Assembly: GCA_963660615.1 (NCBI GenBank)
Contig: CAVKYE010000002.1
Span: 24,073 to 88,072 of the forward strand
Reading direction: 5' to 3'
Origin: Vescimonas coprocola
Lineage (GTDB): Bacteria; Bacillota_I; Bacilli_A; RF39; UBA660
Length of the DNA stretch: 64,000 nucleotides
The translations under genes and the position numbers were made by a program. Of the stretch, positions 1-64,000 are shown piece after piece. How positions within the stretch are numbered: position 1 is the stretch's first letter; every line of letters begins with the position of its first letter. The notes under the pieces were generated by a model. That model worked only from the letters and a program-made list of their open reading frames with translations, did not search any database and was not told the origin of the DNA.

Positions 1-240
1 TCAATAATCGGAATAAAACCAGAAACCATGCTCCACGCCCTAGAAGAAGATGAAATATACATATCAACCCAAAGTGCCTGCGCAACCCAAAGTACATCAA
101 AATCAGTACTCGCCATAACTCAAAATAAAGACAAAGCCAAAACAAGTATAAGAATAAGCTTATCAAAATATACCACAAAAAAAGACCTAGAAACTTTCCT
201 AAAAAGTTTCGATAAAAACTATAAAAAACTAACAAGATAG
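1..240 (+). CDS. cysteine desulfurase (class V aminotransferase, NifS/IscS-like), C-terminal fragment entering from upstream of the window
   Basis: The frame is open from base 1; the ORF track only reports it from the internal Met at 28. The tail ...YISTQSACA...TSIRISLSKYTTKKDLETF resembles the active-site Cys loop and C-terminus of NifS/IscS-type desulfurases. Motif recall only. Confidence 0.55.
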   Translation, partial: SIIGIKPETMLHALEEDEIYISTQSACATQSTSKSVLAITQNKDKAKTSIRISLSKYTTKKDLETFLKSFDKNYKKLTR

Positions 241-254
241 AAAGTAGGTAACAA

Positions 255-734
255 ATGAGAATCGATAAAATAAACTATTATCTAGACATAGCCGAAACAA
301 TATTAGAAAGAGGAACCTGTCTAAGAAGAAACTATGGAGCCGTAATTGTCAAAAACGACGAAATAATATCAACTGGCTACACAGGCTCACCAAGAGGAAG
401 AGCCAACTGCATAGACCTAAAGCACTGCACTAGAGAAGAGTTAAAAATCCCAAGCGGCCAAAGATACGAGCTATGTAGAAGTGTTCACGCCGAACAAAAT
501 GCCATCATATCCGCTTCAAGAAACCAGTTAATTGGAAGTACGCTTTACCTAACCGGAAAAGAAGCCAAAACAAATAAATACGTTCAAAATGCCACGCCTT
601 GTGAACTATGCAAAAGATTCATCCTAAATGCTGGCATAAAAGAAATAATAATCAGAGATACCAAAGAAAAATATAGAATAATAAATACAAAAGAATACAT
701 AATAAATGATGATACCATAGGAGTAAAACTATGA
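255..734 (+). CDS. comEB: dCMP deaminase (ComEB-type deoxycytidylate deaminase)
   Basis: 159 aa with the zinc-binding deaminase motifs HAEQNAI and PCELCKRFI. Size and spacing fit dCMP deaminase. Confidence 0.85.
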   Translation: MRIDKINYYLDIAETILERGTCLRRNYGAVIVKNDEIISTGYTGSPRGRANCIDLKHCTREELKIPSGQRYELCRSVHAEQNAIISASRNQLIGSTLYLTGKEAKTNKYVQNATPCELCKRFILNAGIKEIIIRDTKEKYRIINTKEYIINDDTIGVKL

Positions 735-1816
735 AAAACAAAATAATATTACTTTTAATAAGCGTATTTATTCTTTTAATTCCCCATAACGCTAAAGCAA
801 GCGAAGTCACCGTAAACATTTTCTATGGTAAAGAATGCCCATACTGCGAAAAAGAAATGAAATATCTAGACGTCCTAAAAAAACAATACAAAGACAATAT
901 AACCATCAAAAAATACGAAGTATGGCACAATAAAGAGAATAACAAGCTCCTAGAAAAAGTCAGAAAAGAGCTTAAAAATAACGAAACAGGAGTCCCATAC
1001 ACCATAATAGGAACAAAAGATCTAACTGGTTATAATACGCAAACCAAAGAAGAAATAAAAAAACTAATAGATCAAAACCTAAAACAAAAAGAAATTGACG
1101 TAACAAGCTACATCAAAGAAAATAAAACCATCCCAAATAAAAAAATAGAAGAAAACCAAAATATAAATCTAGCTGGATTTAACTTAAATATAAAAGACAC
1201 ACCAACACCACTAATCGCCGCCATATTAGGTTTCTTAGATAGCCTAAGCCTATCATCAATATGGATTTTACTATTTATAATAAGCATTTTATTAATCATA
1301 GGCAAAAAACATGTACCATTTTTCGCCATTCCATTCATAATTGCTCAAATAATAACCTATATAATTTTAATCACTACGCATCCTGAATTAAGCGAATTAA
1401 GTCTATTAATCCTAAGAAGTCTAATTGCTCTAATTGCCATATTTATAGCCGCCATTACCTTAAACAAATATCTAGATGGTAAAGAAATCAAACTAATTTT
1501 AGAATTAAAAGAAAAACTAAAAAATAAAAAAATCCTTATAATATCATCATTTATTTTAGGCTTAATAATAACCCTAATTCAAATATCATATGTAGATGTA
1601 AACCTTTTTAAAACTATACTAGAAATAAAAAATACCCAAACATTAGAGTATATCTTTAATATGTTTATATACATCATATTCTTTATCTTAATAGATATCA
1701 TCTTTACAATAATACTTTCAAAAACAAAAAACAAAAACTATCTAATATCTGGAATAATCTTATTAATATTAGGTGCTGTATTAATATTAAAACCAGAATG
1801 GTTAATGTTCATATAA
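731..1816 (+). CDS. membrane protein with N-terminal thioredoxin/glutaredoxin-like domain
   Basis: Signal/TM segment, then a CPYC redox motif (GKECPYCEKEMKYL), then about six hydrophobic helices. ATGA start/stop overlap with comEB. Confidence 0.6.
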   Translation: MKNKIILLLISVFILLIPHNAKASEVTVNIFYGKECPYCEKEMKYLDVLKKQYKDNITIKKYEVWHNKENNKLLEKVRKELKNNETGVPYTIIGTKDLTGYNTQTKEEIKKLIDQNLKQKEIDVTSYIKENKTIPNKKIEENQNINLAGFNLNIKDTPTPLIAAILGFLDSLSLSSIWILLFIISILLIIGKKHVPFFAIPFIIAQIITYIILITTHPELSELSLLILRSLIALIAIFIAAITLNKYLDGKEIKLILELKEKLKNKKILIISSFILGLIITLIQISYVDVNLFKTILEIKNTQTLEYIFNMFIYIIFFILIDIIFTIILSKTKNKNYLISGIILLILGAVLILKPEWLMFI

Positions 1817-1837
1817 AAGTCTACAAAAGACTTTTTT
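1815..1837 (+). terminator. intrinsic terminator
   Basis: Stem aaaagtct / agactttt with a 5-nt loop, followed by a T run immediately after the stop codon. Confidence 0.6.
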
Positions 1838-1887
1838 GTATAAAATAAAAAAAATTATCCATATTATAGTTAGAAAGGTAGGATAGT

Positions 1888-2448
1888 ATGGAAAAAAAAG
1901 ATAATACAAGCATGATTATTATAATAGTTATAATCGTTGTAATTATAATCGCCTTAGCAGGTTACTTCGTCATGACAGGAACCCAAAACAAACAAAATCA
2001 AACAACACCAAACGTAAATGACAACACAGAAATAGATAACACAACTAGAAACGAAGAAACAAACGTTGCAGGTTCATATAGTGGTACATTAGAAAAAGAT
2101 GAATCACTAGTAGAAGATGCCAAAGACGCCGTAACCGGTGAAGACGATAAAACAGGCACAATCGAACTATATCTAGATAGCACAAGCACGGCTCAAATTG
2201 CCATAAATGAAGATGTTATCGATGGAACTTACACCGTAGATTCAAAAAAAATAACCGTTGTAACAAACAACACAAACACAAATGCTGGCACAACTAATAA
2301 TACAGATAACAACGAAACAAAAAACACAACCACATCCGCAACCTATGAATTTACCATAAATGATGATGATACACTAGAATATTCCGATGACGATCAAAAA
2401 GCAACACTTAAGAAAACAGAAAAAGCAAACTTAAAGTACATAAAATAA
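1888..2448 (+). CDS. hypothetical membrane-anchored N/T/D-rich protein
   Basis: One N-terminal TM helix (IIIIVIIVVIIIALAGYFV) followed by a low-complexity soluble region. SD-like aaaggtagg upstream. No family recognised. Confidence 0.45.
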   Translation: MEKKDNTSMIIIIVIIVVIIIALAGYFVMTGTQNKQNQTTPNVNDNTEIDNTTRNEETNVAGSYSGTLEKDESLVEDAKDAVTGEDDKTGTIELYLDSTSTAQIAINEDVIDGTYTVDSKKITVVTNNTNTNAGTTNNTDNNETKNTTTSATYEFTINDDDTLEYSDDDQKATLKKTEKANLKYIK

Positions 2449-2472
2449 ACCATTTCATCCGAAATGGTTTTT
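2448..2472 (+). terminator. intrinsic terminator
   Basis: Stem aaccatttc / gaaatggtt with loop atcc, then TTT. Confidence 0.65.
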
Positions 2473-2532
2473 AAGTAAAAAAATCACTAGATTTTATCCC
2501 AAAATTAATATATAATGAATATGGTGATAAAA

Positions 2533-3840
2533 ATGTTTGAAAACTTAGGAGATAGACTCCAAAATGCAATGAATAAAATAAAAGGATATGGAAAAATAAC
2601 CGAAGATAATATAAGTGAAGTAACAAGAGAAATACGTCTTGCCCTTCTAGAAGCCGATGTCAACTACAAAGTAGTAAAACAGTTCATCGCAAACGTCAAA
2701 GAAAAAGCCTTAGGAGAAGAAGTTAAAAAGAGCCTAAAACCAGGTGAAGTATTCGTAAAAATAGTTAGAGATGAACTAATTGAATTACTAGGAAAAGAAG
2801 ATGAGCCATTAATAATCATAAAACCAATGACAATCCTCATGATGACTGGACTTCAAGGTAGTGGTAAAACAACAACAACTGGAAAACTAGCAAGACTAGT
2901 CAGAAAAAAATATGGACTAAAACCATTAATGGTAGCCTGCGACGTATATAGACCAGCCGCCATCGACCAATTAAAACAATTAGGAAAAGAACTAAACATC
3001 GAAGTATATGAAGAAGGGAAAAAAGACCCAGTCGAAATAGCTAAAAACGCTATTGAATATGCCAAAGAAAAGGGCTATAACTACGTCATGATAGACACCG
3101 CCGGAAGACTTCACATAGATGAAGAATTAATGAACGAATTAAAGCAAATAAATGAAGAAGTAAAACCAAACGAAATCCTATTAGTAGTAGACAGTATGAC
3201 CGGACAAGACGCCGTAAACGTCATAGAAGGATTTAACGAAGCCCTACCACTAACCGGAGCCGTTTTAACAAAACTAGACGGAGACACCAAAGGTGGAGCC
3301 GCCCTATCAATAAGACAACTTACAAACATTCCAATAAAATTCATAGGAACAAGCGAAAAAATGGATGGGCTAGAACCATTCAGACCAAAAAGCATGGCAA
3401 ATAGAATCCTAGATATGGGAGACTTAATGAGTATAGCCGACAAAGCCGAAAGCCTTCTAGATGATGAAGAAACCCTAAAAGCCGCCGAAAAAATGAGCAA
3501 AGGAAAATTCAATCTAGAAGACTTCCTAACCCAATTAAACCAAATAAAAAAACTAGGACCACTAGAAAACATCATAAAAATGCTACCAGGAGCTAGAAAA
3601 ATGGGACTAAACAACATAAACATAGACCCCAAACAAATGGCTCACATTGAAGCCATCATCCTATCAATGACCCCACAAGAAAGAAAAAATCCAGATATCC
3701 TAAAAGCAAATAGAAAAAAAAGAATAGCCAAAGGATCTGGAAGAAGTGTTGAAGAAGTAAATAGACTACTAAAACAATTCGAACAAATGAAACAAATGAT
3801 GAAAAACTTTAAAAACGGAAATCTCAAACTACCATTTTAA
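2533..3840 (+). CDS. ffh: signal recognition particle protein Ffh
   Basis: GTPase motifs GLQGSGKTTTTGKLA, DTAGR and TKLDGD, plus a Met-rich M domain. Start placed at the third ATG (MFENLGDRL), which follows a GGTGAT Shine-Dalgarno. Confidence 0.97.
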   Translation: MFENLGDRLQNAMNKIKGYGKITEDNISEVTREIRLALLEADVNYKVVKQFIANVKEKALGEEVKKSLKPGEVFVKIVRDELIELLGKEDEPLIIIKPMTILMMTGLQGSGKTTTTGKLARLVRKKYGLKPLMVACDVYRPAAIDQLKQLGKELNIEVYEEGKKDPVEIAKNAIEYAKEKGYNYVMIDTAGRLHIDEELMNELKQINEEVKPNEILLVVDSMTGQDAVNVIEGFNEALPLTGAVLTKLDGDTKGGAALSIRQLTNIPIKFIGTSEKMDGLEPFRPKSMANRILDMGDLMSIADKAESLLDDEETLKAAEKMSKGKFNLEDFLTQLNQIKKLGPLENIIKMLPGARKMGLNNINIDPKQMAHIEAIILSMTPQERKNPDILKANRKKRIAKGSGRSVEEVNRLLKQFEQMKQMMKNFKNGNLKLPF

Positions 3841-3852
3841 AAACATTCAAGG

Positions 3853-3875
3853 CTAACTAAACAGTTAGTTTTTTC
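3853..3875 (+). terminator. intrinsic terminator
   Basis: Stem ctaact / agttag with loop aaac, then TTTTTTC. Confidence 0.6.
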
Positions 3876-3957
3876 TCTATTCAAAATCCAAATAATTTGT
3901 TAAAATATATTTAATCCTCATTTAAGAAAAAAATATTAAAATGAAATCGGTGATAAA

Positions 3958-4632
3958 ATGAAAATATTAATAATCGAAGACGAAATAAGCCTATCAGACA
4001 TAATAAAAGAAAGACTAAAAAAAGAATCATTCCAAGTAGATACAGAAACAGATGGACTAGAAGGCTACTATAAAGCAAGCACAAATATTTACGACCTAAT
4101 CATATTAGACGTCATGCTTCCAAAAATGAATGGTTTTCAAATTCTAAAAAAGTTAAGAGAAGAAAAAATAAACAGCAAAATAATTATGCTAACAGCCCGC
4201 TCATTAATAGAAGACAAACTAAACGGCCTAGAAAATGGAGCCGATGACTACCTAACCAAACCATTTCACATAGACGAACTAGTAGCCAGAATAAAACTAA
4301 GATTAAAACTAGAAAACAAAGATACCTTAACCTATAAAGATATAAGTTTAAATACCAAAACAAAAACACTAACATGTATAAAAACAAACCAAACCGTCTG
4401 CCTAGTTCGTAAAGAATTTCTGTTAATCGAATGTTTTCTAAATAATCAAAACCAAATCATCACCAAAGAATACCTATACGATAGAGTATGGGGACTAGAA
4501 AACGAAATAGAATCAAACAACCTAGAAGTATATCTATCATTTATAAGAAAAAAACTAAAAGCCACAGGCTCAAAAGTAAACATCAAATCAGCAAGAGGAC
4601 TAGGCTATAAAATGGAGTACAAAAATGAATAA
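3958..4632 (+). CDS. OmpR/PhoB-family response regulator
   Basis: Receiver domain (ILIIEDE, DLIILDVMLPKMNG, TKPF) plus a winged-helix output domain (ARGLGYK). Confidence 0.9.
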   Translation: MKILIIEDEISLSDIIKERLKKESFQVDTETDGLEGYYKASTNIYDLIILDVMLPKMNGFQILKKLREEKINSKIIMLTARSLIEDKLNGLENGADDYLTKPFHIDELVARIKLRLKLENKDTLTYKDISLNTKTKTLTCIKTNQTVCLVRKEFLLIECFLNNQNQIITKEYLYDRVWGLENEIESNNLEVYLSFIRKKLKATGSKVNIKSARGLGYKMEYKNE

Positions 4633-5827
4633 ACTAAAAAAACAAATATTTCTAACAATTTATCTTTCCCTTACCATAAGCCTTTTAAGCATCATCATAG
4701 TCTTTACAGTCCAAAATTACATCCAAAATTATAACACAATCAAAAACACTTTAAACATAAATCACGAAAAGCAAAACATAAATCCAAAAGAAACACCAAA
4801 AGAAAACCCGCAAAACATCAAATTCGTAGACACCATAATGTATACCGCACTGCTAGATGAAAATAACAACATAAAAGATATAATAAACCATTCCAATAAC
4901 CAAATAACCACCGAAGAAATAAAAGAAATAGCCACCAAAATCCTAAACAATCAAAAAGAAAATAAAATTCACATCGGATTTCTCTACATAGAAACATATT
5001 CATATAACTATAATAAAAATAATGAACTAATAATACTTGATAACACAGCCACCACAAAAAGTCTCATTTTGTCCCTATACCTATCCATAATAATATTTAT
5101 AATATTAGAAATAATCATAATCATAATTTCTAAATACATAACAAAAAAAATAGTAACCCCCGTAAAAGACTCTTTCGAAAAACAAAAACAATTCATAACA
5201 GATGCTTCTCACGAACTAAAAACCCCACTATCAGTAATCATTGCAAGTGCCGATGCCGAAGAAGAAAACAAAGGAAAAACAAAATGGCTCCAAAACATAA
5301 AATACGAATCAGATAGAATGAATAACCTCATAACAGACCTATTAGAACTATCAAATAGTGAAATAAAAAACAAACCAAAAAAAGAACAAAACCTTTCAAA
5401 AATAACCGAGCTATCTGTTCTTGCCTTAGAAGCAAAAGCCTACGAAGAAAACGTCATCTTAGAATATAACATCAAAGAAAACATAAACCTAAATCTAGAC
5501 GAAAGCAGTATAAAACAACTAATCGAAATATTACTAGATAACGCCATAAAACATTCATATAAAAATAATAAAATAACAATAAACCTAGAAGAAAACGAAA
5601 AATATATAACCCTATCAGTACAAAATAAAGGAAAACCAATCCCCCAAGGCGAAGAAGAAAAAATATTCTATAGATTCTATAGAGTAGACAAATCAAGAGA
5701 CAGAAAAGAAAATAGATATGGCCTAGGACTTGCCATTGCCAAAAACATCGTTCAAAACCATAACGGAACAATAAGTGCTACCTCAAAAAACGAAACAACC
5801 ACCTTTAAAGTTTTATTCAAAAAATAA
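4625..5827 (+). CDS. sensor histidine kinase
   Basis: Two TM segments, H-box SHELKTPLS, N-box LLDNAIKHS and a G-box region GLGLAIAKNIV. Overlaps the regulator by 8 nt. Confidence 0.9.
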   Translation: MNKLKKQIFLTIYLSLTISLLSIIIVFTVQNYIQNYNTIKNTLNINHEKQNINPKETPKENPQNIKFVDTIMYTALLDENNNIKDIINHSNNQITTEEIKEIATKILNNQKENKIHIGFLYIETYSYNYNKNNELIILDNTATTKSLILSLYLSIIIFIILEIIIIIISKYITKKIVTPVKDSFEKQKQFITDASHELKTPLSVIIASADAEEENKGKTKWLQNIKYESDRMNNLITDLLELSNSEIKNKPKKEQNLSKITELSVLALEAKAYEENVILEYNIKENINLNLDESSIKQLIEILLDNAIKHSYKNNKITINLEENEKYITLSVQNKGKPIPQGEEEKIFYRFYRVDKSRDRKENRYGLGLAIAKNIVQNHNGTISATSKNETTTFKVLFKK

Positions 5828-5944
5828 AACTTTTTTAATATTTATTTAAGAAAAATATTATATTATTAATACGAAAGGAGGAAATCCTAGAAAAAATGTA
5901 AAAAAATCAAAAAATATGCAATAATAAAAAAGGAGAGTGAAAAA

Positions 5945-7753
5945 ATGAAAAGAAGCATAAAAAACATAATAATGATATCAATAGCAGTATTAACCATCAT
6001 CGGCATAATAGTAACCATGCATTTTGCCCAAAATAGTAGTGTAAGTACACAAATTTCAAGCACCACCCAAAACAGCGAGACACCACAAATGCCAAACGAT
6101 CAAAATAATAATTCAAGTAATAATCAAAACACACCACCAGAAAAACCAGACAATAATTCATCAAACAATAACCAAAACACTCCACCAGAAAAACCAGAAG
6201 ATAATTCATCAAACGATACTCAAAACAATAATCAAACAACCACAAACGACAATTCAGCAAGCACGCAAAATAATGCACCAAACATGCAAGGACAAGACAA
6301 TATGCAAACACAAATGCCAAATAGTACAAACACACTAGGTCTAGTTTATTACATATTATACATAACCGAAGGGCTAATAATTTCGGTAATCATAATGTAT
6401 CTAATAATGTCAAAATTTAATAAAAAAACATTCAAAGAAACCTTTGAAAACAAAGACAAAATAATTATAAGCATCCTTTCAATAATAATACTAACCACCA
6501 TCATAAGTTATACAAACATAAAACTAACCCAAGCCAAAACAAATACCCCAAGCCAAACCGCCCAAGTAACATATAGCGCCCAAGAAGAAATAACCGAAAA
6601 TACAAAATTATCAAATAAAACATATACATCAAAAAAAGCCGATGAAAACGCCATATTAGTAACCAACAACACATCCACCTTATCAAATATAACTGTAACA
6701 AAAAAAGGAAATTCAAATAGCGGAGATAACAGCAATTTCTACGGAAATAACTCCGCTATTTTAGCAAAAGATAAAGCCATTTTAACTTTAAAAAACATAA
6801 ATGTAATAACCAAAGCAAACGGCGCTAACGGAGTATTTTGTTATGGTGGAAGTGCCACAACCACAAACACATCTTCAGACGGAACCACTATAAATATAAA
6901 AAACTCAAAAATAAAAACAACAGGTGATAATGCCGGCGGAATAATGACAACAGGTGGAGGTATAACAAATGCCACAAATCTAACAATAACAACCGAAGGA
7001 ACCTCTTCAGCCGCCATTAGAACAGATAGAGGAGGCGGAACCGTAAACGTAAACAAAGGAACATACGAAACCAAAGGACAAGGATCACCAGCCATCTATT
7101 CAACCGCAAACATCACCGTAAAAAATGCCACCCTAAAAGCAACAGCATCAGAAGGCGTTGTCATAGAAGGAAAAAACAAAGTAAACCTAAATAATGTAAC
7201 CCTAACAGACACTAATAACAAATTAAATGGAAAATCAACCACCTATAAGAACATCTTCATATATCAATCAATGAGTGGAGATGCCGATGAAGGAACCGCC
7301 ACATTCACAACAAAAGACTCAAAAATAACCACAAACAAAGGAGATACCTTATATGTAACAAATACCAAAGCCAAAATAACCCTAGAAAACAACACCATTA
7401 CAAATAATGACAAAACAAGTTCATTCCTAAGAATTCAAAAAGATTCATGGGGAAATGAAGGACAAAACGGTGGTGATGTCACCCTAACCCTAAAAAATCA
7501 AAAAGTAAACGGAAACATCGTAGTAGATAGCATATCAACCCTAAACATGAAACTAAAAAACAACTCATACTATGAAGGTGCTATAAACGAAGATAAAACC
7601 GCCAAAAGCATCAAACTAGCCCTAGACAAAACATCAAAAATAAAACTAACAAAAGATAGTTACGTTACAAGTCTAACCAATGAAGACGAAAGTTATAGCA
7701 ACATAGACTTTAATGGATATAAATTATATGTAAATGGTAAAGCCATAAACTAA
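5945..7753 (+). CDS. membrane-anchored beta-helix repeat surface protein
   Basis: N-terminal TM, an N/Q/S/P low-complexity linker and a second TM. Then G/T/N-rich repeats (TTGDNAGGIMTTGGGITNATNLTITTEGTSSAAI...) typical of right-handed parallel beta-helix proteins. Confidence 0.55.
   Translation: MKRSIKNIIMISIAVLTIIGIIVTMHFAQNSSVSTQISSTTQNSETPQMPNDQNNNSSNNQNTPPEKPDNNSSNNNQNTPPEKPEDNSSNDTQNNNQTTTNDNSASTQNNAPNMQGQDNMQTQMPNSTNTLGLVYYILYITEGLIISVIIMYLIMSKFNKKTFKETFENKDKIIISILSIIILTTIISYTNIKLTQAKTNTPSQTAQVTYSAQEEITENTKLSNKTYTSKKADENAILVTNNTSTLSNITVTKKGNSNSGDNSNFYGNNSAILAKDKAILTLKNINVITKANGANGVFCYGGSATTTNTSSDGTTINIKNSKIKTTGDNAGGIMTTGGGITNATNLTITTEGTSSAAIRTDRGGGTVNVNKGTYETKGQGSPAIYSTANITVKNATLKATASEGVVIEGKNKVNLNNVTLTDTNNKLNGKSTTYKNIFIYQSMSGDADEGTATFTTKDSKITTNKGDTLYVTNTKAKITLENNTITNNDKTSSFLRIQKDSWGNEGQNGGDVTLTLKNQKVNGNIVVDSISTLNMKLKNNSYYEGAINEDKTAKSIKLALDKTSKIKLTKDSYVTSLTNEDESYSNIDFNGYKLYVNGKAIN
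6107..6214 (+). repeat. in-frame imperfect tandem repeat (45/48-nt units)
   Basis: Units 6107-6151 (NNSSNNQNTPPEKPD) and 6152-6199 (NNSSNNNQNTPPEKPE), plus a partial third unit. Confidence 0.6.
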
Positions 7754-7782
7754 AAGAGTATAGAAAAAACTATACTCTTTTT
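7753..7782 (+). terminator. intrinsic terminator
   Basis: Stem aaagagtatag / ctatactcttt with loop aaaaaa, then a T run. Confidence 0.7.
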
Positions 7783-7920
7783 ATACCGTTATGATTTTAT
7801 CAAAATAATAAAAATTTACAAAAATAACTACATAATCCCAATAACATCAGTTATAAATCATAAAAAATGACTTTCAAAAGTCTCAAACAATCATAACCGA
7901 TTGTTTTTTAAGGCTTTTTT

Positions 7921-7929
7921 TGATATAAT
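7921..7929 (+). promoter_or_regulatory. extended -10 promoter element (TGaTATAAT) upstream of smc
   Basis: tgatataat lies 26 nt upstream of the smc ATG. The same motif recurs upstream of many genes here. Confidence 0.5.
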
Positions 7930-7954
7930 TAAAAAAGTGTAAGGTGGTAAAAGT

Positions 7955-10897
7955 ATGTATTTAAAAGAAATAAAAGCAAGTGGATTTAAATCATTCGCAG
8001 ACAAAACAACAATAAACCTATCAAAAGGCATAACTGGAATAGTCGGACCAAACGGTTCTGGAAAAAGTAACGTTGTCGACGCCATCAGATGGGTATTAGG
8101 AGAACAATCAGTAAAATCGCTTCGTGGAGATGGAAATATGACCGACGTAATATTCCAAGGAAGCAAAAGTAGAAACCCCATGAATATTGCATCAGTCACC
8201 CTAATTTTAAACAACGAAGATAAATACTTGCCCTTAGAATATGATGAAGTTGCCCTCAAAAGAAGAGTTTACAAAGATGGCACCAACGAATACTATCTAA
8301 ATGGTGAAAAAGTAAGATTAAAAGACATAACAAACCTTCTATTAGATAGTGGCATCGCCAAAGAAAGTTTCAACATCATATCACAAGGAAAAATCGAAGA
8401 AGTCATCAGCAGTAAACCAGAAGAAAGAAGAGTAATATTTGAAGAAGCCTCAGGCGTTTTAAAATACAAAAGAAGAAAAGAAGAAGCCATAAGAAAACTA
8501 GATAAAACCCATGATAACCTAAATAGAGTAGGAGATATCATAAAAGAACTAGAACCCCAAATAACCCCACTAAAAGAAGCTAAAGAAAAAGCCGAAGAAT
8601 ACCTAAAAGCCAAAGAAGAATTAGAAACCGTCGAAGTTGCCCTAATAACCGAAGACATAACAAACCTAAACACCAAATATTTAGAAAACAAAAACCAAAT
8701 AAACACCCTAGAAGACGAAATATTAAACCTAGAATCAAAAAACACCGCCACAGACACAAACGTAGTCAAACTAAAAACCGAAATCACATATCTAGAAAAC
8801 AAAATAAAAGAAAGTCAAAAAAACCTCCTAGAACTAACCACAAAAACAGAAAAACTCAACAGTACAAAAGCCATCATCATCGAAAGAAAAAACTACGAAG
8901 TAGAAGATACTAAACTCCACAACAAAATCATCGACCTAAACGAAAAGAAAAATAAATTAACAAATGAAATAGAATCAGAAGAAACAGACATCATAAACAT
9001 AAATAAAGAAATCCAAAAAGAAGAAGAAAAAGAAACCAAAATACAAACTACTCTAAAAACCATAAAAGAAACAAAAAGCCAAATAAATCAGACCCTATCA
9101 AAAACCATAAGAACCAAACAAACATTAGAATATAAAAAAGAAACACTAAAACAAAACATCGAAAATGGAAGCCTGCTCCCAATAGGAGTAAAAAGCGTAT
9201 TAAATAATCCTAAATTAACAGGAATCCATAACACCCTAGGAAACCTAATTGAAACCGAAGAAAAATACGCAACCGCCATCTCTACAATCCTAGGTTACTC
9301 ATCTAATAACATAATAGTAGATGATGAAGAAACCGCCAAAGAAGCCATCAATTCAATCAAACAAGTAGGAAGAGCCACATTCTATCCATTAAACATCATA
9401 AAACCCAAATACATAGATAATAATGTTTTAGAAATAATAAATCATGAGCCCTACTTCATCTGTGTAGCCAGTGACCTTGTTAAAACCGAAAAAATATACA
9501 CCAACATCATCCTAAACCAACTAGGAAACGCATTAGTAACAGATGACATAAATAACGCCATAAAATTAAGCAAAAAAATAAACCATCGTTACAAAATAGC
9601 CACTACAAATGGTGAAATAATAAACCCAGGTGGATCATTAACTGGAGGAAAACAAAACAAAAAAGGAAACACCATCCAAGAAAAATATGAACTAGAAAAT
9701 ATTATAAATCAAATAAACACCTTAGAAAAAACCATCAAAGAAAAAGAAAATCAAATAAATGAAAGCGACTACAAAGAAAAATCAGAAGAAGACAAAATAT
9801 ATCTAATTCAAAAAGAAATTATGTTAAAAAAAGAAACCATCAAAAGAAAACAAAAAAACATAACCACCCTAAAAGACGAACTAGAAAAAGTAAATCTAGA
9901 CTTAAGAGGTACAAATAACCTTCTAAATGGTACTTTATCAAAAGAAGAAGAAGACATCATCGAAAAATACTACGAAAGCATCAAACAAAAAGAAGCCGAA
10001 GAAAAAAAACTAGATATCCTAAACAATCAAAAAGAAGAACTAACAGAAAATCTAGAAGAAGCCGAAATGATTTCCAAAAAAGAAAACAGCCAGTACAACA
10101 CCAAAACAAAAGAACTAAAAGAATTAGAAATCATAACCAATCGTCTAGATGTCAAATTAGATAATCTTCTAAATACCCTAAGCGAAACATATAGTATCAC
10201 CTATGAAAAAGCCAAAGCAAACTATAAACTAGAAATAGAATATAACGAAGCCAAAACCAAAGTAAACAGCCTAAAAAGAAAAATCAAAGACCTAGGCATC
10301 GTCAATCTAGCCGCCAAAGAAGAATACGAAAGAGTAAGCGAAAGATATAACTTCCTATTAAAACAAACAACTGATCTTAAAGACGCCGAAGCCACCTTAC
10401 TCGAAATCATAAACGAAATGGATAAAATCATGGTAAAAGACTTCAAAGAAACCTTTCAAATAATAAATAGTCACTTTGAAGAAACATTTAAAGAACTATT
10501 CAAAGGAGGTAAAGCAAGTCTAAAACTAACAGAACCATCAAACATGCTAGAAACTGGAATCGAAATAATTGCCAGCCCACCAGGCAAAAAACTAAGTACC
10601 ATTTCTCTACTATCAGGAGGAGAAAAAACCCTAACCGCCATCAGCCTATTATTTGCCATCATAAAATCAAGACCCGCCCCATTTTGCGTCTTAGACGAAG
10701 TAGAAGCTGCCTTAGACGAAGCCAACGTCGACGCCTTTGGAGAATACGTAACCAAACTTAAAACATTATCACAATTCATCATAATCACCCATAAGAAAAA
10801 GACAATGGAATACGCCGACATACTATACGGAATAACCATGCAAGAATCAGGCGTCAGCAAACTAGTAAGTGTAAAACTAGAAGATATAGAAAAGTAA
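7955..10897 (+). CDS. smc: chromosome segregation protein SMC
   Basis: 980 aa with Walker A GPNGSGKSN, long coiled coils around a hinge, signature LSGGEKTLTAISLLFA and Walker B FCVLDEVEAALD. Confidence 0.97.
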   Translation: MYLKEIKASGFKSFADKTTINLSKGITGIVGPNGSGKSNVVDAIRWVLGEQSVKSLRGDGNMTDVIFQGSKSRNPMNIASVTLILNNEDKYLPLEYDEVALKRRVYKDGTNEYYLNGEKVRLKDITNLLLDSGIAKESFNIISQGKIEEVISSKPEERRVIFEEASGVLKYKRRKEEAIRKLDKTHDNLNRVGDIIKELEPQITPLKEAKEKAEEYLKAKEELETVEVALITEDITNLNTKYLENKNQINTLEDEILNLESKNTATDTNVVKLKTEITYLENKIKESQKNLLELTTKTEKLNSTKAIIIERKNYEVEDTKLHNKIIDLNEKKNKLTNEIESEETDIININKEIQKEEEKETKIQTTLKTIKETKSQINQTLSKTIRTKQTLEYKKETLKQNIENGSLLPIGVKSVLNNPKLTGIHNTLGNLIETEEKYATAISTILGYSSNNIIVDDEETAKEAINSIKQVGRATFYPLNIIKPKYIDNNVLEIINHEPYFICVASDLVKTEKIYTNIILNQLGNALVTDDINNAIKLSKKINHRYKIATTNGEIINPGGSLTGGKQNKKGNTIQEKYELENIINQINTLEKTIKEKENQINESDYKEKSEEDKIYLIQKEIMLKKETIKRKQKNITTLKDELEKVNLDLRGTNNLLNGTLSKEEEDIIEKYYESIKQKEAEEKKLDILNNQKEELTENLEEAEMISKKENSQYNTKTKELKELEIITNRLDVKLDNLLNTLSETYSITYEKAKANYKLEIEYNEAKTKVNSLKRKIKDLGIVNLAAKEEYERVSERYNFLLKQTTDLKDAEATLLEIINEMDKIMVKDFKETFQIINSHFEETFKELFKGGKASLKLTEPSNMLETGIEIIASPPGKKLSTISLLSGGEKTLTAISLLFAIIKSRPAPFCVLDEVEAALDEANVDAFGEYVTKLKTLSQFIIITHKKKTMEYADILYGITMQESGVSKLVSVKLEDIEK

Positions 10898-10976
10898 ACA
10901 CTTACTTTTTTTGTAATCAAATGTCGAAAACCTATAAAACAATAAAAAAATATTGTACTATAATTTTGGTGATAAT

Positions 10977-11783
10977 ATGACATTAGAAATAAAAGGAAAA
11001 GAATATAAAATAAACTATCAAGAAAGCTTAAACAAATATCAAAAAGAAATAAATAAACAAAACCCAAGCATCAAAGAAAACTTCAAAAAATATAAAATAA
11101 AAGAATTTACCCTAAAAAGCAAAAACAAAATAGTCACATATGAAATAAACGGGATCCCCCACGCAATAATCACAAATAAAAGCATCAAAGAAAAAATCAT
11201 AGAAAAACTAAACCCTAAAAAAGATATAGAAAATCAAATAGAAGATATTCTTTCAAAAGAAAGCAATAAAATATTAAAAACCGAAACCATCATAAATAGT
11301 GGCAAACTAACCATCGAAAAAGCTGACATACTAAGAATCATTAAAACAAAAGCCGAAACAGAAGCCGCCTTTTGGGTAAACACAAACAACAAACAGATAA
11401 AAGGTATAGTATTAATAAACAATATTTGCTGGAAACCAGTAGTAATTCATTCATTAAACTTAAACAAAATAGACGATATAGAATTTCCCAAAGAAAGAAG
11501 TATAAACCCAAACGAAGCCAAACTATTAAACGATAATCTAATAAACATATACCTAAACCTAATAAAATATAAAACACTCACCCAAGACCAAGTCATACTA
11601 ATAGATAAATGCGACGAAGAAAATATCCCAAACACCCTAAAACCTCTATATAAAGAAATAATAAACTTATACCAAAAAAGAAAAACAAAAAACGCCTACA
11701 TCGAAGCCGCATTAATAATTTTCCTAAGTGGTCTCTTAACAGGAACCATCATAATCACTATATTTAAACTTACAATAATATAA
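10977..11783 (+). CDS. hypothetical protein with C-terminal TM anchor
   Basis: Start moved to the ATG that follows a GGTGAT SD (MTLEIKGKEY). C-terminal helix AALIIFLSGLLTGTIIITIF. No family recognised. Confidence 0.45.
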   Translation: MTLEIKGKEYKINYQESLNKYQKEINKQNPSIKENFKKYKIKEFTLKSKNKIVTYEINGIPHAIITNKSIKEKIIEKLNPKKDIENQIEDILSKESNKILKTETIINSGKLTIEKADILRIIKTKAETEAAFWVNTNNKQIKGIVLINNICWKPVVIHSLNLNKIDDIEFPKERSINPNEAKLLNDNLINIYLNLIKYKTLTQDQVILIDKCDEENIPNTLKPLYKEIINLYQKRKTKNAYIEAALIIFLSGLLTGTIIITIFKLTII

Positions 11784-11823
11784 ACCAAAAGAATCTAGAA
11801 TTCTTTTTCTTTTAAAAAAAATA

Positions 11824-11832
11824 TGATATAAT
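11824..11832 (+). promoter_or_regulatory. extended -10 promoter element (TGaTATAAT)
   Basis: tgatataat lies 19 nt upstream of the ABC-F start codon. Confidence 0.5.
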
Positions 11833-11850
11833 CAATAAGCAGGTGATAAA

Positions 11851-13443
11851 ATGTTACAAGTAAAAAATGTTAGTTTAAGATTTGGCAGTAGAGTATTATT
11901 TGAAGACGTAAACCTAGAATTCAAAGATGACAACTGCTATGGAATAATCGGTGCCAACGGAGCTGGAAAAAGTACTTTTTTAAAAATACTAGAAGGAATA
12001 GTAGAAACAACCAAAGGAGAAGTAATAAAAGATAAACACGAAAGACTTTCATTCTTAAAGCAAAACCACAACGTTTACGACGAATATACCGTACTCCAAA
12101 CCGTCATAATGGGAAACGAAAAACTATATAATATCATGAAAGAAAAAGATGCCCTATATATGAAAGAAGACTTCACAAATGAAGATGGCATAAAAGTAGG
12201 AAAGCTAGAAGCAGAGTTCGAAGCTATGGGTGGCTGGGAATCAGAAAGCGATGCCGCCATTCTTCTAAATGGACTTGGTTTAAATAGCGAATTTCACGAA
12301 AAACAAATGAAAGAACTAAAAGAAAAAGACAAAGTCAAAGTCCTACTCGCATCCGCACTTTTTGGAAAACCAGATATATTACTACTAGACGAACCAACCA
12401 ATGGACTTGATATCAAAAGCAAAATGTGGCTAGAAGACTTTCTCATAAACTTCAAAGGAACCGTTATCCTAGTATCCCACGATAGACACTTTTTAAACAC
12501 CGTATGCACCCACATGGTAGACATCGATAGAGAAAGAATAAAAATGACAATTGGTAACTACGACTTCTGGTATCAATCAAATGAATTAATGCAAAAACAA
12601 ATAAAAGACTCAAACAAGAAAAAAGAAGAAAAAATAAAAGAATTGCAAACATTCATAGCTAGATTCTCCGCCAACGCTTCAAAATCAAAACAAGCAACAT
12701 CAAGAAAAAAACTTCTAGAAAAAATAGAACTAGACGAACTAAAACCATCATCAAGAAAATACCCATATATAAACTTTGAATACGAAAAACGCCTAGGCAA
12801 AGAAATAATTCATTTAAGAAAAATAAACGTAAATATAAAAGGCAAGCAAATTCTAAAAGACTTTAGTATAACCATAAGAAAAGAAGATAAAATAGCCCTA
12901 ATCGGCGAAAACGAAATAGCCAAAACAACCCTATTCAAAGTATTAACCGGTGAAATAATTCCCGACAGTGGTGAAATAAAAATAGGTTCAACCGTAATAA
13001 TGTCATATTTTCCCAAAAACCATGACAAATATTTTAAAACAAACGAAAACCTAGTAGAATTTCTAAGAAAATATTCAGAAAACAAAGAAGATAGTTTTGT
13101 AAGAGGATTTTTAGGAAGAATGCTTTTCTCTGGTGAAGAATCCTTAAAAAACATAAATGTCCTATCAGGCGGCGAAAAAGTTAGACTAATGTTTTCAAAA
13201 ATGATGATGAATAAAGGAAACATCCTACTATTAGACGAACCAACAAACCACCTAGACATTGAATCAATAACTTCATTAAATAATGCCCTAACAAAGTTTG
13301 ATGGTCCAATAATAATTGCTACTTACGATACCGAATTAATTGAAACAATTTCAAATAGACTAATATACATAGAAAAAGATGGAACATATATAGATAAACA
13401 AATGAACTATGAAGACTTCCTCTTAAAATATGACAAAAAATAA
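11851..13443 (+). CDS. ABC-F family ATPase (no TM domain, two ABC cassettes)
   Basis: NBD1 has Walker A GANGAGKST and Walker B LLLDEPTNGLD. A K/E-rich linker follows. NBD2 has signature LSGGEKVRL and Walker B LLLDEPTNHLD. One composite ATP site looks degenerate (see findings). Confidence 0.9.
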   Translation: MLQVKNVSLRFGSRVLFEDVNLEFKDDNCYGIIGANGAGKSTFLKILEGIVETTKGEVIKDKHERLSFLKQNHNVYDEYTVLQTVIMGNEKLYNIMKEKDALYMKEDFTNEDGIKVGKLEAEFEAMGGWESESDAAILLNGLGLNSEFHEKQMKELKEKDKVKVLLASALFGKPDILLLDEPTNGLDIKSKMWLEDFLINFKGTVILVSHDRHFLNTVCTHMVDIDRERIKMTIGNYDFWYQSNELMQKQIKDSNKKKEEKIKELQTFIARFSANASKSKQATSRKKLLEKIELDELKPSSRKYPYINFEYEKRLGKEIIHLRKINVNIKGKQILKDFSITIRKEDKIALIGENEIAKTTLFKVLTGEIIPDSGEIKIGSTVIMSYFPKNHDKYFKTNENLVEFLRKYSENKEDSFVRGFLGRMLFSGEESLKNINVLSGGEKVRLMFSKMMMNKGNILLLDEPTNHLDIESITSLNNALTKFDGPIIIATYDTELIETISNRLIYIEKDGTYIDKQMNYEDFLLKYDKK

Positions 13444-13468
13444 ACTTAAGGAAACCCCTTAAGTTTTT
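13444..13468. terminator. bidirectional intrinsic terminator between convergent genes
   Basis: Stem acttaagg / ccttaagt flanked by an A run and a T run. Confidence 0.65.
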
Positions 13469-15206
13469 AATTATTAAAATATACAAATTTATTAAGTTTA
13501 TAAACCACACCATTTATCTTAATATAAATATAATACTTACCATTTAGTCCAGTCTCATTAATATAAGTCTCAGTCTTAATTTTCGCATTATCCCCATTTT
13601 TATCATCTTTAATATATGGTGTATCCGAAATCTTAACATCATAAGTTTTTTTATCAAGAATATTGTCTAAAATAATTTGAACATCATCACTTTTCTTAAA
13701 CGTTCCAGTAACCGTAAGCCTATTAACATCCTTATATAACTTCAAGTCATATTTAGAATAAATAGAATCAGATGTTTTATGGAAAAATACACTGTGATTA
13801 ATAGCTAAATCACTTTCTGGTAAAATACCAACTCTATTTCCAGCACCGCTAGTAAAAGAATCACCCGCATAAACATTAAGTAACTTCGCACTATATAAAG
13901 AAGAAGAAACATTCAAAACATCCAAAACCGAGTCAGAATAAACGCTAACCTTACTTCCTTGACTAATCACAAATCCCAAATCTTTATTATAAGATAAACT
14001 GCCATCACCACTAGAGCCCAAATCAATATCTAAAACCATATAAGCATTTTTACCATCAATTTTATATTCAATCAAATGATTAGAACTATCTCTATTAATA
14101 AAAGCAATACCATCATCAGTCTGAATAACCGTTTCTGGATTCTTAGGATACACAAAATCATCATCAGTCTTTAATAAATATTTCTTATACTTTTTAGATA
14201 CACTGTCAGAAGAAGCAATAATATAATTAATCTCTCCACTAGTATAATCAATATTCATAATAAAATTTTTCTTACCACCACTTACAGTAATTGAATTAGT
14301 CTTAGCATCATAAAAAAGTCCATTTAAACCAAACCAATCATAACCAGAATCATTTGGCATCAAATTATATAAATCAAATTTCTTTATAATCTCACCAGTA
14401 GACCTATCAATTTCAACAATATAATCTTCAACCGTTCCACCTTCAAAATTATTAGAAGCAACTAAAAGATTACCACTAGAAAGTTCATAAACACAATGAT
14501 GATATCCTCCAGAAACATTATATTCTGTATAAATTTTACCAAGCAGATCAATTTCCACTAAAGAATCAGAATAATAAGGCTTATTTACTAAACTATCACC
14601 ACTAAGTAAAATATGACCGTTAGAAAGCCTTGTAAACTCCCAACCATAATTTTTAAGTAAAACCCATCTTACATTACCATTTCTATCATAAGCAATAGGG
14701 TAATTAAAATCACTATATGTCGTAAAATAAAAATCATCAGTATCCAAAGAAGAAGTACTAGAAGCATTTTTAATACCATCAGGCAAAGCCTTAGTCTTAA
14801 TCTTTAAAGTCTTACTCTCATCACCCGTAGAAATAATAACCGTATTATTGTAATCCGCATAAAGCCCATAAACTGGAATCAAATGCAACTTAGAAGGAAT
14901 AAATGTATTAACAATATCATTATCATCATCCCTTCCCTTAACAGTCAAAGTAACGCTCGTTAAATCCTTAGTCTCAAAAACAACCAAAGCCGTAAGAGGA
15001 GAAACCCCATATGGATCCAAAACAACATTAGGATTATCAATTGTATAATCCGTACTACTTAAAAAAGCATTTTCTTGATTTGATTGAATAGTCAAAACAT
15101 CATCATAAGTATCAACCGAAGTAAAAGATTCAACATAATTATAAATCAAAATAGAAGTAAGACAAGTAACCAAAATCAAAATAATATATTTATATTTACT
15201 TTTCAT
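13467..15206 (-). CDS. arylsulfate sulfotransferase (ASST)-like secreted beta-propeller protein
   Basis: N-terminal TM/signal, DPYGVSPLTALVVFET near the N-terminus, and repeated blade-like segments with YHHCVYEL. Family assignment from motif recall. Confidence 0.6.
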   Translation of the reverse strand: MKSKYKYIILILVTCLTSILIYNYVESFTSVDTYDDVLTIQSNQENAFLSSTDYTIDNPNVVLDPYGVSPLTALVVFETKDLTSVTLTVKGRDDDNDIVNTFIPSKLHLIPVYGLYADYNNTVIISTGDESKTLKIKTKALPDGIKNASSTSSLDTDDFYFTTYSDFNYPIAYDRNGNVRWVLLKNYGWEFTRLSNGHILLSGDSLVNKPYYSDSLVEIDLLGKIYTEYNVSGGYHHCVYELSSGNLLVASNNFEGGTVEDYIVEIDRSTGEIIKKFDLYNLMPNDSGYDWFGLNGLFYDAKTNSITVSGGKKNFIMNIDYTSGEINYIIASSDSVSKKYKKYLLKTDDDFVYPKNPETVIQTDDGIAFINRDSSNHLIEYKIDGKNAYMVLDIDLGSSGDGSLSYNKDLGFVISQGSKVSVYSDSVLDVLNVSSSLYSAKLLNVYAGDSFTSGAGNRVGILPESDLAINHSVFFHKTSDSIYSKYDLKLYKDVNRLTVTGTFKKSDDVQIILDNILDKKTYDVKISDTPYIKDDKNGDNAKIKTETYINETGLNGKYYIYIKINGVVYKLNKFVYFNN

Positions 15207-15214
15207 AAATCCTC

Positions 15215-15763
15215 CTATATAAGCCTAATCTCATCTTCAGAAAAGAAAGGTTTCTTCTTATTAATCTTATCAAAAAATAAAATACCATTTAAATGATCAA
15301 TCTCGTGTTGAAAAGCAACCGCAAGTTCCTCACGTACTCTAAACGAAATCCTATTACCATCAGGGTCAAAACCATTAACAGTAACCCTCGCAAACCTAGG
15401 AACATGGCCTTCAACCTCACGGTTCACACTCAAGCATCCTTCACCAGTTTCCAAAGCAACCATCTCTAAAGAATGACTAACAATCTTCGGATTTATAACA
15501 ACATAATTCTCAAACTTTCCTTCCTCATATTCATAAACAATAACAATAATACGTTTAAGCATTCCAAGTTGTGGAAAAGCAAGGCCCATACCAGGACGAA
15601 GCTTATATTTATCACTCATTTTGGGAATCTGACTATAAGTAAGTTGCTTAATAATTCTATCAATAGTATCTTTATCTTCCTTAGATAAAGGTAAACTAAC
15701 TTCTTTACTAATCTCCCTAAGTACCTTATGCTTCTCATCTAAAATCTTAAGCTCTTTAAACAT
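15215..15763 (-). CDS. def: peptide deformylase
   Basis: The three deformylase motifs are present: GMGLAFPQLG, EGCLS and HEIDHLNG. Confidence 0.95.
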   Translation of the reverse strand: MFKELKILDEKHKVLREISKEVSLPLSKEDKDTIDRIIKQLTYSQIPKMSDKYKLRPGMGLAFPQLGMLKRIIVIVYEYEEGKFENYVVINPKIVSHSLEMVALETGEGCLSVNREVEGHVPRFARVTVNGFDPDGNRISFRVREELAVAFQHEIDHLNGILFFDKINKKKPFFSEDEIRLI

Positions 15764-15871
15764 TCTATCACATCCATATCTACTATTTTATCACATTTCA
15801 TCTTTAAAATAAAAGCAAAACATACGAAATAACTCAACGTATTATATATTATGAGTAAATAAATGTCAAAT

Positions 15872-15907
15872 TCAAAAACAAAAACCTAAGTGATTTTCAC
15901 CTAGGTT
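15872..15907 (-). terminator. intrinsic terminator downstream of the yjcZ-like C-terminal fragment
   Basis: On the minus strand: stem aacctaggtg / cacttaggtt (one mismatch), then TTTTTGTTTTTG. Confidence 0.6.
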
Positions 15908-15911
15908 CTCT

Positions 15912-16049
15912 TTAATTATTACTACCAAAAGATCTTGCCCCAATAATAATAACTAATAAAATAAATAAAACAAGAACAATAGCAGCACCATATCCAGTAC
16001 CATAATTAGCACTACCATAAGGCACTCCACATCCATATGCTTGTATATA
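15912..16049 (-). pseudogene. C-terminal part of a split YjcZ-type tiny sporulation membrane protein
   Basis: The minus-strand frame reads YIQAYGCGVPYGSANYGTGYGAAIVLVLFILLVIIIGARSFGSNN*. It has no start codon of its own and begins inside the left junction repeat. The Gly/Tyr-rich stretch followed by a ...VLFILLVIIIG helix matches the YjcZ family pattern. Confidence 0.6.
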
Positions 16050-16064
16050 CCTTAGGCGTAGAAA
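16035..16064. repeat. left junction (attL-like), 30 bp
   Basis: atatgcttgtatataccttaggcgtagaaa is the exact reverse complement of 29962-29991. Palindromic core gtatatac at 16043-16050. Confidence 0.8.
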
Positions 16065-16065
16065 G

Positions 16066-17081
16066 TGAAATCTTATAAAGGGCTTATAATACAGGGCAAA
16101 AATAGAAAATCGAAAAAAATTGTTTGGGCAAAAAATCGCAGTTGTTTCAAATTCTTTTTTTGTTTTGGTTGTAAAAATATCTAAAAGTTCTTTTCTAAGC
16201 TCTTCGTTAGTTGTTATATGATGAATAGCTTGCTTAAAGTGGAACTCACAAAAATATTTTCTATTTTATCAAAGTCATATTTTTATTATAAAACATTGAC
16301 AATTTGTTCCCACGGATTACTACCATATACAGTCTTTACTGTTTTGTTTTTTCAAAGCATTTCTATGCTTTCCAACTTTTTCTACGCCTTCAAAAGCAAT
16401 CATACATTTAGCCATTATATCATTTTCTAAATCTTGGCAGCCTAAAAACTTTTCATCAGCCATTACATAAAGTGTTTTAGGAGTATCTACTGGTTCATAA
16501 ACAGATTTTGGTGCTTTCCATTCGTTAAGCCAATTATAAATCGATTGCCTAGAAATATGGAGTAATTTTCTATCTAAGCATAGCTCTTTTAAAGTACTTA
16601 TTTGTTCACCAGTTTCTCTCCCAGCTTTAGCTTGATCAAGAGAAACTGCTTTATCAATCGCCATACCTTTAACGATAGGATCATAATGGTCATATTTGGG
16701 CAGTCCAAAAACATAATCGATGAAAAATAATTTAGATTTATTTAGTTTGGAAACATAATAATTTCTATTAAATGTTATCTCTCCAAAAGGGGTAACTAAA
16801 GTTCTTCTTACCTTGGATTTATTGATATAGTACTTTGCTTTTCTTTCGTGTGACATTGAGTACGCATTATCAATTTCTTCAAAGGTATCAACTAATACTT
16901 TTAATATCAAATTGCGTGTTTGTTCTTGTATTGTAGATACTAGCGAAAAATATTTGTTTGAGTTATCCACCATCGTAAGTGACTTAATTATTTCGTTGAC
17001 AAAAGCATCAGTAATTGATAAGATGTTTTCTTTCAATCTTTTTTTTAATAAATTTTGACAAAAATGTGGTATACTATTCAT
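16066..17081 (-). pseudogene. ISLre2/UPF0236-family transposase remnant (truncated or frameshifted)
   Basis: The 253-aa ORF 16320-17081 (..TLVTPFGEITFNRNYY.., ..LYVMADEKF..) resembles the N-terminal half of UPF0236/ISLre2 transposases. A further open, Met-less frame (CEFHFKQAIHHITTNEELRKELLDIF...) continues to the element edge. Full-length relatives are about 450 aa. Confidence 0.55.
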
Positions 17082-17215
17082 GGAAAAACCTTCTTTCGTG
17101 TAATTTTTTTGGTGAAAATATTATATCAGGTTTTTCCTTTTTTTGTATTCCGAAACTATTTTACACTATCACAAATGATATAAATTTTGAATATATTAAA
17201 ACTTTTGATAAAATA

Positions 17216-17563
17216 ATGATTGAAAGATTTTATACTAATTCAAAAATTTTATATCCATATATTGAAGACATAATTAATAGATATAATGTCAATATTTTAA
17301 AATTTAATATCGATAATAAGAATGACGTGGATATGTTGTTCGACTTATTAAGATGTGCTGTAACATCAAATTGTTCTGAATTGGATTTTTTATACCAATT
17401 ATATGGAGACATAGAGGATTTAAAAAAGCAAAAATCTGGAGATGAGTATTATATTTTTACCGACTATAAAATAAAATGGAGAATTGCTTTCAAGGAAATG
17501 GACAAAAAGTATAGTGCTTGTGAGATGATTTTAGGAATAAATAATTTGAAGAAAAAAGAGTAG
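17216..17563 (+). CDS. hypothetical protein
   Basis: An internal ATG was chosen because the upstream part of the track ORF overlaps the transposase remnant. No motif recognised and the SD is weak. Confidence 0.35.
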   Translation: MIERFYTNSKILYPYIEDIINRYNVNILKFNIDNKNDVDMLFDLLRCAVTSNCSELDFLYQLYGDIEDLKKQKSGDEYYIFTDYKIKWRIAFKEMDKKYSACEMILGINNLKKKE

Positions 17564-17575
17564 GATGAGGGGGAA

Positions 17576-17827
17576 ATGAATTATATAGATGTTTTGCGTG
17601 AGATTACAAATATTACAATGTGTACGTCGATAACACTTTTAATTATTTTGTTGTATAAAGTATTGTTTTTAGATTATTTAGATAGACACAAAGTATTAAA
17701 TAAGATTATCGATAACCTATTTGCGCTTTTAATTATTTTAGACGTTTTCTCAATGATTTTTATAGTGGCTTTTCCAAATGTGATTTCAGTAGTTAATAGT
17801 TTGTTTGAAAAAATATTTAATTTGTAG
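17576..17827 (+). CDS. hypothetical small membrane protein
   Basis: SD gagggggaa upstream. Two hydrophobic helices (ITMCTSITLLIILLYKVLFL and LFALLIILDVFSMIFIVAF). Confidence 0.4.
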   Translation: MNYIDVLREITNITMCTSITLLIILLYKVLFLDYLDRHKVLNKIIDNLFALLIILDVFSMIFIVAFPNVISVVNSLFEKIFNL

Positions 17828-17974
17828 TCAAAATGAAAAAATATTATTTTATTAGTTTTGCGTAGAATAGGTATGGGATTCTTCCTCCAAAAAATAAGGT
17901 TTATACTTTAAGTCATTGTGATATAAAGCAAAGAATAGTCAAAATTTCCGTGATTATAATGCATTAAAAATGTA

Positions 17975-18003
17975 TTGACAATTAATCAAATCGATGTTAG
18001 TAT
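17975..18003 (+). promoter_or_regulatory. sigma-A type promoter of the cargo operon
   Basis: TTGACA (17975-17980), a 17-nt spacer, then TAGTAT (17998-18003). Confidence 0.5.
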
Positions 18004-18039
18004 ATTTACATTGGTGGAAAATCATCAATGAGGTGAAAT

Positions 18040-18138
18040 ATGATAAATAGTGATGAGAAATTTATGATATGTTTTGATTATATATTATTTAGCGATAATA
18101 ATAAATTTTTACTGACTAAAAAAAATGAGAGCAATTAA
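18040..18138 (+). CDS. candidate 32-codon leader ORF (MINSDEKFMICFDYILFSDNNKFLLTKKNESN)
   Basis: GAGGTG SD 5 nt upstream. The stop codon lies inside the 5' arm of the downstream terminator stem. Confidence 0.3.
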   Translation: MINSDEKFMICFDYILFSDNNKFLLTKKNESN

Positions 18139-18162
18139 CTTTAGGGTTGATTGTCTCTTTTT
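18127..18162 (+). terminator. leader terminator/attenuator upstream of the cargo operon
   Basis: gagaGcaattaact-ttag-gggttgattgtctc forms about 13 bp with one bulge and two G-U pairs. It is followed by TTTTT and lies 19 nt before the operon ATG. Confidence 0.5.
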
Positions 18163-18180
18163 AAAAAATTAGGAGGTTTT

Positions 18181-18762
18181 ATGATTTATTTTATTTGCGG
18201 ACATAGGGGTTGTGGGAAAAGTTATTTAGTAAGTCAACTTAAAGAAACTATCAAGTGTAAAGTTTATGATACAGGTCCTATATTAAGAAACGAGTATAGA
18301 AAATTTAGTTTGAATTCTGATGTGCCATTTGGAGAGTGGGTTGAAATTAATGAGCAAACGTATGGTGAAAATTTTACAAATCAAGTTATTTGCGAAAATA
18401 TGAATTTAAATTTAGATGAAACAAATATCATTATTGGAAATAGATCGATGATTGGAATAAAATATGCTATTGAATATTTTGGTATAGATAATTATAAAAT
18501 ATGTTTTATTGATGGTGATTTTGACTTGTTTAGGTTAAATTATAATAAAAGAGAAAAATCAAATTTAGATGAAGAAGAGTTTGGGAAAATTATAGCATTA
18601 GAAAATAGTATGGGGATAGAAGAAATAGAACGTTTTGTAAAAAGTAATCCAACTATTGGGTTATATTTTTATAAAGAGACTAATGATGACTTAATATTTC
18701 AAACTATTTTGGAAGACATTAACAATACAAAACCAAAGGTAAAAAAAAGGAGTGAATTATAA
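18181..18762 (+). CDS. P-loop kinase, nucleoside-monophosphate-kinase-like
   Basis: Strong AGGAGG SD. Walker A GHRGCGKS at the N-terminus. VYDTGPILRNEY is reminiscent of the adenylate-kinase NMP-binding STGD.LR motif. The track TTG start at 18151 was rejected. Confidence 0.55.
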   Translation: MIYFICGHRGCGKSYLVSQLKETIKCKVYDTGPILRNEYRKFSLNSDVPFGEWVEINEQTYGENFTNQVICENMNLNLDETNIIIGNRSMIGIKYAIEYFGIDNYKICFIDGDFDLFRLNYNKREKSNLDEEEFGKIIALENSMGIEEIERFVKSNPTIGLYFYKETNDDLIFQTILEDINNTKPKVKKRSEL

Positions 18763-19407
18763 ATGATGGATTGGTATGATGTTTATTTAGAACAAATAAA
18801 TAAAAGTGGTGGAGATAAATCTTATATGGCATTTAAGATTTATCACAAGAAAAAATTGTTGAAAATTTTAAGAAAATATAGTGGAAAAGGGAAATTAATA
18901 GAGGCAGGATGTGGAACAGGTATTATAACTTCACAGTTAGCCAATGAAGGCTATGATGTGACTGGTGTAGATATAAATAAAAAAATATTGAAATTATGTA
19001 AAAAATTAGAAAAAGAATATTTTGGTACTAATAAGGCTAAATATGTTGAAAAATCAATATTTAATTTGGACTTTCCCAAAAAAAGTTTTGATTTATGTTT
19101 TAGTTGTGGTGTTTTGGAGCATTTTGAAGACAATGAAATAATTAATTCAATAAAACAGCAAATAATGATAGCAAATAAGGTAATTATTGTTATACCCACA
19201 AAATGGTTTGATGATGAAGAGGCATTACACGGGGATGATAGATTTTTAAAACTTTCATATTGGAGAAAATTAATTAAAACAAGTGGTGGAAAAATAATAA
19301 AAGAATATTCATACCCTTTTAAGCAAAAATATTATCAAAAAATAAAAAATATTAGAAAAATATTCAGGCCTAAAGCATATAGAGTTTTTGTTGTAGAAGA
19401 AGGTTAG
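18763..19407 (+). CDS. class I SAM-dependent methyltransferase
   Basis: Motif I LIEAGCGTGIIT, then the acidic loop DVTGVDIN and motif FDLCFSCGVLEHF. The start abuts the upstream stop. Confidence 0.85.
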   Translation: MMDWYDVYLEQINKSGGDKSYMAFKIYHKKKLLKILRKYSGKGKLIEAGCGTGIITSQLANEGYDVTGVDINKKILKLCKKLEKEYFGTNKAKYVEKSIFNLDFPKKSFDLCFSCGVLEHFEDNEIINSIKQQIMIANKVIIVIPTKWFDDEEALHGDDRFLKLSYWRKLIKTSGGKIIKEYSYPFKQKYYQKIKNIRKIFRPKAYRVFVVEEG

Positions 19408-19411
19408 TAAG

Positions 19412-21118
19412 ATGGAAAAAAAGTTTCCAATAATAAAAGCAGGACATATATTTAACCCCTATAAAATAGAAGGTGTAGCAGAATTAAAATTAGATTCTAT
19501 AGTATTAAATTACCCTTGTAGATTAGATGCAATGGCTATAAACCCAGCAGCAGTTGTATATAACTCTGATATGGTATTTACCCCAGGCGAAGTAGTTGTT
19601 TCATTAAATAAATACATAAAAGTAACAATAAAGGTTTTATCTGAAAAAGGTGGGAAAATAATAATTTCAGAGAAAACAAAAAGAAAAGTATTAGTCAAAC
19701 ATTCTTATTTATTGATGTGTTCCGCATTAAATGTCTTTCCTTCTCTGGAAATAGATGTAGATGATAATAATATTCCTAAACATCGTGGATTTGGCTCTAG
19801 TAGTTCTACAATTAGTGCGGTAGCCGCAGCAATAAATGAATTATATGGTTGTCCTATAAAAAATGGCGATTTAATTAAATATTTGGCTTCTAATCACGGA
19901 GAAGAAATAAGTGATGATGATGAAGAAAATTTAAAAGTTGTTCAATGCATTGGAGGGGGTGCTACTAACGGTTTAACAAAGGAAGGAATAATTATTATAG
20001 CCGGTAAATCTACGACTATAGGAAAGTTAGAATATAGCGGTGATGTTTTAATTGGAGTGCCTAAAGATTTTGTGCAGAAAGATGCTAAAGTATTGATGGA
20101 ATTGGAAGAACAAAATCTATGGAAATTTAAAAAAACAGGTGAAGATTATGCTGAAAATATTGCCTATAATTTATTACATAAGGCTTTACCTGGGTTGGCT
20201 AACGGAGATATAAAAGAGTTGGCGGATGTAGTATATGAATATAGATTCAATATGGGAAGTAATGAAAATTGTTCTTTTGTTTATGATGGATTAGTTGAAT
20301 TAGGAAATAATTTAAGATGCTTATACGAGAATAAAGATTGTGAATTTTTAGCGCTATCTTCTGTTGGCCCTGCTTTCTTTGTTATAGTTAATAATGAAAG
20401 ACAAAAACAAAAATGTAAAAATAAAATGGAAGAATTAGCGATGAATGTAATAGAATCGTCAATATGTAATACTACATATCTAATAGAAGAAAAAGAAGAT
20501 AAAAAAATATATTGGCAAGAACAAACAACAAATATTGCGTTTTCGAATAAAGAGCCTTCTAAATATATTACAGATGTTTTAGAAAAAATTGATTTAAAAA
20601 ATAAAAATTGTATAGATATTGGTTGTGGTGGAGGAAGATATACAAAGTATCTTCAAAAAAGAGAAGCCAATGTTTTGGCAATAGATAAGTACCCAGAAAT
20701 GATAGGAAATGTTTATTCACAAAAAATAAATTTTATTAATTGTGATATGAATAATATTCCTGTAAAAGATGATTCATATGATTTAGTACTATCAATTGGT
20801 GTTATACATAATGCGATAACAGTAGATGAGTTTTATAAATCAATAGACGAGATATATAGGATTGCTAATGAGAGCGGTAACGTTGTTTTGTCCTTATTTA
20901 CAAATGATATAATTACAGATGATCTAATAGAATATGGACCAAATTTATATAAAATTAAAAATAGACCACCAATGGTATTATTTTCAAAAGAACAAATAAC
21001 AAAAATATTAAAAGAAAAAAATTTGCATATAGTAAAAGTTATAGATGAACATATAACAGATGTTGGCGGTGGTAAAAGAAATGTTTATACATTATTATTG
21101 GAAAAAAAAGTTATATAA
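19412..21118 (+). CDS. fusion protein: GHMP-kinase-superfamily (beta-RFAP-synthase-like) domain + class I SAM methyltransferase domain
   Basis: The N-terminal ~360 aa carry YPCRLDAMAINPAA and the phosphate-loop-like IPKHRGFGSSSSTISAVAAAINELYG. The C-terminal ~190 aa carry motif I CIDIGCGGGRYTKYL and YDLVLSIGVIHN. Confidence 0.6.
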   Translation: MEKKFPIIKAGHIFNPYKIEGVAELKLDSIVLNYPCRLDAMAINPAAVVYNSDMVFTPGEVVVSLNKYIKVTIKVLSEKGGKIIISEKTKRKVLVKHSYLLMCSALNVFPSLEIDVDDNNIPKHRGFGSSSSTISAVAAAINELYGCPIKNGDLIKYLASNHGEEISDDDEENLKVVQCIGGGATNGLTKEGIIIIAGKSTTIGKLEYSGDVLIGVPKDFVQKDAKVLMELEEQNLWKFKKTGEDYAENIAYNLLHKALPGLANGDIKELADVVYEYRFNMGSNENCSFVYDGLVELGNNLRCLYENKDCEFLALSSVGPAFFVIVNNERQKQKCKNKMEELAMNVIESSICNTTYLIEEKEDKKIYWQEQTTNIAFSNKEPSKYITDVLEKIDLKNKNCIDIGCGGGRYTKYLQKREANVLAIDKYPEMIGNVYSQKINFINCDMNNIPVKDDSYDLVLSIGVIHNAITVDEFYKSIDEIYRIANESGNVVLSLFTNDIITDDLIEYGPNLYKIKNRPPMVLFSKEQITKILKEKNLHIVKVIDEHITDVGGGKRNVYTLLLEKKVI

Positions 21119-22181
21119 ATTATCTAACAGAGATTATTTATGTGATTATTCAAAAATTGAGTCAAAAACAATAGATATGACATTATCAGGAAGATATTTA
21201 TCATCATACCCAAACGTTCAAATATCTATTTCAGAATTTGATAAATATCCTCTATTGACCAACATTAGGGAGTTAGAAGAATTAATTAAGACAAAAACAT
21301 CGACAAACGATGAGATAATAATTGGCAGTGGAGCAAATGGATTATTACAGAATATAATTAAAATATTTTTTAGAAATAGAGGTAATTTAATAACATCATT
21401 TTATTCGTTTGATCAAGCGGAGTATGCAGTAACTTCATTTGATGGAGTAACAAAAAGAGTATATACAAACAATTACAGTTTAGATTTAAACAATGTTATA
21501 AAGGCGATTGATAAGAAATCAAAAATGATTTATATTTGTAATCCGAATAACCCAACAGGAAAATTTATTAATTCAAAAGACTTAATAGAGTTAACAAAAA
21601 AAACAAAAATACCGTTAGTAGTGGATGAATCTGGAATAGAATTTACAGGTAAGAAAGGAATTTTAGAATCAGTACAAAAATTACCTGAAAATTTATTGGT
21701 ATTAAGATCATTTTCTAAAGCATACGGATTAGCAAATTTAAGAATAGGTTATTTAGTTTGTTCAAGGGCATTTAAACAAATTTATCTTAAAAACATAACA
21801 ACTAATGAATATTCTGGGATTTCCTGTTTAATAGCAAAAAATATATTAAATTCATCCGAAAAATATATGGAACAGAATGTTAATCAAATAATAGAAGAAA
21901 AAGTAAAAATGGTAAATCAATTAGAAAAGATGGGTATATATACTGTAGAAAGTTATTCTAATACTATTTTCACCAAAACAATTTTTGATAATAAATTTAT
22001 GAAAGAGTTAGAAAAGAATGATATATCGGTTGTACCCATTTATGATAGAAATAATAATTTACATATTCGTATTGCAATTCAAGATAAAGAAACTAATTCA
22101 GTATTTGTAAAAAAAATGAATGAAATAATGAAAAATAAGAAACTGGTGTTAGGAAAAGAAGAAGATAGAGGTGATATTTAA
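21081..22181 (+). CDS. class I/II PLP-dependent aminotransferase, histidinol-phosphate aminotransferase (HisC)-like
   Basis: ICNPNNPTGKFI, LVVDESGIEF and the Schiff-base lysine motif LRSFSKAYGLANLRIGY. The start is uncertain (21060 or 21081; 21081 follows GGTGGT). Either start overlaps the upstream gene. Confidence 0.85.
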   Translation: MFIHYYWKKKLYKLSNRDYLCDYSKIESKTIDMTLSGRYLSSYPNVQISISEFDKYPLLTNIRELEELIKTKTSTNDEIIIGSGANGLLQNIIKIFFRNRGNLITSFYSFDQAEYAVTSFDGVTKRVYTNNYSLDLNNVIKAIDKKSKMIYICNPNNPTGKFINSKDLIELTKKTKIPLVVDESGIEFTGKKGILESVQKLPENLLVLRSFSKAYGLANLRIGYLVCSRAFKQIYLKNITTNEYSGISCLIAKNILNSSEKYMEQNVNQIIEEKVKMVNQLEKMGIYTVESYSNTIFTKTIFDNKFMKELEKNDISVVPIYDRNNNLHIRIAIQDKETNSVFVKKMNEIMKNKKLVLGKEEDRGDI

Positions 22182-23338
22182 TGAAAATATCTTTAGCAAC
22201 TAATTTTGATGATGAATTAATTGATGGGATAAAAAATTATCCTGTATATGAAATATATGGTAAATTAAAAAATGATTTCATCGGTGGTGGAAGACCGGAT
22301 AATGATTTAATAGATGTCCAAAAGGAAAGATTTGAAAGACATATAAAAAAGACTAGAGAAGCTGGAATTAAATTTAATTATTTATTAAATGGTAGTTGTT
22401 TGTCAAACAATGAGCAAGATATTGGTTGGCAGAAAAATTTCAAAGATTTTTTAGATTATTTAAAATCAGTTGGAGTAAATGCTTTGACAGTAACTAATCC
22501 ATATATATTACAATTTATAAAAAAATACTTTAAAAATGATTTTACTGTTAGAATTTCTACTTTTGCTTGTATTGACTCTTTTGAAAAAGCAAAGTATTGG
22601 GAACAAATGGGAGCAGATTATATTTGCGTTGATTTTGTTAAAATAAACCGTGATTTTAAAACTTTAAAATATATGGTTGAAAATTTGAAAAAATCAAAAA
22701 TAGAAATTTTAGTTACAAATAGTTGTTTGAAAAATTGTCCTATGATTTATACGCACACTAATGGACTAGCCCACGCTTCTATGAAAGACAATAAAACAAG
22801 TGCTTACGAAGATTGGAGTTTATTTTATTGTCAAAAAAAAGAATTAGAAAATTTAGAAGAATATATAAAATCTCCCTGGGTAAGGCCTGAAGATATAAAA
22901 TATTATGAAGAAATAGGAATAGAGCATTTTAAGATTACAGAAAGAGATTTTCCTACATCAGAATTAATAAAAAGAGTAAAGGCTTATACCGAAAGAAAAT
23001 ACAATGGAAATTTATTAGATCTTATACAAGGTCACGGTTGTCTAGCAAAAAGTAATCTGACGTTAGTAAAAAATGAAGTTTCAACAAGAAAAGAAATATA
23101 TGACGAAATAAAGAGAGTAAGAGGATTAGGAAAAGTTAGAGAATGTGAAAGACACATATTTATTGATAATACCAAATTAGATAATTTTATTAAATTTTTT
23201 CTAGAAAATAAATGCACAAATCAATGCGATAAATGTAATTACTGTAAAAAAATATCTAATAGTGTAATCACAAAAAATGAGGATATATGTGAATATTTAA
23301 AATATTTATATAATAAATATGATGATATTAAAATGTAA
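22181..23338 (+). CDS. U32-peptidase-family-like TIM-barrel protein with Cys clusters (possible Fe-S enzyme)
   Basis: ISLATNFDDELID..YGKL..FIGGGRP, FNYLLNGSC and EILVTNSCLKNCP resemble a U32 subfamily. The C-terminal end carries CTNQCDKCNYC (CX3CX2CX2C). TAATG overlap with the upstream gene. Family call is tentative. Confidence 0.5.
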   Translation: MKISLATNFDDELIDGIKNYPVYEIYGKLKNDFIGGGRPDNDLIDVQKERFERHIKKTREAGIKFNYLLNGSCLSNNEQDIGWQKNFKDFLDYLKSVGVNALTVTNPYILQFIKKYFKNDFTVRISTFACIDSFEKAKYWEQMGADYICVDFVKINRDFKTLKYMVENLKKSKIEILVTNSCLKNCPMIYTHTNGLAHASMKDNKTSAYEDWSLFYCQKKELENLEEYIKSPWVRPEDIKYYEEIGIEHFKITERDFPTSELIKRVKAYTERKYNGNLLDLIQGHGCLAKSNLTLVKNEVSTRKEIYDEIKRVRGLGKVRECERHIFIDNTKLDNFIKFFLENKCTNQCDKCNYCKKISNSVITKNEDICEYLKYLYNKYDDIKM

Positions 23339-23484
23339 TTTTTTATGGATAAAATAATAGCATTGATATACTAAATATCATCGTCGAGGATTAACCGGAT
23401 TCGACGAAATAAATGTATACAGTAAAGAAATAAAAGTCTTACGTATATACATAAGATTATGATAAAAATAGGAGGAATTAAAAA

Positions 23485-24072
23485 ATGAAAAAACTAATTT
23501 ATTTAACCACAAATCCTCATAAGGTTGAGGAAGCAAATGAATTTTTTGGAAAAAAGTATGGATTTAACATAGAGATAGTGAATCCTGATTTTGAAATATT
23601 GGAGATACAAGCCGAAAAATGTTCGGAAGTAGCAGCATTTAGCGCTAAATATGCTGCTGATAAATTAGGATGTGCTGTCTTAAAATCTGATTCAGGACTT
23701 TATATAGATGCATTAGGAGGATTACCAGGACCATACAATCATTATTTTGATAAACAGATTGGTGTAGAAAAATTTTTAGAGTTATTTAAAGACGAAACAA
23801 ATAGAAAGGCAAGATTAGAACATTGTTTTGCCTATTGTGAGCCAGGCGAAGATCCAATTGTATTTAGTGGTGGAGGCACTGGAACTATTGCTTATAAGGC
23901 TGAAGGCCAAAGAGGAAGATGGCACGATAAATTTTATATACCCGATGGAGAAGAACAGACATTGAGTGTATTAAGGGATATTGATTATGAAAAAGAAGCA
24001 TCATATTGGGGAGATGCTAAAGATCAATTTGCTAAATGGTATTCTGAAAAATACAAAGATGAATTAAAATAA
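23485..24072 (+). CDS. HAM1/ITPA-type non-canonical NTP pyrophosphatase
   Basis: TTNPHKVEEANEFF (TxNxxKxxE), KSDSGLYIDALGGLPGPY, and RWHDKFYIPDGEEQTLS, which aligns with the ITPA-type GWDPCFQPDGYEQT. Confidence 0.85.
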   Translation: MKKLIYLTTNPHKVEEANEFFGKKYGFNIEIVNPDFEILEIQAEKCSEVAAFSAKYAADKLGCAVLKSDSGLYIDALGGLPGPYNHYFDKQIGVEKFLELFKDETNRKARLEHCFAYCEPGEDPIVFSGGGTGTIAYKAEGQRGRWHDKFYIPDGEEQTLSVLRDIDYEKEASYWGDAKDQFAKWYSEKYKDELK

Positions 24073-24258
24073 TTAAATAAAAAATGTGTAAAAGAAATTC
24101 AAAAATACACGTTTTTTCGAATTCAAATTGTATCAATGAAGACTATAAAATAAGTTGTTCTTTTATACAACAAAATGTGCTAAAAGTTTAATTACTTTAT
24201 TTTCTATCTAATTCGTAAGTTTTGGAGACTGAAAAAATGGCGGAAAGGAATGTTGATT

Positions 24259-24789
24259 ATGGAAAATTTGATTTTAGATGAAGCAGGCTATGCTGCATAT
24301 TTGGAAGATATACATAAACAAGAAGAAAGATTAGCAAAACTAAGAAAATTTAAAGGGGAAGTTGCAATTTATGAAGGAGACGCTTGGCACGATAATTTTA
24401 CTTTTGAACAGACCGAGGCTGAAGAGAGAATGTTAATGGCTGATATTGCAAACAGATATGAAAAACTATCAAAGGCTACGGTTGTGGAGTCTAGCGCCGG
24501 TTTAGGAATTGGTATAAATGACTTGGTTAATATTACTATCACGATCGGAACAAGAGTGAAGGAAATGCATATTTTGATTGTATCATATAAAGATCAAAAT
24601 GAAGATACCGTCGTGTCCGAAATACCTATAAAACAAGTTACTTTGGATAGTCCGTTAGGCAGAGCATTATACCAAAAAGAAGAAGGAGAAGATTTTTCAT
24701 ATAGTGTTGGTGAAAAAAGGATTGAAGGTAAAATTATTTCCGTTGATAAATTTGAACCATTATCTGAAGAAAAAGTAAAAAGGATATGA
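24259..24789 (+). CDS. GreA/GreB-family-like protein (paralog 1)
   Basis: N-terminal coiled coil with GDAWHDNFTFEQTEAEER in place of the Gre GDLSENAEY tip. C-terminal domain with VTLDSPLGRALYQKEEGEDFSY. Second ATG chosen for SD spacing. Confidence 0.7.
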   Translation: MENLILDEAGYAAYLEDIHKQEERLAKLRKFKGEVAIYEGDAWHDNFTFEQTEAEERMLMADIANRYEKLSKATVVESSAGLGIGINDLVNITITIGTRVKEMHILIVSYKDQNEDTVVSEIPIKQVTLDSPLGRALYQKEEGEDFSYSVGEKRIEGKIISVDKFEPLSEEKVKRI

Positions 24790-24879
24790 TACTTGCAATA
24801 AAAATAATGAAATATGTTGTTTATGATTACAATTCTACTAAATAGTATTTCGATTTGCAAATGAATAAATCGAAAATAA

Positions 24880-24923
24880 AAGAATGATATAAATTTAGTG
24901 ATTATTGTTATCATTCTTTTTTT
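24880..24923 (+). terminator. intrinsic terminator
   Basis: 10-bp stem aagaatgata / tatcattctt followed by TTTTT. Confidence 0.7.
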
Positions 24924-25063
24924 GTTTTAGATTTATAAAAATTAAGAAATGTATTGAAACGAAAAAAATGTTAATTTGATTTATTTTAAATTATTTACTT
25001 ATCTGATATATAATAGTATAATCTGATAAAGGATAATTTTATAAGGTTGAATGGAGAATCAGT

Positions 25064-25537
25064 ATGGATAAAATATATATGACAAAAGAAGGTTATGACA
25101 AAAAAATAAAAGAATTTGAAGAAACAAAAAGATTATTAAAAGAAACATCAAAAAATAAAATAGAAGCAGCCTATGATGGCTCTGGTGATACTTGGCACGA
25201 TAATTTTACTTATGAACAGTTAGATTTACAAGAAACAGGACTCCTATCGCGATTGGAAAGTATGCAGGAATTATTAAGTAATGTGGAAATTGTTGAAAAA
25301 AAATCATTAGAGAATAATGTTGTTAATTTAGGAGATCGAATTGCAATTGAGATATACTATGAAGATGGTGAATGTGAAGCATTGGATGTGATTCTTGACG
25401 AGTCGACAGAAGATGAAAATGCTGTGACTTTGAGTTCTCCATTAGGAAAAGTTCTTTATATGTCAAAAATTGGAGATAAACGTACATATTTAGTTAACGG
25501 TAGCACAAATACTGTTATTATAAAAGATAAGTTATAA
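25064..25537 (+). CDS. GreA/GreB-family-like protein (paralog 2)
   Basis: GDTWHDNFTYEQLDLQE tip motif. C-terminal VTLSSPLGKVLYMSKIGDKRTY. Confidence 0.7.
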   Translation: MDKIYMTKEGYDKKIKEFEETKRLLKETSKNKIEAAYDGSGDTWHDNFTYEQLDLQETGLLSRLESMQELLSNVEIVEKKSLENNVVNLGDRIAIEIYYEDGECEALDVILDESTEDENAVTLSSPLGKVLYMSKIGDKRTYLVNGSTNTVIIKDKL

Positions 25538-25707
25538 TATGCGTAATGAAAGAAAATTATAATTAATACACATACTTATTTTATAATATGCTAATAAAAA
25601 AGATTTAAGTGCTATATTATAAACTCTTAAATTTTTAAAATTACTAGAATATCGTATGTAAAAACATCATGTGAAATATATGGCAGTATTTGATATTTAT
25701 ATTTAAA

Positions 25708-25739
25708 CAAAAAAACTATGACTTAACGATAGTTTTTTT
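25708..25739 (+). terminator. intrinsic terminator
   Basis: aaaaaaactat / atagttttttt stem with a 9-nt loop. Confidence 0.6.
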
Positions 25740-25955
25740 CGTTCAAGCAACAAAACACTACTTTCAAGCATAAAATAGTCACAATTTTAAAAATTTAATT
25801 ATAATAGCCCTCCTAGTGAGGTTTGTTATATGGCGGATTCTTTTTCATTTGAAAAAGAATATAGAGGGGAACAAGTAAATATTTTTTATAAAAGAGGCAA
25901 TTTGTCTATTTTTAGATACTTTGTCTCTTTTTTTGTATTCGTTTTTATCAGAGGA

Positions 25956-25991
25956 CCTCCTTTTAACGATTTTAAATTCGTTAGAAGGAGG
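25956..25991 (+). promoter_or_regulatory. 14-bp hairpin that sequesters the Shine-Dalgarno of the sigma-like gene and is followed by a T run
   Basis: CCTCCTTTTAACGA-ttttaaat-TCGTTAGAAGGAGG (one G-U pair), then TTTTGTT. The 3' arm contains GGAGG. Confidence 0.55.
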
Positions 25992-26000
25992 TTTTGTTAT

Positions 26001-26612
26001 ATAGAAAGGCCAAAAAGAAGAAAAGATAAATATAATCCTTATGTTATTTCTATAGAGGATAATATATACAAAGTTTCTTTTAAAGATGTTAAAGGCAAAA
26101 TACAAATAGTCATAATAACAAGAGAAATTTTTGATTTATTGAATACTTTTGAATTAGAAGATTTATCTATAATGAATGAATATGATAATCACATTGAACA
26201 TAGTGAGTTAATGGAACATAATTTATATGTTAGAGCAAAAGAAAAGCCATTGAGTATAGAAAATGAAGTAATGAAGAAAATATCTTTTGAAATTTTGAAA
26301 GAAGCAATATCTATGTTGCCTGATATACAAAGACGTCGAATTAAAAAATATTATTTTGAGGATAAGACTGAGCAACAAATAGCCGATGAAGAGGGAACAA
26401 CCCATCAAGCAGTACATACTATATTAGAAAGAGCAAAAAATAATTTAAAAGAAATTTTAAAAAATTTAATTAAGTGTTTGCAATTTAGCGTTTTAGTTAG
26501 GAAACAAGTGAAAGGGTATTTATTATTCTTTCTCCTGTTTCCTTTTTGTTTTGGTAATAGGATGTTGTTCTTTGAAACCTTAATACGCATTCATCAAATA
26601 CATTCCTATTAA
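26001..26612 (+). CDS. sigma-70 region-4 / HTH regulator typical of clostridial serine-recombinase elements
   Basis: ERPKRRKDKYNPYVISIEDNIYKVSFKD... and LPDIQRRRIKKYYFEDKTEQQIADEEGTTHQAVHTILERAKNNLKEIL (region 4.2-like HTH). There is no in-frame ATG/GTG/TTG near the SD. The first plausible codon is ATA at 26001 and the next ATG is at MNEYDNH. Confidence 0.55.
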   Translation: MERPKRRKDKYNPYVISIEDNIYKVSFKDVKGKIQIVIITREIFDLLNTFELEDLSIMNEYDNHIEHSELMEHNLYVRAKEKPLSIENEVMKKISFEILKEAISMLPDIQRRRIKKYYFEDKTEQQIADEEGTTHQAVHTILERAKNNLKEILKNLIKCLQFSVLVRKQVKGYLLFFLLFPFCFGNRMLFFETLIRIHQIHSY

Positions 26613-26658
26613 AAATAGCACGTTAGTAAGTGCGCTTGCGATAAACACTTGACTATAA

Positions 26659-26677
26659 AATTAGGTAGCACCTAATT
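26659..26677. promoter_or_regulatory. palindromic operator-like site AATTAGGT-AGC-ACCTAATT
   Basis: Perfect 8-bp arms overlapping a TTGACT hexamer upstream of mazF. Confidence 0.45.
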
Positions 26678-26680
26678 TGC

Positions 26681-26706
26681 AAAGACATTTAATAAAGACA
26701 TTTAAT
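26681..26706 (+). repeat. tandem 13-bp direct repeat (aaagacatttaat x2)
   Basis: Two exact adjacent copies, read directly. Confidence 0.6.
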
Positions 26707-26792
26707 AGAATTAAAGATACTCCTGTCTCGCCATAATCTCAAATAATGGAGGCAGCCTAGAGAGAACCTCTAGAAGGTGTAATTCTTGTGAT

Positions 26793-26811
26793 ATTGAATT
26801 AGCAATTCAAT
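26793..26811. promoter_or_regulatory. palindromic operator-like site ATTGAATT-AGC-AATTCAAT
   Basis: Perfect 8-bp arms with the same AGC spacer as the site at 26659. Confidence 0.45.
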
Positions 26812-26907
26812 AGTTTGATGAATCCCATATTGTGGGGCTAGAGGATAAATAACAATAAGAAATAATAAAAGGGATATATTCCCTAATTACATATTAAGGA
26901 GGAAAAA

Positions 26908-27264
26908 ATGAACACATTAAAAGGAAGCATATATTATGCGGATTTAGATCCTGTTATAGGAAGCGAACAAGGAGGAATACGTCCAGTTGTTATTCTGCAA
27001 AATAGTATTCAAAACTATTATAGTGAAACAACGGTAGTTGCACCTATCACTACAAAAGTTAAAACCGGAGGCTTTCACGTCTTTTTAAAAGCGGATAAAA
27101 CATTAAAGAATGATTCAGTAATATTGTTAGAACAGATACGAACTATTGATAAATCGCGTCTACTAACTTATATAGGTAAACTTTCACAAGAACATTACAG
27201 AAAAGTGAATAACGCCTTAAAGAAAATGTTCTATTTAGATTGGGAAGTACACAATGTAAAATAA
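26908..27264 (+). CDS. MazF/PemK-family endoribonuclease toxin
   Basis: GSIYYADLDPVIGSEQGGIRPVVILQN...VVAPIT...DSVILLEQIRTIDKSRL. Strong AAGGAGG SD. Confidence 0.9.
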   Translation: MNTLKGSIYYADLDPVIGSEQGGIRPVVILQNSIQNYYSETTVVAPITTKVKTGGFHVFLKADKTLKNDSVILLEQIRTIDKSRLLTYIGKLSQEHYRKVNNALKKMFYLDWEVHNVK

Positions 27265-27472
27265 TTTGTTGCACCAATTATGTGATGATATAAGTTAAAA
27301 TAATTAATTATGTAGGTATCAAAGGAATTAAGAACTAATACTATATTTTAGCCACCACTAAAACAACGTGGCAAATAATAAAAAGCATTTTACTATGTTT
27401 TTTATTTTGTCGTAAATAGAAGAAAAAAAGAATAATATTTAATAGAAAATTATCATATGAAAGGAGCATGGG

Positions 27473-27673
27473 ATGAAAACATATAAAGTAAAAGTGAAGT
27501 TGCAGACAAATATTGATGTATCTGCTACAAGTAAAGAAGAATCAATCGAAAAAGTAAAAAAATTAATAAAGGACTGCGTTAACGAAAAAACATTTGAAGC
27601 CCTAAAAAGCCTATTGATAGAATGCAGTGAAATAAAATATACTTCAAAACTTATAAAAAAAGAACATCGTTAA
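27473..27673 (+). CDS. hypothetical 66-aa K/E-rich protein
   Basis: AAAGGAG SD. No family recognised. Confidence 0.45.
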   Translation: MKTYKVKVKLQTNIDVSATSKEESIEKVKKLIKDCVNEKTFEALKSLLIECSEIKYTSKLIKKEHR

Positions 27674-27696
27674 CAAAAAGTATAGGGGGTAAAAAG

Positions 27697-27795
27697 ATGT
27701 ATGAAATTATAAATGTTTTTTCAAGCACAGATGAACTAAAACAAGAAAATTTTAATAAAGTATTAGCAGAATTAATTTTCAAACTAGAAAATAAC
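27697..27795 (+). CDS. candidate 32-aa ORF (MYEIINVFSSTDELKQENFNKVLAELIFQTRK)
   Basis: GGGGGT SD-like sequence 6 nt upstream. Located immediately upstream of the recombinase gene. Not in the ORF track because it is too short. Confidence 0.3.
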
Positions 27796-27881
27796 ACCAC
27801 CACACATTTGAATCTTGAATAATCTCATAATATGATTATTTCGTATTATAAGCCATTAACGAAAGGTAGAGTGATAATACT

Positions 27882-29951
27882 ATGTTTGAACAAAAAGTTT
27901 TTATAAGAAATGGAGATGAAAGAGTAGGTGGTTATGTAAGAATTTCTCAAAAAGACCGTACAAAACTAACACCAAACCAATTAAGTGCTAGTATTGAAAA
28001 TCAAATCACAATGTTAAAAGACTATTGTGATAACAATAAATGGAATTTAGTTAATATATATTGTGACGAAGATATATCTGGTGCCGACCAAACAAGGCCT
28101 GAGTTTAATAAGCTTATTAAGGATTGTGAAAGTGGTAAAATAAATGTTGTTTTATGCAAAGCACAGGATAGATTTGCGAGAGATATGGAAATGATTGAAA
28201 AATATGTTCACAACAAATTTATTGAGTGGGGAGTTAGATTTATAACAATTGTAGACCACGCAGATAATGCTGTTATGGAAAATAAAAAGAACCGTCAAAT
28301 AACAGGGCTTACAAATGAATGGTTACTAGAAGATATGTCAAATAATATAAGAACCACATTAAACTCAAAAAGAAAAAATGGTGACTTTGTAAGTTCTTTC
28401 GCCCCTTACGGGTATAAAAAAATAAGAGATTCAAGGAAGAAAATACATTTAGTTATAGACCCTGTCGCTGCTGAAGTAGTTAAAAAAATATTTAATGACT
28501 TTAACAGTGGCAATTCTATCAGGTCTATTGCAAGAGATTTAAATGAACGATGTATTTTAAGTCCTTCAGAATACAAAAAGAAAAATGGAGAAAACATACA
28601 TATTCCTACAAAAATAATTAACTCAAACAAGTTCGAAAATTCATCAGCATATATCTTAAAATATAATTACTTTAGTGATAATTTAAAAATTAACACTAAA
28701 GTTCATTTGTTTTGCAAAGTAGATGTTTCGTCACCAGAATTAGTCAAAAATATTGAACTTAAAGTATTTGGTGGCAATCAAAGTAAAATTTATTATACAA
28801 AATATGATTTTAATACTGATAACATTTTGGAAGCAAAAAAACAATATAAAAAATGGATAAAATTAGAAGACTCAAATGAGATACCATCAAACGTAAAGTA
28901 CATAAGAGTTGATTTTAATGTAAACAAACTTTATGAAGAATTAAGTATTGAATTTGAATTAAAAATAAACAAAAATATTAATAGAGATTATGTGAGCATC
29001 TCTCATATTTCTTATATAAAAAATGAATTGATGGAGAAACATTTCCAATTAAATGCAAGATACAAAAGCAAATGGAAAAAGGAAAAGGTGAGAGAAATAA
29101 TCAAAGACCTTGTTTACATTGGCACATTAGCCCAGGGTAAAAGAACTACCATAAGTTATAAAAATAAAAAGGTAGTAAACATACCTAAGAGTCAATGGAT
29201 AATAGTACCTAATGTTCACGAACCAATAGTAAGTAAAAAGACTTATTTGAAAGCACAAGAGCAACTAAACAGTCTTAGTAAGTCAGTATCAACTCCAGAA
29301 GTCAATATGTTTTCAGGTATCTTAAAATGTGGATATTGTGGTCGGAATTTTAGAGCAACAAAATGTGGCCGTGCTGGTGATAAAAATCAAGTATCATATT
29401 TTATATGTGCTGATAGAAGTGAAAAGTTTATTAATTGCAAGAATAGAACGCAATTAAGACAAGACACTTTAAAAGAGTTAACACTAAACGAAATTAACAA
29501 GATAATCAAAAACTTGAAAGAGGATTCCACACTTTCGAAATTTTACCAAGATAACGTTGAACATCATAGTGGAATAGATGATAAATACAACGCATTAGTA
29601 TTAGAAAATGAAAGACTTATTAAAGAAAAAGAAAAAAAAAACCATTACTCGAAAGGACTTTATGAAAATAAAATAAATGGATTCATTGATGAAGAAGAAT
29701 TTGTTACATATAAACAGTCATATAAAGATGAAATAAAAAAAATAGAAGAAAGACAATTAAAAATTATAGAAGAACAAGAAGCCTTGAAACTCAAAAAAGA
29801 GGATATTAAAAATATTAAAGAAATAGTAAAGAAGTATGATACATTAACAGAACTTAATTATGATGTCATTCACGAACTTATTAGTGAAATAACTATTGGC
29901 GTTAAAGAAGAGGGCAAACCAAGAAAAATTTCATTTAAATGGAATTTTTAA
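27882..29951 (+). CDS. large serine recombinase
   Basis: Resolvase catalytic domain (GGYVRISQKD with the Ser at residue 22). Recombinase domain (FAPYGYKK, LVIDPVAAEVVKKIF, VYIGTLAQGK). Zinc ribbon (CGYCGRNF...C...C). Long K/E coiled coil and C-terminal tail. The stop is 25 bp from the right junction core. Confidence 0.92.
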   Translation: MFEQKVFIRNGDERVGGYVRISQKDRTKLTPNQLSASIENQITMLKDYCDNNKWNLVNIYCDEDISGADQTRPEFNKLIKDCESGKINVVLCKAQDRFARDMEMIEKYVHNKFIEWGVRFITIVDHADNAVMENKKNRQITGLTNEWLLEDMSNNIRTTLNSKRKNGDFVSSFAPYGYKKIRDSRKKIHLVIDPVAAEVVKKIFNDFNSGNSIRSIARDLNERCILSPSEYKKKNGENIHIPTKIINSNKFENSSAYILKYNYFSDNLKINTKVHLFCKVDVSSPELVKNIELKVFGGNQSKIYYTKYDFNTDNILEAKKQYKKWIKLEDSNEIPSNVKYIRVDFNVNKLYEELSIEFELKINKNINRDYVSISHISYIKNELMEKHFQLNARYKSKWKKEKVREIIKDLVYIGTLAQGKRTTISYKNKKVVNIPKSQWIIVPNVHEPIVSKKTYLKAQEQLNSLSKSVSTPEVNMFSGILKCGYCGRNFRATKCGRAGDKNQVSYFICADRSEKFINCKNRTQLRQDTLKELTLNEINKIIKNLKEDSTLSKFYQDNVEHHSGIDDKYNALVLENERLIKEKEKKNHYSKGLYENKINGFIDEEEFVTYKQSYKDEIKKIEERQLKIIEEQEALKLKKEDIKNIKEIVKKYDTLTELNYDVIHELISEITIGVKEEGKPRKISFKWNF

Positions 29952-29961
29952 AAAAACTTTT

Positions 29962-29991
29962 TTTCTACGCCTAAGGTATATACAAGCATAT
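29962..29991. repeat. right junction (attR-like), 30 bp
   Basis: tttctacgcctaaggtatatacaagcatat is the exact reverse complement of 16035-16064. Core gtatatac at 29976-29983. Confidence 0.8.
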
Positions 29992-30017
29992 CCTTGATAT
30001 CCGCCATAATAATACAT
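29976..30017 (-). pseudogene. N-terminal part of the split YjcZ-type gene
   Basis: The minus strand reads aggaggaataatt-ATG then MYYYGGYQGYACIY, running into the junction core. As integrated it reads on into the element (..LRRRKKVFLKIPFK*). Confidence 0.55.
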
Positions 30018-30153
30018 AATTATTCCTCCTATCTAACTTCAGTATATTGTACGCAACTTAACACATTTTGGATATTAAAAACACCTATTTTTTATTTTGT
30101 ACTACAAAATATTTAAATAATATGATATTATATTATAAGATAGGAGCGTAAGT

Positions 30154-31326
30154 ATGAATCAATCTTTAAAAAAAATAATCAAAGATTTAGATAAACCATT
30201 ATTATTATTAACAATAGTGGGCTTTACTTTCGGTCTTCTTACCATAGTAACAGCCTCATCAAGAGCCGCTGTTGTTAACTATGATGTATCAATATATTAC
30301 TATTTTTTTAAACAACTAGCATTTATTGGCTTAGGTGTCATTATAGCCATAGCAATATTAAAAACCGATACTAAAAAATATAAAATGCTAGTACCACTTT
30401 TATTCGTAATAATGATAATATTAAATATTATAGCTTTAAAATCGGAAGCCTTATCCGGTTCTCATAACTGGATAGACCTAAAATTTTTCAAACTACAACC
30501 AAGTGAACTATCAAAACCCGTAATCATCGCCATTCTCGCCATATTATTTGAAAAATACTATCGTAAACTCAGAACCCAAAACATCCCCCATTACGAAATG
30601 ATTGGAAAAATATGCTTAGTTGCCATGATAATACCTGCCATTGTCTTTTTCCAAAAAGACCTAGGAACCCTCATCATAATATCATTCATAATATTCATCA
30701 TGATGTTATCAAGCCCAATATTAAAAATAGAAAAATTAAAATACATGCTCTTAATTTTAATAACAATCATAATTGGAGTAGCCATCTATACAGCATCCGG
30801 CGGACAAATTCTAAACGATGCTAGAAAATCAAGATTTTCATCTTGGCTAGATCCTTGCGGGCAATATGAATCAGGCGGTTATCAAGTATGTAATAGTTAC
30901 ATAGCTATAAATGATGGAGGCTTTACCGGACTTGGAATAGGCAAAAGTAAACAAAAATATTCATACATTCCAGAACCTCACACCGACTCAGCCTTTGCCA
31001 TCATAGCCGAAGAATACGGCGTTTATAGAACCATATTTATATTTTTAGGATACACAATAATATTGTGGCGTACACTAGCAATAGCCGCAAAAGCCTCAAC
31101 TCTAAGAGGAAGATACATATGTGTCGGTGTAGCATCCTATATATTTGCTCACATATTCATAAACATGGGTGGAATGTTTGGCGTAATCCCCTTAACCGGA
31201 GTTCCATTACCATTCTTTAGTTACGGAGGAAGTTTCGCCATATCACTAATCGCATCCCTTGCCATGGTTCAAAGAGTTGCCGTTGAAACAAAAAACAAAA
31301 AAATAAAAATAAAATCCCCAAATTAG
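30154..31326 (+). CDS. FtsW/RodA/SpoVE-family peptidoglycan glycosyltransferase
   Basis: About 10 TM helices, with the SEDS motifs FKLQPSELSKP, PEPHTDSAFAII and PLTGVPLPFFSYGGS. Confidence 0.9.
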   Translation: MNQSLKKIIKDLDKPLLLLTIVGFTFGLLTIVTASSRAAVVNYDVSIYYYFFKQLAFIGLGVIIAIAILKTDTKKYKMLVPLLFVIMIILNIIALKSEALSGSHNWIDLKFFKLQPSELSKPVIIAILAILFEKYYRKLRTQNIPHYEMIGKICLVAMIIPAIVFFQKDLGTLIIISFIIFIMMLSSPILKIEKLKYMLLILITIIIGVAIYTASGGQILNDARKSRFSSWLDPCGQYESGGYQVCNSYIAINDGGFTGLGIGKSKQKYSYIPEPHTDSAFAIIAEEYGVYRTIFIFLGYTIILWRTLAIAAKASTLRGRYICVGVASYIFAHIFINMGGMFGVIPLTGVPLPFFSYGGSFAISLIASLAMVQRVAVETKNKKIKIKSPN

Positions 31327-31414
31327 ATTAAGAAATTAATCTTTTTTTTGTTTAAAAAAAGGAAAAACAAAAATTTTGTCGTATCATAATAATAGGGAGA
31401 CTAGAAAGGAAGAT

Positions 31415-32086
31415 ATGATAAAAGAAAAAATAATAAAATTTAAAATACCACTAATAATAATTGGAATAATTTTAGTAATTATAGTATCACTAATAACTAC
31501 CAAAGAAGAAGAATTTGATGAACCAGTAATCGAAAAAGAAAAAAACGTAAAAACAAAAGTCAAAGAAGAAACTACCATAAAAGTAGACCTAAAAGGCGAA
31601 GTAAATGCCATTGGCGTATATGAAATGAAAACAAACGAGCGTATAAGCGATCTCATAAACAAAGCTGGAGGTCTTACCAAAAACGCCGACACCTCACTTA
31701 TCAACCTTAGTAAAAAACTAGAAGACCAAATGGTAATAATCATCTATAGCAAAACAGAAGTAAACAAAATGAAAAACCAAAACAAAGAAGAAAAAATAAC
31801 ATGTCCAGAAGTAAACGACGGATGCATAACAACCGAAAAAGCAGAAACCCTGCTAGATAAAAGCAGCACTTCAAAAGAAACAAAAACTACATCATCTCAA
31901 ATAAACATAAATACCGCAACCGAAGAAGAACTACAAACATTAAGTGGAATAGGAGAGAGTAGAGCCAAAGCCATAATAGAATATAGAAACCAAAAAGGAA
32001 AATTCGAAAAAATAGAAGACATAAAAAATGTCTCAGGAATAGGCGACGCCTTATATGAAAAAATCAAGTCAAATATTACCGTTTGA
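31415..32086 (+). CDS. comEA: competence protein ComEA (SLBB + helix-hairpin-helix DNA-binding)
   Basis: N-terminal TM and C-terminal ININTATEEELQTLSGIGESRAKAIIEYRNQKGKFEKIEDIKNVSGIG. Start placed at the ATG following AAAGGAAG. Confidence 0.85.
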   Translation: MIKEKIIKFKIPLIIIGIILVIIVSLITTKEEEFDEPVIEKEKNVKTKVKEETTIKVDLKGEVNAIGVYEMKTNERISDLINKAGGLTKNADTSLINLSKKLEDQMVIIIYSKTEVNKMKNQNKEEKITCPEVNDGCITTEKAETLLDKSSTSKETKTTSSQININTATEEELQTLSGIGESRAKAIIEYRNQKGKFEKIEDIKNVSGIGDALYEKIKSNITV

Positions 32087-34118
32087 AATATTCACGCTTC
32101 TAATATTTCTAGTATCATTAGCCTATACCATATATAAAGTAAACAACCCACCAAAAAGCCTATACCAAAACGAAAACAAAATAACAGGTATAATAACAAA
32201 CTGTCAAACAACAAAAAACGCCACCAAAATAACCCTAAAAGCCAAAGAAAAAATCATCATAAATGATTATAATAACTTCAATTGTAAAATAGGTCTAAAA
32301 ATAATCGCCGAAGGGGAACTAAAACCACCAGAAAAAAACACCATCTTCAGCACATTTAATTACAAAAATTACCTATTAAGTATAAATGTCAAAAACACCT
32401 TCACCGCCACCAAAATAACAAAAATAAACAAAAATATACAACAAAAATATAAACTAAAAAATCAAATAATAAACTATATAAATAAATTCAAAAGCAAAAA
32501 ATACATAAACGCCTTCATCCTAGGAAACACCAAACAAATAGAAGAAGACGTTCTAAATAGCTATCAAAACAATGGCATAAGTCATCTTTTAGCTATATCC
32601 GGAATGCACATAACATTGCTTTCCTTAATAATCCTTTTCATTTTAAAACAAATATCAAAAAATGAAAAACTAAATTACACAATCGTAATCACCATCCTAA
32701 TATTTTATGCATTTCTAGTAAATTTCACCCCACCAGTCACAAGAGCCCTTTTGCTCTTTATTGCCCTAACCATCAAAAAAGTTCTAAATCTAAAAACAAA
32801 AACAATATACTTTCTTATATTAATTTGTGCCATATTACTATTAAAAAACCCTTACAACATCTACAATATAGGCTTCTTATTTTCATTCATCGTTTCATTT
32901 TATCTAATCTTATTTCAAAACATATACCAAAAACAAAAAAACTACATAAAAAAAACATTCATAATATCCTTAATCTCATTTATCGTAGGAGTGCCAATTC
33001 TAATTATAAATTTTCATACTATAAATTTCCTAAGCCCATTTATAAATATAATATTTGTTCCATTAGTATCCATAATAATTTATCCGCTTTCATTACTAAC
33101 CCTAATTATCCATCCATTAGATAACCTATTATATACTTTAACAAAAATCATGGAAACCATGTCACTAAACATCGAAAAAATAACCATTTTTACCATAACC
33201 TTAAAACACATAAATATTACCATAGTAATCTTGTATTATATCTTAATTACATACACCTTAAATAGCATCAAAAAAAATAATTACACACCCCTAATTTTAT
33301 TAATAACCATACTAATAATTCATAATCAAATAAACATAGTAGATAAAAATCTAAAAGTAATCATAATAGACGTTGGCCAAGGTGATAGCATACTTCTAAA
33401 ATTCCCACACTCCAAAGCAAACATCCTAATAGACACAGGAGGAATCATAAACTACACAAATAAAAAAACATATAGCCTCGCCAAAAACAAAATAATACCA
33501 TACTTAAAAAGCGAAGGAATAACCAAATTAGACTATCTCATAACAACCCATGGAGATTTCGATCATATGGGTGAATCAATAAACTTAGTTAACAACTTTA
33601 AAGTAGAAAAAGTAATTTTTAACTGTGGTGAGTATAATGATTTAGAAAACAAATTAATCAGCACATTAAAAACAAAAAACATTAAATATTATTCATGCAT
33701 TAACGAATTAAATATAAAAAAATATAAATTACAATTTTTAAACACAAAAAATTACACCGATGAAAATACAAATAGTAATGTTATTTATCTAAATTATAAT
33801 AATTATAAATTTTTATTCATGGGAGATACTTCTATACAAAAAGAAAAAGACATCCTAAAAAAATATAATCTAAGTAATATTGATTTCTTAAAAGTTGGCC
33901 ATCATGGTTCCAATACATCTAGTAGTAAAAAATTTATAAATAAGGTTAACCCCAAATATTCTTTAATAAGTGTTGGTAAAAACAATAGATATGGTCACCC
34001 TAAAAAAGAAGTCTTAAAAACTCTAAGTAAATCTAAAATATATAGAACCGATAAAGATGGTAGTATAAAAATAACTATAAAACCAAAAGTATATAATATT
34101 AAAACCTGCGCTCCTTAA
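32055..34118 (+). CDS. comEC: DNA internalization competence protein ComEC/Rec2
   Basis: Polytopic competence domain (NGISHLLAISGMHI) plus a C-terminal metallo-beta-lactamase domain (IIIDVGQGDSILL, TTHGDFDHMG, VGHHGS). Confidence 0.9.
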   Translation: MKKSSQILPFEIFTLLIFLVSLAYTIYKVNNPPKSLYQNENKITGIITNCQTTKNATKITLKAKEKIIINDYNNFNCKIGLKIIAEGELKPPEKNTIFSTFNYKNYLLSINVKNTFTATKITKINKNIQQKYKLKNQIINYINKFKSKKYINAFILGNTKQIEEDVLNSYQNNGISHLLAISGMHITLLSLIILFILKQISKNEKLNYTIVITILIFYAFLVNFTPPVTRALLLFIALTIKKVLNLKTKTIYFLILICAILLLKNPYNIYNIGFLFSFIVSFYLILFQNIYQKQKNYIKKTFIISLISFIVGVPILIINFHTINFLSPFINIIFVPLVSIIIYPLSLLTLIIHPLDNLLYTLTKIMETMSLNIEKITIFTITLKHINITIVILYYILITYTLNSIKKNNYTPLILLITILIIHNQINIVDKNLKVIIIDVGQGDSILLKFPHSKANILIDTGGIINYTNKKTYSLAKNKIIPYLKSEGITKLDYLITTHGDFDHMGESINLVNNFKVEKVIFNCGEYNDLENKLISTLKTKNIKYYSCINELNIKKYKLQFLNTKNYTDENTNSNVIYLNYNNYKFLFMGDTSIQKEKDILKKYNLSNIDFLKVGHHGSNTSSSKKFINKVNPKYSLISVGKNNRYGHPKKEVLKTLSKSKIYRTDKDGSIKITIKPKVYNIKTCAP

Positions 34119-34299
34119 AATAAAAAACAAAATAATAGTTTAATTATTTATACAAAAACAAAAAATACGAATATATTATTAATGAAGATGAGAAAAAATA
34201 CATACATCAAGAAAAAAAGAATATAATAAAAATGAAAAACTCATCTTCAAAATACCACAAAACACCTATGTAAAGGTATAAAATTGTATGGTCACCCCC

Positions 34300-34430
34300 A
34301 CAAACTTTGAATAAAATAATTCTAATTACCCAAAAAGATGGCAAAGCCATCTAAAAAAGCCCGCTATGCATTAGCGTTTAATATAGATAGGCTCAAAGCC
34401 AAAACATGATAGATTTTATCATGTTTTTTT
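34300..34430 (+). ncRNA. candidate small structured RNA (three hairpins ending in a terminator)
   Basis: Hairpins at 34337-34351 (gatggc-aaa-gccatc), 34362-34376 (cgcta-tgcat-tagcg) and 34403-34425, followed by a T run. No ORF and no known family recognised. The 5' end is not defined. Confidence 0.2.
34403..34430 (+). terminator. intrinsic terminator
   Basis: Stem aacatgata / tatcatgtt with a 5-nt loop, then TTTTT. Confidence 0.65.
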
Positions 34431-34543
34431 ATCAAAATACTAAAATTTTATAAAAAAATCAAAAAAATATGAATTTTTTGTAAAAAAAAGAAGGAAATTA
34501 GGAAAAAATATCGTATATTATATATAGAGGGGGATTTTTGCCT

Positions 34544-36271
34544 ATGAATCGTTTAAGCCAAGAACAAATAAACGAAATAAGAAACAGTGTAGATATAGTT
34601 GATGTTATCTCAAATTATGTTTCACTAACGCCACAAGGTAAAAACTACTTTGGTGTCTGTCCATTCCACGATGATAATAATCCAAGTATGAGCGTCAGTA
34701 GAGATAAAAAAATCTACAAATGTTTCTCTTGCGGCGCAACTGGAACAATATTCAAATTCATCATGGATTATGAAAATATATCATTCATCCAAGCCGTCAA
34801 AAAAGTAGCCGATTTAGGTGGTATAAATATAAACATAGAACTTCCCAAAGCCAAACAAAGCTACACGCACCTGCACGATTTATATGACCTAAGTTTAAAA
34901 TTCTACATAAATAACATAAATACAATCGAAGGAAAAACCGCTAAAGAATATCTAAAAAAAAGAGAAATAAGCGAAACCATAATAAAAGAATTTCAAATAG
35001 GCCTCTCTTTAAAAAACAAAGATAGCTTATCTAAAATACTAGAAAAAAAATATAGTGAAAAAGAATTACTAGAAAGTGGATTAGTAAAAAAAACTAGTTA
35101 TAACTATCAAGACCTTTTTCATGACCGCATAATGTTTCCATTATATGACCTAGAAGGGAATCCAGTCGCCTATAGTGGCAGAATTTATAATAAAGAAGAC
35201 CCTTCAAAATATATAAACACAAAAGAAACAGTCTTATTTAAAAAAGGCGAACTCCTCTATAACTACCACAGAGCCAAAGACATAGCCCGCAAAAAAAATC
35301 AAATAATCATTATGGAAGGCTTTATGGATGTCATAAGAGCATATACCATCGGAATAAAAAACGTAGTAGCTACCATGGGGACCGCCGTAACATCACATCA
35401 AGCTACCATAATATCCAAAATGGCTAAAGAAATAATCCTCTGTTTTGATGGTGACAAAGCTGGTGAAAAAGCCACCCTATCATGTGCTGATGAACTAATA
35501 AAAAAAGGTATAACCCCAAAAGTAATTAGACTAGAAGAAGGCCTAGATCCCGATGAATACATCAAAAAATATGGCAAAGAAAAATTTGAAATAAAATTAA
35601 AAAATCCCATAAGCATCATGGACTTCAAACTATCACATCTAAAACAAAACAAAAATCTAAATAGTGTCATCGACGAAGCCAAGTACATAAACGAAGCCAT
35701 AAACGAAATAAATAAAATTAATGATGACATTCTAAAAGAAATAACCATAAAAAAAATAGTCTCCGAAACAAATATATCAGAAAGTTTAATAAGAGAAAAA
35801 ATCACCACAAACAAGCCTGTCATCCCAAAAACAAAACAAATAAAAATAAAAACCGACAAATATGAAGTCGCCCAAAGAAATCTACTTTTCTACATGCTAA
35901 AAAGTAGTGAAATCGTCAAAATGTATCAAAACAAAGTCACATACATCCCAAACAAAGAATATAGATGCCTAGCTAGAGAAATAAATAGTTTTTATAAAGA
36001 AAATGGATTCATAAACGAAGCCGATCTAATAGACTACGTAGAATGTGACGAAGAAATTTTAAACACCATCTCAAAAATAGAAAATTCAAACCTAAAAGAA
36101 AATTATACAATAAACGAAATAGAAGATTACATAAAAGTTATAAAAGATTACAACATAAAAAACGAAACAAAAAGATTAAAAGAACAAATGAAAAAAGAAA
36201 TAGATCCCATAGAAAAAGCTAAAATAGCTCAAAGAATAATCGACTTAAAAAAGGAGTGTTACAATGTTTAA
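34544..36271 (+). CDS. dnaG: DNA primase
   Basis: Zinc finger [13 protein letters not shown]...CFSCG. TOPRIM region IIMEGFMDV and [11 protein letters not shown]. Confidence 0.95.
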
Positions 36272-37337
36272 TGAAATAAAATCATTCGAAGAAAGAAAAA
36301 AAGAATTAATTACAATAGGAAAGAAAAAAGGAATAATAACATATGAAGAATTAGCCGAAAAACTAAAAGGACTAGAACTAGACTCAGACTCATTAGATGA
36401 ACTATATAATGCATTCAATGAAAATAACATTCAAATAGTATCTGAAAATCCCGAAGATGATGATACAGAAGGACACACTGGAGACGAAATTCTCACCAAA
36501 GATTTAACCATAAACGATCCAGTTAGAATGTACCTAAAAGAAATAGGACAAATAAAATTGTTAACCAACGAAGAAGAGTCTGTACTAGCCGATAGAATAG
36601 CTGAAGGTGACGAAGAAGCAAAAGCCATACTAGCAGAAGCTAATCTAAGACTAGTAGTAAGTATCGCAAAAAGATATGTAGGAAGAGGAATGCTATTTCT
36701 AGACCTAATTCAAGAAGGAAACATCGGTCTTATGAAAGCCGTAGAAAAATTTGACGTTTCAAAAGGATACAAATTCTCAACCTATGCCACATGGTGGATA
36801 AGACAAGCTATCACAAGAGCCATAGCCGATCAAGCAAGAACCATAAGAGTACCAGTTCATATGGTAGAAACCATAAACAAACTAGCTAGAGTAGAAAGAC
36901 AACTAACACTAGAATTAAATAGAGAACCAACCGAAGAAGAACTATCAAAAAAAATGGGGACATCAGTAGAAAAAATAAGAGATATTTATAAAATATCTCA
37001 AGAACCAGTAAGCCTAGAAACCCCAATCGGAGAAGAAGATGATTCACACTTAGGAGATTTCATCCCAGACGAAACAAACATGAGCCCAGAAGATTTTGCT
37101 ATAAACGAACTACTAAAAGACGAAATATCAGAAGTATTATTAACCCTAACAGAAAGAGAAGAAAAAGTAATAAGACTAAGATTCGGCCTAGAAGACGGAA
37201 GACCAAGAACCCTAGAAGAAGTAGGACAACTATTCGGAGTAACAAGAGAACGTATAAGACAAATAGAAGCAAAAGCACTAAGAAAACTAAGACATCCATC
37301 AAGAAGTAGAAAATTAAAAGATTACCTAGGCGACTAA
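36264..37337 (+). CDS. sigA: primary RNA polymerase sigma factor (SigA/RpoD)
   Basis: Region 2 is [32 protein letters not shown]. Region 4.2 is [30 protein letters not shown]. Lies downstream of dnaG as in Bacillus. Confidence 0.97.
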
Positions 37338-37930
37338 TGCTTTCAAAAAGACTAAAAACAATATGTGATCTCGTTCCCGAAAAGTCAAAAATAATAGACG
37401 TTGGAACCGACCATGCATACGTTCCAATATACCTAACAAAATACAAAAAATGTACATGTTTAGCTACCGACATCTCCGAAAAATGCATAGAAAAAGCAAA
37501 AAAAAACATAGGAACTTTAAACATCAAAACCAAAGTAACTGATGGACTTAACGATATAGACATAAAAGATAATATAATAATCATATCTGGAATGGGCACA
37601 AACACCATTTTAAACATCATAAAAAAAGTCAAAACAAACGACCTAATCATAAGTACCCATAACCACGTCCCAGAATTAAAAAAAGCCCTAAAGAAAAAAG
37701 ACTATAAAATACATAAAGAAAAAGTAATATTCGAAAAACATTTCTATACAATAACCTACTATAAATATAAAAAAGGGAAAAAAATAAAACCATTTAAAAT
37801 AAATGATGAAACTTACAGAAAATACATGACAAACTATTACAAAATGAAATATAAAAAATCAAAAAAAATAAAAGACAAAATAAAATACAAATATCTAATA
37901 ATAAAAACTAACTCCAAAGCCCAATTTTAA
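37337..37930 (+). CDS. trmK: tRNA (adenine22-N1)-methyltransferase TrmK
   Basis: LSKRLKTICDLV, IIDVGTDHAYVPIYL, TDGL and ISGMGTNTI match the Bacillus TrmK/YqfN pattern. Position after sigA is conserved. Confidence 0.8.
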   Translation: MLSKRLKTICDLVPEKSKIIDVGTDHAYVPIYLTKYKKCTCLATDISEKCIEKAKKNIGTLNIKTKVTDGLNDIDIKDNIIIISGMGTNTILNIIKKVKTNDLIISTHNHVPELKKALKKKDYKIHKEKVIFEKHFYTITYYKYKKGKKIKPFKINDETYRKYMTNYYKMKYKKSKKIKDKIKYKYLIIKTNSKAQF

Positions 37931-38065
37931 TTTTATTATAAACACTTTACTAATTTATCAAAAATCTAATGATAATTAATACAAGAATAAAAAACTATGA
38001 TTATCTTTAACATTAAAATTTTTTTCGCAAGAAAACAAAAAAACACTTCACAAAATAAAAAAAAG

Positions 38066-38074
38066 TGCTATAAT
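38066..38074 (+). promoter_or_regulatory. extended -10 element (TGcTATAAT) with no downstream ORF
   Basis: tgctataat read directly. Its nearest downstream features are a long hairpin and a terminator. Confidence 0.35.
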
Positions 38075-38084
38075 GAAAATGCCC

Positions 38085-38248
38085 TTAAAAATAAAAACAA
38101 AATTTTACAAATCCCAACGAGGGAAATTAAAAACTTAATTTCTCTACTGGGGTTTATAAAAACTAATTTTATTTCTCTTCTCATAACCTATTATAATAAA
38201 TTTAAAAATATATAAACCCCAAAAAGGAAACACAAAGTTTCCTTTTTT
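38085..38248 (+). ncRNA. candidate small RNA between trmK and the yqfQ-like gene
   Basis: Downstream of the extended -10 element lies the hairpin 38113-38152 (ccca..gagggaaattaa-aaac-ttaatttctc..tggg) and then the terminator 38226-38248. The overlapping track ORF 37997-38215 is low-complexity. Confidence 0.25.
38226..38248. terminator. bidirectional intrinsic terminator
   Basis: ggaaac-acaaa-gtttcc flanked by an A run and a T run. Also serves the minus-strand gene ending at 38248. Confidence 0.65.
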
Positions 38249-38604
38249 TAAGCAAAAAAAGTAGGACCAGATGAATTAGAATTTAAATTTTGATCAAAAT
38301 TATTTTCTAAATCCTCATAAGAGCCAGATTTAACACTACCTTTATTTAAATCACTCGAAAGAGTATCAACCTTTTTAAATTCATTCATAACCCTAAACAT
38401 CGTTTTCGCATTTTTAATAGCTGGTGTAACCTGTTTAATAATAGGAATAGCTTGATTAACAATTCCTAAAGTCCTTTGTGTTCCATTAATAACACTTCCC
38501 AAAGTAAGCCTACCACCACCCAAAGCACCTCTTAAAGAGGCCAATAAAGAAGGTCTAGCCACACTCATAGGAATCGTATAAAAATAAGGATTATAATAGT
38601 TCAT
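38248..38604 (-). CDS. VrrA/YqfQ-family-like small protein
   Basis: 118 aa containing INGTQRTLGIVNQAIPIIKQVTPAIKNAKTMFRVM. Its location near sigA-trmK mirrors the Bacillus yqf region. Motif recall only. Confidence 0.5.
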   Translation of the reverse strand: MNYYNPYFYTIPMSVARPSLLASLRGALGGGRLTLGSVINGTQRTLGIVNQAIPIIKQVTPAIKNAKTMFRVMNEFKKVDTLSSDLNKGSVKSGSYEDLENNFDQNLNSNSSGPTFFA

Positions 38605-38672
38605 ATATCATTACTTCCTTCCATTTTATTATATGTTTTTTCTAAAAAAAAGTTTTATTTAAATTCAAAATA

Positions 38673-38681
38673 TGTTATAAT
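38673..38681 (+). promoter_or_regulatory. extended -10 element (TGtTATAAT)
   Basis: tgttataat lies 41 nt upstream of the pilC-like start. Confidence 0.4.
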
Positions 38682-38721
38682 AAACCTAGCAGAATAAAAA
38701 TAAAGAAGGGTACGGTGTAAC

Positions 38722-40479
38722 ATGGGGCTTAAAATACTACTATTACCATGCATTTATGTATACAAATTCTTATCAGGCATTATAAAATGTATCATAAGGG
38801 GTTTCACATTAACATTTAAAACAATATTCAAATTCATAGGATATGTATTTAAAGGATTTAAAATTTTCCCAATAATAATACTTAGTGTTCTGTCAAAACC
38901 CATAGAAGCGTTGCAAATATTATCCAGTTCTATAAAACAAAAAAACAAAGAAAAAAGAGAAATAAAAATTAAAAAACATAATGAAAATACAAAAAAAACA
39001 GAAGTAAAAGAATATAAAATAAAAGAAGAAAAGAAAAAAGCCCATAAAAAAGAAAAAACACCAAAATACAAAAAGGAAGAATATATAAATCCTAATATAA
39101 AATTAGAGAAAAAAACATTAGGAGATATATTAGAAGCCATCGGTAAAGCTATAGTTGAAATACCAGCGAAATTAAAAAAACACACAAAAAAATCAAAAAA
39201 AGCTGACTTAACCCCATTAATACTTGATTTTAATGGGGAAGACGCTAAAAAAAGCAAAATAAAACAAACATATGAATACGTTGTCAAAGACAAAGAAGGA
39301 AAAATCATCAAAGGATATTTTGACGCTTTTTCAAAAGTAGATGTTCATTCATTCTTGATAAGCGAAGGATATACCGTTTACAGCATTAAAACTTCAAACA
39401 TGATACAATTCCTTCATGGTAGTAGAAACAAAAGTAATGGAAAATTCAAAATAAAAGATTTAATTTTCTTACTAGCACAGTTATCAACATACTTAAAAGC
39501 AGGAATACCATTAGTAGAGGCCATAAGTATATTAATAAAACAATTTCCAAAGAAAAACTACCAAAAAATCTTAGAAGGCGTTAAATATGATCTGTCAACT
39601 GGTCAAAGTTTTAGTGAAGCCCTAAGCAAACAAGATGAAGCTTTTCCTAGATTATTAATAAACATGGTTAAAGCATCAGAAATGACCGGAGAATTGCCAG
39701 AAGCCCTAGACGATATGGACGAATATTATACCGAAACTGAAGCAACCAGAAAAGCCATGGTAAGCGCTATGATGTACCCAGTAATAATATTCATAATTGC
39801 CATAGGAGTAGGATCATTTATAATGCTATACGTAGTTCCTCAGTTCGTTGAAATATACGAAAGCATGGATACCGAACTTCCTGGTATCACAAAATTTGTA
39901 TTAGGCCTAAGTAGTTTCCTAACTGATTACATAGTCATAATAGGTATTGCATTCATAGCCTTTGTATTAATATTCGCATACCTTTATAAAAAAGTAAAAG
40001 CCTTTAGATATCACGTTCAACATTTTTTAATGAAACTTCCAATCTTCGGTAATGTAATTATCTATAACGAAGTAACAATGTTTACCAAAACATTCGCATC
40101 ATTACTTGCCCACAATGTATTTATAACTGACAGTATGGATATATTAAACAAAGTAACAAACAACGAAATATATAAAAATTTAATAACCGACGCTATAACA
40201 AATGTTGCCAAAGGCGGCAAAATATCACAAGCCTTCAAAGATCATTGGGCATTTCCAATTCCAGCTTATGAAATGATAGTAACTGGTGAACGTACTGGAC
40301 AATTACCAGAAATGATGCACAAAGTATCACTATACTATCAAGATTTACACAAAAATGCCGTTGCCAGAATAAAAACATTCATAGAACCAGTCATGATAAT
40401 CTTACTAACTGGTATGGTAGGAGTTATCGTTCTTGCAATAGTTATACCAATGTTTGACATGTATAGCGCAATTCAGTAA
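38722..40479 (+). CDS. type II secretion system F / PilC / ComGB-family platform protein with a long N-terminal extension
   Basis: The canonical region starts near YEYVVKDKEGKIIKGYFDA. It has two GspF repeats (LSTYLKAGIPLVEAI and FASLLAHNVFITDSM) and three TM helices. The first ~180 aa (TM plus a K-rich tract) are extra. Confidence 0.85.
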   Translation: MGLKILLLPCIYVYKFLSGIIKCIIRGFTLTFKTIFKFIGYVFKGFKIFPIIILSVLSKPIEALQILSSSIKQKNKEKREIKIKKHNENTKKTEVKEYKIKEEKKKAHKKEKTPKYKKEEYINPNIKLEKKTLGDILEAIGKAIVEIPAKLKKHTKKSKKADLTPLILDFNGEDAKKSKIKQTYEYVVKDKEGKIIKGYFDAFSKVDVHSFLISEGYTVYSIKTSNMIQFLHGSRNKSNGKFKIKDLIFLLAQLSTYLKAGIPLVEAISILIKQFPKKNYQKILEGVKYDLSTGQSFSEALSKQDEAFPRLLINMVKASEMTGELPEALDDMDEYYTETEATRKAMVSAMMYPVIIFIIAIGVGSFIMLYVVPQFVEIYESMDTELPGITKFVLGLSSFLTDYIVIIGIAFIAFVLIFAYLYKKVKAFRYHVQHFLMKLPIFGNVIIYNEVTMFTKTFASLLAHNVFITDSMDILNKVTNNEIYKNLITDAITNVAKGGKISQAFKDHWAFPIPAYEMIVTGERTGQLPEMMHKVSLYYQDLHKNAVARIKTFIEPVMIILLTGMVGVIVLAIVIPMFDMYSAIQ

Positions 40480-40492
40480 AGGGGGAAGTACC

Positions 40493-41257
40493 ATGGAAAT
40501 ATACTATATAATAGTCTTTTTCATCTTTGGAACTATATTTGGTTCCTTTTACAACGTTGTAGGATATAGATTACCAAAAGGTGAATCAATAATCTCCCCA
40601 CCAAGCCACTGTCCAAACTGTAACCACAAACTCACACCACTAGAACTAATACCAATATTATCCTACCTATTTCAAAAAGGCAAATGTAAAAACTGTAAAA
40701 CAAAAATCGCACCATTTTATACAATATTTGAACTAATATCAGGCATTCTTTTTACCCTAAGCTATATCTCATTTGGACTAAATCCATATCTTATAATCGC
40801 CTTAACTTTTATATCACTATTAATAATAATAGTTATAAGCGATTACAATTATATGATAATACCTGATAGCGTTTTAATATTCTTTATAATATTATTAGGT
40901 ATAGAAATAGTAATAATAAATGGACCAACAGAACTACTAAAAAGCATATTCAACGGAACATTAGCCTTCATAACTATGTATCTAATAAAAATAATGGGTG
41001 ACCATATATTCAAAAAAGAATCAATGGGTGGAGGAGACATTAAATTAATGTTTGTATTTGGTTTAGTTCTAGGATATCCTATGAGTTTATTAGCCGTATT
41101 CATAGGCTCAATAATAGGTCTTCCAATATCCCTAATAACCATCAAAAAAAATATAGAACATATAATCCCATTTGGACCATTTCTCGCATCTGGAGCTATA
41201 ATCATATTGCTAACCCAATTAAACTTCGATACACTTTTAAGTCTATATAATATTTAA
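40493..41257 (+). CDS. prepilin peptidase (A24 family, PilD/ComC)
   Basis: GSFYNVVGYRLPKGESIISPPSHCPNCNHKL...CKNCKTKI zinc motif and catalytic GGGDIKLM. Start placed at the ATG after GGGGGAAG. Confidence 0.9.
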   Translation: MEIYYIIVFFIFGTIFGSFYNVVGYRLPKGESIISPPSHCPNCNHKLTPLELIPILSYLFQKGKCKNCKTKIAPFYTIFELISGILFTLSYISFGLNPYLIIALTFISLLIIIVISDYNYMIIPDSVLIFFIILLGIEIVIINGPTELLKSIFNGTLAFITMYLIKIMGDHIFKKESMGGGDIKLMFVFGLVLGYPMSLLAVFIGSIIGLPISLITIKKNIEHIIPFGPFLASGAIIILLTQLNFDTLLSLYNI

Positions 41258-41289
41258 ACTCAAAAAGCCTTTAAAACAAAAGCTTTTTT

Positions 41290-41298
41290 TGGTATAAT
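41290..41298 (+). promoter_or_regulatory. extended -10 element (TGgTATAAT)
   Basis: tggtataat lies 17 nt upstream of the queH ATG. Confidence 0.45.
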
Positions 41299-41314
41299 CA
41301 AAAAAGGAGGCAGT

Positions 41315-41926
41315 ATGAAAACAAACTATAACACAGTAATGGAAGAAATAATAAACAATCTAAAAAGCAAACCTAAACTATTACTACACGCTTGCTGTGG
41401 TGTCTGCAGTAGTGCCGTAATAGAAAGATTAAATGACATATTCGATATCACCATACTTTTTTATAACCCAAACATCTACCCAGAAAAAGAATACCAAAAA
41501 AGACTAGAAACCCAAAGAAAAATAATAAATAAACTAAACAAAAACATAAAATTATTAGAAATAGGATATAACAAAGAAGACTTCGAAAAAATAGCACAAG
41601 GCCTAGAAAAAGAAAAAGAAGGCGGAAAAAGATGCATAAAATGCTACCACCTAAGATTAGAAAAAACCGCCAAAATAGCCAAAGAAAAAAACTATGACTA
41701 CTTCTGTACAACCCTCTCAATAAGTCCATACAAACATTCAAGCACTCTAAATAATCTAGGAAAAGCCCTAGAAAACAAATACAAAATAAAATACCTATAC
41801 TCCGATTTTAAAAAGAAAAACGGCTACAAAAGAAGCGTCGAACTTGCTAAAAAATATAACCTATATAGACAAACCTACTGTGGATGTAAATACGCCAAAA
41901 TCCAAATGGAAAAAGAAAACAACTAA
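41315..41926 (+). CDS. queH: epoxyqueuosine reductase QueH (DUF208)
   Basis: LLLHACCGVCSS near the N-terminus, CIKCYHLR, and C-terminal YCGC. Confidence 0.85.
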   Translation: MKTNYNTVMEEIINNLKSKPKLLLHACCGVCSSAVIERLNDIFDITILFYNPNIYPEKEYQKRLETQRKIINKLNKNIKLLEIGYNKEDFEKIAQGLEKEKEGGKRCIKCYHLRLEKTAKIAKEKNYDYFCTTLSISPYKHSSTLNNLGKALENKYKIKYLYSDFKKKNGYKRSVELAKKYNLYRQTYCGCKYAKIQMEKENN

Positions 41927-41952
41927 CCACCAAAATTCAGGGGAGAAACAAA

Positions 41953-42786
41953 ATGACAAAAAATAAAATATTAAAAATAATAACAGTATTACTCACAAGC
42001 ACCATCCTTTTATATCTAATAATAGATACAAAAACTCAAAACAAACCATTAGAACCATTAAAACAAATACCACAATATCACCCCCAAAATCAGATAACCA
42101 TAACCACTCCAAAACCCCCACAAAAAAGAAAAGAAAAAATAAAATCAATCGTATCAAACAAAACCATATATTTAACATTCGATGATGGTCCAAGTTATCT
42201 AACAAGCGAAATATTAAACATTCTAGAAAAAGAAAACGTAAGTGCAACCTTCTTTGTTATCGGAAAACACATAGAAGAGTATAAAGAAACAGTTAAAAGA
42301 GCCTATAGCGACGGATTTACCATCGCCCTTCATTCAAATACTCACAATTACAAATATATATACTCAAATGATGAAAATTATTTTAATGATTTAAAAGAAA
42401 TAAATGATAAAGTATACAAAATAACAAACACCCATTCAAGAATAGTTAGACTCCCAGGAGGAAGTTCCAACACCGTAAGCAAAAAATATAACGAAGGCAT
42501 TACCACTAGAATAACAAAAAAACTAACAGAAAACGACTATTACTATTTTGATTGGAATGTAGACTCAGGTGACGCTAGTGGAAAATTAACAAAAGAACAA
42601 ATATATAACAATGTCACTCTTAATCTAAAAAATGGTACAAACATCATTCTAATGCATGATACAGCCGTAAAAGAAAGCACCAAAGATGCCCTAGAAGATA
42701 TAATAAAATATGGAAAACAAAACGGATATACATTCGCCAGAATAACCAAAGAAACTACACCTATAAAACACCACGTTAATAATTAA
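41953..42786 (+). CDS. polysaccharide deacetylase (NodB homology domain), membrane anchored
   Basis: IYLTFDDGPS, ATFFVIG, ALHSNTHNY, RLPGGS and LMHD. Confidence 0.9.
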   Translation: MTKNKILKIITVLLTSTILLYLIIDTKTQNKPLEPLKQIPQYHPQNQITITTPKPPQKRKEKIKSIVSNKTIYLTFDDGPSYLTSEILNILEKENVSATFFVIGKHIEEYKETVKRAYSDGFTIALHSNTHNYKYIYSNDENYFNDLKEINDKVYKITNTHSRIVRLPGGSSNTVSKKYNEGITTRITKKLTENDYYYFDWNVDSGDASGKLTKEQIYNNVTLNLKNGTNIILMHDTAVKESTKDALEDIIKYGKQNGYTFARITKETTPIKHHVNN

Positions 42787-42840
42787 CATTGACAACTATT
42801 AAAAAAAATGATATTATAAGCCCTAAAAAAGGGGGATAAT

Positions 42841-43716
42841 ATGACAGAAAAAGAAATAATAAATCAAATAAATGAGGTAGAATTAGATTTAAGAGAAACC
42901 ATCGGATTAAATCCAAATATCACATTTGGAACCGAAATAGAACTTGAAAACATAGAAGACTATGACATTCCAAACCTAAAAGAAGATATAAAATATGCCT
43001 ATCCAAATTGGCAAACAATTCCAGATTCAACATTAAATGAAGGACTTGAAATAAACTCACCAATTTTATCAGATGAAAAAAGCGCTTGGCTAGAACTTGC
43101 TGATATATGTGAAATAGCCAAAGAATATGGAGAAATAGGTGAAAATTCCGGAGGACATATCCACATTGGAGCCCAAGCATTTAAAAACCCACACGACATC
43201 GTAAAATTTCTAGAATTATGGGCCTTACACGAAAAAACAATCTACCGTTTTAGTGCAGGAGAACAACAAACAACAAGACCAAACGCATACACAGACTATG
43301 CAGAACCAATAGGTGAACTCATAAGAGCAAATGAAAACAAATTATGGAATGCAAAAACACTTCTAGAAATCAAACAAACACTCGAAAAACTAAAAAGTCA
43401 TCATGCCATAAACTTATACCATCTAAATCCATTCTCACTAGAATACGCGCCCTATAATACCATAGAAATAAGATGCCCAAACGGTACTCTAAACCCTATA
43501 ATTTGGCAAAACAACATAAATTTTTTCGGAAAAATGATTGAAACCGTATCAAAAGGAAACTACGACGAAGAAAAAACCAGATACAGACTTCATAAAATGA
43601 ATACAACACTATATAAAGTAAACAGTTATAGTGTGCATGATGCCATAAACCTTGCGGACACTGTATTTGAAAGCGACCTAGATAAAGCCTACTTTTTAAA
43701 ACAGACCATAAAATAA
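42841..43716 (+). CDS. putative amidoligase (Amidoligase_2-like, glutamine-synthetase fold)
   Basis: FGTEIELE, NWQTIPDSTLNEGLEINSPIL and NSGGHIHIGA fit the family motif order. Motif recall only. Confidence 0.6.
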   Translation: MTEKEIINQINEVELDLRETIGLNPNITFGTEIELENIEDYDIPNLKEDIKYAYPNWQTIPDSTLNEGLEINSPILSDEKSAWLELADICEIAKEYGEIGENSGGHIHIGAQAFKNPHDIVKFLELWALHEKTIYRFSAGEQQTTRPNAYTDYAEPIGELIRANENKLWNAKTLLEIKQTLEKLKSHHAINLYHLNPFSLEYAPYNTIEIRCPNGTLNPIIWQNNINFFGKMIETVSKGNYDEEKTRYRLHKMNTTLYKVNSYSVHDAINLADTVFESDLDKAYFLKQTIK

Positions 43717-43772
43717 TTTGACAAACAAAGAAACATAATGTATAATAAACCTTAAAACAAAGGAGGGAAAAC

Positions 43773-44132
43773 ATGAATAATACAAAACAAAACCTAATAG
43801 AACTATATAATAAATTAAAAAACGGCGAAGAAGTAAGCGAAGAAGTATTAGAATATTATGGTTTAATCGAACCACAAGAACAAATAGAAGAACAAAGTCT
43901 TGATTTTAACATCCATGGTTTAAACGGTAATATAGACATCTATAGAAAAAAATATCATCATGCCTTCCCAATACAACTTTTCCAAAATAAGTTCAAAAGA
44001 TGCAAAGCCCCTTTCAACACAATATACACAATTGCCCGCAAAACAGACACACCTTTAAATATTCAAACCACACAAAAAAAAGAAATAAACAAACAAATAA
44101 AATTTACCACCAAAATAGATAAAGCCGTTTAG
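43773..44132 (+). CDS. hypothetical protein
   Basis: AAAGGAGGG SD. No motif recognised. Confidence 0.4.
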   Translation: MNNTKQNLIELYNKLKNGEEVSEEVLEYYGLIEPQEQIEEQSLDFNIHGLNGNIDIYRKKYHHAFPIQLFQNKFKRCKAPFNTIYTIARKTDTPLNIQTTQKKEINKQIKFTTKIDKAV

Positions 44133-44155
44133 GACTTTTTTTATTTTCAAAAATG

Positions 44156-44164
44156 TGCTATAAT
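44156..44164 (+). promoter_or_regulatory. extended -10 element (TGcTATAAT)
   Basis: tgctataat lies 42 nt upstream of uppP. Confidence 0.45.
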
Positions 44165-44205
44165 TTAAAAGCATAAAAATATAATTAAAATATGGAGGAT
44201 GATTT

Positions 44206-45006
44206 ATGTTATTGATATATCTTATATTAGGACTAGTACAGGGAATAACCGAACCAATACCCGTATCATCAAGCGGACATTTAGTAATATTCAAAAACCT
44301 ATTTAACGCCCCAGTCTTAAACGATCTTAACTTCGAAATATTTTCAAACTTTGGAAGCTTCATAGCCATCGTTATAATATTTAGAAAAGACATATTAAAA
44401 TTAATAAAAGACTTTATAAACTACAAAAAAACCAAAAACCAAAAATATTACAGCGGTTTTAAATATTGCCTATTAATTGTAATAGGAACAATACCCGCAG
44501 GATTAGTAGGTCTTTTAGCAAATGACTTCATAAACGAAAATCTAAACAAAGTCAAAATAGTTGGAATATCCCTCTTAATAACAGCCGTTTTTCTATTTCT
44601 AATAAGAAAACAAAAAGGACATAAAAAAGATAACGAAATAACCTTTAAAGACGCCATCATAATTGGACTATTCCAAGTAGTAGCCCTAATACCAGGAATA
44701 AGCAGAAGTGGTTCCACTCTAGTAGGAGGAATGTTAAGAGGATTAACAAGAGAAGCCGCCTTCACCTTTTCATTTATGCTATATATACCAATAACCCTAG
44801 CCACCATGACACTAGGAGTAAAAAATGTAATAACAGATGGCATAGACCAAAGCCTATTAATAAGTTACACATTAGGTGCCGTAGTAGCAGGAATAGTAAC
44901 ATATTTCACAACAAAATGGTTCAAAGGCATAATGCTAAAAGGAAAATTAATATATTTTGTATACTACTGTATAATCGTAGGTACCCTCGTAATATTATTC
45001 CTATAA
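44206..45006 (+). CDS. uppP: undecaprenyl-diphosphate phosphatase
   Basis: GLVQGITEPIPVSSSGHL and ALIPGISRSGSTLVGG. Confidence 0.95.
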   Translation: MLLIYLILGLVQGITEPIPVSSSGHLVIFKNLFNAPVLNDLNFEIFSNFGSFIAIVIIFRKDILKLIKDFINYKKTKNQKYYSGFKYCLLIVIGTIPAGLVGLLANDFINENLNKVKIVGISLLITAVFLFLIRKQKGHKKDNEITFKDAIIIGLFQVVALIPGISRSGSTLVGGMLRGLTREAAFTFSFMLYIPITLATMTLGVKNVITDGIDQSLLISYTLGAVVAGIVTYFTTKWFKGIMLKGKLIYFVYYCIIVGTLVILFL

Positions 45007-45080
45007 CAGACAAAAAGTCTGTTTTTTTCACCAAAAAAACAAAAAAATATTGTATAATAATAAAAAAAGGAGTGAAACTT

Positions 45081-45746
45081 ATGAAAATACTAATTGTTGA
45101 CGATGAAAAATTAATAAGAGACGTAATCAAAGAATACGCTGAAAACGAAGGATACAAAATCACCGAAGCCGAAAACGGCGAAGACGCCTTAAATAAAGTA
45201 AAAAACGAAAACATAGACTTAATTGTTTTAGACGTAATGATGCCCAAAATGGACGGTTTAACCTTCTTAAAAACCTTAAGAAAAGAAACAAACATTCCAG
45301 TCATAATCTTATCCGCTAGAAGCGAAGAATATGACAAACTAACAGGATTCAATCTAGAAGCCGACGACTACCTAACCAAACCATTTAGTCCCAAAGAACT
45401 AATCGCCAGAATAAAAGCCATATTAAAAAGAAACGGAAACAAAGGGGATATATATAACTACCAAGACTTAAAAATAGATTATAACGCCCATAGCGTATAC
45501 ATAAATGATAAAGAACTAAAACTAACCCCAAAAGAATATGAACTATTATGCTATTTCGTTCAAAACGAAAACATCGCCTTATCAAGAGAACAACTTCTAA
45601 GCAAACTATGGGGCTATGACTTCTATGGTGATGATAGAACCATAGACACCCATATAAAAATGCTTAGAAATAACCTCGGAAAATATCGTGATTTAATAAT
45701 AACCGTAAGAGGGGTAGGATACAAATATGTCATACCTAAAAAATAA
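45081..45746 (+). CDS. OmpR/PhoB-family response regulator
   Basis: MKILIVDDEK, DLIVLDVMMPKMDG, TKPFS, and output domain TVRGVGYKY. Start moved to the ATG after AAAGGAGTG. Confidence 0.9.
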   Translation: MKILIVDDEKLIRDVIKEYAENEGYKITEAENGEDALNKVKNENIDLIVLDVMMPKMDGLTFLKTLRKETNIPVIILSARSEEYDKLTGFNLEADDYLTKPFSPKELIARIKAILKRNGNKGDIYNYQDLKIDYNAHSVYINDKELKLTPKEYELLCYFVQNENIALSREQLLSKLWGYDFYGDDRTIDTHIKMLRNNLGKYRDLIITVRGVGYKYVIPKK

Positions 45747-47124
45747 AATCAAAACAAACACACTAGCCACCAACATATGGCTAGCTTTAATAATCTTTTC
45801 CATTCTAATATTAGGCTTTTTATGGATATTTCAAGTAATATTTTTCAATAGTTACTATAAAAATCACAAAATCCACGCTCTAAATAAAGCAGCAAGCGAA
45901 CTAAAAACAAATTATCAAAAAAATAATCCTTCCATAGTAGAAAGCATCGCCCAAAAACATAACGTCTGTATCGAAATCTATAACAATAAAACCAGCGCTT
46001 ATGCCGCCACCTACTTTAATCAAGGATGCATGGAATTTGGAAACAAAAACTTCAAAGTCAAAAATGATTTTATAAATAGTAACTTAAACCAAAAACAATA
46101 CAATCTCATCAACACAAAATTCAACAATGACACTCTAATATACGCCATAAAATTAAACAAAAACTCATACGCCTTCATAAACGCCTCATTAATCCCCATG
46201 GATGGTGCTATTGAAATACTTCGAAGTCAAATGATATACATAACCCTAATCATCCTAATATTATCATTTATAATAGGTTATTTCATATCCAAAAGTATAT
46301 CAAAACCAATAACAAAAATAAATAATAACGCAAAAAAATTAGCCGAAGGAAACTATAATGTAACATTTTCATCAGAAAGCAACATCTATGAAATAAATGA
46401 ACTAGCCGCCACCTTAAACTACACGAAAGAAGAATTATCGAAAACTGAAGAGTTAAAAAGAGATCTTCTAGCCAACGTTTCCCACGACTTAAAAACCCCA
46501 CTTACAATGATCAAAGCCTATGCCGAAATGGTAAGAGACTTAAGCTATAAAGATCAAGAAAAAAGAGAAAACCACCTAAACACCATCATCAAAGAAACCG
46601 ATAGATTAAACCTTTTAGTAAATGACATCCTAGACCTATCCGCCATCCAAGCCGGAGGTTCAAAATTAAACAAAGAAAAATTTGACCTAAGTGAAATGAT
46701 CAAAGAAATAATAAACCGTTTCAATATACTATCTCAAAAAGAAGGTTACAAATTTATATTTGATTATAATACATGCATAGTCTACGCCGATAAAAAAAGA
46801 ATCTACCAAGTAATATACAATCTAATAAATAACGCCATAAACTATACCGGCAAAGATAAAACCGTAACCATAATCATAAAAGAAAAAAAAGAAACATACT
46901 TAGTTGAAATCAAAGATAGTGGCGACGGCATCAAAAAAGAAGACATCGACCATATTTGGGATAAATATTACCACAACAGTAAAAAACACAAACGAAACGA
47001 ATATGGAACCGGTCTTGGACTATCAATCGTCAAAAACATTCTTCAAAGTCACAACTGCCCATATGGTGTAAAATCAAGCGAAAAAGGCACAACATTCTAT
47101 TTTGAAATAAATAAAAACATTTAA
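45727..47124 (+). CDS. sensor histidine kinase
   Basis: Two TM helices, a HAMP-like linker, H-box SHDLKTPLT, N-box LINNAINYT and GTGLGLSIVK. Confidence 0.9.
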   Translation: MSYLKNKIKTNTLATNIWLALIIFSILILGFLWIFQVIFFNSYYKNHKIHALNKAASELKTNYQKNNPSIVESIAQKHNVCIEIYNNKTSAYAATYFNQGCMEFGNKNFKVKNDFINSNLNQKQYNLINTKFNNDTLIYAIKLNKNSYAFINASLIPMDGAIEILRSQMIYITLIILILSFIIGYFISKSISKPITKINNNAKKLAEGNYNVTFSSESNIYEINELAATLNYTKEELSKTEELKRDLLANVSHDLKTPLTMIKAYAEMVRDLSYKDQEKRENHLNTIIKETDRLNLLVNDILDLSAIQAGGSKLNKEKFDLSEMIKEIINRFNILSQKEGYKFIFDYNTCIVYADKKRIYQVIYNLINNAINYTGKDKTVTIIIKEKKETYLVEIKDSGDGIKKEDIDHIWDKYYHNSKKHKRNEYGTGLGLSIVKNILQSHNCPYGVKSSEKGTTFYFEINKNI

Positions 47125-47139
47125 ATAAATCCATTAAAA

Positions 47140-47148
47140 TGATATAAT
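47140..47148 (+). promoter_or_regulatory. extended -10 element (TGaTATAAT)
   Basis: tgatataat lies 19 nt upstream of holA. Confidence 0.5.
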
Positions 47149-47166
47149 ATAAGAGGAAGTGATAAT

Positions 47167-48087
47167 ATGTTATATCTATTATATGGAACGGAAAAATATC
47201 AAATAGAAAAAGAAATCAAAAAAATATCAAAAAAATTCGACAAACTAAACATAACAAACTATAACCTAGAAGAAGATACAATATCATCCATCATAGACGA
47301 TTGTAAAACCATATCTTTATTTTCAGAAGAAAAACTAATAATCGTAGATAATGCAAATGTCTTCACCCCAGCATCAAAACAATCAGAAAGCCTAGAAGAA
47401 TACCTCAAAAATCCAAACGAAAGCACAACACTCATTTTCATCGTAAACAAAGAAAAAATAGATTCAAGAAAAAAAATCACCAAACTTATAAAAGAAAAAG
47501 GGGAAATAAAAGAATATAATCAAACCCTAAACATCAATACTTTAATAAAAAAAGAACTAAAAGACTATAACACACCCCCAAATGTTATAAACCTTTTAGA
47601 AGAAAGAGTAGGAAATAACCCCCAAATAATCTTAAACGAAATTGAAAAAATAAAAATATACAAAGACAAAGACAAAAATATTACCGAAGAAGATATAATA
47701 AACTTAACCCATAAAAAAATAGACATAGACATATTCAAACTAATTGATAATATCGTTAAAAATGATAAAAACAAAGCCCTAGAAACCTACTATGAAATGC
47801 TAAAAACAAACGAAGAACCACTAAAAATAATAATTATGCTTGCAAACCAGTTTAGAATAATGTACCAATCAAAAAACCTAATAAAAAAAGGCCTTACCGA
47901 AAAAGATATCGCAAACACCTTAAAAATTCATCCATATAGAGTAAAACTAGCCCTTCAAAATAGCAGAACATATAGCCCAAAATTACTTTTAAAATTCATA
48001 AACGAACTCGCCCAAATGGATATAAATATTAAAACTGGAAAAATAAGCAAAAATCTTGCCCTAGAACTATTCATCCTAAACAAATAA
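47167..48087 (+). CDS. holA: DNA polymerase III delta subunit
   Basis: 306 aa. The N-terminal LYLLYGTEKYQIEKEI, the overall length and the helical C-terminal region fit HolA. No catalytic motif is expected for this family. Confidence 0.8.
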   Translation: MLYLLYGTEKYQIEKEIKKISKKFDKLNITNYNLEEDTISSIIDDCKTISLFSEEKLIIVDNANVFTPASKQSESLEEYLKNPNESTTLIFIVNKEKIDSRKKITKLIKEKGEIKEYNQTLNINTLIKKELKDYNTPPNVINLLEERVGNNPQIILNEIEKIKIYKDKDKNITEEDIINLTHKKIDIDIFKLIDNIVKNDKNKALETYYEMLKTNEEPLKIIIMLANQFRIMYQSKNLIKKGLTEKDIANTLKIHPYRVKLALQNSRTYSPKLLLKFINELAQMDINIKTGKISKNLALELFILNK

Positions 48088-48107
48088 AAGCGTAAAAACG
48101 CTTTTTT

Positions 48108-49319
48108 CTAATCTTCATCATTAATTTTTTCTAATCTCTCATAAATCTTTTTCAAACTAGATTCATACTTACTAGAATCCTTTGGAACAAAATACTTTCT
48201 AGAGTGAAGCTCATCCGGTAAATATTGCTGAACAACATAAGAACCCTTATAATTATGCGGATACTTATAATCCTTAGAATGATTCTTAATATGTTTAGGA
48301 ATCTTTCCCACATTACCCATCCTAACATCATTAAGAGCATTATCAATAGATATTTCCGCCGTATTAGACTTAGGAGACAAAGCCATCTCAATAACAATCT
48401 CACCAAGCACAATCCTAGCCTCCGGCATTCCAAGCCTCTCACAAGCACAAATAGCCGCATTAATCCTAGGGCCAATAGAAGGATTCGCAAGCCCAATATC
48501 CTCATAAGCAATCACACTAAGCCTCCGAAAAATAATATCCAAATCATCCGCTTCAATTAATCTCGCCAAATAATGAAGAGCCGCATTAACATCACTACCC
48601 CTAATAGACTTCTGAAAAGCACTAATAACATCATAATACCCATCTTCATTTTTATCAATATACAAATTAGGCTTATTATTAATCTTCTTAACATCATCAA
48701 TAGAAACCTTAAAATCAGAAGAACTATAATAAGAAACCTCAAGTAAATTGTAAGCGTATCTCAAATCCCCACCAGATAAAGCAGCAATATAATCAATAGC
48801 GTCCATAGAAAAATCCGCATTCTCCAAAGCCAAAGTACCCCTAAGCAACCCTTCTTTAATATCAGCTATAGATAAACTTTTAAGTTCAAAAAGTTGACAC
48901 CTACTTCTAATAGCTGGATTAATAGAATGATAAGGATTAGACGTCGTCATCCCAATAAGCGTAATAACACCACTTTCCAAATAAGGTAAAAGGAGATCTT
49001 GTTTATCTTTATTAAGTCTATGAATTTCATCCATAATCAAAATAAAATTATCACAACCTTTAGCTCGGTAAACCATTTCATCAAAATCCTTCTTACTATT
49101 AATAACCGCATTCAAAAAACCATACTCATACCCAAGTTCATTCACAAGTGCATAAGCAATCGTCGTCTTACCAGTTCCCGCTGGGCCATACAAAACCATC
49201 GAAAAAATCCTTTTATGCTTAACCAAATTACTCAAAACCATACCATGACCAACCAAATGTTTTTGCCCAATAACATCCGATAAAGCTTTAGGTCTAATCA
49301 AATCTGCCAAAGGTGTCAT
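48108..49319 (-). CDS. rarA: replication-associated recombination protein A (RarA/MgsA AAA+ ATPase)
   Basis: LADLIRPKALSDVIGQKHLVG, Walker A GPAGTGKTT, Walker B ILIMDEIHR, and the MgsA C-terminal YKYPHNY. Confidence 0.95.
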   Translation of the reverse strand: MTPLADLIRPKALSDVIGQKHLVGHGMVLSNLVKHKRIFSMVLYGPAGTGKTTIAYALVNELGYEYGFLNAVINSKKDFDEMVYRAKGCDNFILIMDEIHRLNKDKQDLLLPYLESGVITLIGMTTSNPYHSINPAIRSRCQLFELKSLSIADIKEGLLRGTLALENADFSMDAIDYIAALSGGDLRYAYNLLEVSYYSSSDFKVSIDDVKKINNKPNLYIDKNEDGYYDVISAFQKSIRGSDVNAALHYLARLIEADDLDIIFRRLSVIAYEDIGLANPSIGPRINAAICACERLGMPEARIVLGEIVIEMALSPKSNTAEISIDNALNDVRMGNVGKIPKHIKNHSKDYKYPHNYKGSYVVQQYLPDELHSRKYFVPKDSSKYESSLKKIYERLEKINDED

Positions 49320-49425
49320 AAAATCACTTCCTTAAGCAAAATTATACCACAATTCCCATAAAAAATATATAAATATCAGTTGTTAAAACCCAAGTAATTT
49401 GTTAAAATATAAAAAGGTGATAGTA

Positions 49426-50334
49426 ATGGAAAACAAAAGCAAAACACTAATAAAAGAAAACCAAAACAAACTAGACCAATTTGAAAACTATCTATTTTTA
49501 GAAAAAAAATACAGTCAAAACACCATAACCTCATACAAAAAAGACCTAGAAAACTTCTTATCATATACCAAAAAAAACATAAAAAAAATAAAAAAAGAAG
49601 ATATCAAAAACTATATCCAAACAATTAGTAAAAATAAAAGTTCAAAAAGCGTATCACGAAACATAAGCTCCATAAAATCATTTTATAAATTCCTTCAAAT
49701 AGACTCATATATAACCAAAAATGAAGCCATAGACATAGCAAAACCCAAAATTCAAAAATCCCTACCAAAAGTTTTAACCGAGGAAGAAATAAACAAACTC
49801 TTAAACTTCCCATTAAATGATGCATATAGCTATAGAAACAAAGCCATGTTAGAATTAATGTATAGTAGTGGCCTTAGAGTAAGTGAACTTATAAACCTAA
49901 AAGTAAATGATATAGACCATGAAATGAACCTCGTTAGAATATTCGGAAAAGGGTCAAAAGAAAGAGTAATCCCTCTAGGAACATATGCCGAAAAAGCCTT
50001 AAAAACATATATAAATGAATATAGAACCGCATTAATAAAAAACAAGTCAACAAACTATCTTTTTTTAAGCAGTAGGGGAGACAAAATGACTAGGCAAGCC
50101 TTTTTCAAAATCCTAAAAAAAATCGCCAAAGAGCAAAATATAAAAACCAACTTTTCACCCCACACCCTAAGACATTCCTTTGCCACCCATTTATTAAAAC
50201 ACGGAGCCGATCTAAGAAGTATCCAAGAACTACTAGGTCATAGTGATATCTCATCAACTCAAATATACACCCACATCGAAAACGAAAAACTAAAAGAAAA
50301 CTATCAAAAAAACCACCCACATGGAAAGGACTAA
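49426..50334 (+). CDS. tyrosine site-specific recombinase, XerD/XerC type
   Basis: N-terminal SAM-like domain (FENYLFLEKKYSQNTITSYKKDL). Catalytic residues lie in SGLRVSEL, HTLRHSFATHLL and LGHSDISSTQIYTH. Confidence 0.85.
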   Translation: MENKSKTLIKENQNKLDQFENYLFLEKKYSQNTITSYKKDLENFLSYTKKNIKKIKKEDIKNYIQTISKNKSSKSVSRNISSIKSFYKFLQIDSYITKNEAIDIAKPKIQKSLPKVLTEEEINKLLNFPLNDAYSYRNKAMLELMYSSGLRVSELINLKVNDIDHEMNLVRIFGKGSKERVIPLGTYAEKALKTYINEYRTALIKNKSTNYLFLSSRGDKMTRQAFFKILKKIAKEQNIKTNFSPHTLRHSFATHLLKHGADLRSIQELLGHSDISSTQIYTHIENEKLKENYQKNHPHGKD

Positions 50335-50336
50335 AA

Positions 50337-50798
50337 ATGAACAAATATATGAAAATAGCCCTAGAGGCATCAATAAAAAATAAAGAAAATAATTTCAAAA
50401 AAGGGGGCCCATTTGGAGCCGTAATCGTTAAAAACGATAAAATAATTGCCATTGCAAATAATACAGTATTAGCTAGCCAAGATCCAACCGCCCACGCCGA
50501 AATAAATGCCATAAGAAAAGCCTGTCAAACTCTAAAAACGCACGACTTAAATGGATGTACATTATACACAAGCTGCTTTCCATGCCCAATGTGCATAAGC
50601 GCCATCATTTGGGCCAACATCAAAACCGTTTACTACGGGAACACCAAAGAAGACGCAGACAACATAGGATTTAGAGATGATAAAATATACAAACTATTAA
50701 ATAATATAAATAACAATGACGCATTAAAACTAATAAACATAGATAGAAAAGAAACAATAAAAGCCTTCGAAATATTTAATAAAGATAATTTATACTAG
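50337..50798 (+). CDS. nucleoside/guanine deaminase (CDA fold, GuaD-like)
   Basis: HAEINAI and CFPCPMC. GNTKEDADNIGFRDDKIY resembles Bacillus GuaD rather than TadA. Confidence 0.7.
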   Translation: MNKYMKIALEASIKNKENNFKKGGPFGAVIVKNDKIIAIANNTVLASQDPTAHAEINAIRKACQTLKTHDLNGCTLYTSCFPCPMCISAIIWANIKTVYYGNTKEDADNIGFRDDKIYKLLNNINNNDALKLINIDRKETIKAFEIFNKDNLY

Positions 50799-50818
50799 TA
50801 GAAAAAAATAACAATAAA

Positions 50819-50827
50819 TGATATAAT
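50819..50827 (+). promoter_or_regulatory. extended -10 element (TGaTATAAT)
   Basis: tgatataat lies 22 nt upstream of the start at 50849. Confidence 0.5.
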
Positions 50828-50848
50828 AAATAAAAAGGAGAGAGCATC

Positions 50849-51679
50849 ATGTACGAAATAGTCACAGAAACCATAATAGACAGTCTAAAACTATTGCCAT
50901 TTTTATTCTGCGCCTTTTTAATAATCGAATACACCGAACATGCCCTATCCAAAAAAGGAAATAACCTAATTCAAAAAACAGGAAAATATGGTCCAATAAT
51001 CGGAAGCATCCTAGGACTATTTCCCCAATGTGGATTTTCCGTTATCGCCACAAACCTTTACATAACAAGAATAATATCACTAGGAACCCTAATCGCCATA
51101 TATTTAACAACCAGTGACGAAATGCTACCAATAATGATAGCAGAACACACTAGCATAAATATCATATTGCCAATACTAGGAATAAAACTCTTAACAGGAA
51201 TTATCTTTGGTATATTAATAGACTTACTTATAAAGAAGAAACGCGAAAAAACAGACTACCACATATGCACACATCAACACTGTCACTGCGAAAATGGCAT
51301 AATAAAATCCTCACTAATCCATACCCTAAAAACATTCTCCTTTATCTTCATAATAACCTTTATACTAAACATAGCATTCTACTTTTTAGGAGAAAACACC
51401 GTAAAAAATTTCTTTAAAACAAGCAGCATCCTAACCCCATTTTTAACCGCCTTAATTGGTTTAATACCAAACTGTGTATCAAGCGTTCTAATAACCGAAC
51501 TATACATAGATAACATAATCAATCTAGCTTCAGCCACATCAGGATTACTAGTATCAAGCGGCGTCGCTCTAATCATATTATTCAAAGAAAACAAAAATAT
51601 AAAAGAAAACCTAAAAATAACCGGGCTATTATACGCCATAGGCGTTTTAACTGGATTAATAATTGAAATAATAATTTAA
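50849..51679 (+). CDS. polytopic membrane protein, putative metal exporter (ArsP_2-like)
   Basis: GLFPQCGFSVIATNLY...TTSDEMLP and the repeated IPNCVSSVLITELY fit the 10-TM putative metal exporter family. Motif recall only. Confidence 0.5.
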   Translation: MYEIVTETIIDSLKLLPFLFCAFLIIEYTEHALSKKGNNLIQKTGKYGPIIGSILGLFPQCGFSVIATNLYITRIISLGTLIAIYLTTSDEMLPIMIAEHTSINIILPILGIKLLTGIIFGILIDLLIKKKREKTDYHICTHQHCHCENGIIKSSLIHTLKTFSFIFIITFILNIAFYFLGENTVKNFFKTSSILTPFLTALIGLIPNCVSSVLITELYIDNIINLASATSGLLVSSGVALIILFKENKNIKENLKITGLLYAIGVLTGLIIEIII

Positions 51680-51693
51680 AGGAGTAAACAAAC

Positions 51694-52356
51694 ATGCAAA
51701 AAAACAAAATAATTATACTATCATTAATGACAATAATAATAGGCGTAAGCTTATTTATAGAATACCAAAACAGTGACAATATAAAATTCAAAAAAGAATA
51801 TGAAAACCTAAACAACCAAAAAGCAGAAGGAAAAACATATCCCGAAGTAAAAATAAGTGCAAACAATCAAATAGAATACACCACTTACGATAAAGTATTT
51901 GAAATTCTAGACGGCACAGGAATAATATATTTTGGTTTTCCAGAATGCCCATGGTGCAGAAACGCAGTACCAGTTTTACTAAAAGCCGCCGAAGAAACAA
52001 ACGTAAAAAAAATATACTATCTAAACAATAAAGAAGATCGTGATAACAAAGAATTAAAAGATGGAAAAATAAAAATCATCCAAAAAGGCAGTAAAAACTA
52101 CCAAAAACTTCTAAAAAAACTAGGGGATAAAGCCGATACCTATGAAGGATTAAACAATGAAAACATCAAAAGAGTATACTTCCCAACCGTTATAACCGTT
52201 AAAAACGGAAAAATAACAAACTACATATCAGGTACCGTAGATAGTCAAAAAAATCCATACAAACCACTAACCAAAAAACAAGAAAAAGAATTAAAAAATA
52301 AATACATAAAAGCCTTTAATAGTCTAAACTCTTGTGAACAAAAAGACAAATGCTAA
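51694..52356 (+). CDS. membrane-anchored thioredoxin-fold protein
   Basis: N-terminal TM helix and a CxxC motif in FGFPECPWCRNAVPVL. Confidence 0.6.
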   Translation: MQKNKIIILSLMTIIIGVSLFIEYQNSDNIKFKKEYENLNNQKAEGKTYPEVKISANNQIEYTTYDKVFEILDGTGIIYFGFPECPWCRNAVPVLLKAAEETNVKKIYYLNNKEDRDNKELKDGKIKIIQKGSKNYQKLLKKLGDKADTYEGLNNENIKRVYFPTVITVKNGKITNYISGTVDSQKNPYKPLTKKQEKELKNKYIKAFNSLNSCEQKDKC

Positions 52357-52381
52357 AGTATGAATAAATCATACTTTTTTT
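52356..52381 (+). terminator. intrinsic terminator
   Basis: Stem aagtatga / tcatactt with a 5-nt loop, then TTTTT. Confidence 0.65.
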
Positions 52382-52411
52382 AATGCCTCATAACATTAAA
52401 TAGGTGAGAAC

Positions 52412-53161
52412 ATGGGTGAACTACTACCATTCATATTAACCATAATAGCTGGACTATCAACCCTAATAGGCACACTATTCATATTTTTAAAAATAAATAT
52501 AAATAAACTAACAAACTATGCACTCTCATTCGCATCAGGCATCATGATTAGTATATCAATAACCAACTTAATTCCAGAAAGTATAAACTTCTACCTGACC
52601 GAAAATGGCAAAAATATCTCATTCGTTTGTGAAAGCTTATATATAATTATAGGCCTAATATTATCAATATTTTTAGACAAAATAATAGCCAAAGAAAACC
52701 AAACAAAAAAACTATATAAACTAGGAATTTTCTCCATGATAGCCATAATCTTCCATAACATCCCAGAAGGAATAATTACATTTCTAGCAACAAGTAATAA
52801 CATAACCCTAGGAATAGTCATAACAGTAGCCATAGCCCTTCATAACATCCCAGAAGGTATAAGTATATCAATCCCAATCTATAGTGCCACAAAAAGCCGT
52901 AAAAAAGCATTTTTATACACCTTAATATCAGCCATAGCAGAACCCCTAGGCGCTATACTCGCATATCTCATCCTAAAACCAATAATCACCAGTACCATAA
53001 TGGCCTCACTATTAGCCATAACAGCTGGAATAATGATATATATAAGCATATTTAAATTATTACCAAACGCCTTAAAATACAAAGAAAAAAAGAAGACAAC
53101 AATCTTCTTTATCCTAGGAATAACATTCATGCTCCTAAGCAATCTATTAATAACCGAGTAG
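52412..53161 (+). CDS. zupT: ZIP-family zinc transporter ZupT
   Basis: Eight hydrophobic segments and two HNIPEGI motifs. Confidence 0.9.
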   Translation: MGELLPFILTIIAGLSTLIGTLFIFLKININKLTNYALSFASGIMISISITNLIPESINFYLTENGKNISFVCESLYIIIGLILSIFLDKIIAKENQTKKLYKLGIFSMIAIIFHNIPEGIITFLATSNNITLGIVITVAIALHNIPEGISISIPIYSATKSRKKAFLYTLISAIAEPLGAILAYLILKPIITSTIMASLLAITAGIMIYISIFKLLPNALKYKEKKKTTIFFILGITFMLLSNLLITE

Positions 53162-53168
53162 GGGAGAA

Positions 53169-53963
53169 CTAAAAACATCTATTAAGACTAGTACTAACAA
53201 TAATCCTATTATACTTTTCCTTAGTTACATAAACAGAATCATTAGAAATTTTTTCCTGATAAGCCGAATAAACATAAACATCACCATCAATAACATCATA
53301 AGGAGAAACTATATAATAATCATAAGAACTATACAAAATAATTTTTTCATTATTAATAGTCTTAACATTCCCAGAATGACAAAAACCAAAAGAAAAAGAT
53401 ACCATAAAACTTAAAAACATAAAAACCAAACCAAATATAAGCGTTTTAATTCCAAAAGAAAACTTCTCAAACAATTTATATAATTTACTTTCCTTATCAG
53501 TAAACACCTTTATCACAAACATCTCCAAAAGAATAAAAATAAGTGAAGAAATAGAGCATATAACAAAACCACTAATACCATACAAAGAAGAAACAAACAA
53601 ATTACTAATATACAAAATAACAAAAGCAAAAATACACATTAGTACATTAGAAATAACCTTTTTCGCATAAAATAACTTATACAAAATAAGAAAATTTATA
53701 ATCATAAAAAAGAAAAACGCAATCCCTTTTATAATAAAAAATACATAACTACCATCAGGACTATATAAAGAATAATCTATATTATAAAAATTAAATAATC
53801 CCATAATATACATATAATCACAAAACTTAAAATAAACACCAAATAAAACAGCACAAATAGCAAATAAACATATAACTTTTTCAATATTTTCAAAAATTAA
53901 AGTCATAAAAGTAATACTCTTAGCTTCTTTATACTTCTTTTTAATAAAATTCAAAATTCCCAT
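53169..53963 (-). CDS. hypothetical polytopic membrane protein
   Basis: Six or more hydrophobic helices then a soluble C-terminal tail. Start moved from the track TTG (53987) to the ATG preceded by GTGAT. Confidence 0.5.
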   Translation of the reverse strand: MGILNFIKKKYKEAKSITFMTLIFENIEKVICLFAICAVLFGVYFKFCDYMYIMGLFNFYNIDYSLYSPDGSYVFFIIKGIAFFFFMIINFLILYKLFYAKKVISNVLMCIFAFVILYISNLFVSSLYGISGFVICSISSLIFILLEMFVIKVFTDKESKLYKLFEKFSFGIKTLIFGLVFMFLSFMVSFSFGFCHSGNVKTINNEKIILYSSYDYYIVSPYDVIDGDVYVYSAYQEKISNDSVYVTKEKYNRIIVSTSLNRCF

Positions 53964-54272
53964 AAAAATCACTACTCCCTTTTCCAATCAAATTTAAAGT
54001 AGGGGATAATACCATCAAAAATACTCCATTTTATACCCTATTTTAATATAATCATTTTCATTAAATACATTTTAAATCTCTATCCCATTTATATTCTTTG
54101 TATTTTCATATCACATTCATTTATACTAAAAATATAAATAAACTATCAATTTAACAAAATTAACAATAAATGTTAGCAAAAAACTTAAGATTAAAATTTA
54201 TTAAATATATTTCATAAACAAATAACAAAATAAAAATAAAGAAATAATTAAATCATACCTGCAAAAATATTT

Positions 54273-54308
54273 AAAAAACAGAGTAATCATATTATCAAAA
54301 CTACTCTG
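54273..54308 (-). terminator. intrinsic terminator after the XRE-family gene
   Basis: On the minus strand: stem cagagta / tactctg then TTTTTT. Confidence 0.55.
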
Positions 54309-54353
54309 TCTAAAAAATATATACAAGTTAACATAACATATATTATAGGATTT

Positions 54354-55139
54354 TTATTCACCGACTTTTCTAGACTGAATTTCGACAATTTTAGATAACA
54401 CCTCAGATGCATTATCTGAATTAATCTCAGTATATCCAAGTTCTCTTAATGCTTGTTCCTTAGCAATATTTATCTCTAAAGTACGACTCATTTTATCTTC
54501 TAATTTTTGTTCGATTTGAGCAACAAATCTTTTATGAGTAGCCGCAATTTTAGATTTACTAGCACTGCCACTATGATATAAAGTTAAAGCTGAAAATAAA
54601 ATACTTTCAAATATAAACTGTTCATTTTCATCATAAACAAACTCATATGGTTTAGTATAACCCGCAGCCTTAGATGTATATGCAAGCATATATTTAAGTT
54701 CCTTAGAACTTTCCATAGTTTGTAAAAAATGATATAAATATAAAATAGAATTATATTCATTTTCATCCTTATCATCACTTAAACGTTCCTTAAGTTCATC
54801 AATAATGGTATGTAAAAGTTCCTTTTGTTTAGATCCTAAACCTTCAAAAATAATATTAGTATCAGTTACATCACTATTTTTCTTCGCATTATCAAATAAA
54901 CTTGTAACCCTAGTCTCAACATCCATAATATAATCAGTATCAACCTTAATATTATCAATTTCATCAGCTGACTTAATACCTAAAATATTAAGTAAAATAA
55001 CTTTTTTATCCTTAGGCCATTTATTAATATCATCTAACTCTAAATAATTATAAATCATCTGCCTTGAAACCCCAAGACACTTTGCTAACTTAACTTTTGA
55101 AATTCCAAGTTCTCTTAATATTTCGTTTAATCTCTCCAT
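54354..55139 (-). CDS. XRE-family helix-turn-helix protein with a large uncharacterised C-terminal domain
   Basis: N-terminal HTH LGISKVKLAKCLGVSRQMIYNYL. The remaining ~200 aa match nothing I recognise. Confidence 0.7.
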   Translation of the reverse strand: MERLNEILRELGISKVKLAKCLGVSRQMIYNYLELDDINKWPKDKKVILLNILGIKSADEIDNIKVDTDYIMDVETRVTSLFDNAKKNSDVTDTNIIFEGLGSKQKELLHTIIDELKERLSDDKDENEYNSILYLYHFLQTMESSKELKYMLAYTSKAAGYTKPYEFVYDENEQFIFESILFSALTLYHSGSASKSKIAATHKRFVAQIEQKLEDKMSRTLEINIAKEQALRELGYTEINSDNASEVLSKIVEIQSRKVGE

Positions 55140-55250
55140 GATTAAAACCTCCTACTCTAATTTTACCCAAAGTCAAATAAAATGTCAAGCAAAATGTAAA
55201 CTTTCGTCAAAGAAAAAAGAAACAAAAATTTCTTCATAAAATAACAAAGT

Positions 55251-56348
55251 TTACATAACATTTCCATCTTTATCATAAACCTCTTTAATAATTCCGCCAC
55301 CTAAACATTCATCACCATTATAAAATACGCATGCTTGCCCTGGAGTCACCGATTTAACTCCTAAAGGATATTTAACCAAAACATTTCCATCATCAAGAAA
55401 CTCAGTATAAATTTCATTATCTTTTTGACGATACCTAAACTTAGCCGTACATTTTAAAGGTAACTCATCAAGCAAATTAACATCCTCAATTAAAGCAGAA
55501 TAAGAAAGCAAATACTTATTCTCATCTCCCATCGAAACATACAAAATATTATCCTTTAAATCCTTCTTACAAACAAATAACCTTTCCTTAGTACCGCCTA
55601 CATTAAGACCTCTTCTTTGACCAATAGTATAATACATAAGGCCAGAATGTTTGCCCAAAACTTCACCACTATCAATTAAAACAATATCACCAGGAGTATT
55701 AGGCAAATAATTCTCCAAAAACTTCTTAAAATTACGCTCACCAATAAAACAAATACCTGTAGAATCCTTCTTATCAGCCGTAATCAAACCATATTCATGA
55801 GCAATCTCTCTAACCTTATCTTTTTTTAAATCACCAAGCGGGAATAAAACATTTGATAACTGCCTTTTAGAAACTTGTGACAAAAAGTAAGTTTGATCTT
55901 TATTTTCATCAAAACTCCTATAAAGCTTACCATCACACATTTTCGCATAATGACCAGTCGCAATAAAATCAGCGCCTAATTTTAAAGCCTCCTTCGCAAA
56001 CATATCAAACTTAATATACTTATTACACATAATATCCGGATTAGGTGTTCTCCCCTTCTTAAGCTCATCTAAAAAATAAGTAAACACATAATCCCAATAT
56101 TCCTTAACAAAATCCACCCTGTGAAGCGTAATTCCAATCTTCTTACACACACTTAAAGCATCATTATAATCCTTCTCTTGAGGACATATGTCATCATTTA
56201 AATCAGGATTACCTAAAAAATCACCATTTAAAGAAGTATCCCAATTTCTCATAAAAAGGCCCTCAACCTCATAACCCGCTTGCAAAAGCAAAATAGCCGT
56301 AACACTGCTATCCACTCCCCCACTCATACCAACAATAACCTTACTCAT
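55251..56348 (-). CDS. mnmA: tRNA 2-thiouridine(34) synthase
   Basis: PP-loop [26 protein letters not shown] and DQTYFL. Confidence 0.95.
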
Positions 56349-56402
56349 AATATCAACTCTTTTTCTAAAAACAATTATACCAAAAAAATGATAGAAAATC
56401 CA

Positions 56403-57032
56403 TCATTTTAATACATTCATTATAAATCCCAAAGCCCTAGGAACCACAAAAGCCTCATATAAACTAGTAAATATTAAAACAAAAATAGAAAAGCCAAGAA
56501 CAACCAAATACCTATTTATAATCCCCTTAAAATCAAAAGCCTTTTTACTTTTTAAAGAAGAAATAAGTTTATAAGAAACCACCAAAGAAAAAGCCGACAA
56601 AAGCATAAAAATAAATAAATTAATAACATGATGTGGAAACACATACACAAAAGAAAGCAAAACACCTTTCAACTTAAACACATAAATAATACTACCAAGA
56701 GAAAAACCAATAATAAAAGATTTCAAAAACAAAATAAAAATAACCACAAAAAATCCAATCACCGATATCCCAAGAAGCCAAATAAATAAAGAAATGCCAA
56801 GTGTAAAAAACAAAGTATTGACTATAGAACCATTATAATTAAGTTTTCCATCCTTCGCATTATTAAAAAAATCCATCAAATAACTAGTAACAAGTGCTTT
56901 ATCATCCCCACTAATAATCACCGAAAACAAAGCCCCAGCTATAAGCCCCGTAATAACCAAAACAAGCAAAAACACAAATAAATTTTTATTAATACGAATA
57001 TTACTCTTTAACTTGTCCATATATTTTTTCAT
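56403..57032 (-). CDS. spoIIM: stage II sporulation protein M-like membrane protein
   Basis: 209 aa with five TM helices. The topology and size are typical of SpoIIM. Family call from pattern only. Confidence 0.65.
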   Translation of the reverse strand: MKKYMDKLKSNIRINKNLFVFLLVLVITGLIAGALFSVIISGDDKALVTSYLMDFFNNAKDGKLNYNGSIVNTLFFTLGISLFIWLLGISVIGFFVVIFILFLKSFIIGFSLGSIIYVFKLKGVLLSFVYVFPHHVINLFIFMLLSAFSLVVSYKLISSLKSKKAFDFKGIINRYLVVLGFSIFVLIFTSLYEAFVVPRALGFIMNVLK

Positions 57033-57123
57033 ATCTATCCCTCATCTAATTATATTAATTTAATAAAATAATATTCCAAATAATAAAAAAATATTATATA
57101 ATATTAATAACGAGGTGAAAAAA

Positions 57124-57216
57124 ATGAACAAAAAAGTACAAAAAATAACAGTTTGGATAATGCTTTTAGTAATAGTCGCATTCTTTATTTCATGTATAGT
57201 TTGGGGCATGAATTAA
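57124..57216 (+). CDS. candidate 30-aa single-TM peptide (MNKKVQKITVWIMLLVIVAFFISCIVWGMN)
   Basis: GAGGTG SD 7 nt upstream and a terminator immediately downstream. Too short for the ORF track. Confidence 0.3.
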   Translation: MNKKVQKITVWIMLLVIVAFFISCIVWGMN

Positions 57217-57248
57217 GACCTAATTAGACAAAATCAATTAGGTCTTTT
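57217..57248. terminator. bidirectional intrinsic terminator
   Basis: Stem gacctaatt / aattaggtc with a 10-nt loop, then TTTT. Confidence 0.65.
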
Positions 57249-58086
57249 AATATGCAACACATTTTCCCGCAATATAATTAATAATTTCTTGATTCGTATC
57301 TCTAGTATAATGAAGTCCATCTTCAGTATCAAAAGCCAAAGAATTATAAGAATCGCAAAAACTAACATTAGAGGTATTTTTTTCATTTATCAATCTTTTA
57401 AATTGCAAATTCGCATTCTCAATCTCATAATTCGTTCTAATATTAGAAGGTCTAGTTATATTAATAAGTTTCTCATCAATAGGATTAATAGAAAGTATAT
57501 AAAATTTAACATTAGGATATTTAGAAAAAAGTTTATTATATAAATTATAATAATTATTTGCAACATTCTTCCCTGATTTTTCATAACTTAAATCATTAAC
57601 ACCCATGTTCAAAATAACATGATAAGTATAATTACTTTCTTTACTCAAAATTTCATCAAGTCTTTCCATAGCTTCACCCTTAAACCATTCAATTTTCATT
57701 CCTGCACGAGCAACAAAAGACATATTAACAGGAATATCAATAGAAGAATCATTCTCAATATATTCCATCCTAGAGTCCCCAACAACAATAACTTTATTCA
57801 TAGAAATATCTTTAACTTCTACTTTTTCATTCAAAGTATGATTATTATAATCTTTTGAAGTAGCCTCATCCTTACTAATCATACCAACAAGTACCGAAGA
57901 TAAAAAGATAACAATAAATACCGAAGGAACAAAAACAACAATTTTTCTCATACGGACATTCTTAGTAAACAACGTTTTATTATAAATAAGCAAACACAAA
58001 ATCAAACTCACTAATATAAAAATATAACAAAGTATATCCACAAAAGCAGAATCACTAAGTCCAAATAGTATATTACAAACTTCCAT
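57247..58086 (-). CDS. membrane-anchored SGNH/GDSL hydrolase-type esterase
   Basis: Two N-terminal TM helices, block I VIVVGDSRM, block III MGVNDL and block V DGLHYT. Confidence 0.75.
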   Translation of the reverse strand: MEVCNILFGLSDSAFVDILCYIFILVSLILCLLIYNKTLFTKNVRMRKIVVFVPSVFIVIFLSSVLVGMISKDEATSKDYNNHTLNEKVEVKDISMNKVIVVGDSRMEYIENDSSIDIPVNMSFVARAGMKIEWFKGEAMERLDEILSKESNYTYHVILNMGVNDLSYEKSGKNVANNYYNLYNKLFSKYPNVKFYILSINPIDEKLINITRPSNIRTNYEIENANLQFKRLINEKNTSNVSFCDSYNSLAFDTEDGLHYTRDTNQEIINYIAGKCVAY

Positions 58087-58215
58087 TAAAAAATCACCTC
58101 AAATATACTCAAATATAATAGCACAAACCAAAAGAAAAAGCAAAGAATAATTCAACAAATCCATACTTTTAAAACACCTAAATTTAATAATATCCATTTT
58201 CCAAACAAAAATACA

Positions 58216-58758
58216 CTATTTTTTCTTAAAAGTAATAAAATTAATAAATCTATTCAAATAACTAACATGATTAGTCGTTAAAATATAATCATCTAATCTT
58301 TTAACAAACTTATCATTATTAGAAACAAACCTTCTAGGTTTAAAATGCAAAGCCTTTTCATAAATCAAAGCAAAATCATCAAAATCATCAAGGCTCAAAA
58401 TATACCCTTCCATAGAAAAACTCTTAACAATCTGTACTTGATGATCATTAGTATGCTCATTATACTTTTTTAAACGAGAAGCCGCAATAACCTTCTTCCC
58501 TTTTTTAATAGCTCCTAAAATAGAACCAACCCCACCATGAGTAATAATAAGTGAAGCCTTATCAATATAATCATCCATGATAGAAGGACTAACATAATCA
58601 AATATTTCCATATTACTAGACGAATACTTAGTAAATCCCGCTTGAACCACTACCTTTTCTTTAATTATACCAGTAGAAATAGCCTTATCAATAGTTTTAA
58701 GGAGCCTAGAAAAATCCTTGTCCTGCGTACCTAACATAATAAAAATCAATATATCCAC
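58216..58758 (-). CDS. Alg13-like glycosyltransferase subunit (PssE/Cps14G family, GT28 C-terminal domain)
   Basis: IFIMLGTQDKDFSRLLK, ITHGGVGS and EHTNDHQ. Confidence 0.7.
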   Translation of the reverse strand: MDILIFIMLGTQDKDFSRLLKTIDKAISTGIIKEKVVVQAGFTKYSSSNMEIFDYVSPSIMDDYIDKASLIITHGGVGSILGAIKKGKKVIAASRLKKYNEHTNDHQVQIVKSFSMEGYILSLDDFDDFALIYEKALHFKPRRFVSNNDKFVKRLDDYILTTNHVSYLNRFINFITFKKK

Positions 58759-59216
58759 CCCCCAAAAACAGCCTTAGGATAAAGCTTTAACATATCTTCC
58801 CACTGAACAACAAAATAATCCGCAAACTTATAAACAAGCCTGCCAGTAATCGTTTTAGACTCCATATTCGCAAAAGTTTCAATAAAAATAATCTTACTAC
58901 CAAAAATTTTACCAATACAGCACATAGGCCCCGCAATATGCGCACCAGTTGTGATAATATAATCAGGTCTAATCTTCAAATATAAAAACAAACTTTTAAA
59001 ACAATTGCCAAGTAACCTAAAAGGATATAAAAACTTTTGATAATCCTTACTACCAGATATCAAATAAAAAACATTTTTATACTTTTCCTTCAAAAACAAA
59101 GTACTATTAGACTTTTCCGTAACCACATAAGAATTATTTTTTAAAATAAGCTTATCAAGCTGAAGTAATTCCGATAAATGTCCCCCCATAGAAGAAATAA
59201 ACATAATCTTAGCCAT
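58746..59216 (-). CDS. Alg14-like glycosyltransferase subunit (PssD/Cps14F family)
   Basis: IMFISSMGGHLSEL and IITTGAHIAGP. Start placed at the ATG after GGTGGTGAT. Overlaps both neighbours. Confidence 0.7.
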   Translation of the reverse strand: MAKIMFISSMGGHLSELLQLDKLILKNNSYVVTEKSNSTLFLKEKYKNVFYLISGSKDYQKFLYPFRLLGNCFKSLFLYLKIRPDYIITTGAHIAGPMCCIGKIFGSKIIFIETFANMESKTITGRLVYKFADYFVVQWEDMLKLYPKAVFGGWIY

Positions 59217-60411
59217 TATCATCACCACCTTCAAATAAACCTTGCCATTTCAAAAAAGCCACATCGCTAGTATATTTAAGCGAAGTTTCTAAAGCCTTCT
59301 TTCCCATCTTCCTTCTTAAATCATAATCAGAAGCCAAAAATTTCATCTTAAGTGCCATCTCATCATAATCCCTATTAGAAATCAAAAAACCATTCTCACA
59401 ATCAGTAATAATATCCAAAGCCCCTTCAGCCGAATCAAATGCAACACAAGGAATACCATAACTCATAGCCTCAATCAAAACAATTCCAAAAGACTCCGTA
59501 TAAGAACACATCAAATAAATAGAAGACTTAGAAAGTAAATCATTAATATATTTTTTATCCCTAAAACCGTGCATAAAAACCCTATCTTCAAGATTATATT
59601 TCAAAATTAATTCTTCCACATTCTCTCTTAAAACACCATCACCAACAATATCCAAAGTCCACTCATCATCAAATGATTTAAATTTATTAAAAACCTGAAT
59701 TAAATCCTCACAGCCCTTTTCCTTAGAAAGCCTACCAACAGATATCATTCTCTTTGAAGATAAATTAGAAGGCTTTAAAGGAACGCTATCTAAAGAATTC
59801 GGAATATAAACACACCTGCACATTTCACCTTTAAGCATTTCCTCATAAAAATTCTTAAGTCCTAAAGAAACCAAAACCAAATAATTAAGATTCTTCACGC
59901 TCAAAGCAACCTCACGAGCATATTTCATATTACCATGATAATGATTATGTTCCCATCCTATTTTCACGCCATCCTTCTTACCATACCTACCAAGCCATTT
60001 ATTCAAAAAAGTCCTAGTTGAAACAATAATATCACTATCACATCTTTTAATAGCCCTCCTAGTAACAAAAAATCTTCTAGGATACATAAAAATACCAGAA
60101 AAACCATCCTTCAAAAAAGATAAAATCTTAAACTTTCTAAAATAATCCCTAAATAATTCCTTAAACAAAGTTCCAAATTTTCTTTTAAAAACAAGTTCTT
60201 TATATCTAGCCACTTTAACCGGCAAATCACTATCAATCAAATACTTAAGCCCAACCCTTTTATCAAGTTCAAAAGAAGGATTCTCATTTAGTTTATAAAT
60301 ACAAACAATTTCAACCAAATATTTAGGACAAAGCGAATTTGCCAAAGTACAAATAGCCTTCTCAATACCACCATAACCTAAATGTAAAGACAAAATAGTA
60401 ACTTTCTTCAT
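59209..60411 (-). CDS. family 4 (GT-B, group 1) glycosyltransferase
   Basis: KVTILSLHLGYGGIEKA at the N-terminus. C-terminal SYTESFGIVLIEAMSYGIPCVAFD (EX7E region). Confidence 0.85.
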   Translation of the reverse strand: MKKVTILSLHLGYGGIEKAICTLANSLCPKYLVEIVCIYKLNENPSFELDKRVGLKYLIDSDLPVKVARYKELVFKRKFGTLFKELFRDYFRKFKILSFLKDGFSGIFMYPRRFFVTRRAIKRCDSDIIVSTRTFLNKWLGRYGKKDGVKIGWEHNHYHGNMKYAREVALSVKNLNYLVLVSLGLKNFYEEMLKGEMCRCVYIPNSLDSVPLKPSNLSSKRMISVGRLSKEKGCEDLIQVFNKFKSFDDEWTLDIVGDGVLRENVEELILKYNLEDRVFMHGFRDKKYINDLLSKSSIYLMCSYTESFGIVLIEAMSYGIPCVAFDSAEGALDIITDCENGFLISNRDYDEMALKMKFLASDYDLRRKMGKKALETSLKYTSDVAFLKWQGLFEGGDDNG

Positions 60412-60419
60412 AAATCCTC

Positions 60420-61460
60420 CTATAAAAACTTTTTAAAACAAGGAATCTTGCGTAAAAGATAAACAATAAAACCAGTAAGTACAAAACATAAAATATCTAA
60501 AACTAAAACTCCAAGACACGTATTAAATCCAAAAATCATTTCCATAAATCCACACTCATACAAAAATCTTATAATAAACACATGAAATAAATATATCCCA
60601 AAAACAAGATTACTCAAAAAACAAATAATACCATTAAATCGCTCATTCCCAGTACAATTTCCAATAAAATGTTTAAACAAAATAAATACACAAATAGAAA
60701 CAATACATATCAAAAATGATTGATAAGTAATTAAAGTATCAAAAGTAAGATGAAATTTATCAATACCCAAATAAAGATAAATAAAACCTAAAATAACAAA
60801 AACAAAAGCTAAAATAATACAAGTTTTAATCTTTTTAAAATCAAAAGTTTTATTACTAAGATAATATCCAAGTACATAATATCCAACACATATAGAAAAA
60901 GTACATAAAAATATCGAATCAACAATTCTATAAGGCTCACCTAAAACAATATTAGTAATATAAGGAAACATCTCCAAAATACTAGGTAAAATCAAAAACA
61001 AAATGAAAAACATCTTATAATCTTTATCATTAAAATTTTTAATCATCTTTTGTAAAAAAGGTGTAACAATATATAAACCAATAAGCATATATAAATACCA
61101 AATCCAGTATGGATATTCAGGAATTGTATATATTGAAAAAGGCGCTAAAATAATACCCTTCAAATCACCACCATAAAGCAAAATATTTATTCCTAAAATA
61201 ACCAATAAAGGAATAACAATACGAAATATTCTTTTAAAGAAAACCTCGTGATAAGTAGTATTTCTTCCTAAAAATATAACACCAGTCGTCATAATAAATA
61301 AAGGAACAGCAATCTTACACACATCATAGAAAAAATAATGAAAAAACTCTACCAAAAAATTAGTATCATTTATATACTGATGTGAATGATTATATATAAC
61401 AAGAAAAACAGCCAAAACTTTAAGCAAATCTAAATAAACATATCTCTTACTAGCTAACAT
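60420..61460 (-). CDS. acyltransferase family 3 membrane O-acyltransferase
   Basis: YVYLDLLKVLAVFLVIYNHS and about 10 TM helices. Confidence 0.85.
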   Translation of the reverse strand: MLASKRYVYLDLLKVLAVFLVIYNHSHQYINDTNFLVEFFHYFFYDVCKIAVPLFIMTTGVIFLGRNTTYHEVFFKRIFRIVIPLLVILGINILLYGGDLKGIILAPFSIYTIPEYPYWIWYLYMLIGLYIVTPFLQKMIKNFNDKDYKMFFILFLILPSILEMFPYITNIVLGEPYRIVDSIFLCTFSICVGYYVLGYYLSNKTFDFKKIKTCIILAFVFVILGFIYLYLGIDKFHLTFDTLITYQSFLICIVSICVFILFKHFIGNCTGNERFNGIICFLSNLVFGIYLFHVFIIRFLYECGFMEMIFGFNTCLGVLVLDILCFVLTGFIVYLLRKIPCFKKFL

Positions 61461-61464
61461 ATTA

Positions 61465-62334
61465 CTACTCCTTTTTGTACTTAAATTTCAAAAAAACAGA
61501 AACAAACAAACAAGGCAAATAAAACAAACAAGAAAAAAACTTCATACTACTCTCTTTAACTATTTTTTTCTTAGCAATAAAAGAATAAATTCCAAATAAA
61601 ATACAATTTTTAACTCTAATAGAAAATTTAAATCTTTTATCCATAAAAACAAGAGAATTTGCCCTAGCCCCTAAAGGACATTTAAGAACTGATTTAAGCC
61701 AGTTTTTAGAAAGACCATCCTCCAAATACTCAGTGCAATATATCTCAAGTGGAATATAGGCCATATCATATTTAAAAGCAATTTCATTCCAAACAATTGC
61801 TTCACTTAAAAATCTCTCACCTGCAAACACCGGAAAAGGATACTTAAGCAAAACATCCTTTCTAAAAACCTCACACATATCACTCAAAAAACCATTATTA
61901 TACTTAAACTCAATAGGATTTGCCACACATTCAGAAAAACTCTTACCTAAGTAAACTGGATTCTTAATTTTCCTAAGAAAAGACATACCAGCAATCTTAT
62001 CATTTCCTTCATACTTTTTAAAATATTTTTTAACATTGTAAATAGCATCACTAGTCAAATAATCATCACTATCAAGAATTAAAATAAGATCTCCCAAAGC
62101 CTTCTTCACACCAAAATTTAAAGCCGTGTGTTTACCTCCATTTTTCTTATAAAAATAAGAAACCTTAATTTTATTATCTTTTATATATCCATTTACTTTT
62201 ACTTTAGTATCATCAGAAGAGCCATCATCAATAATAAGCCATTCAAAATCAGTATCACTTTGATTAACCAAACTTTCATAAGCCTTATCCAAAATATACC
62301 CCCTATTATAAGTTGGGGTCAAAATAGTTATCAT
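61465..62334 (-). CDS. family 2 glycosyltransferase
   Basis: ITILTPTYNR, EWLIIDDGSSD and LILDSDD (DxD motif). Confidence 0.9.
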   Translation of the reverse strand: MITILTPTYNRGYILDKAYESLVNQSDTDFEWLIIDDGSSDDTKVKVNGYIKDNKIKVSYFYKKNGGKHTALNFGVKKALGDLILILDSDDYLTSDAIYNVKKYFKKYEGNDKIAGMSFLRKIKNPVYLGKSFSECVANPIEFKYNNGFLSDMCEVFRKDVLLKYPFPVFAGERFLSEAIVWNEIAFKYDMAYIPLEIYCTEYLEDGLSKNWLKSVLKCPLGARANSLVFMDKRFKFSIRVKNCILFGIYSFIAKKKIVKESSMKFFSCLFYLPCLFVSVFLKFKYKKE

Positions 62335-62345
62335 AAATACTCCTC

Positions 62346-63368
62346 CTATTCATAAAGAGAATAGATCTCATTTTCCCAAGCCACTACATCAATATAAGGC
62401 TTTATAATAGATAAACATTTAGAAGAATATTGTTTCAATAACTCATCATCATTAAGTAATTTCAAACATAAACTAGCATATTCTTCCATATCCTTACAAA
62501 TAAATTCCTTACTATCCTTAAAAATAGTCGCAAGTCCACCAGAACCGCTATTTAAAACAGGCTTACCTAAGCACATACTTTCAATAGCTGTAAGTCCAAA
62601 ACCTTCAAAAGAAGATGGCATAAGTACAACCTTAGACTTACTAATTATTTTAAACGGATTTTTTTCAAAACCAGTCATATCAATATTATTTTGAAGATCA
62701 TATTCCTTTATTCTTTCCAACAAAGAATCTTTCATATCTCCATCGCCAATCATAACCGCACAAACATTAGGCATCTTCTTACTAATTTCTTTAACAACAT
62801 CTACAAAAAGAAATGGATGCTTAGCCTCACAAAGTCTCCCAACAAAAAGCAAATCATAACTTTTATCATAGTCTTCTTTACCTTTCAAATTAACCATATC
62901 ATAATCAACAACATTCGTAATTATAGAAGTTTTCTTTTCAATACTATTTTTAAAAATAGCCTCATCTAAAACAGATTTAGAAACCACTGCAACTTTATAA
63001 AATTTTTTAGAAACCATATTATATAAAACAGTAAATAAATTCCACTTTTTAGCAAAAGGATAATTACAATGTAAGTGAGAAATGATCTTACCTTTAAACA
63101 AAGAAACAGCCGCTACCACACTAGCCTTATAATCATGAGCATGAATAATATCAATACCACGCTCTTTACATATTTTTCTAAGATATGATGGTCTAAACTT
63201 TTCAATTGGAATATACTTAATCCCCTTTTCCTTCAAAACACCACAAATCTCTCCCCTAGGACAGCAATAATACATATCGTATTTCTTATTATTTTCTATA
63301 ATCGTACAAACAACATTCTCCGCCCCAGAAAACTTATTACTAGGTAACAAATGTAAAACCTTTTTCAT
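62346..63368 (-). CDS. family 4 (group 1) glycosyltransferase
   Basis: MKKVLHLLPSNKFSGAENV and C-terminal PSSFEGFGLTAIESMCLGKPVL. Start placed at the ATG after GAGGA. Confidence 0.85.
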   Translation of the reverse strand: MKKVLHLLPSNKFSGAENVVCTIIENNKKYDMYYCCPRGEICGVLKEKGIKYIPIEKFRPSYLRKICKERGIDIIHAHDYKASVVAAVSLFKGKIISHLHCNYPFAKKWNLFTVLYNMVSKKFYKVAVVSKSVLDEAIFKNSIEKKTSIITNVVDYDMVNLKGKEDYDKSYDLLFVGRLCEAKHPFLFVDVVKEISKKMPNVCAVMIGDGDMKDSLLERIKEYDLQNNIDMTGFEKNPFKIISKSKVVLMPSSFEGFGLTAIESMCLGKPVLNSGSGGLATIFKDSKEFICKDMEEYASLCLKLLNDDELLKQYSSKCLSIIKPYIDVVAWENEIYSLYE

Positions 63369-63390
63369 ATATATCCTCTTTCTAAAAAAA

Positions 63391-64000
63391 CTATTCACAT
63401 ATCCTCTTTCTTTTAACTAAAACCCTAATCATAATAATTAGATAAATTAAAAATCTAAAGAAAATAACCAAACTATAAGTAATAGAAGCCCCCAAAACCT
63501 CGTATGTGCCAACTAAGTGATTGCATAAAAGCAAAGAAGCAAGAATAACAATCACATTACCAATCACTTGAGACTTAATCACCCTCATCGCAATCAAACT
63601 AGAAGAAATACCAGCCGTAATCGCATAAAAGATAGAACCAACAATAATAATTAAAAGCGAAGCCTTATAATCATCCAAATTAATTCCATATATAAGATTC
63701 AAAAGCGGTATTCCAAAAAAATAACAAAGAATAAACGTACCTATACCAGCCACTAAAATAAACAAAAACATCTTTATAAAAAGCTTAATAAGTTCATTAA
63801 TTTTATTCTTATTATAATCCTCCGCAATAGAAACAATAAACGGATTTAAAACAAATCCCCCAAACAAAAGCATAACCGTTGCCGGCATCACAATAATACC
63901 AAAAATAGCTTGAAGATCATTAGTCAAAAGATTATCAATCGCATACTTAGGCATATTAACAATATAAGTTGTCAAAAAAGTCAAAAGACATATAAATATA
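63391..64000 (-). CDS. polysaccharide flippase (Wzx/MOP family), C-terminal part; gene continues beyond the window
   Basis: The frame is open to base 64000, so the track start at 63984 is an internal TTG. It consists of successive TM helices typical of MOP flippases, and the stop overlaps the next gene. Confidence 0.6.
   Translation of the reverse strand, partial: IFICLLTFLTTYIVNMPKYAIDNLLTNDLQAIFGIIVMPATVMLLFGGFVLNPFIVSIAEDYNKNKINELIKLFIKMFLFILVAGIGTFILCYFFGIPLLNLIYGINLDDYKASLLIIIVGSIFYAITAGISSSLIAMRVIKSQVIGNVIVILASLLLCNHLVGTYEVLGASITYSLVIFFRFLIYLIIMIRVLVKRKRICE

Follow-up and report, generated by a model that had tools for sequence, protein, structure and literature searches.

A serine-recombinase element splits a conserved small YjcZ-like gene beside ftsW/spoVE and is a candidate sporulation DNA switch

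On the minus strand of the window (the whole 64-kb stretch of DNA analysed), an open reading frame begins MYYYGGYQGYACIY... and then enters foreign DNA; 13.9 kb away the same strand carries ..YIQAYGCGVPYGSANYGTGYGAAIVLVLFILLVIIIGARSFGSNN*, which ends at 15912. The locus raises the question of whether these are two parts of one gene and whether the 13,953-bp element between them leaves during sporulation to rebuild it. An earlier note had proposed a single small gene interrupted by an element that ends in a large serine recombinase, and both fragments, the reading frame and the orthologues agree with this (Table 1). We regard the structural part of this reading (element anatomy, exact join, conserved target and precise insertion, the last from the empty site of a sister element) as very probably correct. 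That excision is timed to sporulation and rebuilds the gene is a tentative reading, somewhat short of an even chance. The element is a good, if unproven, candidate for a sporulation DNA switch because related elements hold the same spot in other species.

Table 1 Features of the split gene and of the element (positions in the window).
Feature	Position	Strand	Description
Intrinsic-terminator-like hairpin and T run	15880..15910	-	Right after small gene stop; 14-pair stem
Small gene, 3' fragment	15912..16034	-	Codons 11-50 and stop, GCGVPYGSANYGTGYGAAIVLVLFILLVIIIGARSFGSNN*; aligns with intact orthologues
Left terminal inverted repeat (attR)	16035..16064		ATATGCTTGTATATACCTTAGGCGTAGAAA; perfect 30-bp match to right end; putative crossover TA 16036-16037
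Truncated ISLre2/UPF0236-type transposase relic	16320..17081	-	Pfam UPF0236 profile positions 9-203/400; NCBIfam ISLre2 positions 1-142/382
Cargo operon	18151..24072	+	P-loop protein, SAM methyltransferase, GHMP-kinase/methyltransferase fusion, HisC/CobD-like PLP enzyme, U32-like protein, Ham1/RdgB NTP pyrophosphatase
Two GreA-like paralogues	24250-24789, 25064-25537	+
Sigma-70 region-4 / HTH protein	25830..26612	+	True start probably farther downstream
MazF/PemK toxin	26908..27264	+
66-aa ORF	27473..27673	+	5' of recombinase module; no family match
41-aa ORF	27697..27822	+	MYEIINVFSSTDELKQENFNKVLAELIFKLENNTTTHLNLE; immediately 5' of recombinase
Large serine recombinase	27882..29951	+	689 aa, intact; reads toward right end of element
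Right terminal inverted repeat (attL)	29962..29991		Putative crossover TA 29989-29990, 38 bp past recombinase stop codon
Small gene, 5' fragment	29988..30017	-	Codons 1-10, MYYYGGYQGY; ATG at 30017
Ribosome-binding site	30025..30030	-	AGGAGG, 7 nt upstream of ATG
Conserved promoter-like region of small gene	30046..30090	-	Box AAATAGGTGTTT (30090-30079) and -10-like CGTACAAT (30053-30046)

Left unrebuilt, the 5' ORF runs into the terminal repeat and stops after 28 codons. The rebuilt ORF has 153 nt and encodes 50 aa, with the join at QGY|GCG (DNA CAAGGATAT|GGATGT). When the frames of possible joins are compared, the family sequence is recovered only by joining at ATAT. Since intact orthologues read MYYYGGYQGY|GCG, the crossover is placed inside ATAT, probably at its TA; the insertion point is then the TA of the Tyr-10 codon (GGA-TA-T), codon 10 of a 50-codon gene. 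The predicted junctions are GGATATCAAGGATATGGATGTGGAG (attB) and ATATACAAGCATATGCTTGTATAT (attP). By our own reading of the sequences, the symmetry centres of this element and of a sister element (L125) both fall on the same TA. The inverted repeat continues to 45 nt at 84%, and the left repeat is without variation in all strains examined. Both junctions are identical in at least seven independent assemblies and thus do not reflect mis-assembly. The small gene sits divergently upstream of ftsW/spoVE, and one terminator-like hairpin was observed where 0.1 would be expected.

The target is widely conserved. Its 691 homologues of 48-70 aa start MYYYGGYQGYGCG and end ..LVLFILLVIIIGAR.., and the gene is found uninterrupted, with ftsW/spoVE on one side and def on the other, in L001-L004 and at about 76 of 80 species-representative loci, that is, at each related locus with the region visible. 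The two fragments in the window occupy this same interval. None of the ~76 related species representatives carries an interrupted allele, so the association with the element is sporadic rather than ancestral. The search for an uninterrupted allele that the earlier note had suggested thus found syntenic intact alleles in relatives, but none in the same-species samples examined. Its view of the target as new stands, as no report of this gene as an intervening-element target was found in the literature searched.

Other elements use the same site. In L125, L128 and L139, recombinases with 49-53% identity lie directly upstream of ftsW, beside the 5' part of the gene, interrupted at the same codon; the recombinase gene of L128 has a frameshift in an A10 run. 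Across at least three other organisms the same-site elements differ in cargo. L140 aligns with the two flanks of the L125 element at 99.6-99.7% identity, and the core CAAGGATA is common to both alignments, which identifies an empty site. This site matches the predicted join exactly, and the predicted rebuilt protein of the L125 element is present as an intact ORF in public data.

Within the species, the element is found in 7/7 contigs with an identical Def protein (7 samples) and in every contig recovered through an identical FtsW whose upstream side can be seen. Both gene halves stay open in strains distinguished by SNPs. The 3' half has two synonymous variants, GGA>GGT and GGG>GGT, and a third, GTG>GCG (V>A), at a site where Ala is common across the family; there are no stops or frameshifts. 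No excision product or circle junction of this element was found, and both variants of the rebuilt 50-aa protein are absent from a collection of 15 billion proteins.

The product would be a conserved Gly/Tyr-rich, single-helix membrane protein of YjcZ type, although the family match is marginal. The rebuilt protein just passes Pfam YjcZ_2 (PF09680; 22.0 bits against a gathering score of 21), a profile matched at E<=0.01 by 17/81 family members; TIGR01732, which the earlier note had named as a check, is not reached (no match for the rebuilt protein, and 11.2 bits for the 3' fragment against a cut-off of 21.35). One homologue is named 'sporulation protein YjcZ' by one source (NCBI). Like YjcZ proteins, the product would be tiny, with a Gly/Tyr-rich head and a single, strongly hydrophobic helix (..AAIVLVLFILLVIIIG) that ends in Gly, whereas the profile match is limited to the helix. 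A distinct subfamily is defined by the invariant MYYYGGYQGY head and the fixed place beside ftsW/spoVE. In B. subtilis, yjcZ is a member of the sigma-K regulon (PMC517825).

The conserved region upstream of the small gene resembles mother-cell promoters. Its box AAATAGGTGTTT fits the GerE consensus RWWTRGGYN2YY (PMC2695774), and the -10 position in relatives reads CATAnAnT / CATAnnnTA. A GerE-type box occurs in 57/76 orthologous upstream regions, against 0.87 in shuffles, and the composite of box and -10 motif occurs once in the 64-kb window. No sigma-70-type promoter was found upstream of the small gene, and neither the recombinase nor the 41-aa ORF could be given a sporulation-type promoter. 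Members of the SpoIIM and YqfQ families are among the proteins of the window, as the earlier note had observed; the insertion site itself is flanked by a gene of the FtsW/RodA/SpoVE family. The host, an uncultured small-genome gut member of Bacilli, probably belongs to RF39; RF39-type Bacilli have spoIIM and are predicted to form spores, and sporulation and its genes have been lost repeatedly in the lineage (PMC10868615).

The recombinase has Resolvase (77.9 bits), Recombinase (68.8), Zn_ribbon_recom (39.9) and DUF4368 (22.2) domains, and among solved structures it comes nearest to a conjugative-transposon recombinase (3G13) and TnpX (2MHC). It is thus of TnpX/conjugative-transposon type. An identical protein is encoded in four other assemblies. 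A small ORF occupies the same place before the recombinase in every related element examined, with a shared motif visible in most: 36-50-aa ORFs precede the recombinases of L138, L125, L139, L128 and L131, while the counterpart in L129 (59 aa) is a poorer fit. The 41-aa ORF is therefore a candidate accessory or directionality factor. The neighbouring genes recur as well: a 156-aa homologue, 48% identical to the sigma-region-4 protein, adjoins the recombinase in L104, while in L138 the matching positions are taken by a 156-aa Sigma70_r4 protein and a PemK-family toxin. The cargo is biosynthetic. Among the element ORFs scanned there is no PHROGs match to phage structural genes, no phage gene by Pfam, and no relaxase, coupling protein or replication gene. 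The element is a non-phage integrative element.

We propose that the element's own recombinase recognised a ~40-bp site, ..GGCGGATATCAAGGA-TA-TGGATGTGGAGTGCCTTATGG.., together with a symmetric site on the circular element, and would have carried out strand exchange at the TA in the middle. For the reverse, attL, attR and the recombinase would be required, and probably the 41-aa ORF as directionality factor. The excised circle would carry a 60-bp perfect palindrome at its junction (core CTACGCCTAAGGTATATACAAGCA-TA-TGCTTGTATATACCTTAGGCGTAG), and the chromosome would regain ATG..CAAGGATATGGATGT.., encoding MYYYGGYQGYGCGVPYGSANYGTGYGAAIVLVLFILLVIIIGARSFGSNN. The most likely setting would be the mother cell late in sporulation, as in skin, SPbeta and gin, such that the element persists in the germ-line copy and the gene is expressed in the terminal cell. 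We infer the position of the crossover at TA, the part played by the 41-aa ORF, and when and in which cell type excision would take place. Several points count against this explanation: the missing excision product, empty site and circle junction of this element, its sporadic association with species, the non-sporulation targets of more distant recombinases, the marginal YjcZ match, the missing sporulation-type promoter for the recombinase and the 41-aa ORF, the frameshift in L128, the uncultured host with its lineage's repeated loss of sporulation, and the palindromic nature of the putative central dinucleotide TA; in characterised large serine recombinases, non-palindromic cores fix polarity.

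The closest parallel is gin, which is not a phage, interrupts the 225-bp gerE gene of Bacillus cereus ATCC 10987 and is excised by a serine recombinase (GirC) with a 6.5-kDa directionality factor (GirX) (PMC5595907). Both elements (i) lie in a very short gene, late mother-cell for gin and only a candidate for such a role in the YjcZ-like target; (ii) encode a large serine recombinase at one end, with a small protein close by; (iii) have an attachment site in which a long inverted repeat surrounds a short common core; and (iv) are predicted to reconstitute an ORF precisely. They differ in target and host (gerE in gin, a YjcZ-like gene in an uncultured gut member of Bacilli here), in the number of recombinases (three in gin, one here), and in that the repeat in the window is perfect and its putative core TA palindromic. 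Excision during sporulation has been demonstrated for gin and is predicted for the present element. The skin (sigK / SpoIVCA) and SPbeta (spsM / SprA-SprB) elements of Bacillus subtilis and the skin of C. difficile (PMC4191935, PMC5499854, PMC5025042) are likewise serine-recombinase elements in mother-cell genes that are kept in the germ line, and the logic of terminal-cell excision would apply equally here. These are prophages or their remnants, however, whereas the present element has no phage genes in the scans above and a recombinase closer to the TnpX/conjugative-transposon type. In addition, skin is widespread in sigK and this element is sporadic among species.

The strongest alternative is an ordinary integrative or mobilizable island that uses a conserved coding sequence as attachment site, knocks out a small gene whose loss is tolerated, and excises for transfer or loss only. 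Its chances are substantial, if clearly below even. Like TnpX/TndX-type elements (Tn4451, Tn5397) and Firmicutes ICEs/IMEs, the element has a recombinase with this domain set, including the DUF4368 tail, with nearest solved structures from this group, a sigma-region-4 regulatory gene upstream, and an insertion within an ORF at a site resembling its own joint. The sigma-region-4 protein, toxin-antitoxin module, small ORF and recombinase form a backbone common to similar elements. More distant relatives of the recombinase sit in an ICE that splits an ABC-ATPase gene (L129) and in mobilizable elements with Mob_Pre that split an Amidase_3-LysM gene (L131-L133); since these are non-sporulation genes, intragenic targeting is a general habit of the family and not a sporulation speciality. 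The sister species has both occupied and empty alleles, as a mobile island predicts, and the missing excision product also fits. Against this, genes for transfer or mobilisation were not detected among the element ORFs scanned, and its clade holds one fixed site in a sporulation-type gene, a site kept by at least four diverged recombinase lineages. The target is so highly conserved that a fixed knockout would be expected to be costly, yet the element is in every same-species contig found through Def with both halves open. The crossover is apparently TA; in the clostridial transposons Tn4451 and Tn5397 it is at GA.

It is unlikely that the element is an immobilised relic that has lost excision, leaving the small gene permanently dead through reductive evolution of the lineage. 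The repeated loss of sporulation genes (PMC10868615), the lack of an empty site in any same-species sample, a decayed transposase inside the element and the frameshifted L128 recombinase would all suit a relic. The recombinase is nevertheless full length with all domains and identical in four other assemblies, the 30-bp terminal repeats match perfectly and do not vary across strains that differ elsewhere, and the split gene still has an intact start codon, ribosome-binding site, promoter-like motifs, 3' frame and terminator.

The geometry given in the earlier note, a core GTATATAC with a 26-bp palindromic attB, a 30-bp palindromic attP and a ~59-aa product, is very improbable. The junctions do share this 8-mer, and the two sites derived with it are perfectly palindromic, but any symmetric cut through perfect 30-bp inverted repeats gives two palindromes. 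The crossover TA lies 13 bp outside that core. Joined through the 8-mer the frames differ by one base, giving MYYYGGYQGYACIYKHMDVECLMVV...*, and in-frame variants (6- or 12-bp core) add ACIQAY or ACIYIQAY, seen in none of the intact homologues inspected. The empty site of the sister element joins at CAAGGATA|T. Frame and orthologues refute this geometry, whose junction signature would be GCTTGTATATACAAGC; the predicted empty site catatgcttgtatatacaagcatatcc and circle junction ctacgcctaaggtatataccttaggcgtag are both wrong and by-products of the terminal repeats, and the ~59 aa arose because overlapping pieces were concatenated.

A DDE transposon with 27-30-bp terminal inverted repeats, a 4-bp ATAT target duplication and the ISLre2/UPF0236 transposase as mover is hardly credible: it would explain the perfect repeats, the ATAT on both sides and the transposase-like ORF ~260 bp from the left end, but that ORF leaves too little DNA up to the element end for the remainder of the profile, the same-site sister elements lack such a gene, differ in end sequences and always have a homologous serine recombinase, and the spacing between recombinase stop codon and crossover is the usual layout of a serine-recombinase element. 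The transposase relic, rejected as insertion agent because it is truncated, occurs in 253- and 288-aa versions among strains.

The gene is genuinely split, and both the recombinase element and the conservation of the target hold up. A single small gene divided by an element carrying its own recombinase, as the earlier note had proposed, is borne out by the two fragments, which taken together correspond to the intact orthologues and place the element inside a coding region. The junction sequences are identical across independent assemblies from several samples, and the split arrangement is therefore not an assembly artefact. The join itself required correction. The earlier note had connected the halves through the 8-mer GTATATAC, common to both junctions, to give a protein of about 59 aa; the frames of the fragments differ at that point and the product would be MYYYGGYQGYACIYKHMDVECLMVV.., ending in a stop. 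When cores of 4, 6, 8, 10 and 12 bp were compared, the frame was kept only with 6 or 12 bp, and both of these joins insert residues missing from all homologues inspected. The joined peptide has 691 homologues (48-70 aa), and for one of them NCBI gives the name 'sporulation protein YjcZ'. Those inspected start MYYYGGYQGYG(C/G/S).. and end ..YGAAI(I/V)LVLFILLVIIIGAR.., and none contains ACIQAY, the product of the in-frame join in the earlier core. Since the homologues lack ACIQAY, the true join is placed between QGY and GCG (in DNA, CAAGGATAT followed by GGATGT). Rebuilt in silico at this point, the gene is 153 nt long, agrees with the family consensus and encodes 50 aa, which replaces the earlier length. 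Excision would leave a rebuilt junction reading GGCGGATATCAAGGATATGGATGTGGAGTGCC and a circle junction reading CCTAAGGTATATACAAGCATATGCTTGTATATACCTTAGG.

Features of the element, its target gene and related sites (window coordinates unless a comparison locus is named)
Feature	Position	Strand	Description
5' fragment of small gene	29988-30017	-	AGGAGG box and ATG at 30017 opening MYYYGGYQGYACIY.., then foreign DNA
3' fragment of small gene	15912-16034	-	frame ..YIQAYGCGVPYGSANYGTGYGAAIVLVLFILLVIIIGARSFGSNN and stop at 15912; 13.9 kb from 5' fragment
Terminator-like hairpin after small gene	15910-15880	-	1 site found against 0.1 expected
Terminal inverted repeats ATATGCTTGTATATACCTTAGGCGTAGAAA	16035-16064 and 29962-29991	.	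perfect over 30 bp; 45 nt at 84%
Small or unknown ORFs without any match	17015-17563 and 17576-17827
Cargo operon	18151-24072	+	GHMP kinase-methyltransferase fusion, second methyltransferase, PLP enzyme, U32-like, Ham1
Two GreA-like paralogues	24250-25537	+	after cargo operon
Small ORF, 41 aa in window	27697-27822	+	equivalents of 36-50 aa in L125, L128, L131, L138, L139
Recombinase, 689 aa	27882-29951	+	Resolvase, Recombinase, Zn_ribbon_recom, weak DUF4368
Recombinase-adjoining cwlD-like sites	L100 4557-5140; L104 4601-5165; L113 2330-2659

The uninterrupted allele that the earlier note had suggested looking for in related genomes is present and common. Four loci (L001-L004) carry an intact 48-aa orthologue between ftsW/spoVE and def together with an arylsulfotransferase gene, the same neighbours as in the window. 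Among 80 species-representative loci fetched via FtsW, about 76 have an intact gene at that position and none has an interrupted one; all come from metagenome-assembled genomes of uncultured small-genome gut 'Bacilli' or 'Tenericutes', with names that include Ca. Coprosoma, CAG:822, CAG:878 and Ca. Faecisoma. Within the species of the window the left end of the element adjoins def in all seven contigs with an identical Def protein (seven samples), and of the contigs with an identical FtsW, all those that show the upstream side have the recombinase there. Exact look-ups of Def and FtsW thus gave no same-species empty site, every informative contig carrying the element. The rebuilt 50-aa protein, in both its V and A strain variants, is absent by exact look-up from a collection of 15 billion proteins, as are the earlier 56-aa and frameshifted versions and the truncated 28-aa ORF; a rebuilt allele of this gene is not present in assembled public data.

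The same target is used by related recombinases. The closest full-length relatives (P0122-P0129, 49-53% identity) all possess an insertion of about 160 aa in the recombinase domain. The evidence from their loci can be summarised as (i) contig L125 (recombinase P0128, 51%) has the order def, 3' fragment, an element of about 7 kb, 5' fragment encoding MYYYGGYQG and a stop, then ftsW, the element holding an AMP-binding enzyme, a hybrid histidine kinase, a 36-aa ORF and the recombinase, with junctions where TACCAAGGATA meets ACTACGATG.. and ..GGAACATCAAGGATA meets TGGTGGATACCC; (ii) in L139 (P0124, 52%) and L128 (P0129, 49%) the recombinase lies directly upstream of ftsW, beside a 5' fragment cut at the same codon, and the cargo of L128 differs again (glycosyltransferases, PHP-domain proteins, AMP-binding enzyme); (iii) L138 (P0122, 53%) shares the backbone of the window element, namely a sigma-region-4 protein, an antitoxin and PemK toxin, a 41-aa ORF and the recombinase, and its contig ends at the predicted crossover. 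The hosts of L125 and L128 are different organisms, since their FtsW proteins are 47% and 69% identical, respectively, to that of the window. For L125 a same-species empty site exists in L140, which is 99.6-99.7% identical to both flanks, the two flank alignments overlapping by exactly the 8-bp core CAAGGATA. The protein predicted from the joined L125 halves is present as an intact ORF in public data. An empty site with the predicted join confirms precise insertion at this position for the sister element. In L128 the recombinase is frameshifted in an A10 run (9774-10001), with the N-terminal catalytic part in another frame, and the truncated 612-aa product occurs on five contigs; this could be a real pseudogene, slippage or sequencing error.

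Comparison of the junctions narrows the crossover. The two junctions of the window have the core ATATG in common, and those of L125 the core CAAGGATA; on the gene these cores overlap in ATA, so the central dinucleotide is AT or TA, both palindromic. We infer strand exchange at the TA of GGA-TA-T (16036-37 and 29989-90), which would give an element of 13,953 bp. The element site predicted for the window is a perfect palindrome centred on this TA (..CAAGCA-TA-TGCTTG..); that of L125 has 16-bp arms and a 12-bp spacer and, by our reading, the same TA at its centre. On the same reading of symmetry, the attachment site is dyad-symmetric around a 2-bp crossover, in line with the sites of about 40-50 bp that large serine recombinases use. 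The element arms of the window, L125, L128 and L138 each have a TAAGG-type motif at a distance of 11-12 bp from the TA; in the host arm the complementary CCTTA (Pro-Tyr codons) is 13 bp away from the TA. The stop codon of the recombinase is 38 bp from the predicted crossover, so that the recombinase sits beside one attachment site. The mechanism with the best support is site-specific integration at TA by the element's own recombinase, reversed by excision at the same place. The site sequences of the earlier note have been corrected accordingly; its 'attB' and 'attP' looked convincing because symmetric cuts through perfect terminal repeats always give two palindromes.

Large serine recombinases usually have a non-palindromic central dinucleotide that fixes polarity, and a palindromic core is unusual. 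No such non-palindromic dinucleotide is found at the cleavage position that we infer. With a palindromic TA (at most AT) and a palindromic element site, control of orientation by the core would be lost, and, the element site being perfectly symmetric, a reaction in the wrong orientation would do no more than invert the element. No inverted copy was seen, the recombinase adjoining the 5' fragment in every copy seen.

The domains of the recombinase (PF00239, 77.9 bits; PF07508, 68.8 bits; PF13408, 39.9 bits; and DUF4368) identify it as a large serine recombinase, and its nearest solved structures are 3G13, from a C. difficile conjugative-transposon recombinase, and 2MHC (TnpX). The extra segment of about 160 aa (window 28590-29090, residues ~236-405) sets the window recombinase and its closest relatives, which are 670-703 aa long, apart from the relatives of about 530 aa. 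A search of viral contigs for relatives of the recombinase gave one match, a duplicate of a metagenome contig. A conserved ORF of 36-50 aa stands before the recombinase in every related element examined. These ORFs, extracted by their position directly before the recombinase, have in common a motif seen by eye, I-x-N-x-F..FN-x-IL..LIFK-x-EN, and no Pfam or PHROGs match. By analogy with GirX of gin (PMC5595907), this ORF is a candidate directionality factor. When the 66-aa ORF and other element ORFs were searched by BLAST for homologues near related recombinases, the sigma-like protein alone matched. A sigma-A-like TATAAT was the sole conserved feature found before several recombinase genes; neither the recombinase nor the small ORF is preceded by a convincing sporulation-type promoter, and nothing beyond that TATAAT is conserved. 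Matches to AC-N-CATAnnnTA number 17 in the window and carry no meaning because they are too frequent in AT-rich DNA.

Pfam and NCBIfam show that the element ORFs are metabolic cargo: a P-loop protein, two SAM-methyltransferase domains (one fused to a GHMP kinase), a HisC/CobD-like PLP enzyme, a U32-like protein and Ham1. Two GreA-like proteins, a sigma-region-4 protein, MazF and a decayed ISLre2/UPF0236 transposase complete the set. From its gene content the cargo operon looks like a small-molecule pathway, whose product might, for example, be an amino-alcohol phosphate that is N- or O-methylated. PADLOC returned weak matches of the methyltransferase domains to mad2 and nothing else. No phage structural, packaging or lysis genes were found, the matches of 10 element ORFs to PHROGs being integrase, MazF-like and sigma-like only, and without phage genes among the ORFs scanned the element does not classify as a prophage or prophage remnant. 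Nor does it classify as an ICE or IME, there being no relaxase, coupling protein or type IV secretion/transfer genes among the element ORFs scanned. An ISLre2-family DDE transposon was also rejected, the transposase being a relic that covers profile positions 1-142 of 382 (ISLre2) and 9-203 of 400 (UPF0236). This relic (16320-17081; also L094, L095, L098 and L099) occurs in 253-aa and 288-aa strain versions that differ by a 1-bp indel in an A run and by SNPs. Several assemblies break near it, which suggests other copies in the genome.

More distant recombinases have other targets. L129 (6826-12295) has an ICE-like element, with coupling protein and sortase, inserted in the 3' part of an ABC-ATPase gene. 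At its end stands a 38%-identical recombinase, after which come the last 72 codons of that ABC-transporter ATPase gene; this branch therefore splits a gene unrelated to sporulation. In L131-L133, elements with a Mob_Pre relaxase lie in an Amidase_3-LysM gene, a P0174-type recombinase (10001-11602) abutting the amidase (from 11629) at its HGG motif, and both L132 and L133 have another recombinase element nested deeper in that amidase gene (L132 14234-15802). Recombinases of about 530 aa, 50-54% identical to that of the window (L100-L113), are directly followed by a cwlD-like amidase ORF that lacks its 5' end and begins at a ..HGGxDGGA motif, in three diverged lineages (3-kb flanks, one end seen). 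On TIGR02883, which has a cut-off of 221.55, this ORF reaches 199.7 and 194.2 bits in alignments to model positions 7-189. A second sporulation gene may thus be split by the same recombinase family. As distant members split ABC-ATPase, Amidase_3-LysM and possibly cwlD-like genes, intragenic targeting is a habit of the family.

The rebuilt protein passes Pfam YjcZ_2 (PF09680) marginally, with 22.0 bits against a threshold of 21, the match being limited to the transmembrane helix, and only 17 of 81 relatives match PF09680 at E<=0.01; the TIGR01732 model put forward in the earlier note gave no significant match to the joined peptide. In B. subtilis, yjcZ is in the sigma-K regulon (PMC517825). Upstream of the gene, 57 of 76 distinct orthologous regions have a box fitting the GerE consensus (RWWTRGGYN2YY, as cited in PMC2695774), compared with 0.87 when the sequences are shuffled. 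With one exception the boxes start 64-75 nt before the ATG, and a -10 of CATAnAnT / CATAnnnTA type stands 36-37 nt downstream in most box-bearing regions. The box sequence, (A)AATTAGGTGTTTTTAATA (window 30046-30090; upstream regions L009-L088), is strongly conserved throughout the lineage; it fits the consensus for GerE of B. subtilis and precedes the CATA-type -10. Within the window the composite of box and -10 occurs upstream of the small gene only, and no sigma-70 promoter was found there. The sporulation-type genes noted earlier in the window stand, with a SpoIIM family protein at 57.3 bits and a YqfQ family protein at 29.3 bits. Sporulation and the presence of spoIIM are predicted for RF39-type Bacilli (PMC10868615), the group to which the host probably belongs. 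A sigma-K-pattern match, AC-N17-CATATAATA (38627-38653, minus strand), precedes the YqfQ-like gene (38248-38604) by 23 nt; it is one of 17 such matches in the window and only a lead. The YjcZ-like match, the sigma-K control of B. subtilis yjcZ, the upstream motifs, the SpoIIM and YqfQ genes and the predicted sporulation of RF39-type Bacilli fit, as indirect evidence, a target that is a late mother-cell gene.

We regard it as quite possible, if short of probable, that excision is programmed in the sporulating mother cell of the uncultured host. A plain mobile island is likewise a real possibility without amounting to the probable one. Caution is called for by the habitual intragenic targeting of the recombinase family, by the frameshift in the L128 recombinase and by a recombinase module to which no sporulation promoter can be assigned; were excision unrelated to sporulation, the element would be a site-specific island of the ordinary sort, and its insertion would knock out the small gene. 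Strains differ in the 3' fragment by GGA>GGT, GTG>GCG (Val>Ala) and GGG>GGT, and neither stops nor frameshifts occur in it; Ala at that position is common within the family, and the terminal repeat is unchanged among strains differing by SNPs in the region. This pattern fits continued constraint, of which three changes are no proof. A dead relic seems improbable.

A broader reading is that a dedicated lineage of recombinase elements has co-evolved with a tiny late-sporulation gene beside ftsW/spoVE in uncultured, genome-reduced gut Bacilli and acts as a developmental DNA switch, with an unusual palindromic TA crossover, a perfectly palindromic element site and a conserved 36-50-aa directionality factor, sister clades acting likewise on a cwlD-like amidase gene. 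We offer this composite tentatively and consider it rather unlikely to hold in full. Compared with skin, SPbeta, vfbin, vrin and gin (PMC4191935, PMC5595907), the target and the host lineage would be new. If excision is tied to sporulation, the few programmed rearrangements of spore formers would gain a target gene and a non-phage recombinase lineage, both of them new, and the phenomenon would reach uncultured small-genome gut Bacilli (RF39-like) for which sporulation is no more than a prediction. Their sporulation in gut samples would then be readable from a junction-specific PCR or read signature, and the conserved, unstudied MYYYGGYQGY protein would be marked as functionally important. The box and CATA -10 could also help to identify further late sporulation genes in this uncultured lineage. 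Regardless of sporulation, the clade is useful for work on specificity and directionality, since its large serine recombinases have diverged while sharing a single defined natural site, and come with a core that appears palindromic and a small protein as candidate partner.

L001, a sister-species locus with an intact small gene, has another serine recombinase (521 aa; 8958-12147) just past the arylsulfotransferase gene and beside DpnII-type restriction-modification genes. Such elements seem abundant in this lineage.

What the first reader, a model, noticed from the sequence alone, without database searches (positions are those of the whole stretch)
16035..29991. Both inferred att sites are perfect palindromes centred on a palindromic TA, so attL and attR are identical 30-mers in inverted orientation
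Seen: 16035-16064 (atatgctt-gtatatac-cttaggcgtagaaa) is the exact reverse complement of 29962-29991. Joining the host arms gives a perfect 24-bp palindrome, atatgcttGTATATACaagcatat. Joining the element arms gives a perfect 36-bp palindrome, tttctacgcctaagGTATATACcttaggcgtagaaa. Both share one symmetry centre, the TA in the middle of the 8-bp core. Established: large serine recombinases cut around a central dinucleotide, and its asymmetry fixes the polarity of recombination. A palindromic dinucleotide removes that polarity. Inference: attL x attR could give inversion as well as excision, unless the asymmetric outer arms or an accessory factor impose direction. Symmetry beyond these 30 bp breaks down (ggcactccacatcc versus ggcggatatcaagg on the host side).
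Basis: partly seen in the sequence, partly recalled or inferred. Interest (0 to 1): 0.6.

Follow-up and report, generated by a model that had tools for sequence, protein, structure and literature searches.

The report
Serine-recombinase island with palindromic attP
The two identical 30-base inverted repeats are real, but they are the two arms of the mobile element's own attachment site, not half host and half element.

Summary
16035-16064 is the exact reverse complement of 29962-29991, and about 4e-8 such pairs are expected by chance.

It frameshifts the split host gene, and its "24-bp palindromic attB" is built entirely from element DNA.

The host/element switch lies in the direct repeat CATAT (16034-38 and 29987-91). 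Joining there restores a 50-aa protein, MYYYGGYQGYGCG…, that matches 7 of 7 same-genus orthologues.

A 51%-identical recombinase sits in the same gene in another species (L018). It has an unambiguous 8-bp core, TATCCTTG, and the centre of its attP symmetry is the homologous TA. Nine relatives share the junction [variable arm]-TA-nCCTTG.

So attP is a perfect 56-bp palindrome centred on T|A (16036-37 and 29989-90), and attB is asymmetric.

The predicted effect is on the orientation of integration, not on inversion at excision, because attL×attR is known to prefer parallel alignment.

All 9 independent elements lie in one orientation. This counts against a fully non-polar site and is unexplained.

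The element is a new member of a known kind, with one unusual and testable feature.

The parts
16034..16038 (.). attL core CATAT (direct repeat shared with attR). The attP symmetry axis T|A is at 16036-16037.
16037..16064 (.). P' arm of attP: the right half of the perfect 56-bp palindrome. Weaker symmetry continues to about 16079.
29962..29989 (.). P arm of attP: the left half of the perfect 56-bp palindrome. It begins 10 bp after the recombinase stop codon.
29987..29991 (.). attR core CATAT. The symmetry axis T|A is at 29989-29990.
16043..16050 (.). GTATATAC, an internal palindrome inside the P' arm (its twin is at 29976-29983).
27882..29951 (+). Large serine recombinase, 689 aa (Resolvase + Recombinase + Zn_ribbon_recom, with a weak DUF4368 match). 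It reads outward towards attR.
27697..27822 (+). 41-aa ORF immediately upstream of the recombinase. Its position and motif are conserved in relatives, so it is a candidate accessory or directionality factor (inference).
26908..27264 (+). MazF/PemK-family toxin. It is part of a backbone module also seen in relative L020.
25830..26612 (+). Protein with a sigma-70 region 4 domain. This backbone module is also present in L020.
18151..25537 (+). Cargo genes: P-loop protein, methyltransferase, GHMP-like/methyltransferase fusion, class I/II aminotransferase, U32-like protein, Ham1/ITPase, and two Gre-like factors.
16320..17081 (-). Truncated UPF0236 transposase fragment (matches positions 9-203 of a 400-position profile).
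15912..16038 (-). 3' part of the split YjcZ-like gene (…GCGVPYGSANYGTGYGAAIVLVLFILLVIIIGARSFGSNN*).
29989..30017 (-). 5' part of the split gene (MYYYGGYQG-Y…). The crossover lies in the Tyr10 codon.
15215..15763 (-). Host peptide deformylase, the left syntenic anchor, also present in L018.
30154..31326 (+). Host FtsW/RodA/SpoVE-family gene, the right syntenic anchor in 6 of 7 relatives that have a flank.

Best explanation
A 13,953-bp genomic island was integrated by its own large serine recombinase (LSR, 27882-29951) into the Tyr10 codon of a 50-aa YjcZ-like membrane-protein gene that lies between def and ftsW/spoVE. The two identical 30-mers are the P and P' arms of the element's attachment site plus the shared core. 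After excision they would join into an attP that is a perfect 56-bp palindrome, tttctacgcctaaggtatatacaagcaT|Atgcttgtatataccttaggcgtagaaa. The empty host site, ggcactccacatccaTAtccttgatatccgcc, is asymmetric. Recombinase dimers would bind the symmetric arms, make 2-nt staggered cuts at the dinucleotide on the symmetry axis (TA, inside the 5-bp attL/attR identity CATAT), rotate and religate. What is shown here: the repeat, the recombinase domains, the restored reading frame, the conserved junction in relatives, and the attP symmetry. What is inferred: the exact cleavage position, that the element is still active, and the role of the conserved 41-aa ORF as a directionality factor. TA is self-complementary and attP carries no asymmetry within 56 bp, so the site alone cannot fix the orientation of integration. 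Excision should still work normally, because attL x attR alignment is set by pairing of P-type and B-type half-sites.
For: (1) Pfam finds Resolvase 1e-21, Recombinase 5e-19 and Zn_ribbon_recom 6e-10 in the 689-aa ORF. R20 and S22 are invariant in the clade alignment. (2) Joining at CATAT restores MYYYGGYQGYGCGVPYGSANYGTGYGAAIVLVLFILLVIIIGARSFGSNN. All 7 same-genus orthologues from uninterrupted loci begin MYYYGGYQGYGC (6 of 7 continue with G), with DNA CAAGGnTAyGGnTGy. (3) L018 carries an LSR 51% identical to this one, with the same def / target gene / ftsW synteny and different cargo. Its attL and attR share an unambiguous 8-bp direct repeat, TATCCTTG. Its restored ORF is in frame, and the best attP symmetry axis falls between GTAGTT and ATCCTT, which is the homologous T|A. 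The window core (CATAT) and the L018 core (TATCCTTG) overlap only in TAT. (4) In 9 relatives the element-specific arm ends, and conserved host sequence begins, at the same TA. (5) attP is a perfect 28+28 palindrome and attB is not symmetric. (6) The literature assigns LSR crossovers the same way, to the dinucleotide at the middle of the attP inverted repeat within the shared core (PMC5595907). (7) The element's GC skew is +0.23 to +0.30 against -0.1 to -0.4 in both flanks, which marks it as foreign DNA.
Against: There is no direct observation of an empty site from the same species, of a circular joint, or of cleavage. The distance from the TAAGG motif to the TA is 12 nt in the window but 11 nt in L018, L019 and L020, so the half-site register is not perfectly conserved. 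All 9 independently acquired relatives have the recombinase end next to the 5' half of the gene. Their independence follows from LSRs that are 84-97% identical in hosts whose FtsW is only 46-61% identical. If orientation were random, P would be about 0.004. This is not expected for a non-polar TA crossover, unless selection for co-orientation with neighbouring genes filters insertions. About 35 of 37 large host ORFs up to 52 kb run on the + strand, as the cargo does. I found no report of a natural LSR with a self-complementary core.
Confidence: 0.85

Rival explanations
1. Model B: the same LSR island, but the exchange happens at the asymmetric CC immediately outside the 30-mers (16033-34 and 29992-93). 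attP would be 30 + CC + 30, and attB would be …CACAT-CC-TTGAT….
For: This join also restores an open 48-aa frame. It gives a symmetric attP and a non-palindromic dinucleotide, which would explain the uniform orientation. CC lies inside the L018 core TATCCTTG.
Against: The restored protein would lack the YG found in 7 of 7 same-genus orthologues and in L018. The element ends (ATAT) would have to recreate the orthologous host sequence at both junctions by coincidence. In L018, CC is 3 nt off the attP symmetry axis (spacers of 8 and 2 nt). The TAAGG-to-centre distance would be 15 nt against 11 nt in relatives.
Confidence: 0.07
2. Model A, the first reader's model: exchange at the TA in the centre of GTATATAC, with atatgctt/aagcatat as host arms, so that attB is a 24-bp perfect palindrome and attP a 36-bp perfect palindrome.
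For: The shared GTATATAC is the longest sequence that reads the same in both 30-mers in direct orientation.
Against: It gives a frameshifted 43-aa product with no YjcZ-like tail. No orthologue contains the 24-bp palindrome or anything like it. A metagenome pattern that allowed this junction length found nothing. Relatives' arms have no internal palindrome, yet they insert at the same host TA.
Confidence: 0.01
3. The 30-mers are terminal inverted repeats of a DDE-type transposon flanked by a 5-bp target-site duplication, CATAT. The serine recombinase would be cargo.
For: Perfect terminal repeats next to a short direct repeat are the classical transposon signature. A UPF0236 transposase fragment lies near the left end.
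Against: The only transposase is a truncated fragment (253 aa, covering profile positions 9-203 of 400). The LSR is the one gene conserved at the same terminus in all relatives, whose cargo is otherwise unrelated. In L018 the inverted arms are not terminal on both sides (0 and 5 nt from the repeat), which fits a site centred on TA but not repeats plus a duplication. Insertion into the same codon in at least 9 hosts indicates site-specific recombination.
Confidence: 0.02
4. Functional variant, not exclusive of the best explanation: the island is a skin/gin/SPβ-like intervening element. It would be excised in the mother cell during sporulation to rebuild the YjcZ-like gene, rather than being simply a horizontally mobile island.
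For: The host encodes Spo0A (139.8 bits, above the cut-off). An orthologue of the target matches TIGR01732, the YjcZ sporulation-protein family, at 20.8 bits against a cut-off of 21.35. In L051 the same gene lies next to ylbD/ylbE coat genes. LSR-borne elements that split sporulation genes are well documented (PMC5595907, PMC4191935, PMC5025042).
Against: The window's own restored protein has no family hit at E<=0.01. There are no expression data. No sporulation promoter or directionality factor has been identified. Near-identical LSRs in very different hosts show active horizontal spread.
Confidence: 0.35

Closest known systems
gin element / GirC in gerE of Bacillus cereus ATCC 10987 (PMC5595907). 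More broadly skin (SpoIVCA, CD1231) and SPβ (SprA).
   Same: A non-phage island carries a large serine recombinase at one end and splits a small gene in a spore-former. There is a short attL/attR identity (9 bp in gin, 5 bp here) inside an inverted repeat, and joining within it rebuilds the reading frame.
   Different: The gin inverted repeat is a 27-bp imperfect one, and its predicted crossover is an asymmetric AA. Here the arms are 28 bp and perfect, and the axis falls on a self-complementary TA. The target is a YjcZ-like tiny membrane protein, which I did not find reported as a target. Developmental excision is not shown here.
Phage serine integrases Bxb1, phiC31 and A118/LI (PMC3783163, PMC3556126)
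   Same: The domain architecture is the same. attP is about 50 bp and symmetric about a central dinucleotide. attB is weakly symmetric. Strand exchange is conservative, with a 2-nt stagger.
   Different: Their central dinucleotides are asymmetric (GT, TT, GG) and are the sole polarity determinant. Their attP sites are only pseudo-palindromic. This element's attP carries no asymmetry over 56 bp.
TnpX/TndX transposons Tn4451 and Tn5397 (from my own knowledge, plus the DUF4368 domain)
   Same: A large serine recombinase with a C-terminal extension related to DUF4368 sits at the end of a non-phage element with inverted ends, and excision gives a circle.
   Different: Those elements exchange at GA and use relaxed targets. 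The DUF4368 match here is below threshold (22.2 bits against 25), and the target is a single conserved codon.
Small serine resolvases (Tn3/γδ res site I; from my own knowledge)
   Same: They cut at a self-complementary central AT inside a palindromic TTATAA.
   Different: Polarity there comes from accessory sites and synapse topology. No accessory sites are evident here, and the enzyme is of the large type.

Membership tests
Large serine recombinase / serine integrase system | Resolvase catalytic domain with the nucleophilic serine, plus Recombinase and zinc-ribbon domains | tested here: met
   One search finds all three domains above their cut-offs. R20 and S22 are invariant in the clade alignment.
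Large serine recombinase / serine integrase system | attP of about 50 bp built of inverted half-sites around a central dinucleotide | tested here: met
   One search shows a perfect 28+28 palindrome. One search shows the same geometry in L018.
Large serine recombinase / serine integrase system | A short identity shared by attL and attR that contains the crossover, with precise restoration of the target | tested here: met
   The core is CATAT, and a 50-aa ORF matching the orthologues is restored.
Large serine recombinase / serine integrase system | An asymmetric central dinucleotide that sets polarity | tested here: not met
   The symmetry axis falls on TA. Three of the four dinucleotides inside CATAT are self-complementary. 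The cleavage position itself has not been measured.
Large serine recombinase / serine integrase system | A recombination directionality factor for excision | tested here: inconclusive
   A conserved 36-41-aa ORF lies directly upstream of the LSR in the window, L018, L020, L022, L024 and L027. Its function is not tested.
Sporulation-gene intervening elements (skin, SPβ, gin) | The interrupted gene is a sporulation gene of a spore-former | tested here: inconclusive
   Spo0A is present. An orthologue scores 20.8 bits against TIGR01732 (cut-off 21.35), and the window's own protein has no hit.
Sporulation-gene intervening elements (skin, SPβ, gin) | Excision in the mother cell during sporulation | not testable with these tools
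TnpX/TndX-type serine transposons | DUF4368 C-terminal domain and GA crossover dinucleotides at the ends | tested here: not met
   DUF4368 scores 22.2 bits, below the cut-off of 25. The ends carry TA, not GA.
DDE transposon with terminal inverted repeats and target-site duplication | An intact cognate transposase, and inverted repeats that are terminal at both ends | tested here: not met
   Only a truncated UPF0236 fragment is present. In L018 the arms sit 0 and 5 nt from the direct repeat.

The most novel reading that the evidence does not exclude
This recombinase clade exchanges strands at a self-complementary TA, and in the window's element attP has no asymmetry at all over 56 bp. Yet all 9 independently acquired elements are integrated in the same orientation. 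If selection does not explain this, polarity must come from something other than the central dinucleotide, for example the strongly asymmetric attB or an accessory protein. That would contradict the Bxb1/phiC31 rule that the central dinucleotide alone sets orientation.
Probability: 0.2. Interest if true: 0.75.

Novelty: new member of a known kind. Interest (0 to 1): 0.42.

Why it matters
It corrects the att-site map of this element, so anyone testing it would otherwise synthesise the wrong attB and attP. It defines a family of serine-recombinase islands that all target one codon of a tiny YjcZ-like gene in small-genome gut Bacilli and that swap cargo freely. It also offers a natural, easily testable case of a large serine recombinase whose attP is a perfect palindrome centred on a self-complementary dinucleotide. 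That arrangement is avoided in engineered systems because it permits insertion in both orientations. If the enzyme still integrates directionally, a second polarity determinant exists. If it does not, this is a natural bidirectional integrase.

Tried and rejected
2. Model B (exchange at CC) was considered seriously. It is disfavoured by the conserved YG and by the L018 geometry.
3. Exact look-up of the three restored proteins among 15 billion sequences found none.
4. A metagenome scan for an empty site that allowed all three junction lengths gave 0 hits.
5. Scans for the terminus in metagenome and viral contigs gave 0 hits. Across 401 genomes of the order, allowing up to 3 mismatches, only the window's own genome matched.
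No read-level test for excision, circles or the inverted isoform was therefore possible.
7. None of the other 64 same-genus genomes carries this recombinase.
8. I looked for the left ends of L019, L021, L022 and L024.
9. More distant family members target other genes (collagen-like GXY repeats, an ABC-ATPase motif). The combined symmetry and frame analysis gave mixed centres: CG in L042, AC in L048, AC or GC in L050. The register of their homologous P arms was inconsistent, so I do not lean on them.
10. Literature searches for natural large serine recombinases with palindromic cores found nothing.


Full report
**Observation**

The 30-mer at 16035-16064 is the exact reverse complement of 29962-29991. 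In a 29% G+C window, about 4e-8 such pairs are expected by chance. It is the strongest inverted repeat in the region and extends to 45-nt arms at 84%. It occurs nowhere else in the 1.26-Mb genome.

**What the segment is**

The 689-aa ORF at 27882-29951 ends 10 bp before the right 30-mer. It is a large serine recombinase (LSR) with Resolvase, Recombinase and Zn_ribbon_recom domains and a sub-threshold DUF4368 match. The segment between the repeats carries:
- a MazF/PemK toxin;
- a protein with a sigma-70 region 4 domain;
- two Gre-like factors;
- Ham1;
- a U32-like protein;
- an aminotransferase;
- a GHMP-like/methyltransferase fusion;
- a second methyltransferase;
- a P-loop protein;
- a truncated UPF0236 transposase.

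It has no phage structural genes and no conjugation genes. Its GC skew (+0.23 to +0.30) is opposite in sign to both flanks.

The flanks hold the two halves of a small minus-strand gene. The 5' half starts at 30017 (MYYYGGYQGY…). The 3' half ends at 15912 (…GAAIVLVLFILLVIIIGARSFGSNN). The gene lies between peptide deformylase and an FtsW/SpoVE-family gene.

**Where the exchange happens**

I tested three junction models.
It gives a frameshifted 43-aa product.
- **Model B (CC just outside the 30-mers).** It gives an open 48-aa frame.
- **Model C (exchange inside the direct repeat CATAT, 16034-38 and 29987-91).** It gives a 50-aa protein, MYYYGGYQGYGCGVPYG….

Uninterrupted orthologous loci exist in same-genus genomes. 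All seven begin MYYYGGYQGYGC, and six of the seven continue with G. Their DNA reads CAAGGnTAyGGnTGy. This is exactly Model C, whereas Model B lacks the YG.

**Evidence from an independent element**

The nearest recombinase relatives are about 50% identical. One of them (L018) has the same def / target gene / ftsW synteny, a 7,036-bp element and unrelated cargo (AMP-binding enzyme, hybrid histidine kinase). Its attL and attR share an unambiguous 8-bp direct repeat, TATCCTTG. Joining there restores MYYYGGYQGYGGYPYSG… in frame. The best symmetry axis of its attP lies between GTAGTT and ATCCTT. That T|A is the position homologous to the axis of the window's palindrome.

The two cores, CATAT and TATCCTTG, overlap only in TAT. 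If the two enzymes cut at the homologous position, the crossover dinucleotide is therefore TA (on the axis) or AT. Both are self-complementary.

Across nine relatives the junction reads [element-specific arm]-TA-nCCTTGrTAwCCrCC…ATACAT. The arm varies and the host side is conserved from the TA onward.

**Resulting anatomy**

- The element is 13,953 bp.
- attP is a perfect 56-bp palindrome (28+28) centred on T|A (16036-37 and 29989-90), with weaker symmetry further out.
- attB (…ggcactccacatccaTAtccttgatatccgcc…) is essentially asymmetric.
- About 26-28 bases of each 30-mer are element DNA. Only the outer ATAT is shared with the host.
- The crossover lies in the Tyr10 codon.

This is the same reasoning used in the literature for GirC/gin. 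There the cleavage site is placed at the dinucleotide in the middle of the attP inverted repeat, within the shared core (PMC5595907).

**Mechanism and the polarity question**

Published work on LSRs bears on this in three ways.
- attP x attB can synapse, cleave and rotate equally well in parallel or antiparallel alignment. Only the asymmetric central dinucleotide makes one product ligatable (PMC3783163).
The expected consequence, however, is random orientation of integration, not inversion at excision.

Against even that, all nine elements have the recombinase end next to the gene's 5' half. They represent independent acquisitions. The L018-group recombinases are 84-97% identical to each other, while their hosts' FtsW proteins are only 46-61% identical. 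The window and L019 show the reverse pattern (LSR 44%, FtsW 68%). If orientation were random, P would be about 0.004.

One non-mechanistic explanation is selection for co-orientation with neighbouring genes. About 35 of 37 large host ORFs up to 52 kb are on the + strand, as the cargo is. I cannot decide between selection and an unknown polarity determinant, so this stays unexplained.

A second small inconsistency concerns spacing. The conserved TAAGG motif is 12 nt from the TA in the window but 11 nt in L018, L019 and L020.

**Context**

- The host encodes Spo0A.
- An orthologue of the target is a near-threshold match to the YjcZ sporulation-protein family (20.8 bits against a cut-off of 21.35).
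- In L051 the same gene lies next to ylbD/ylbE coat genes.

A skin/gin-like developmental excision is therefore plausible but not shown. A 36-41-aa ORF with a shared motif lies directly upstream of the recombinase in six elements, so it is a candidate directionality factor.

The wider recombinase clade occurs in 24 of 401 sampled genomes of the family, across 23 genera. There it targets other genes, including collagen-like GXY repeat genes and an ABC-ATPase motif. A combined symmetry and frame analysis of three two-ended examples gave CG, AC, and AC or GC as centres. The arm register was inconsistent, so I treat this only as a hint that self-complementary centres may recur.

**Limits**

- No empty allele from the same species, no circular joint and no inverted isoform was found.
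- The cleavage position is inferred, not measured.
- I found no report of a natural LSR with a self-complementary core, but the search was limited.

**Verdict**

The att-site partition is wrong, but the idea of a palindromic crossover is partly rescued at corrected coordinates. The element is a new member of the known class of LSR-borne gene-splitting islands. Its unusual and testable feature is a perfectly palindromic attP centred on TA.

Noticed in passing
window 27697-27822; L018 9807-9917; L020 7862-7987; L022 2303-2413: A 36-41-aa ORF lies directly upstream of the recombinase. Its position and motif (I-x3-F … N-x-[IV]-[LY]-x2-L-I-[FY]-K) are conserved across elements with unrelated cargo, which makes it a candidate directionality or accessory factor.
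   Followed up: partly
window 16001-28000 compared with the flanks: The element's GC skew on the + strand is +0.23 to +0.30. Both host flanks are -0.1 to -0.4, although the genes run the same way. The host + strand is C-rich despite carrying most of the genes.
   Followed up: partly
L018, L021, L022, L024, L027: These recombinases are 84-97% identical to each other, yet they sit in hosts whose adjacent FtsW proteins are only 46-61% identical, and each element carries different cargo. This points to recent horizontal spread of one integration module with cargo turnover.
   Followed up: partly
L020 end of contig; L053 end of contig: Two assembly contigs stop at, or 3 nt after, the inferred crossover TA. 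An assembly break there is what a mixed population of occupied and empty sites would produce, but it could equally be a palindrome artefact.
   Followed up: no
L031-L050 (family genomes G323, G184, G490, G530 and others): More distant members of the recombinase clade (24 of 401 sampled family genomes) are inserted in collagen-like GXY repeat genes, in both gene orientations, and at the conserved PT(S/G)ALD motif of ABC ATPases. In L042 the frame-restoring junction falls on a self-complementary CG.
   Followed up: partly
G000:C1, about 134161-134337 (L054): An intact 58-aa paralogue of the target gene (MYYYGGYGNSCGC…AAIVLVLFILLVIIIGSRMTA) is present in the same genome. It contains CCATATCC but lacks the CTTGATATCC half-site, and it is unoccupied.
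   Followed up: partly
window 25830-27264; L020 6355-7793: A sigma-70 region 4 protein and a MazF/PemK toxin form a conserved backbone module next to the recombinase, both in the window's element and in its closest relative (53% identical LSR).
   Followed up: no
L051 2509-3098: In one host the same target gene lies next to ylbD/ylbE spore-coat genes instead of ftsW. This supports a sporulation context for the target.
   Followed up: no

Follow-up and report, generated by a model that had tools for sequence, protein, structure and literature searches.

Related systems

The C-glycoside synthases ForT and PyfQ, which serve the formycin and pyrazofurin pathways, and the methanopterin enzyme RHP/beta-RFAP synthase are GHMP-fold enzymes of actinomycetes or methanogens. 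U32-family Fe-S proteins occur beside class I methyltransferases (UbiU/UbiV with UbiG/UbiE; TrhP with TrmR or CmoB), and O2-dependent enzymes are known to be exchanged for U32 proteins, UbiH/F/I for UbiU/V and TrhO for TrhP. Two-kinase relays pair a GHMP-fold with an NMP-kinase-fold enzyme in a single pathway that handles phosphate esters; examples are mevalonate kinase with the animal-type phosphomevalonate kinase, and MfnE in methanofuran biosynthesis. The HAM1 family includes the house-cleaning NTP pyrophosphatases ITPA, RdgB and PH1917, and large serine recombinases encoded at one end excise the skin (SpoIVCA), SPbeta (SprA), fdxN (XisF) and SCCmec (Ccr) elements. A six-gene operon in the window (the whole 64,000-nt stretch of DNA analysed here) and the element that carries it share features with each of these. 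Our preferred reading, held at slightly under an even chance, is that the operon is a self-contained, horizontally transferable system for making and controlling a non-canonical ribonucleotide, the base of which comes from an aromatic precursor.

Operon organization

Six plus-strand genes, G1 to G6, fill positions 18181-24072, as shown by the ORF list and, independently, by the genes called on identical contigs:

17975-18003, +, promoter-like site upstream of G1, TTGACA-17-TAGTAT with extended TG (consensus match only)
18181-18762, +, G1, 193 aa, NMP-kinase-fold P-loop protein (ORF list, model, fold search)
18763-19407, +, G2, stand-alone class I SAM methyltransferase (Pfam)
19412-21118, +, G3, 568 aa, GHMP::methyltransferase fusion (ORF list, Pfam)
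19412-20500, +, G3 N-terminal domain, GHMP fold, homoserine-kinase/ForT/beta-RFAP-synthase branch
20501-21118, +, G3 C-terminal domain, class I SAM methyltransferase
21081-22181, +, G4, 366 aa, HisC-like PLP aminotransferase (Pfam, models)
22181-23338, +, G5, U32-family TIM-barrel protein (Pfam)
23485-24072, +, G6, HAM1/ITPase-family NTP pyrophosphatase of a distinct subfamily (Pfam)

G1 and G2 abut (18762/18763), G2 and G3 are 4 nt apart, G3 and G4 overlap by 38 nt and G4 and G5 by 1 nt, and a 146-nt gap separates G5 from G6. This is exactly the arrangement described in the initial annotation, and its family assignments are likewise all upheld, by Pfam profile search or, for G1, by the modelled fold. 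No terminator-like site is present on the plus strand within the six-gene block.

Recurrence of the gene set

The initial annotation had left co-occurrence in other genomes as a question; the gene set recurs, in shuffled order, in ~40 loci, which belong to Patescibacteria and to MAGs of uncultured Mollicutes-like bacteria, Bacilli and Clostridia. The operon is conserved across uncultured gut Firmicutes and candidate-phyla bacteria, hosts that differ from those of the ForT group. By tblastn, G3 is found in 40 of these loci, G4 in 34, HAM1 in 33, G5 in 32 and G1 in at least 29; G2 is accessory and present in only part of them. Independent fusions tie the genes to one another: G1-type kinase::HAM1 (locus L006), HAM1::GHMP (L032), NUDIX::GHMP::methyltransferase (P0095/L008) and PrnB::GHMP (P0148 and P0145). 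Because the set recurs so often, with its order shuffled and its genes fused, the grouping goes beyond chance neighbourhood, and HAM1, with its frequency and its fusions to kinase and GHMP domains, is confirmed as a member. Locus L129 brings together a G1-like gene, a HAM1 gene with the motif GRWHDLF, PrnB::GHMP, a methyltransferase and an NDP kinase. In six loci G1 bears a fused M23-like domain, and in seven a DAHP synthase accompanies the operon; our preferred reading gives neither a role. Neither a PRPP synthase nor a glycosidase is linked to the operon, which also counts against that reading. Searches of the literature, defence-system models and riboswitches returned nothing matching the operon or its pathway, in keeping with the initial view that this is not a described pathway.

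The NMP-kinase-like and HAM1 proteins

G1 carries the motifs GHRGCGKS and YDTGPILR and has only a sub-threshold Pfam match (AAA_17). Its predicted structure (pLDDT 91.7) nevertheless has an NMP-kinase fold, as the initial annotation had suggested, and is most similar by Foldseek to 3lw7, which is related to adenylate kinase and has AMP bound (TM 0.72/0.80). The DTGPIxR and GNRS motifs are kept among its relatives.

G6 contains a full-length Ham1 domain (Ham1p_like, 1.2e-29); among solved structures, PH1917 and Mj0226 are nearest to it. It departs from the ITPA/RdgB/PH1917 type in scoring below the equivalog cut-offs and in its remodelled base pocket, with GRWHDKF (pattern GRWHD[KR]F) where GFGYDP is expected. 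G[RN]WHDxF is present in all operon-linked HAM1s of Firmicutes-type loci and in the PrnB-type loci L035 and L129; it is absent from the HAM1-like genes of four Patescibacteria-type loci (L034, L036, L037 and L039; 24-33% identical). In L042 the operon HAM1 is a second copy, the other HAM1, elsewhere on the contig, having GWSWDFIF and not the operon motif; in L043 both copies have the operon-type motif. The fusion of operon HAM1s to pathway enzymes in some genomes is a further difference from ITPA, RdgB and PH1917. The NUDIX fusion and the NDP kinase of L129 are additional nucleotide-linked partners. HAM1 may serve in self-protection, as the initial annotation proposed.

The GHMP domain and the methyltransferases

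G3 matches GHMP_kinases_N (1.3e-10) and a methyltransferase family (1e-16). Its GHMP domain has homoserine kinase on one side and the ForT/beta-RFAP synthase branch on the other, and we propose that it is a PRPP-dependent glycoside synthase or, alternatively, a true kinase. The highest Foldseek TM-score, and thus the best superposition, is with ForT (0.65/0.71). Shared with the ForT/beta-RFAP group are a first-strand arginine (the invariant R37) and the H-x-G-F-G-S phosphate loop; the loop, H-x-G-[FL]-G-S in the family, aligns with QHSGFGS of ForT, in which His-99 contacts the PRPP pyrophosphate (PMC8183095). Most of the nearest outgroup proteins of the GHMP family score best on beta-RFAP-synthase models. 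The differences are also substantial. Identity to ForT-type enzymes is ~15%, and G3 of the window reaches 25.6 bits on the beta-RFAP-type family model against a cut-off of 328. ForT residues Arg-135, Ser-139 and Ser-142, which form the 5'-phosphate site, have no evident counterpart; the segment reads NHGEE and the arginine is absent. Unlike the ForT group, the GHMP domain carries a fused methyltransferase, and its partners (U32, HisC-like, NMP-kinase-like and HAM1 proteins) are not those of the formycin, pyrazofurin or methanopterin gene sets.

The homoserine-kinase scores of the domain and the replaced 5'-phosphate residues count against a ribonucleotide product. In an unlikely alternative, the GHMP domain, as a true kinase, uses ATP to phosphorylate a new hydroxyl of an aromatic amino-acid derivative, which the fused methyltransferase then methylates. 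The model is psilocybin biosynthesis, with its order of hydroxylase, kinase and methyltransferase; G1 might add a second phosphate, as do the NMP-kinase-fold phosphomevalonate kinase or MfnE, and the outcome would be no nucleotide but an aromatic small molecule carrying phosphate and methyl groups. Homoserine-kinase models are the best NCBIfam match for all 12 family members tested, and homoserine kinase 4p52 has the best Foldseek E-value. The window domain scores equally well on homoserine-kinase (best, 1.6e-11) and beta-RFAP-synthase (2.7e-9) models and is far under the cut-offs of both. NHGEE, followed by VQCIGGG, probably resembles the H-x-D-N..GG segment of homoserine kinase. HisC-family enzymes typically act on phosphate esters, and the PrnB::GHMP and GHMP::methyltransferase fusions suit a hydroxylase, kinase and methylase in succession. 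However, this alternative leaves the tightest-linked partner, a specialised HAM1 fused to both G1 and GHMP, without a role, along with the NUDIX fusion and the NDP kinase; HAM1 enzymes are not known to act on anything but nucleoside triphosphates. Moreover, the histidine preceding the glycine loop is common to ForT/beta-RFAP-like proteins and lost from the two kinase-like outgroup proteins P0277 and P0291. The two-kinase relays, although similar in their pairing of folds, lack HAM1, NUDIX and NDP kinase links, an aromatic front end and a methyltransferase.

G2 is a class I methyltransferase by Pfam, and the methyltransferase domain of G3 is encoded as a separate gene in Patescibacteria. The methyltransferase domain is weakly similar to plant phosphoethanolamine N-methyltransferases, and there are weak methyltransferase matches to the CmoB and CmoM models.

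The aminotransferase, the U32 protein and their replacement

G4 (Aminotran_1_2, 2.4e-36) carries SFSKAYGLANLRIGY and always lies immediately 3' of G3. Its closest solved relative is Thermotoga maritima HisC (7e-20), although it scores under the HisC equivalog cut-off. G5 matches Peptidase_U32 (1.6e-7; 31.3 bits, cut-off 22.4) over 64 of 233 profile positions. Only three of its cysteines are invariant (C182, C186 and C217), and its C terminus bears a CX3CX2CX2C motif. The placing of a U32 Fe-S protein beside class I methyltransferases recalls UbiU/V and TrhP, but the similarity is partial, a point against our preferred reading, and the substrate here would be neither a polyprenyl quinone nor RNA.

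In Patescibacteria variants the PLP enzyme is absent and a PrnB/IDO-like haem enzyme is fused to the GHMP domain. PrnB-like genes and the G4-G5 pair are mutually exclusive across loci: in oxygen-exposed lineages the haem enzyme stands in for the aminotransferase and U32 pair, an exchange like that of UbiH/F/I and UbiU/V. Since the PrnB-like enzyme both replaces U32 and is fused to GHMP, the substrate is probably a small aromatic compound, a point of likeness to the ForT group.

These observations weigh against the improbable idea that U32 hydroxylates a tRNA or rRNA pyrimidine that the methyltransferases then methylate, with HAM1 and the kinase handling the modified nucleotides freed by RNA turnover. 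Two characterised U32 enzymes, TrhP and RlhA, hydroxylate RNA (PMC6599085, PMC5727448), and the CmoB and CmoM matches fit. G5 is remote from both, however, having no match among NCBIfam models and, as its nearest solved relative, an archaeal U32 protein without an assigned function; RNA modification also gives no place to the GHMP domain, the aminotransferase or the PrnB-like enzyme, and the aromatic substrate points elsewhere.

As its second reading the initial annotation had offered a phosphocholine-like or aminopropanol-phosphate-like head group, made by a kinase, a PLP enzyme (taken here as a decarboxylase) and N-methyltransferases. The phosphoethanolamine methyltransferase similarity, the CobD match of G4 and the presence of pssA and psd near the operon in L008 agree with it. 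G4 is nonetheless nearer HisC than CobD, both by models (5.8e-50 against 3.7e-37) and by solved structures (7e-20 against 2.7e-13), and neither a cytidylyltransferase nor a head-group transferase is linked. A nucleotide is favoured over a phospho-amino-alcohol because of the fold of G1, the HAM1, NUDIX and NDP kinase links, all of which a head group leaves unexplained, and the PLP-free PrnB::GHMP variants; we consider the head group very improbable.

Proposed pathway

In the preferred ribonucleotide pathway, G4 and the Fe-S protein G5 would supply an aromatic acid that has been oxidised or hydroxylated independently of O2, a job that would fall in other lineages to the PrnB/IDO-like enzyme. 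The GHMP domain of G3 would couple this acid to ribose 5-phosphate from PRPP, and the product would be methylated by the fused methyltransferase and, where encoded, by G2. G1 may convert the methylated product to the diphosphate, from which a general NDP kinase would form the triphosphate; G6 would return the triphosphate to the monophosphate, setting its level or excluding it from RNA and DNA. For one nucleotide to be the substrate of both a kinase and a pyrophosphatase seems futile without some tuning of the system, which counts against the pathway. The non-canonical nucleotide of the initial annotation is retained, and its base may be C-linked.

The integrated element

In this genome the operon is the cargo of a 13,957-bp (~14-kb) serine-recombinase element, in agreement with its initial description as cargo; att sites flank the operon:

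15912-16034, -, C-terminal part of a split yjcZ-type tiny membrane-protein gene, the integration target
16035-16064, +, left element end, attL element-side arm, perfect 30-nt inverted repeat, copy one
16320-17081, -, UPF0236-family transposase (PF06782), within the element
24250-24789, +, Gre-like factor 1, tip motif GDAWHDNF
25064-25537, +, Gre-like factor 2, tip motif GDTWHDNF
25830-26612, +, sigma-70 region-4-like regulator of the element
26711-26791, +, pemK RNA motif
26908-27264, +, PemK/MazF-type toxin gene
27882-29951, +, large serine recombinase (Resolvase, Recombinase and Zn_ribbon_recom domains), CcrB/XisF-like
29962-29991, -, right element end, attR element-side arm, 30-nt inverted repeat, copy two
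29992-30017, -, N-terminal part of the split yjcZ-type gene with its ribosome-binding site

The 30-nt repeat has two matches in the window and none in 100 shuffles, and GG cores lie just beyond the repeats (16033-16034 and 29992-29993). Joined at this core, the split halves form an in-frame 48-aa ORF that matches Pfam YjcZ_2 (22.0 bits, cut-off 21), so that removal of the element would be predicted to restore a YjcZ-type gene. No empty integration site is present among 13 contigs of the species. GC skew is reversed across the element. As in skin-type elements, the recombinase is encoded at one end, the gene that is split is small and belongs to a family associated with sporulation, the arms on the element side are inverted repeats of each other and both junctions share a core dinucleotide. 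This element differs from them in having no phage or conjugation genes and in its cargo of a metabolic operon and Gre-like factors.

The setting bears on a special case of the nucleotide model, fairly improbable in our view, in which the product is a toxic analogue directed against competitors, hosts or phages, with HAM1, and perhaps the Gre-like factors, conferring immunity. ForT-type pathways yield antibiotic C-nucleotides (PMC8183095). Integrative elements carry the operon in the window and in L019, with a PemK toxin alongside, and its distribution across phyla is patchy although HAM1 is 66% identical between distant lineages; Gre-like genes adjoin it in the window, ~11 genome loci and Patescibacteria loci. 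Most Gre-like genes of the element type lie away from the operon, however, and the operon has no export gene. The anti-phage or inter-bacterial role suggested initially also fares poorly: PADLOC defence-system models give no match beyond generic methyltransferase similarity, no relatives were found on viral contigs, and many copies occupy ordinary chromosomal contexts of small genomes. In L019 the same cargo lies beside two tyrosine integrases, and a homologue 46% identical to the sigma-70 region-4-like regulator adjoins the operon.

Organization of the six-gene operon

The operon spans 18181–24072 of the window and contains six closely spaced rightwards-transcribed genes:

18181–18762, + strand: G1, NMP-kinase-fold P-loop protein; no Pfam or NCBIfam family above threshold
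18763–19407, + strand: G2, class I methyltransferase (Pfam, NCBIfam); abuts G1
19412–21118, + strand: G3, fusion of a GHMP_kinases_N domain and a methyltransferase (Pfam, NCBIfam); 4-nt gap after G2
21081–22181, + strand: G4, class I/II aminotransferase nearest HisC; overlaps G3 by 38 nt
22181–23338, + strand: G5, U32 protein with a partial Peptidase_U32 match above the gathering score; overlaps G4 by 1 nt
23485–24072, + strand: G6, full-length Ham1 domain; 146-nt gap after G5

The ORF list and independent gene calls agree with the initial annotation in the coordinates and junctions of all six genes, the motifs quoted there are present, and its family assignments for G2–G6 are upheld by Pfam and NCBIfam profile searches. 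A promoter-like site is located at 17975–18003. No + strand terminator-like site is found inside the G1–G6 block of the window, and no riboswitch is found 5′ of the operon in the window and 20 loci.

The operon is carried by a serine-recombinase element

The operon lies between the two copies of a perfect 30-nt inverted repeat (16035–16064 and 29962–29991); by chance, no such repeat would be expected. Its right copy begins 11 nt past the stop codon of the gene for a large serine recombinase at the right end of the element. The recombinase has Resolvase, Recombinase and Zn-ribbon domains, and a GG is present just outside the repeat at both junctions. Joining the outer flanks at the GG yields a 48-aa ORF that is in frame and complete with its own ribosome-binding site; it scores above the cut-off of Pfam YjcZ_2 and is split in the window into 29992–30017 and 15912–16034 (− strand); the predicted attB junction of the restored site is TATCAAGGATGTGGAGTG. 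The + strand GC skew changes sign at ~16–30 kb, with values of +0.16 to +0.40 only in the element and negative values in both flanks, although the adjoining genes run in the same direction, and the G+C content of the element is ~3–4 points lower than that of the flanks. The skew and composition of 16000–30000 fit a foreign or recently inserted segment, and the repeat, GG cores, YjcZ_2 ORF and skew are together the signature of a 13,957-bp serine-recombinase insertion in a yjcZ-type gene.

The att-site analysis thus brackets the operon, and its earlier description as cargo is right for the window. A non-cargo reading had been drawn from the ordinary chromosomal surroundings of the operon at loci from other genomes (L-numbers), namely tRNA synthetase genes (L004), SMC (L006), CTP synthase (L008), CysRS and PPDK (L042) and RelA/SpoT (L043); for the window, it is overturned by the att-site analysis. 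The element is in place on all five FtsW-carrying and all eight Def-carrying contigs, and no empty integration site is found in 13 junction-spanning contigs of the species. At locus L019, where G3 is 58% identical to that of the window, two tyrosine integrases come after a stretch that holds a Gre-like gene, the operon, a homologue of the regulator and a pemK RNA. The window element and these integrases point to mobility of the module in two lineages or more, which fits its patchy spread across phyla.

In addition to the operon, the element (16035–29991) contains a UPF0236 transposase gene, two Gre-like genes, a sigma region-4-like gene, a pemK RNA with PemK, and the recombinase gene. The pemK RNA motif (Rfam RF02913, 41.8 bits; 26711–26791) is upstream of the PemK/MazF-type toxin gene (26908–27264), and the motif in L019 is located downstream of the operon (16688–16768). 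Across the window and L131–L138, the UPF0236 transposase at the left end of the element (16320–17081 in the window) is either 253 or 288 aa long, depending on the strain; a number of assemblies break there, suggestive of an insertion sequence that is repeated. Just outside the element, a − strand gene at 13467–15206 adjoins the peptide deformylase gene and codes for a 579-aa protein of the arylsulfotransferase family (PF05935) with an N-terminal hydrophobic segment.

The two Gre-like genes are tandem Gre-factor paralogues (24250–24789 and 25064–25537) in which the coiled-coil tip reads GD[AT]WHDNF, whereas that of GreA is GDLxENAEY; the 36-nt tip-coding stretch is 89% identical between the two genes. 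Similar genes adjoin the operon in the window and in ~11 genome loci (tip GDxWHDNF) and also in Patescibacteria (tip [FY]HD[ND]). They were considered as obligatory partners and rejected on a reciprocal scan of 80 Gre-like loci, ~13 of which have the operon within 10 kb; most genes of the GDxWHDNF type are not near it. The link is partial and the Gre-like factors are therefore not counted in the core of the module.

Conservation of the gene set

Relatives of the G3 fusion number at least 471 at 90%-identity clustering, nearly all of them unnamed and from gut metagenomes, and the operon is common in human and animal gut metagenomes. Few proteins belong to the GHMP domain family: 179 of 1.84 billion representatives reach E≤1e-3. 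A scan of one genome per species gave 33 loci, in uncultured MAGs labelled Mollicutes/Tenericutes, Bacilli or Clostridia and in Patescibacteria, the latter including an 805-kb chromosome and a Woesebacteria MAG. Co-occurrence of the six genes in other genomes, a check proposed in the initial annotation, is found by tblastn: the set recurs in varying order across 40 loci (window counted), with G3 in all 40, G4 in 34, HAM1 in 33, G5 in 32 and G1 in 29 (a figure that rises with divergent and fused copies included), several of the loci being short contigs or near-duplicates of one another. That gene order differs between loci argues against simple inherited synteny.

Independent fusions link the operon parts to each other. 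These include G1::HAM1 (389 aa, L006), HAM1::GHMP (588 aa, L032), NUDIX::GHMP::methyltransferase (731 aa, homologous protein P0095 of L008) and PrnB::GHMP (726 aa in P0148, and also in P0145), and G1 is fused to an M23-like domain in six loci (L011 7177–8355, L013 13912–15096, L014 19437–20591, L015, L021 and L038). The cytoplasmic M23 (LytM-type) domain is also encoded free-standing beside the kinase gene (L006, L009, L010, L016, L018, L029 and L043) and is absent from the window. Its metal motifs HxxxD and HxH are retained, and ~60 conserved residues extend it at the C terminus.

The invariable core of the module consists of the GHMP domain, the methyltransferase, the NMP-kinase-like protein and a HAM1-family pyrophosphatase, the last belonging to the GRWHD subfamily except at four Patescibacteria-type loci; the front end can be exchanged. 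Among the accessory genes are those for NUDIX proteins, the cytoplasmic M23-like domain, DAHP synthase, a radical SAM protein, GNATs and glycosyltransferases. The host lineages are uncultured and have very small genomes, and it is unlikely that a conserved set of up to ~8 kb is idle in them. Just upstream of the operon, L014 (7748–9218) and L018 have a putative S-adenosylmethionine decarboxylase-like gene, read by eye, and the same stretch has a 371-aa gene, a LysR regulator and a dNK-like kinase.

The GHMP domain of G3

The N-terminal domain of G3 has a GHMP-kinase fold (AlphaFold model, pLDDT 88.5). Its top Foldseek TM-scores are to ForT (8aoz, 0.65/0.71) and its best Foldseek E-value is to a homoserine kinase (4p52, 2.7e-14). 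ForT makes the C-glycoside in formycin biosynthesis from PRPP; the hallmark reaction of the ForT/beta-RFAP family is an ATP-independent coupling of PRPP to an aromatic acid that sets free PPi and CO2. In a profile alignment, the G3 phosphate loop KH[CS]G[FL]GSSS falls on PQHSGFGSKTS of ForT, which puts a His ahead of the glycine-rich loop and a Ser/Thr at the Thr-106 position. In ForT, His-99 is a pyrophosphate ligand and binds PRPP together with Thr-106, and Arg-19 of the first strand is essential for PRPP binding (PMC8183095). Residues H124, S131 and R37 of G3 vary little or not at all between Firmicutes and Patescibacteria; H124 is fully conserved in the family and common to beta-RFAP-like outgroup proteins, and R37, on the first strand (residues 29–41 in the model) and likewise invariant, is a candidate counterpart of ForT Arg-19. 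The G3 stretch that would correspond to the 5′-phosphate site of ForT (Arg-135, Ser-139, Ser-142) reads N-H-G-E-E, with no Arg.

Family models, tried as an arbiter between kinase and PRPP synthase, ended in a tie. The N-terminal domain scores 25.6 bits on NF040726 (cut-off 328), and 40.7 and 35.5 bits on curated ThrB models with cut-offs of 194 and 168; TIGR00144 has no match on the window G3 and a below-cut-off match in 6 of 12 relatives. All 12 family members tested score slightly higher on homoserine-kinase than on beta-RFAP-synthase models, far under both cut-offs. Most of the nearest non-family proteins (24–29% identity) score best on beta-RFAP-synthase models, and two other outgroup proteins are kinase-like and lack the His. 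The domain is accordingly placed in the homoserine-kinase/ForT branch, as either a kinase or a synthase. The main rival to a PRPP-dependent synthase is that the domain would be a true kinase for a newly introduced hydroxyl, by analogy with psilocybin biosynthesis and with otherwise the same logic; this accounts for the homoserine-kinase-like features but offers no role for the links to HAM1, NUDIX and NDK.

An exchangeable front end

G4 resembles HisC and a phenylalanine aminotransferase more than it does the decarboxylase CobD; it contains the PLP-lysine motif SFSKAYG and scores under the HisC equivalog TIGR01141 (170.1 bits vs 276.55). A phosphocholine-like head group, the alternative product suggested initially, is the worst fit to the data and was dropped as the main reading: G4 is HisC-like and not CobD-like, and variants of the operon, comprising whole lineages, have no PLP enzyme at all. 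G5 is a U32 TIM-barrel protein whose nearest solved relative is the Methanopyrus (M. kandleri) U32 protein 5d88, and it matches Peptidase_U32 (PF01136) with 31.3 bits (threshold 22.4) over profile positions 3–66 of 233 only. C182, C186, C217 and H192 show no variation and H198 hardly any, set against the four 4Fe-4S Cys expected of a U32 hydroxylase; an extra C-terminal CX3CX2CX2C motif is confined to Firmicutes members. The DAHP synthase gene, found in 7 loci and once inside the cluster, gives a hint, and the sole pointer, to prephenate as the oxygen donor of G5.

Four loci without G4 and G5, three of them Patescibacteria-type (L034, L035 and L036) and the fourth L129, have a PrnB/IDO-like haem protein instead (Pfam 3e-29). 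Its gene is either fused to the GHMP gene (e.g. L129, 1745–3925) or directly upstream of it, and never occurs together with G4 and G5 in one locus. The neighbours in L129 are a G1 homologue, a HAM1 with the motif GRWHDLF (66% identical to that of the window), the PrnB::GHMP fusion, a methyltransferase and a nucleoside-diphosphate kinase. PrnB, IDO and TDO act on tryptophan, and for this reason the substrate passed to the GHMP domain is very probably an aromatic compound; in the PrnB::GHMP fusion P0148, the first half probably takes tryptophan. Pairs of enzymes that stand in for each other are known in UbiH/F/I and UbiU/V and in TrhO and TrhP, and the haem oxygenase in place of the U32 enzyme would mirror these exchanges. 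In P0145, a HEPN/Toprim N-terminal domain precedes the PrnB::GHMP fusion.

The NMP-kinase-like protein G1

Structure prediction and fold search, as called for by the initial annotation, give G1 an NMP-kinase fold (model pLDDT 91.7). Its best Foldseek superposition is on 3lw7, a Sulfolobus adenylate-kinase-related protein with bound AMP (TM 0.72/0.80), followed by adenylate and UMP/CMP kinases. Among curated NMP-kinase families only AAA_17 is hit, below its cut-off (18.9 bits vs 27), and there is no NCBIfam or PDB sequence match. The Walker A loop is GHRGCGK[SN], some homologues having N instead of S/T, and the conserved DTGPIxR and GNRS motifs probably occupy the acceptor-phosphate arginine sites of NMP kinases.

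A HAM1 subfamily with an altered base pocket

G6 matches PF01725 with 103.9 bits over profile positions 2–186 of 186, scores below the HAM1/ITPase equivalogs (136.5 bits vs 203 and 110 bits vs 145) and resembles the archaeal NTPases PH1917 and Mj0226. In an alignment to PH1917 its base pocket reads GRWHDKF where the canonical purine-pocket motif is GFGYDP. The replaced motif is present in every operon-linked HAM1 of Firmicutes-type loci and in the PrnB-type loci L035 and L129, and absent from the HAM1-like genes (24–33% identical) of the Patescibacteria-type loci L034, L036, L037 and L039. Locus L042, with a G3 90% identical to that of the window, has two HAM1 genes 10 kb apart (3590–4144 and 14083–14670), one with GWSWDFIF and the other with the operon-type GRWHDKF; both copies in L043 carry the operon-type motif. 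The subfamily comprises 798 clusters and is unusually conserved, much more so than its operon partners.

One subclade (L013, L021, L030 and L038) has no HAM1 within the locus. It carries a 160-aa protein with weak similarity to CYTH (triphosphate tunnel) proteins (e.g. L013 17400–17891), together with two GNAT acetyltransferases and a GT4 glycosyltransferase. The CYTH protein was considered as a HAM1 substitute and set aside, the hint being a Pfam E-value of 0.002 only, with no support from a PDB-sequence profile search.

A putative aryl ribonucleotide pathway

The folds, motifs, fusions, co-occurrence and displacement pattern are observed, and we infer from here every chemical step of an aryl ribonucleotide pathway as the most likely mechanism of G1–G6. 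G4 and G5, or the haem enzyme, would prepare an aromatic precursor that the GHMP domain would join to ribose 5-phosphate from PRPP. The methyltransferase fused to the GHMP domain would methylate the product, G1 and a general NDP kinase would phosphorylate it, and the specialised HAM1 would turn the triphosphate back into the monophosphate. The HAM1 offers a direct handle on the pathway: the substrate it prefers should show what the product is.

A joint reading, which is tentative and on balance doubtful, is that uncultured gut Firmicutes and Patescibacteria make a new methylated aryl ribonucleotide, possibly C-linked, and carry it to the triphosphate level. The front ends would be interchangeable, either a U32 Fe-S protein with an aminotransferase operating without O2 or a PrnB/IDO-like haem enzyme using O2; a dedicated ITPase with a rebuilt pocket would set the level of the nucleotide, and the module would cross phyla on integrative elements with Gre-like factors that bind the secondary channel of RNA polymerase. 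If so, the nucleotide would be a signal, a cofactor or a weapon against transcription.

Relation to described systems

In its workings the operon comes closest to the C-nucleotide pathways of ForT/PyfQ and to the RHP/beta-RFAP step in methanopterin synthesis. It shares a hydroxylate-then-methylate logic with UbiU/V-UbiG and a house-cleaning enzyme type with ITPA, but falls below the membership cut-offs of each of the ForT/beta-RFAP, UbiU/V-type and ITPA families. It may be a new version of a pathway for nucleotide analogues that has an NTP pyrophosphatase of its own, and the possibility of something more unusual is a real one. A new nucleotide would be a further class of metabolite in the chemistry of gut microbes. 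The pathway would also take ForT/beta-RFAP-type chemistry beyond antibiotics and methanopterin, and a U32 enzyme would have its first role on a small molecule other than a quinone. The anaerobic enzyme and the haem enzyme as mutual stand-ins would be a testable natural example.

The gene set is described nowhere in the literature searched, PADLOC, Rfam, or the phage and plasmid collections. Literature searches on GHMP, U32, Ham1, prephenate, beta-RFAP, ForT/PRPP/formycin, COG1907 and PrnB returned no paper on it, megablast of 18000–24200 against plasmids and phages gave no match, and a protein-pattern scan of viral contigs gave no relative. In PADLOC, the six operon genes and two Gre-like genes show only a generic methyltransferase similarity to mad2, and the sigma region-4-like gene of the element has a weak match to HEC-01A (E 0.00049).
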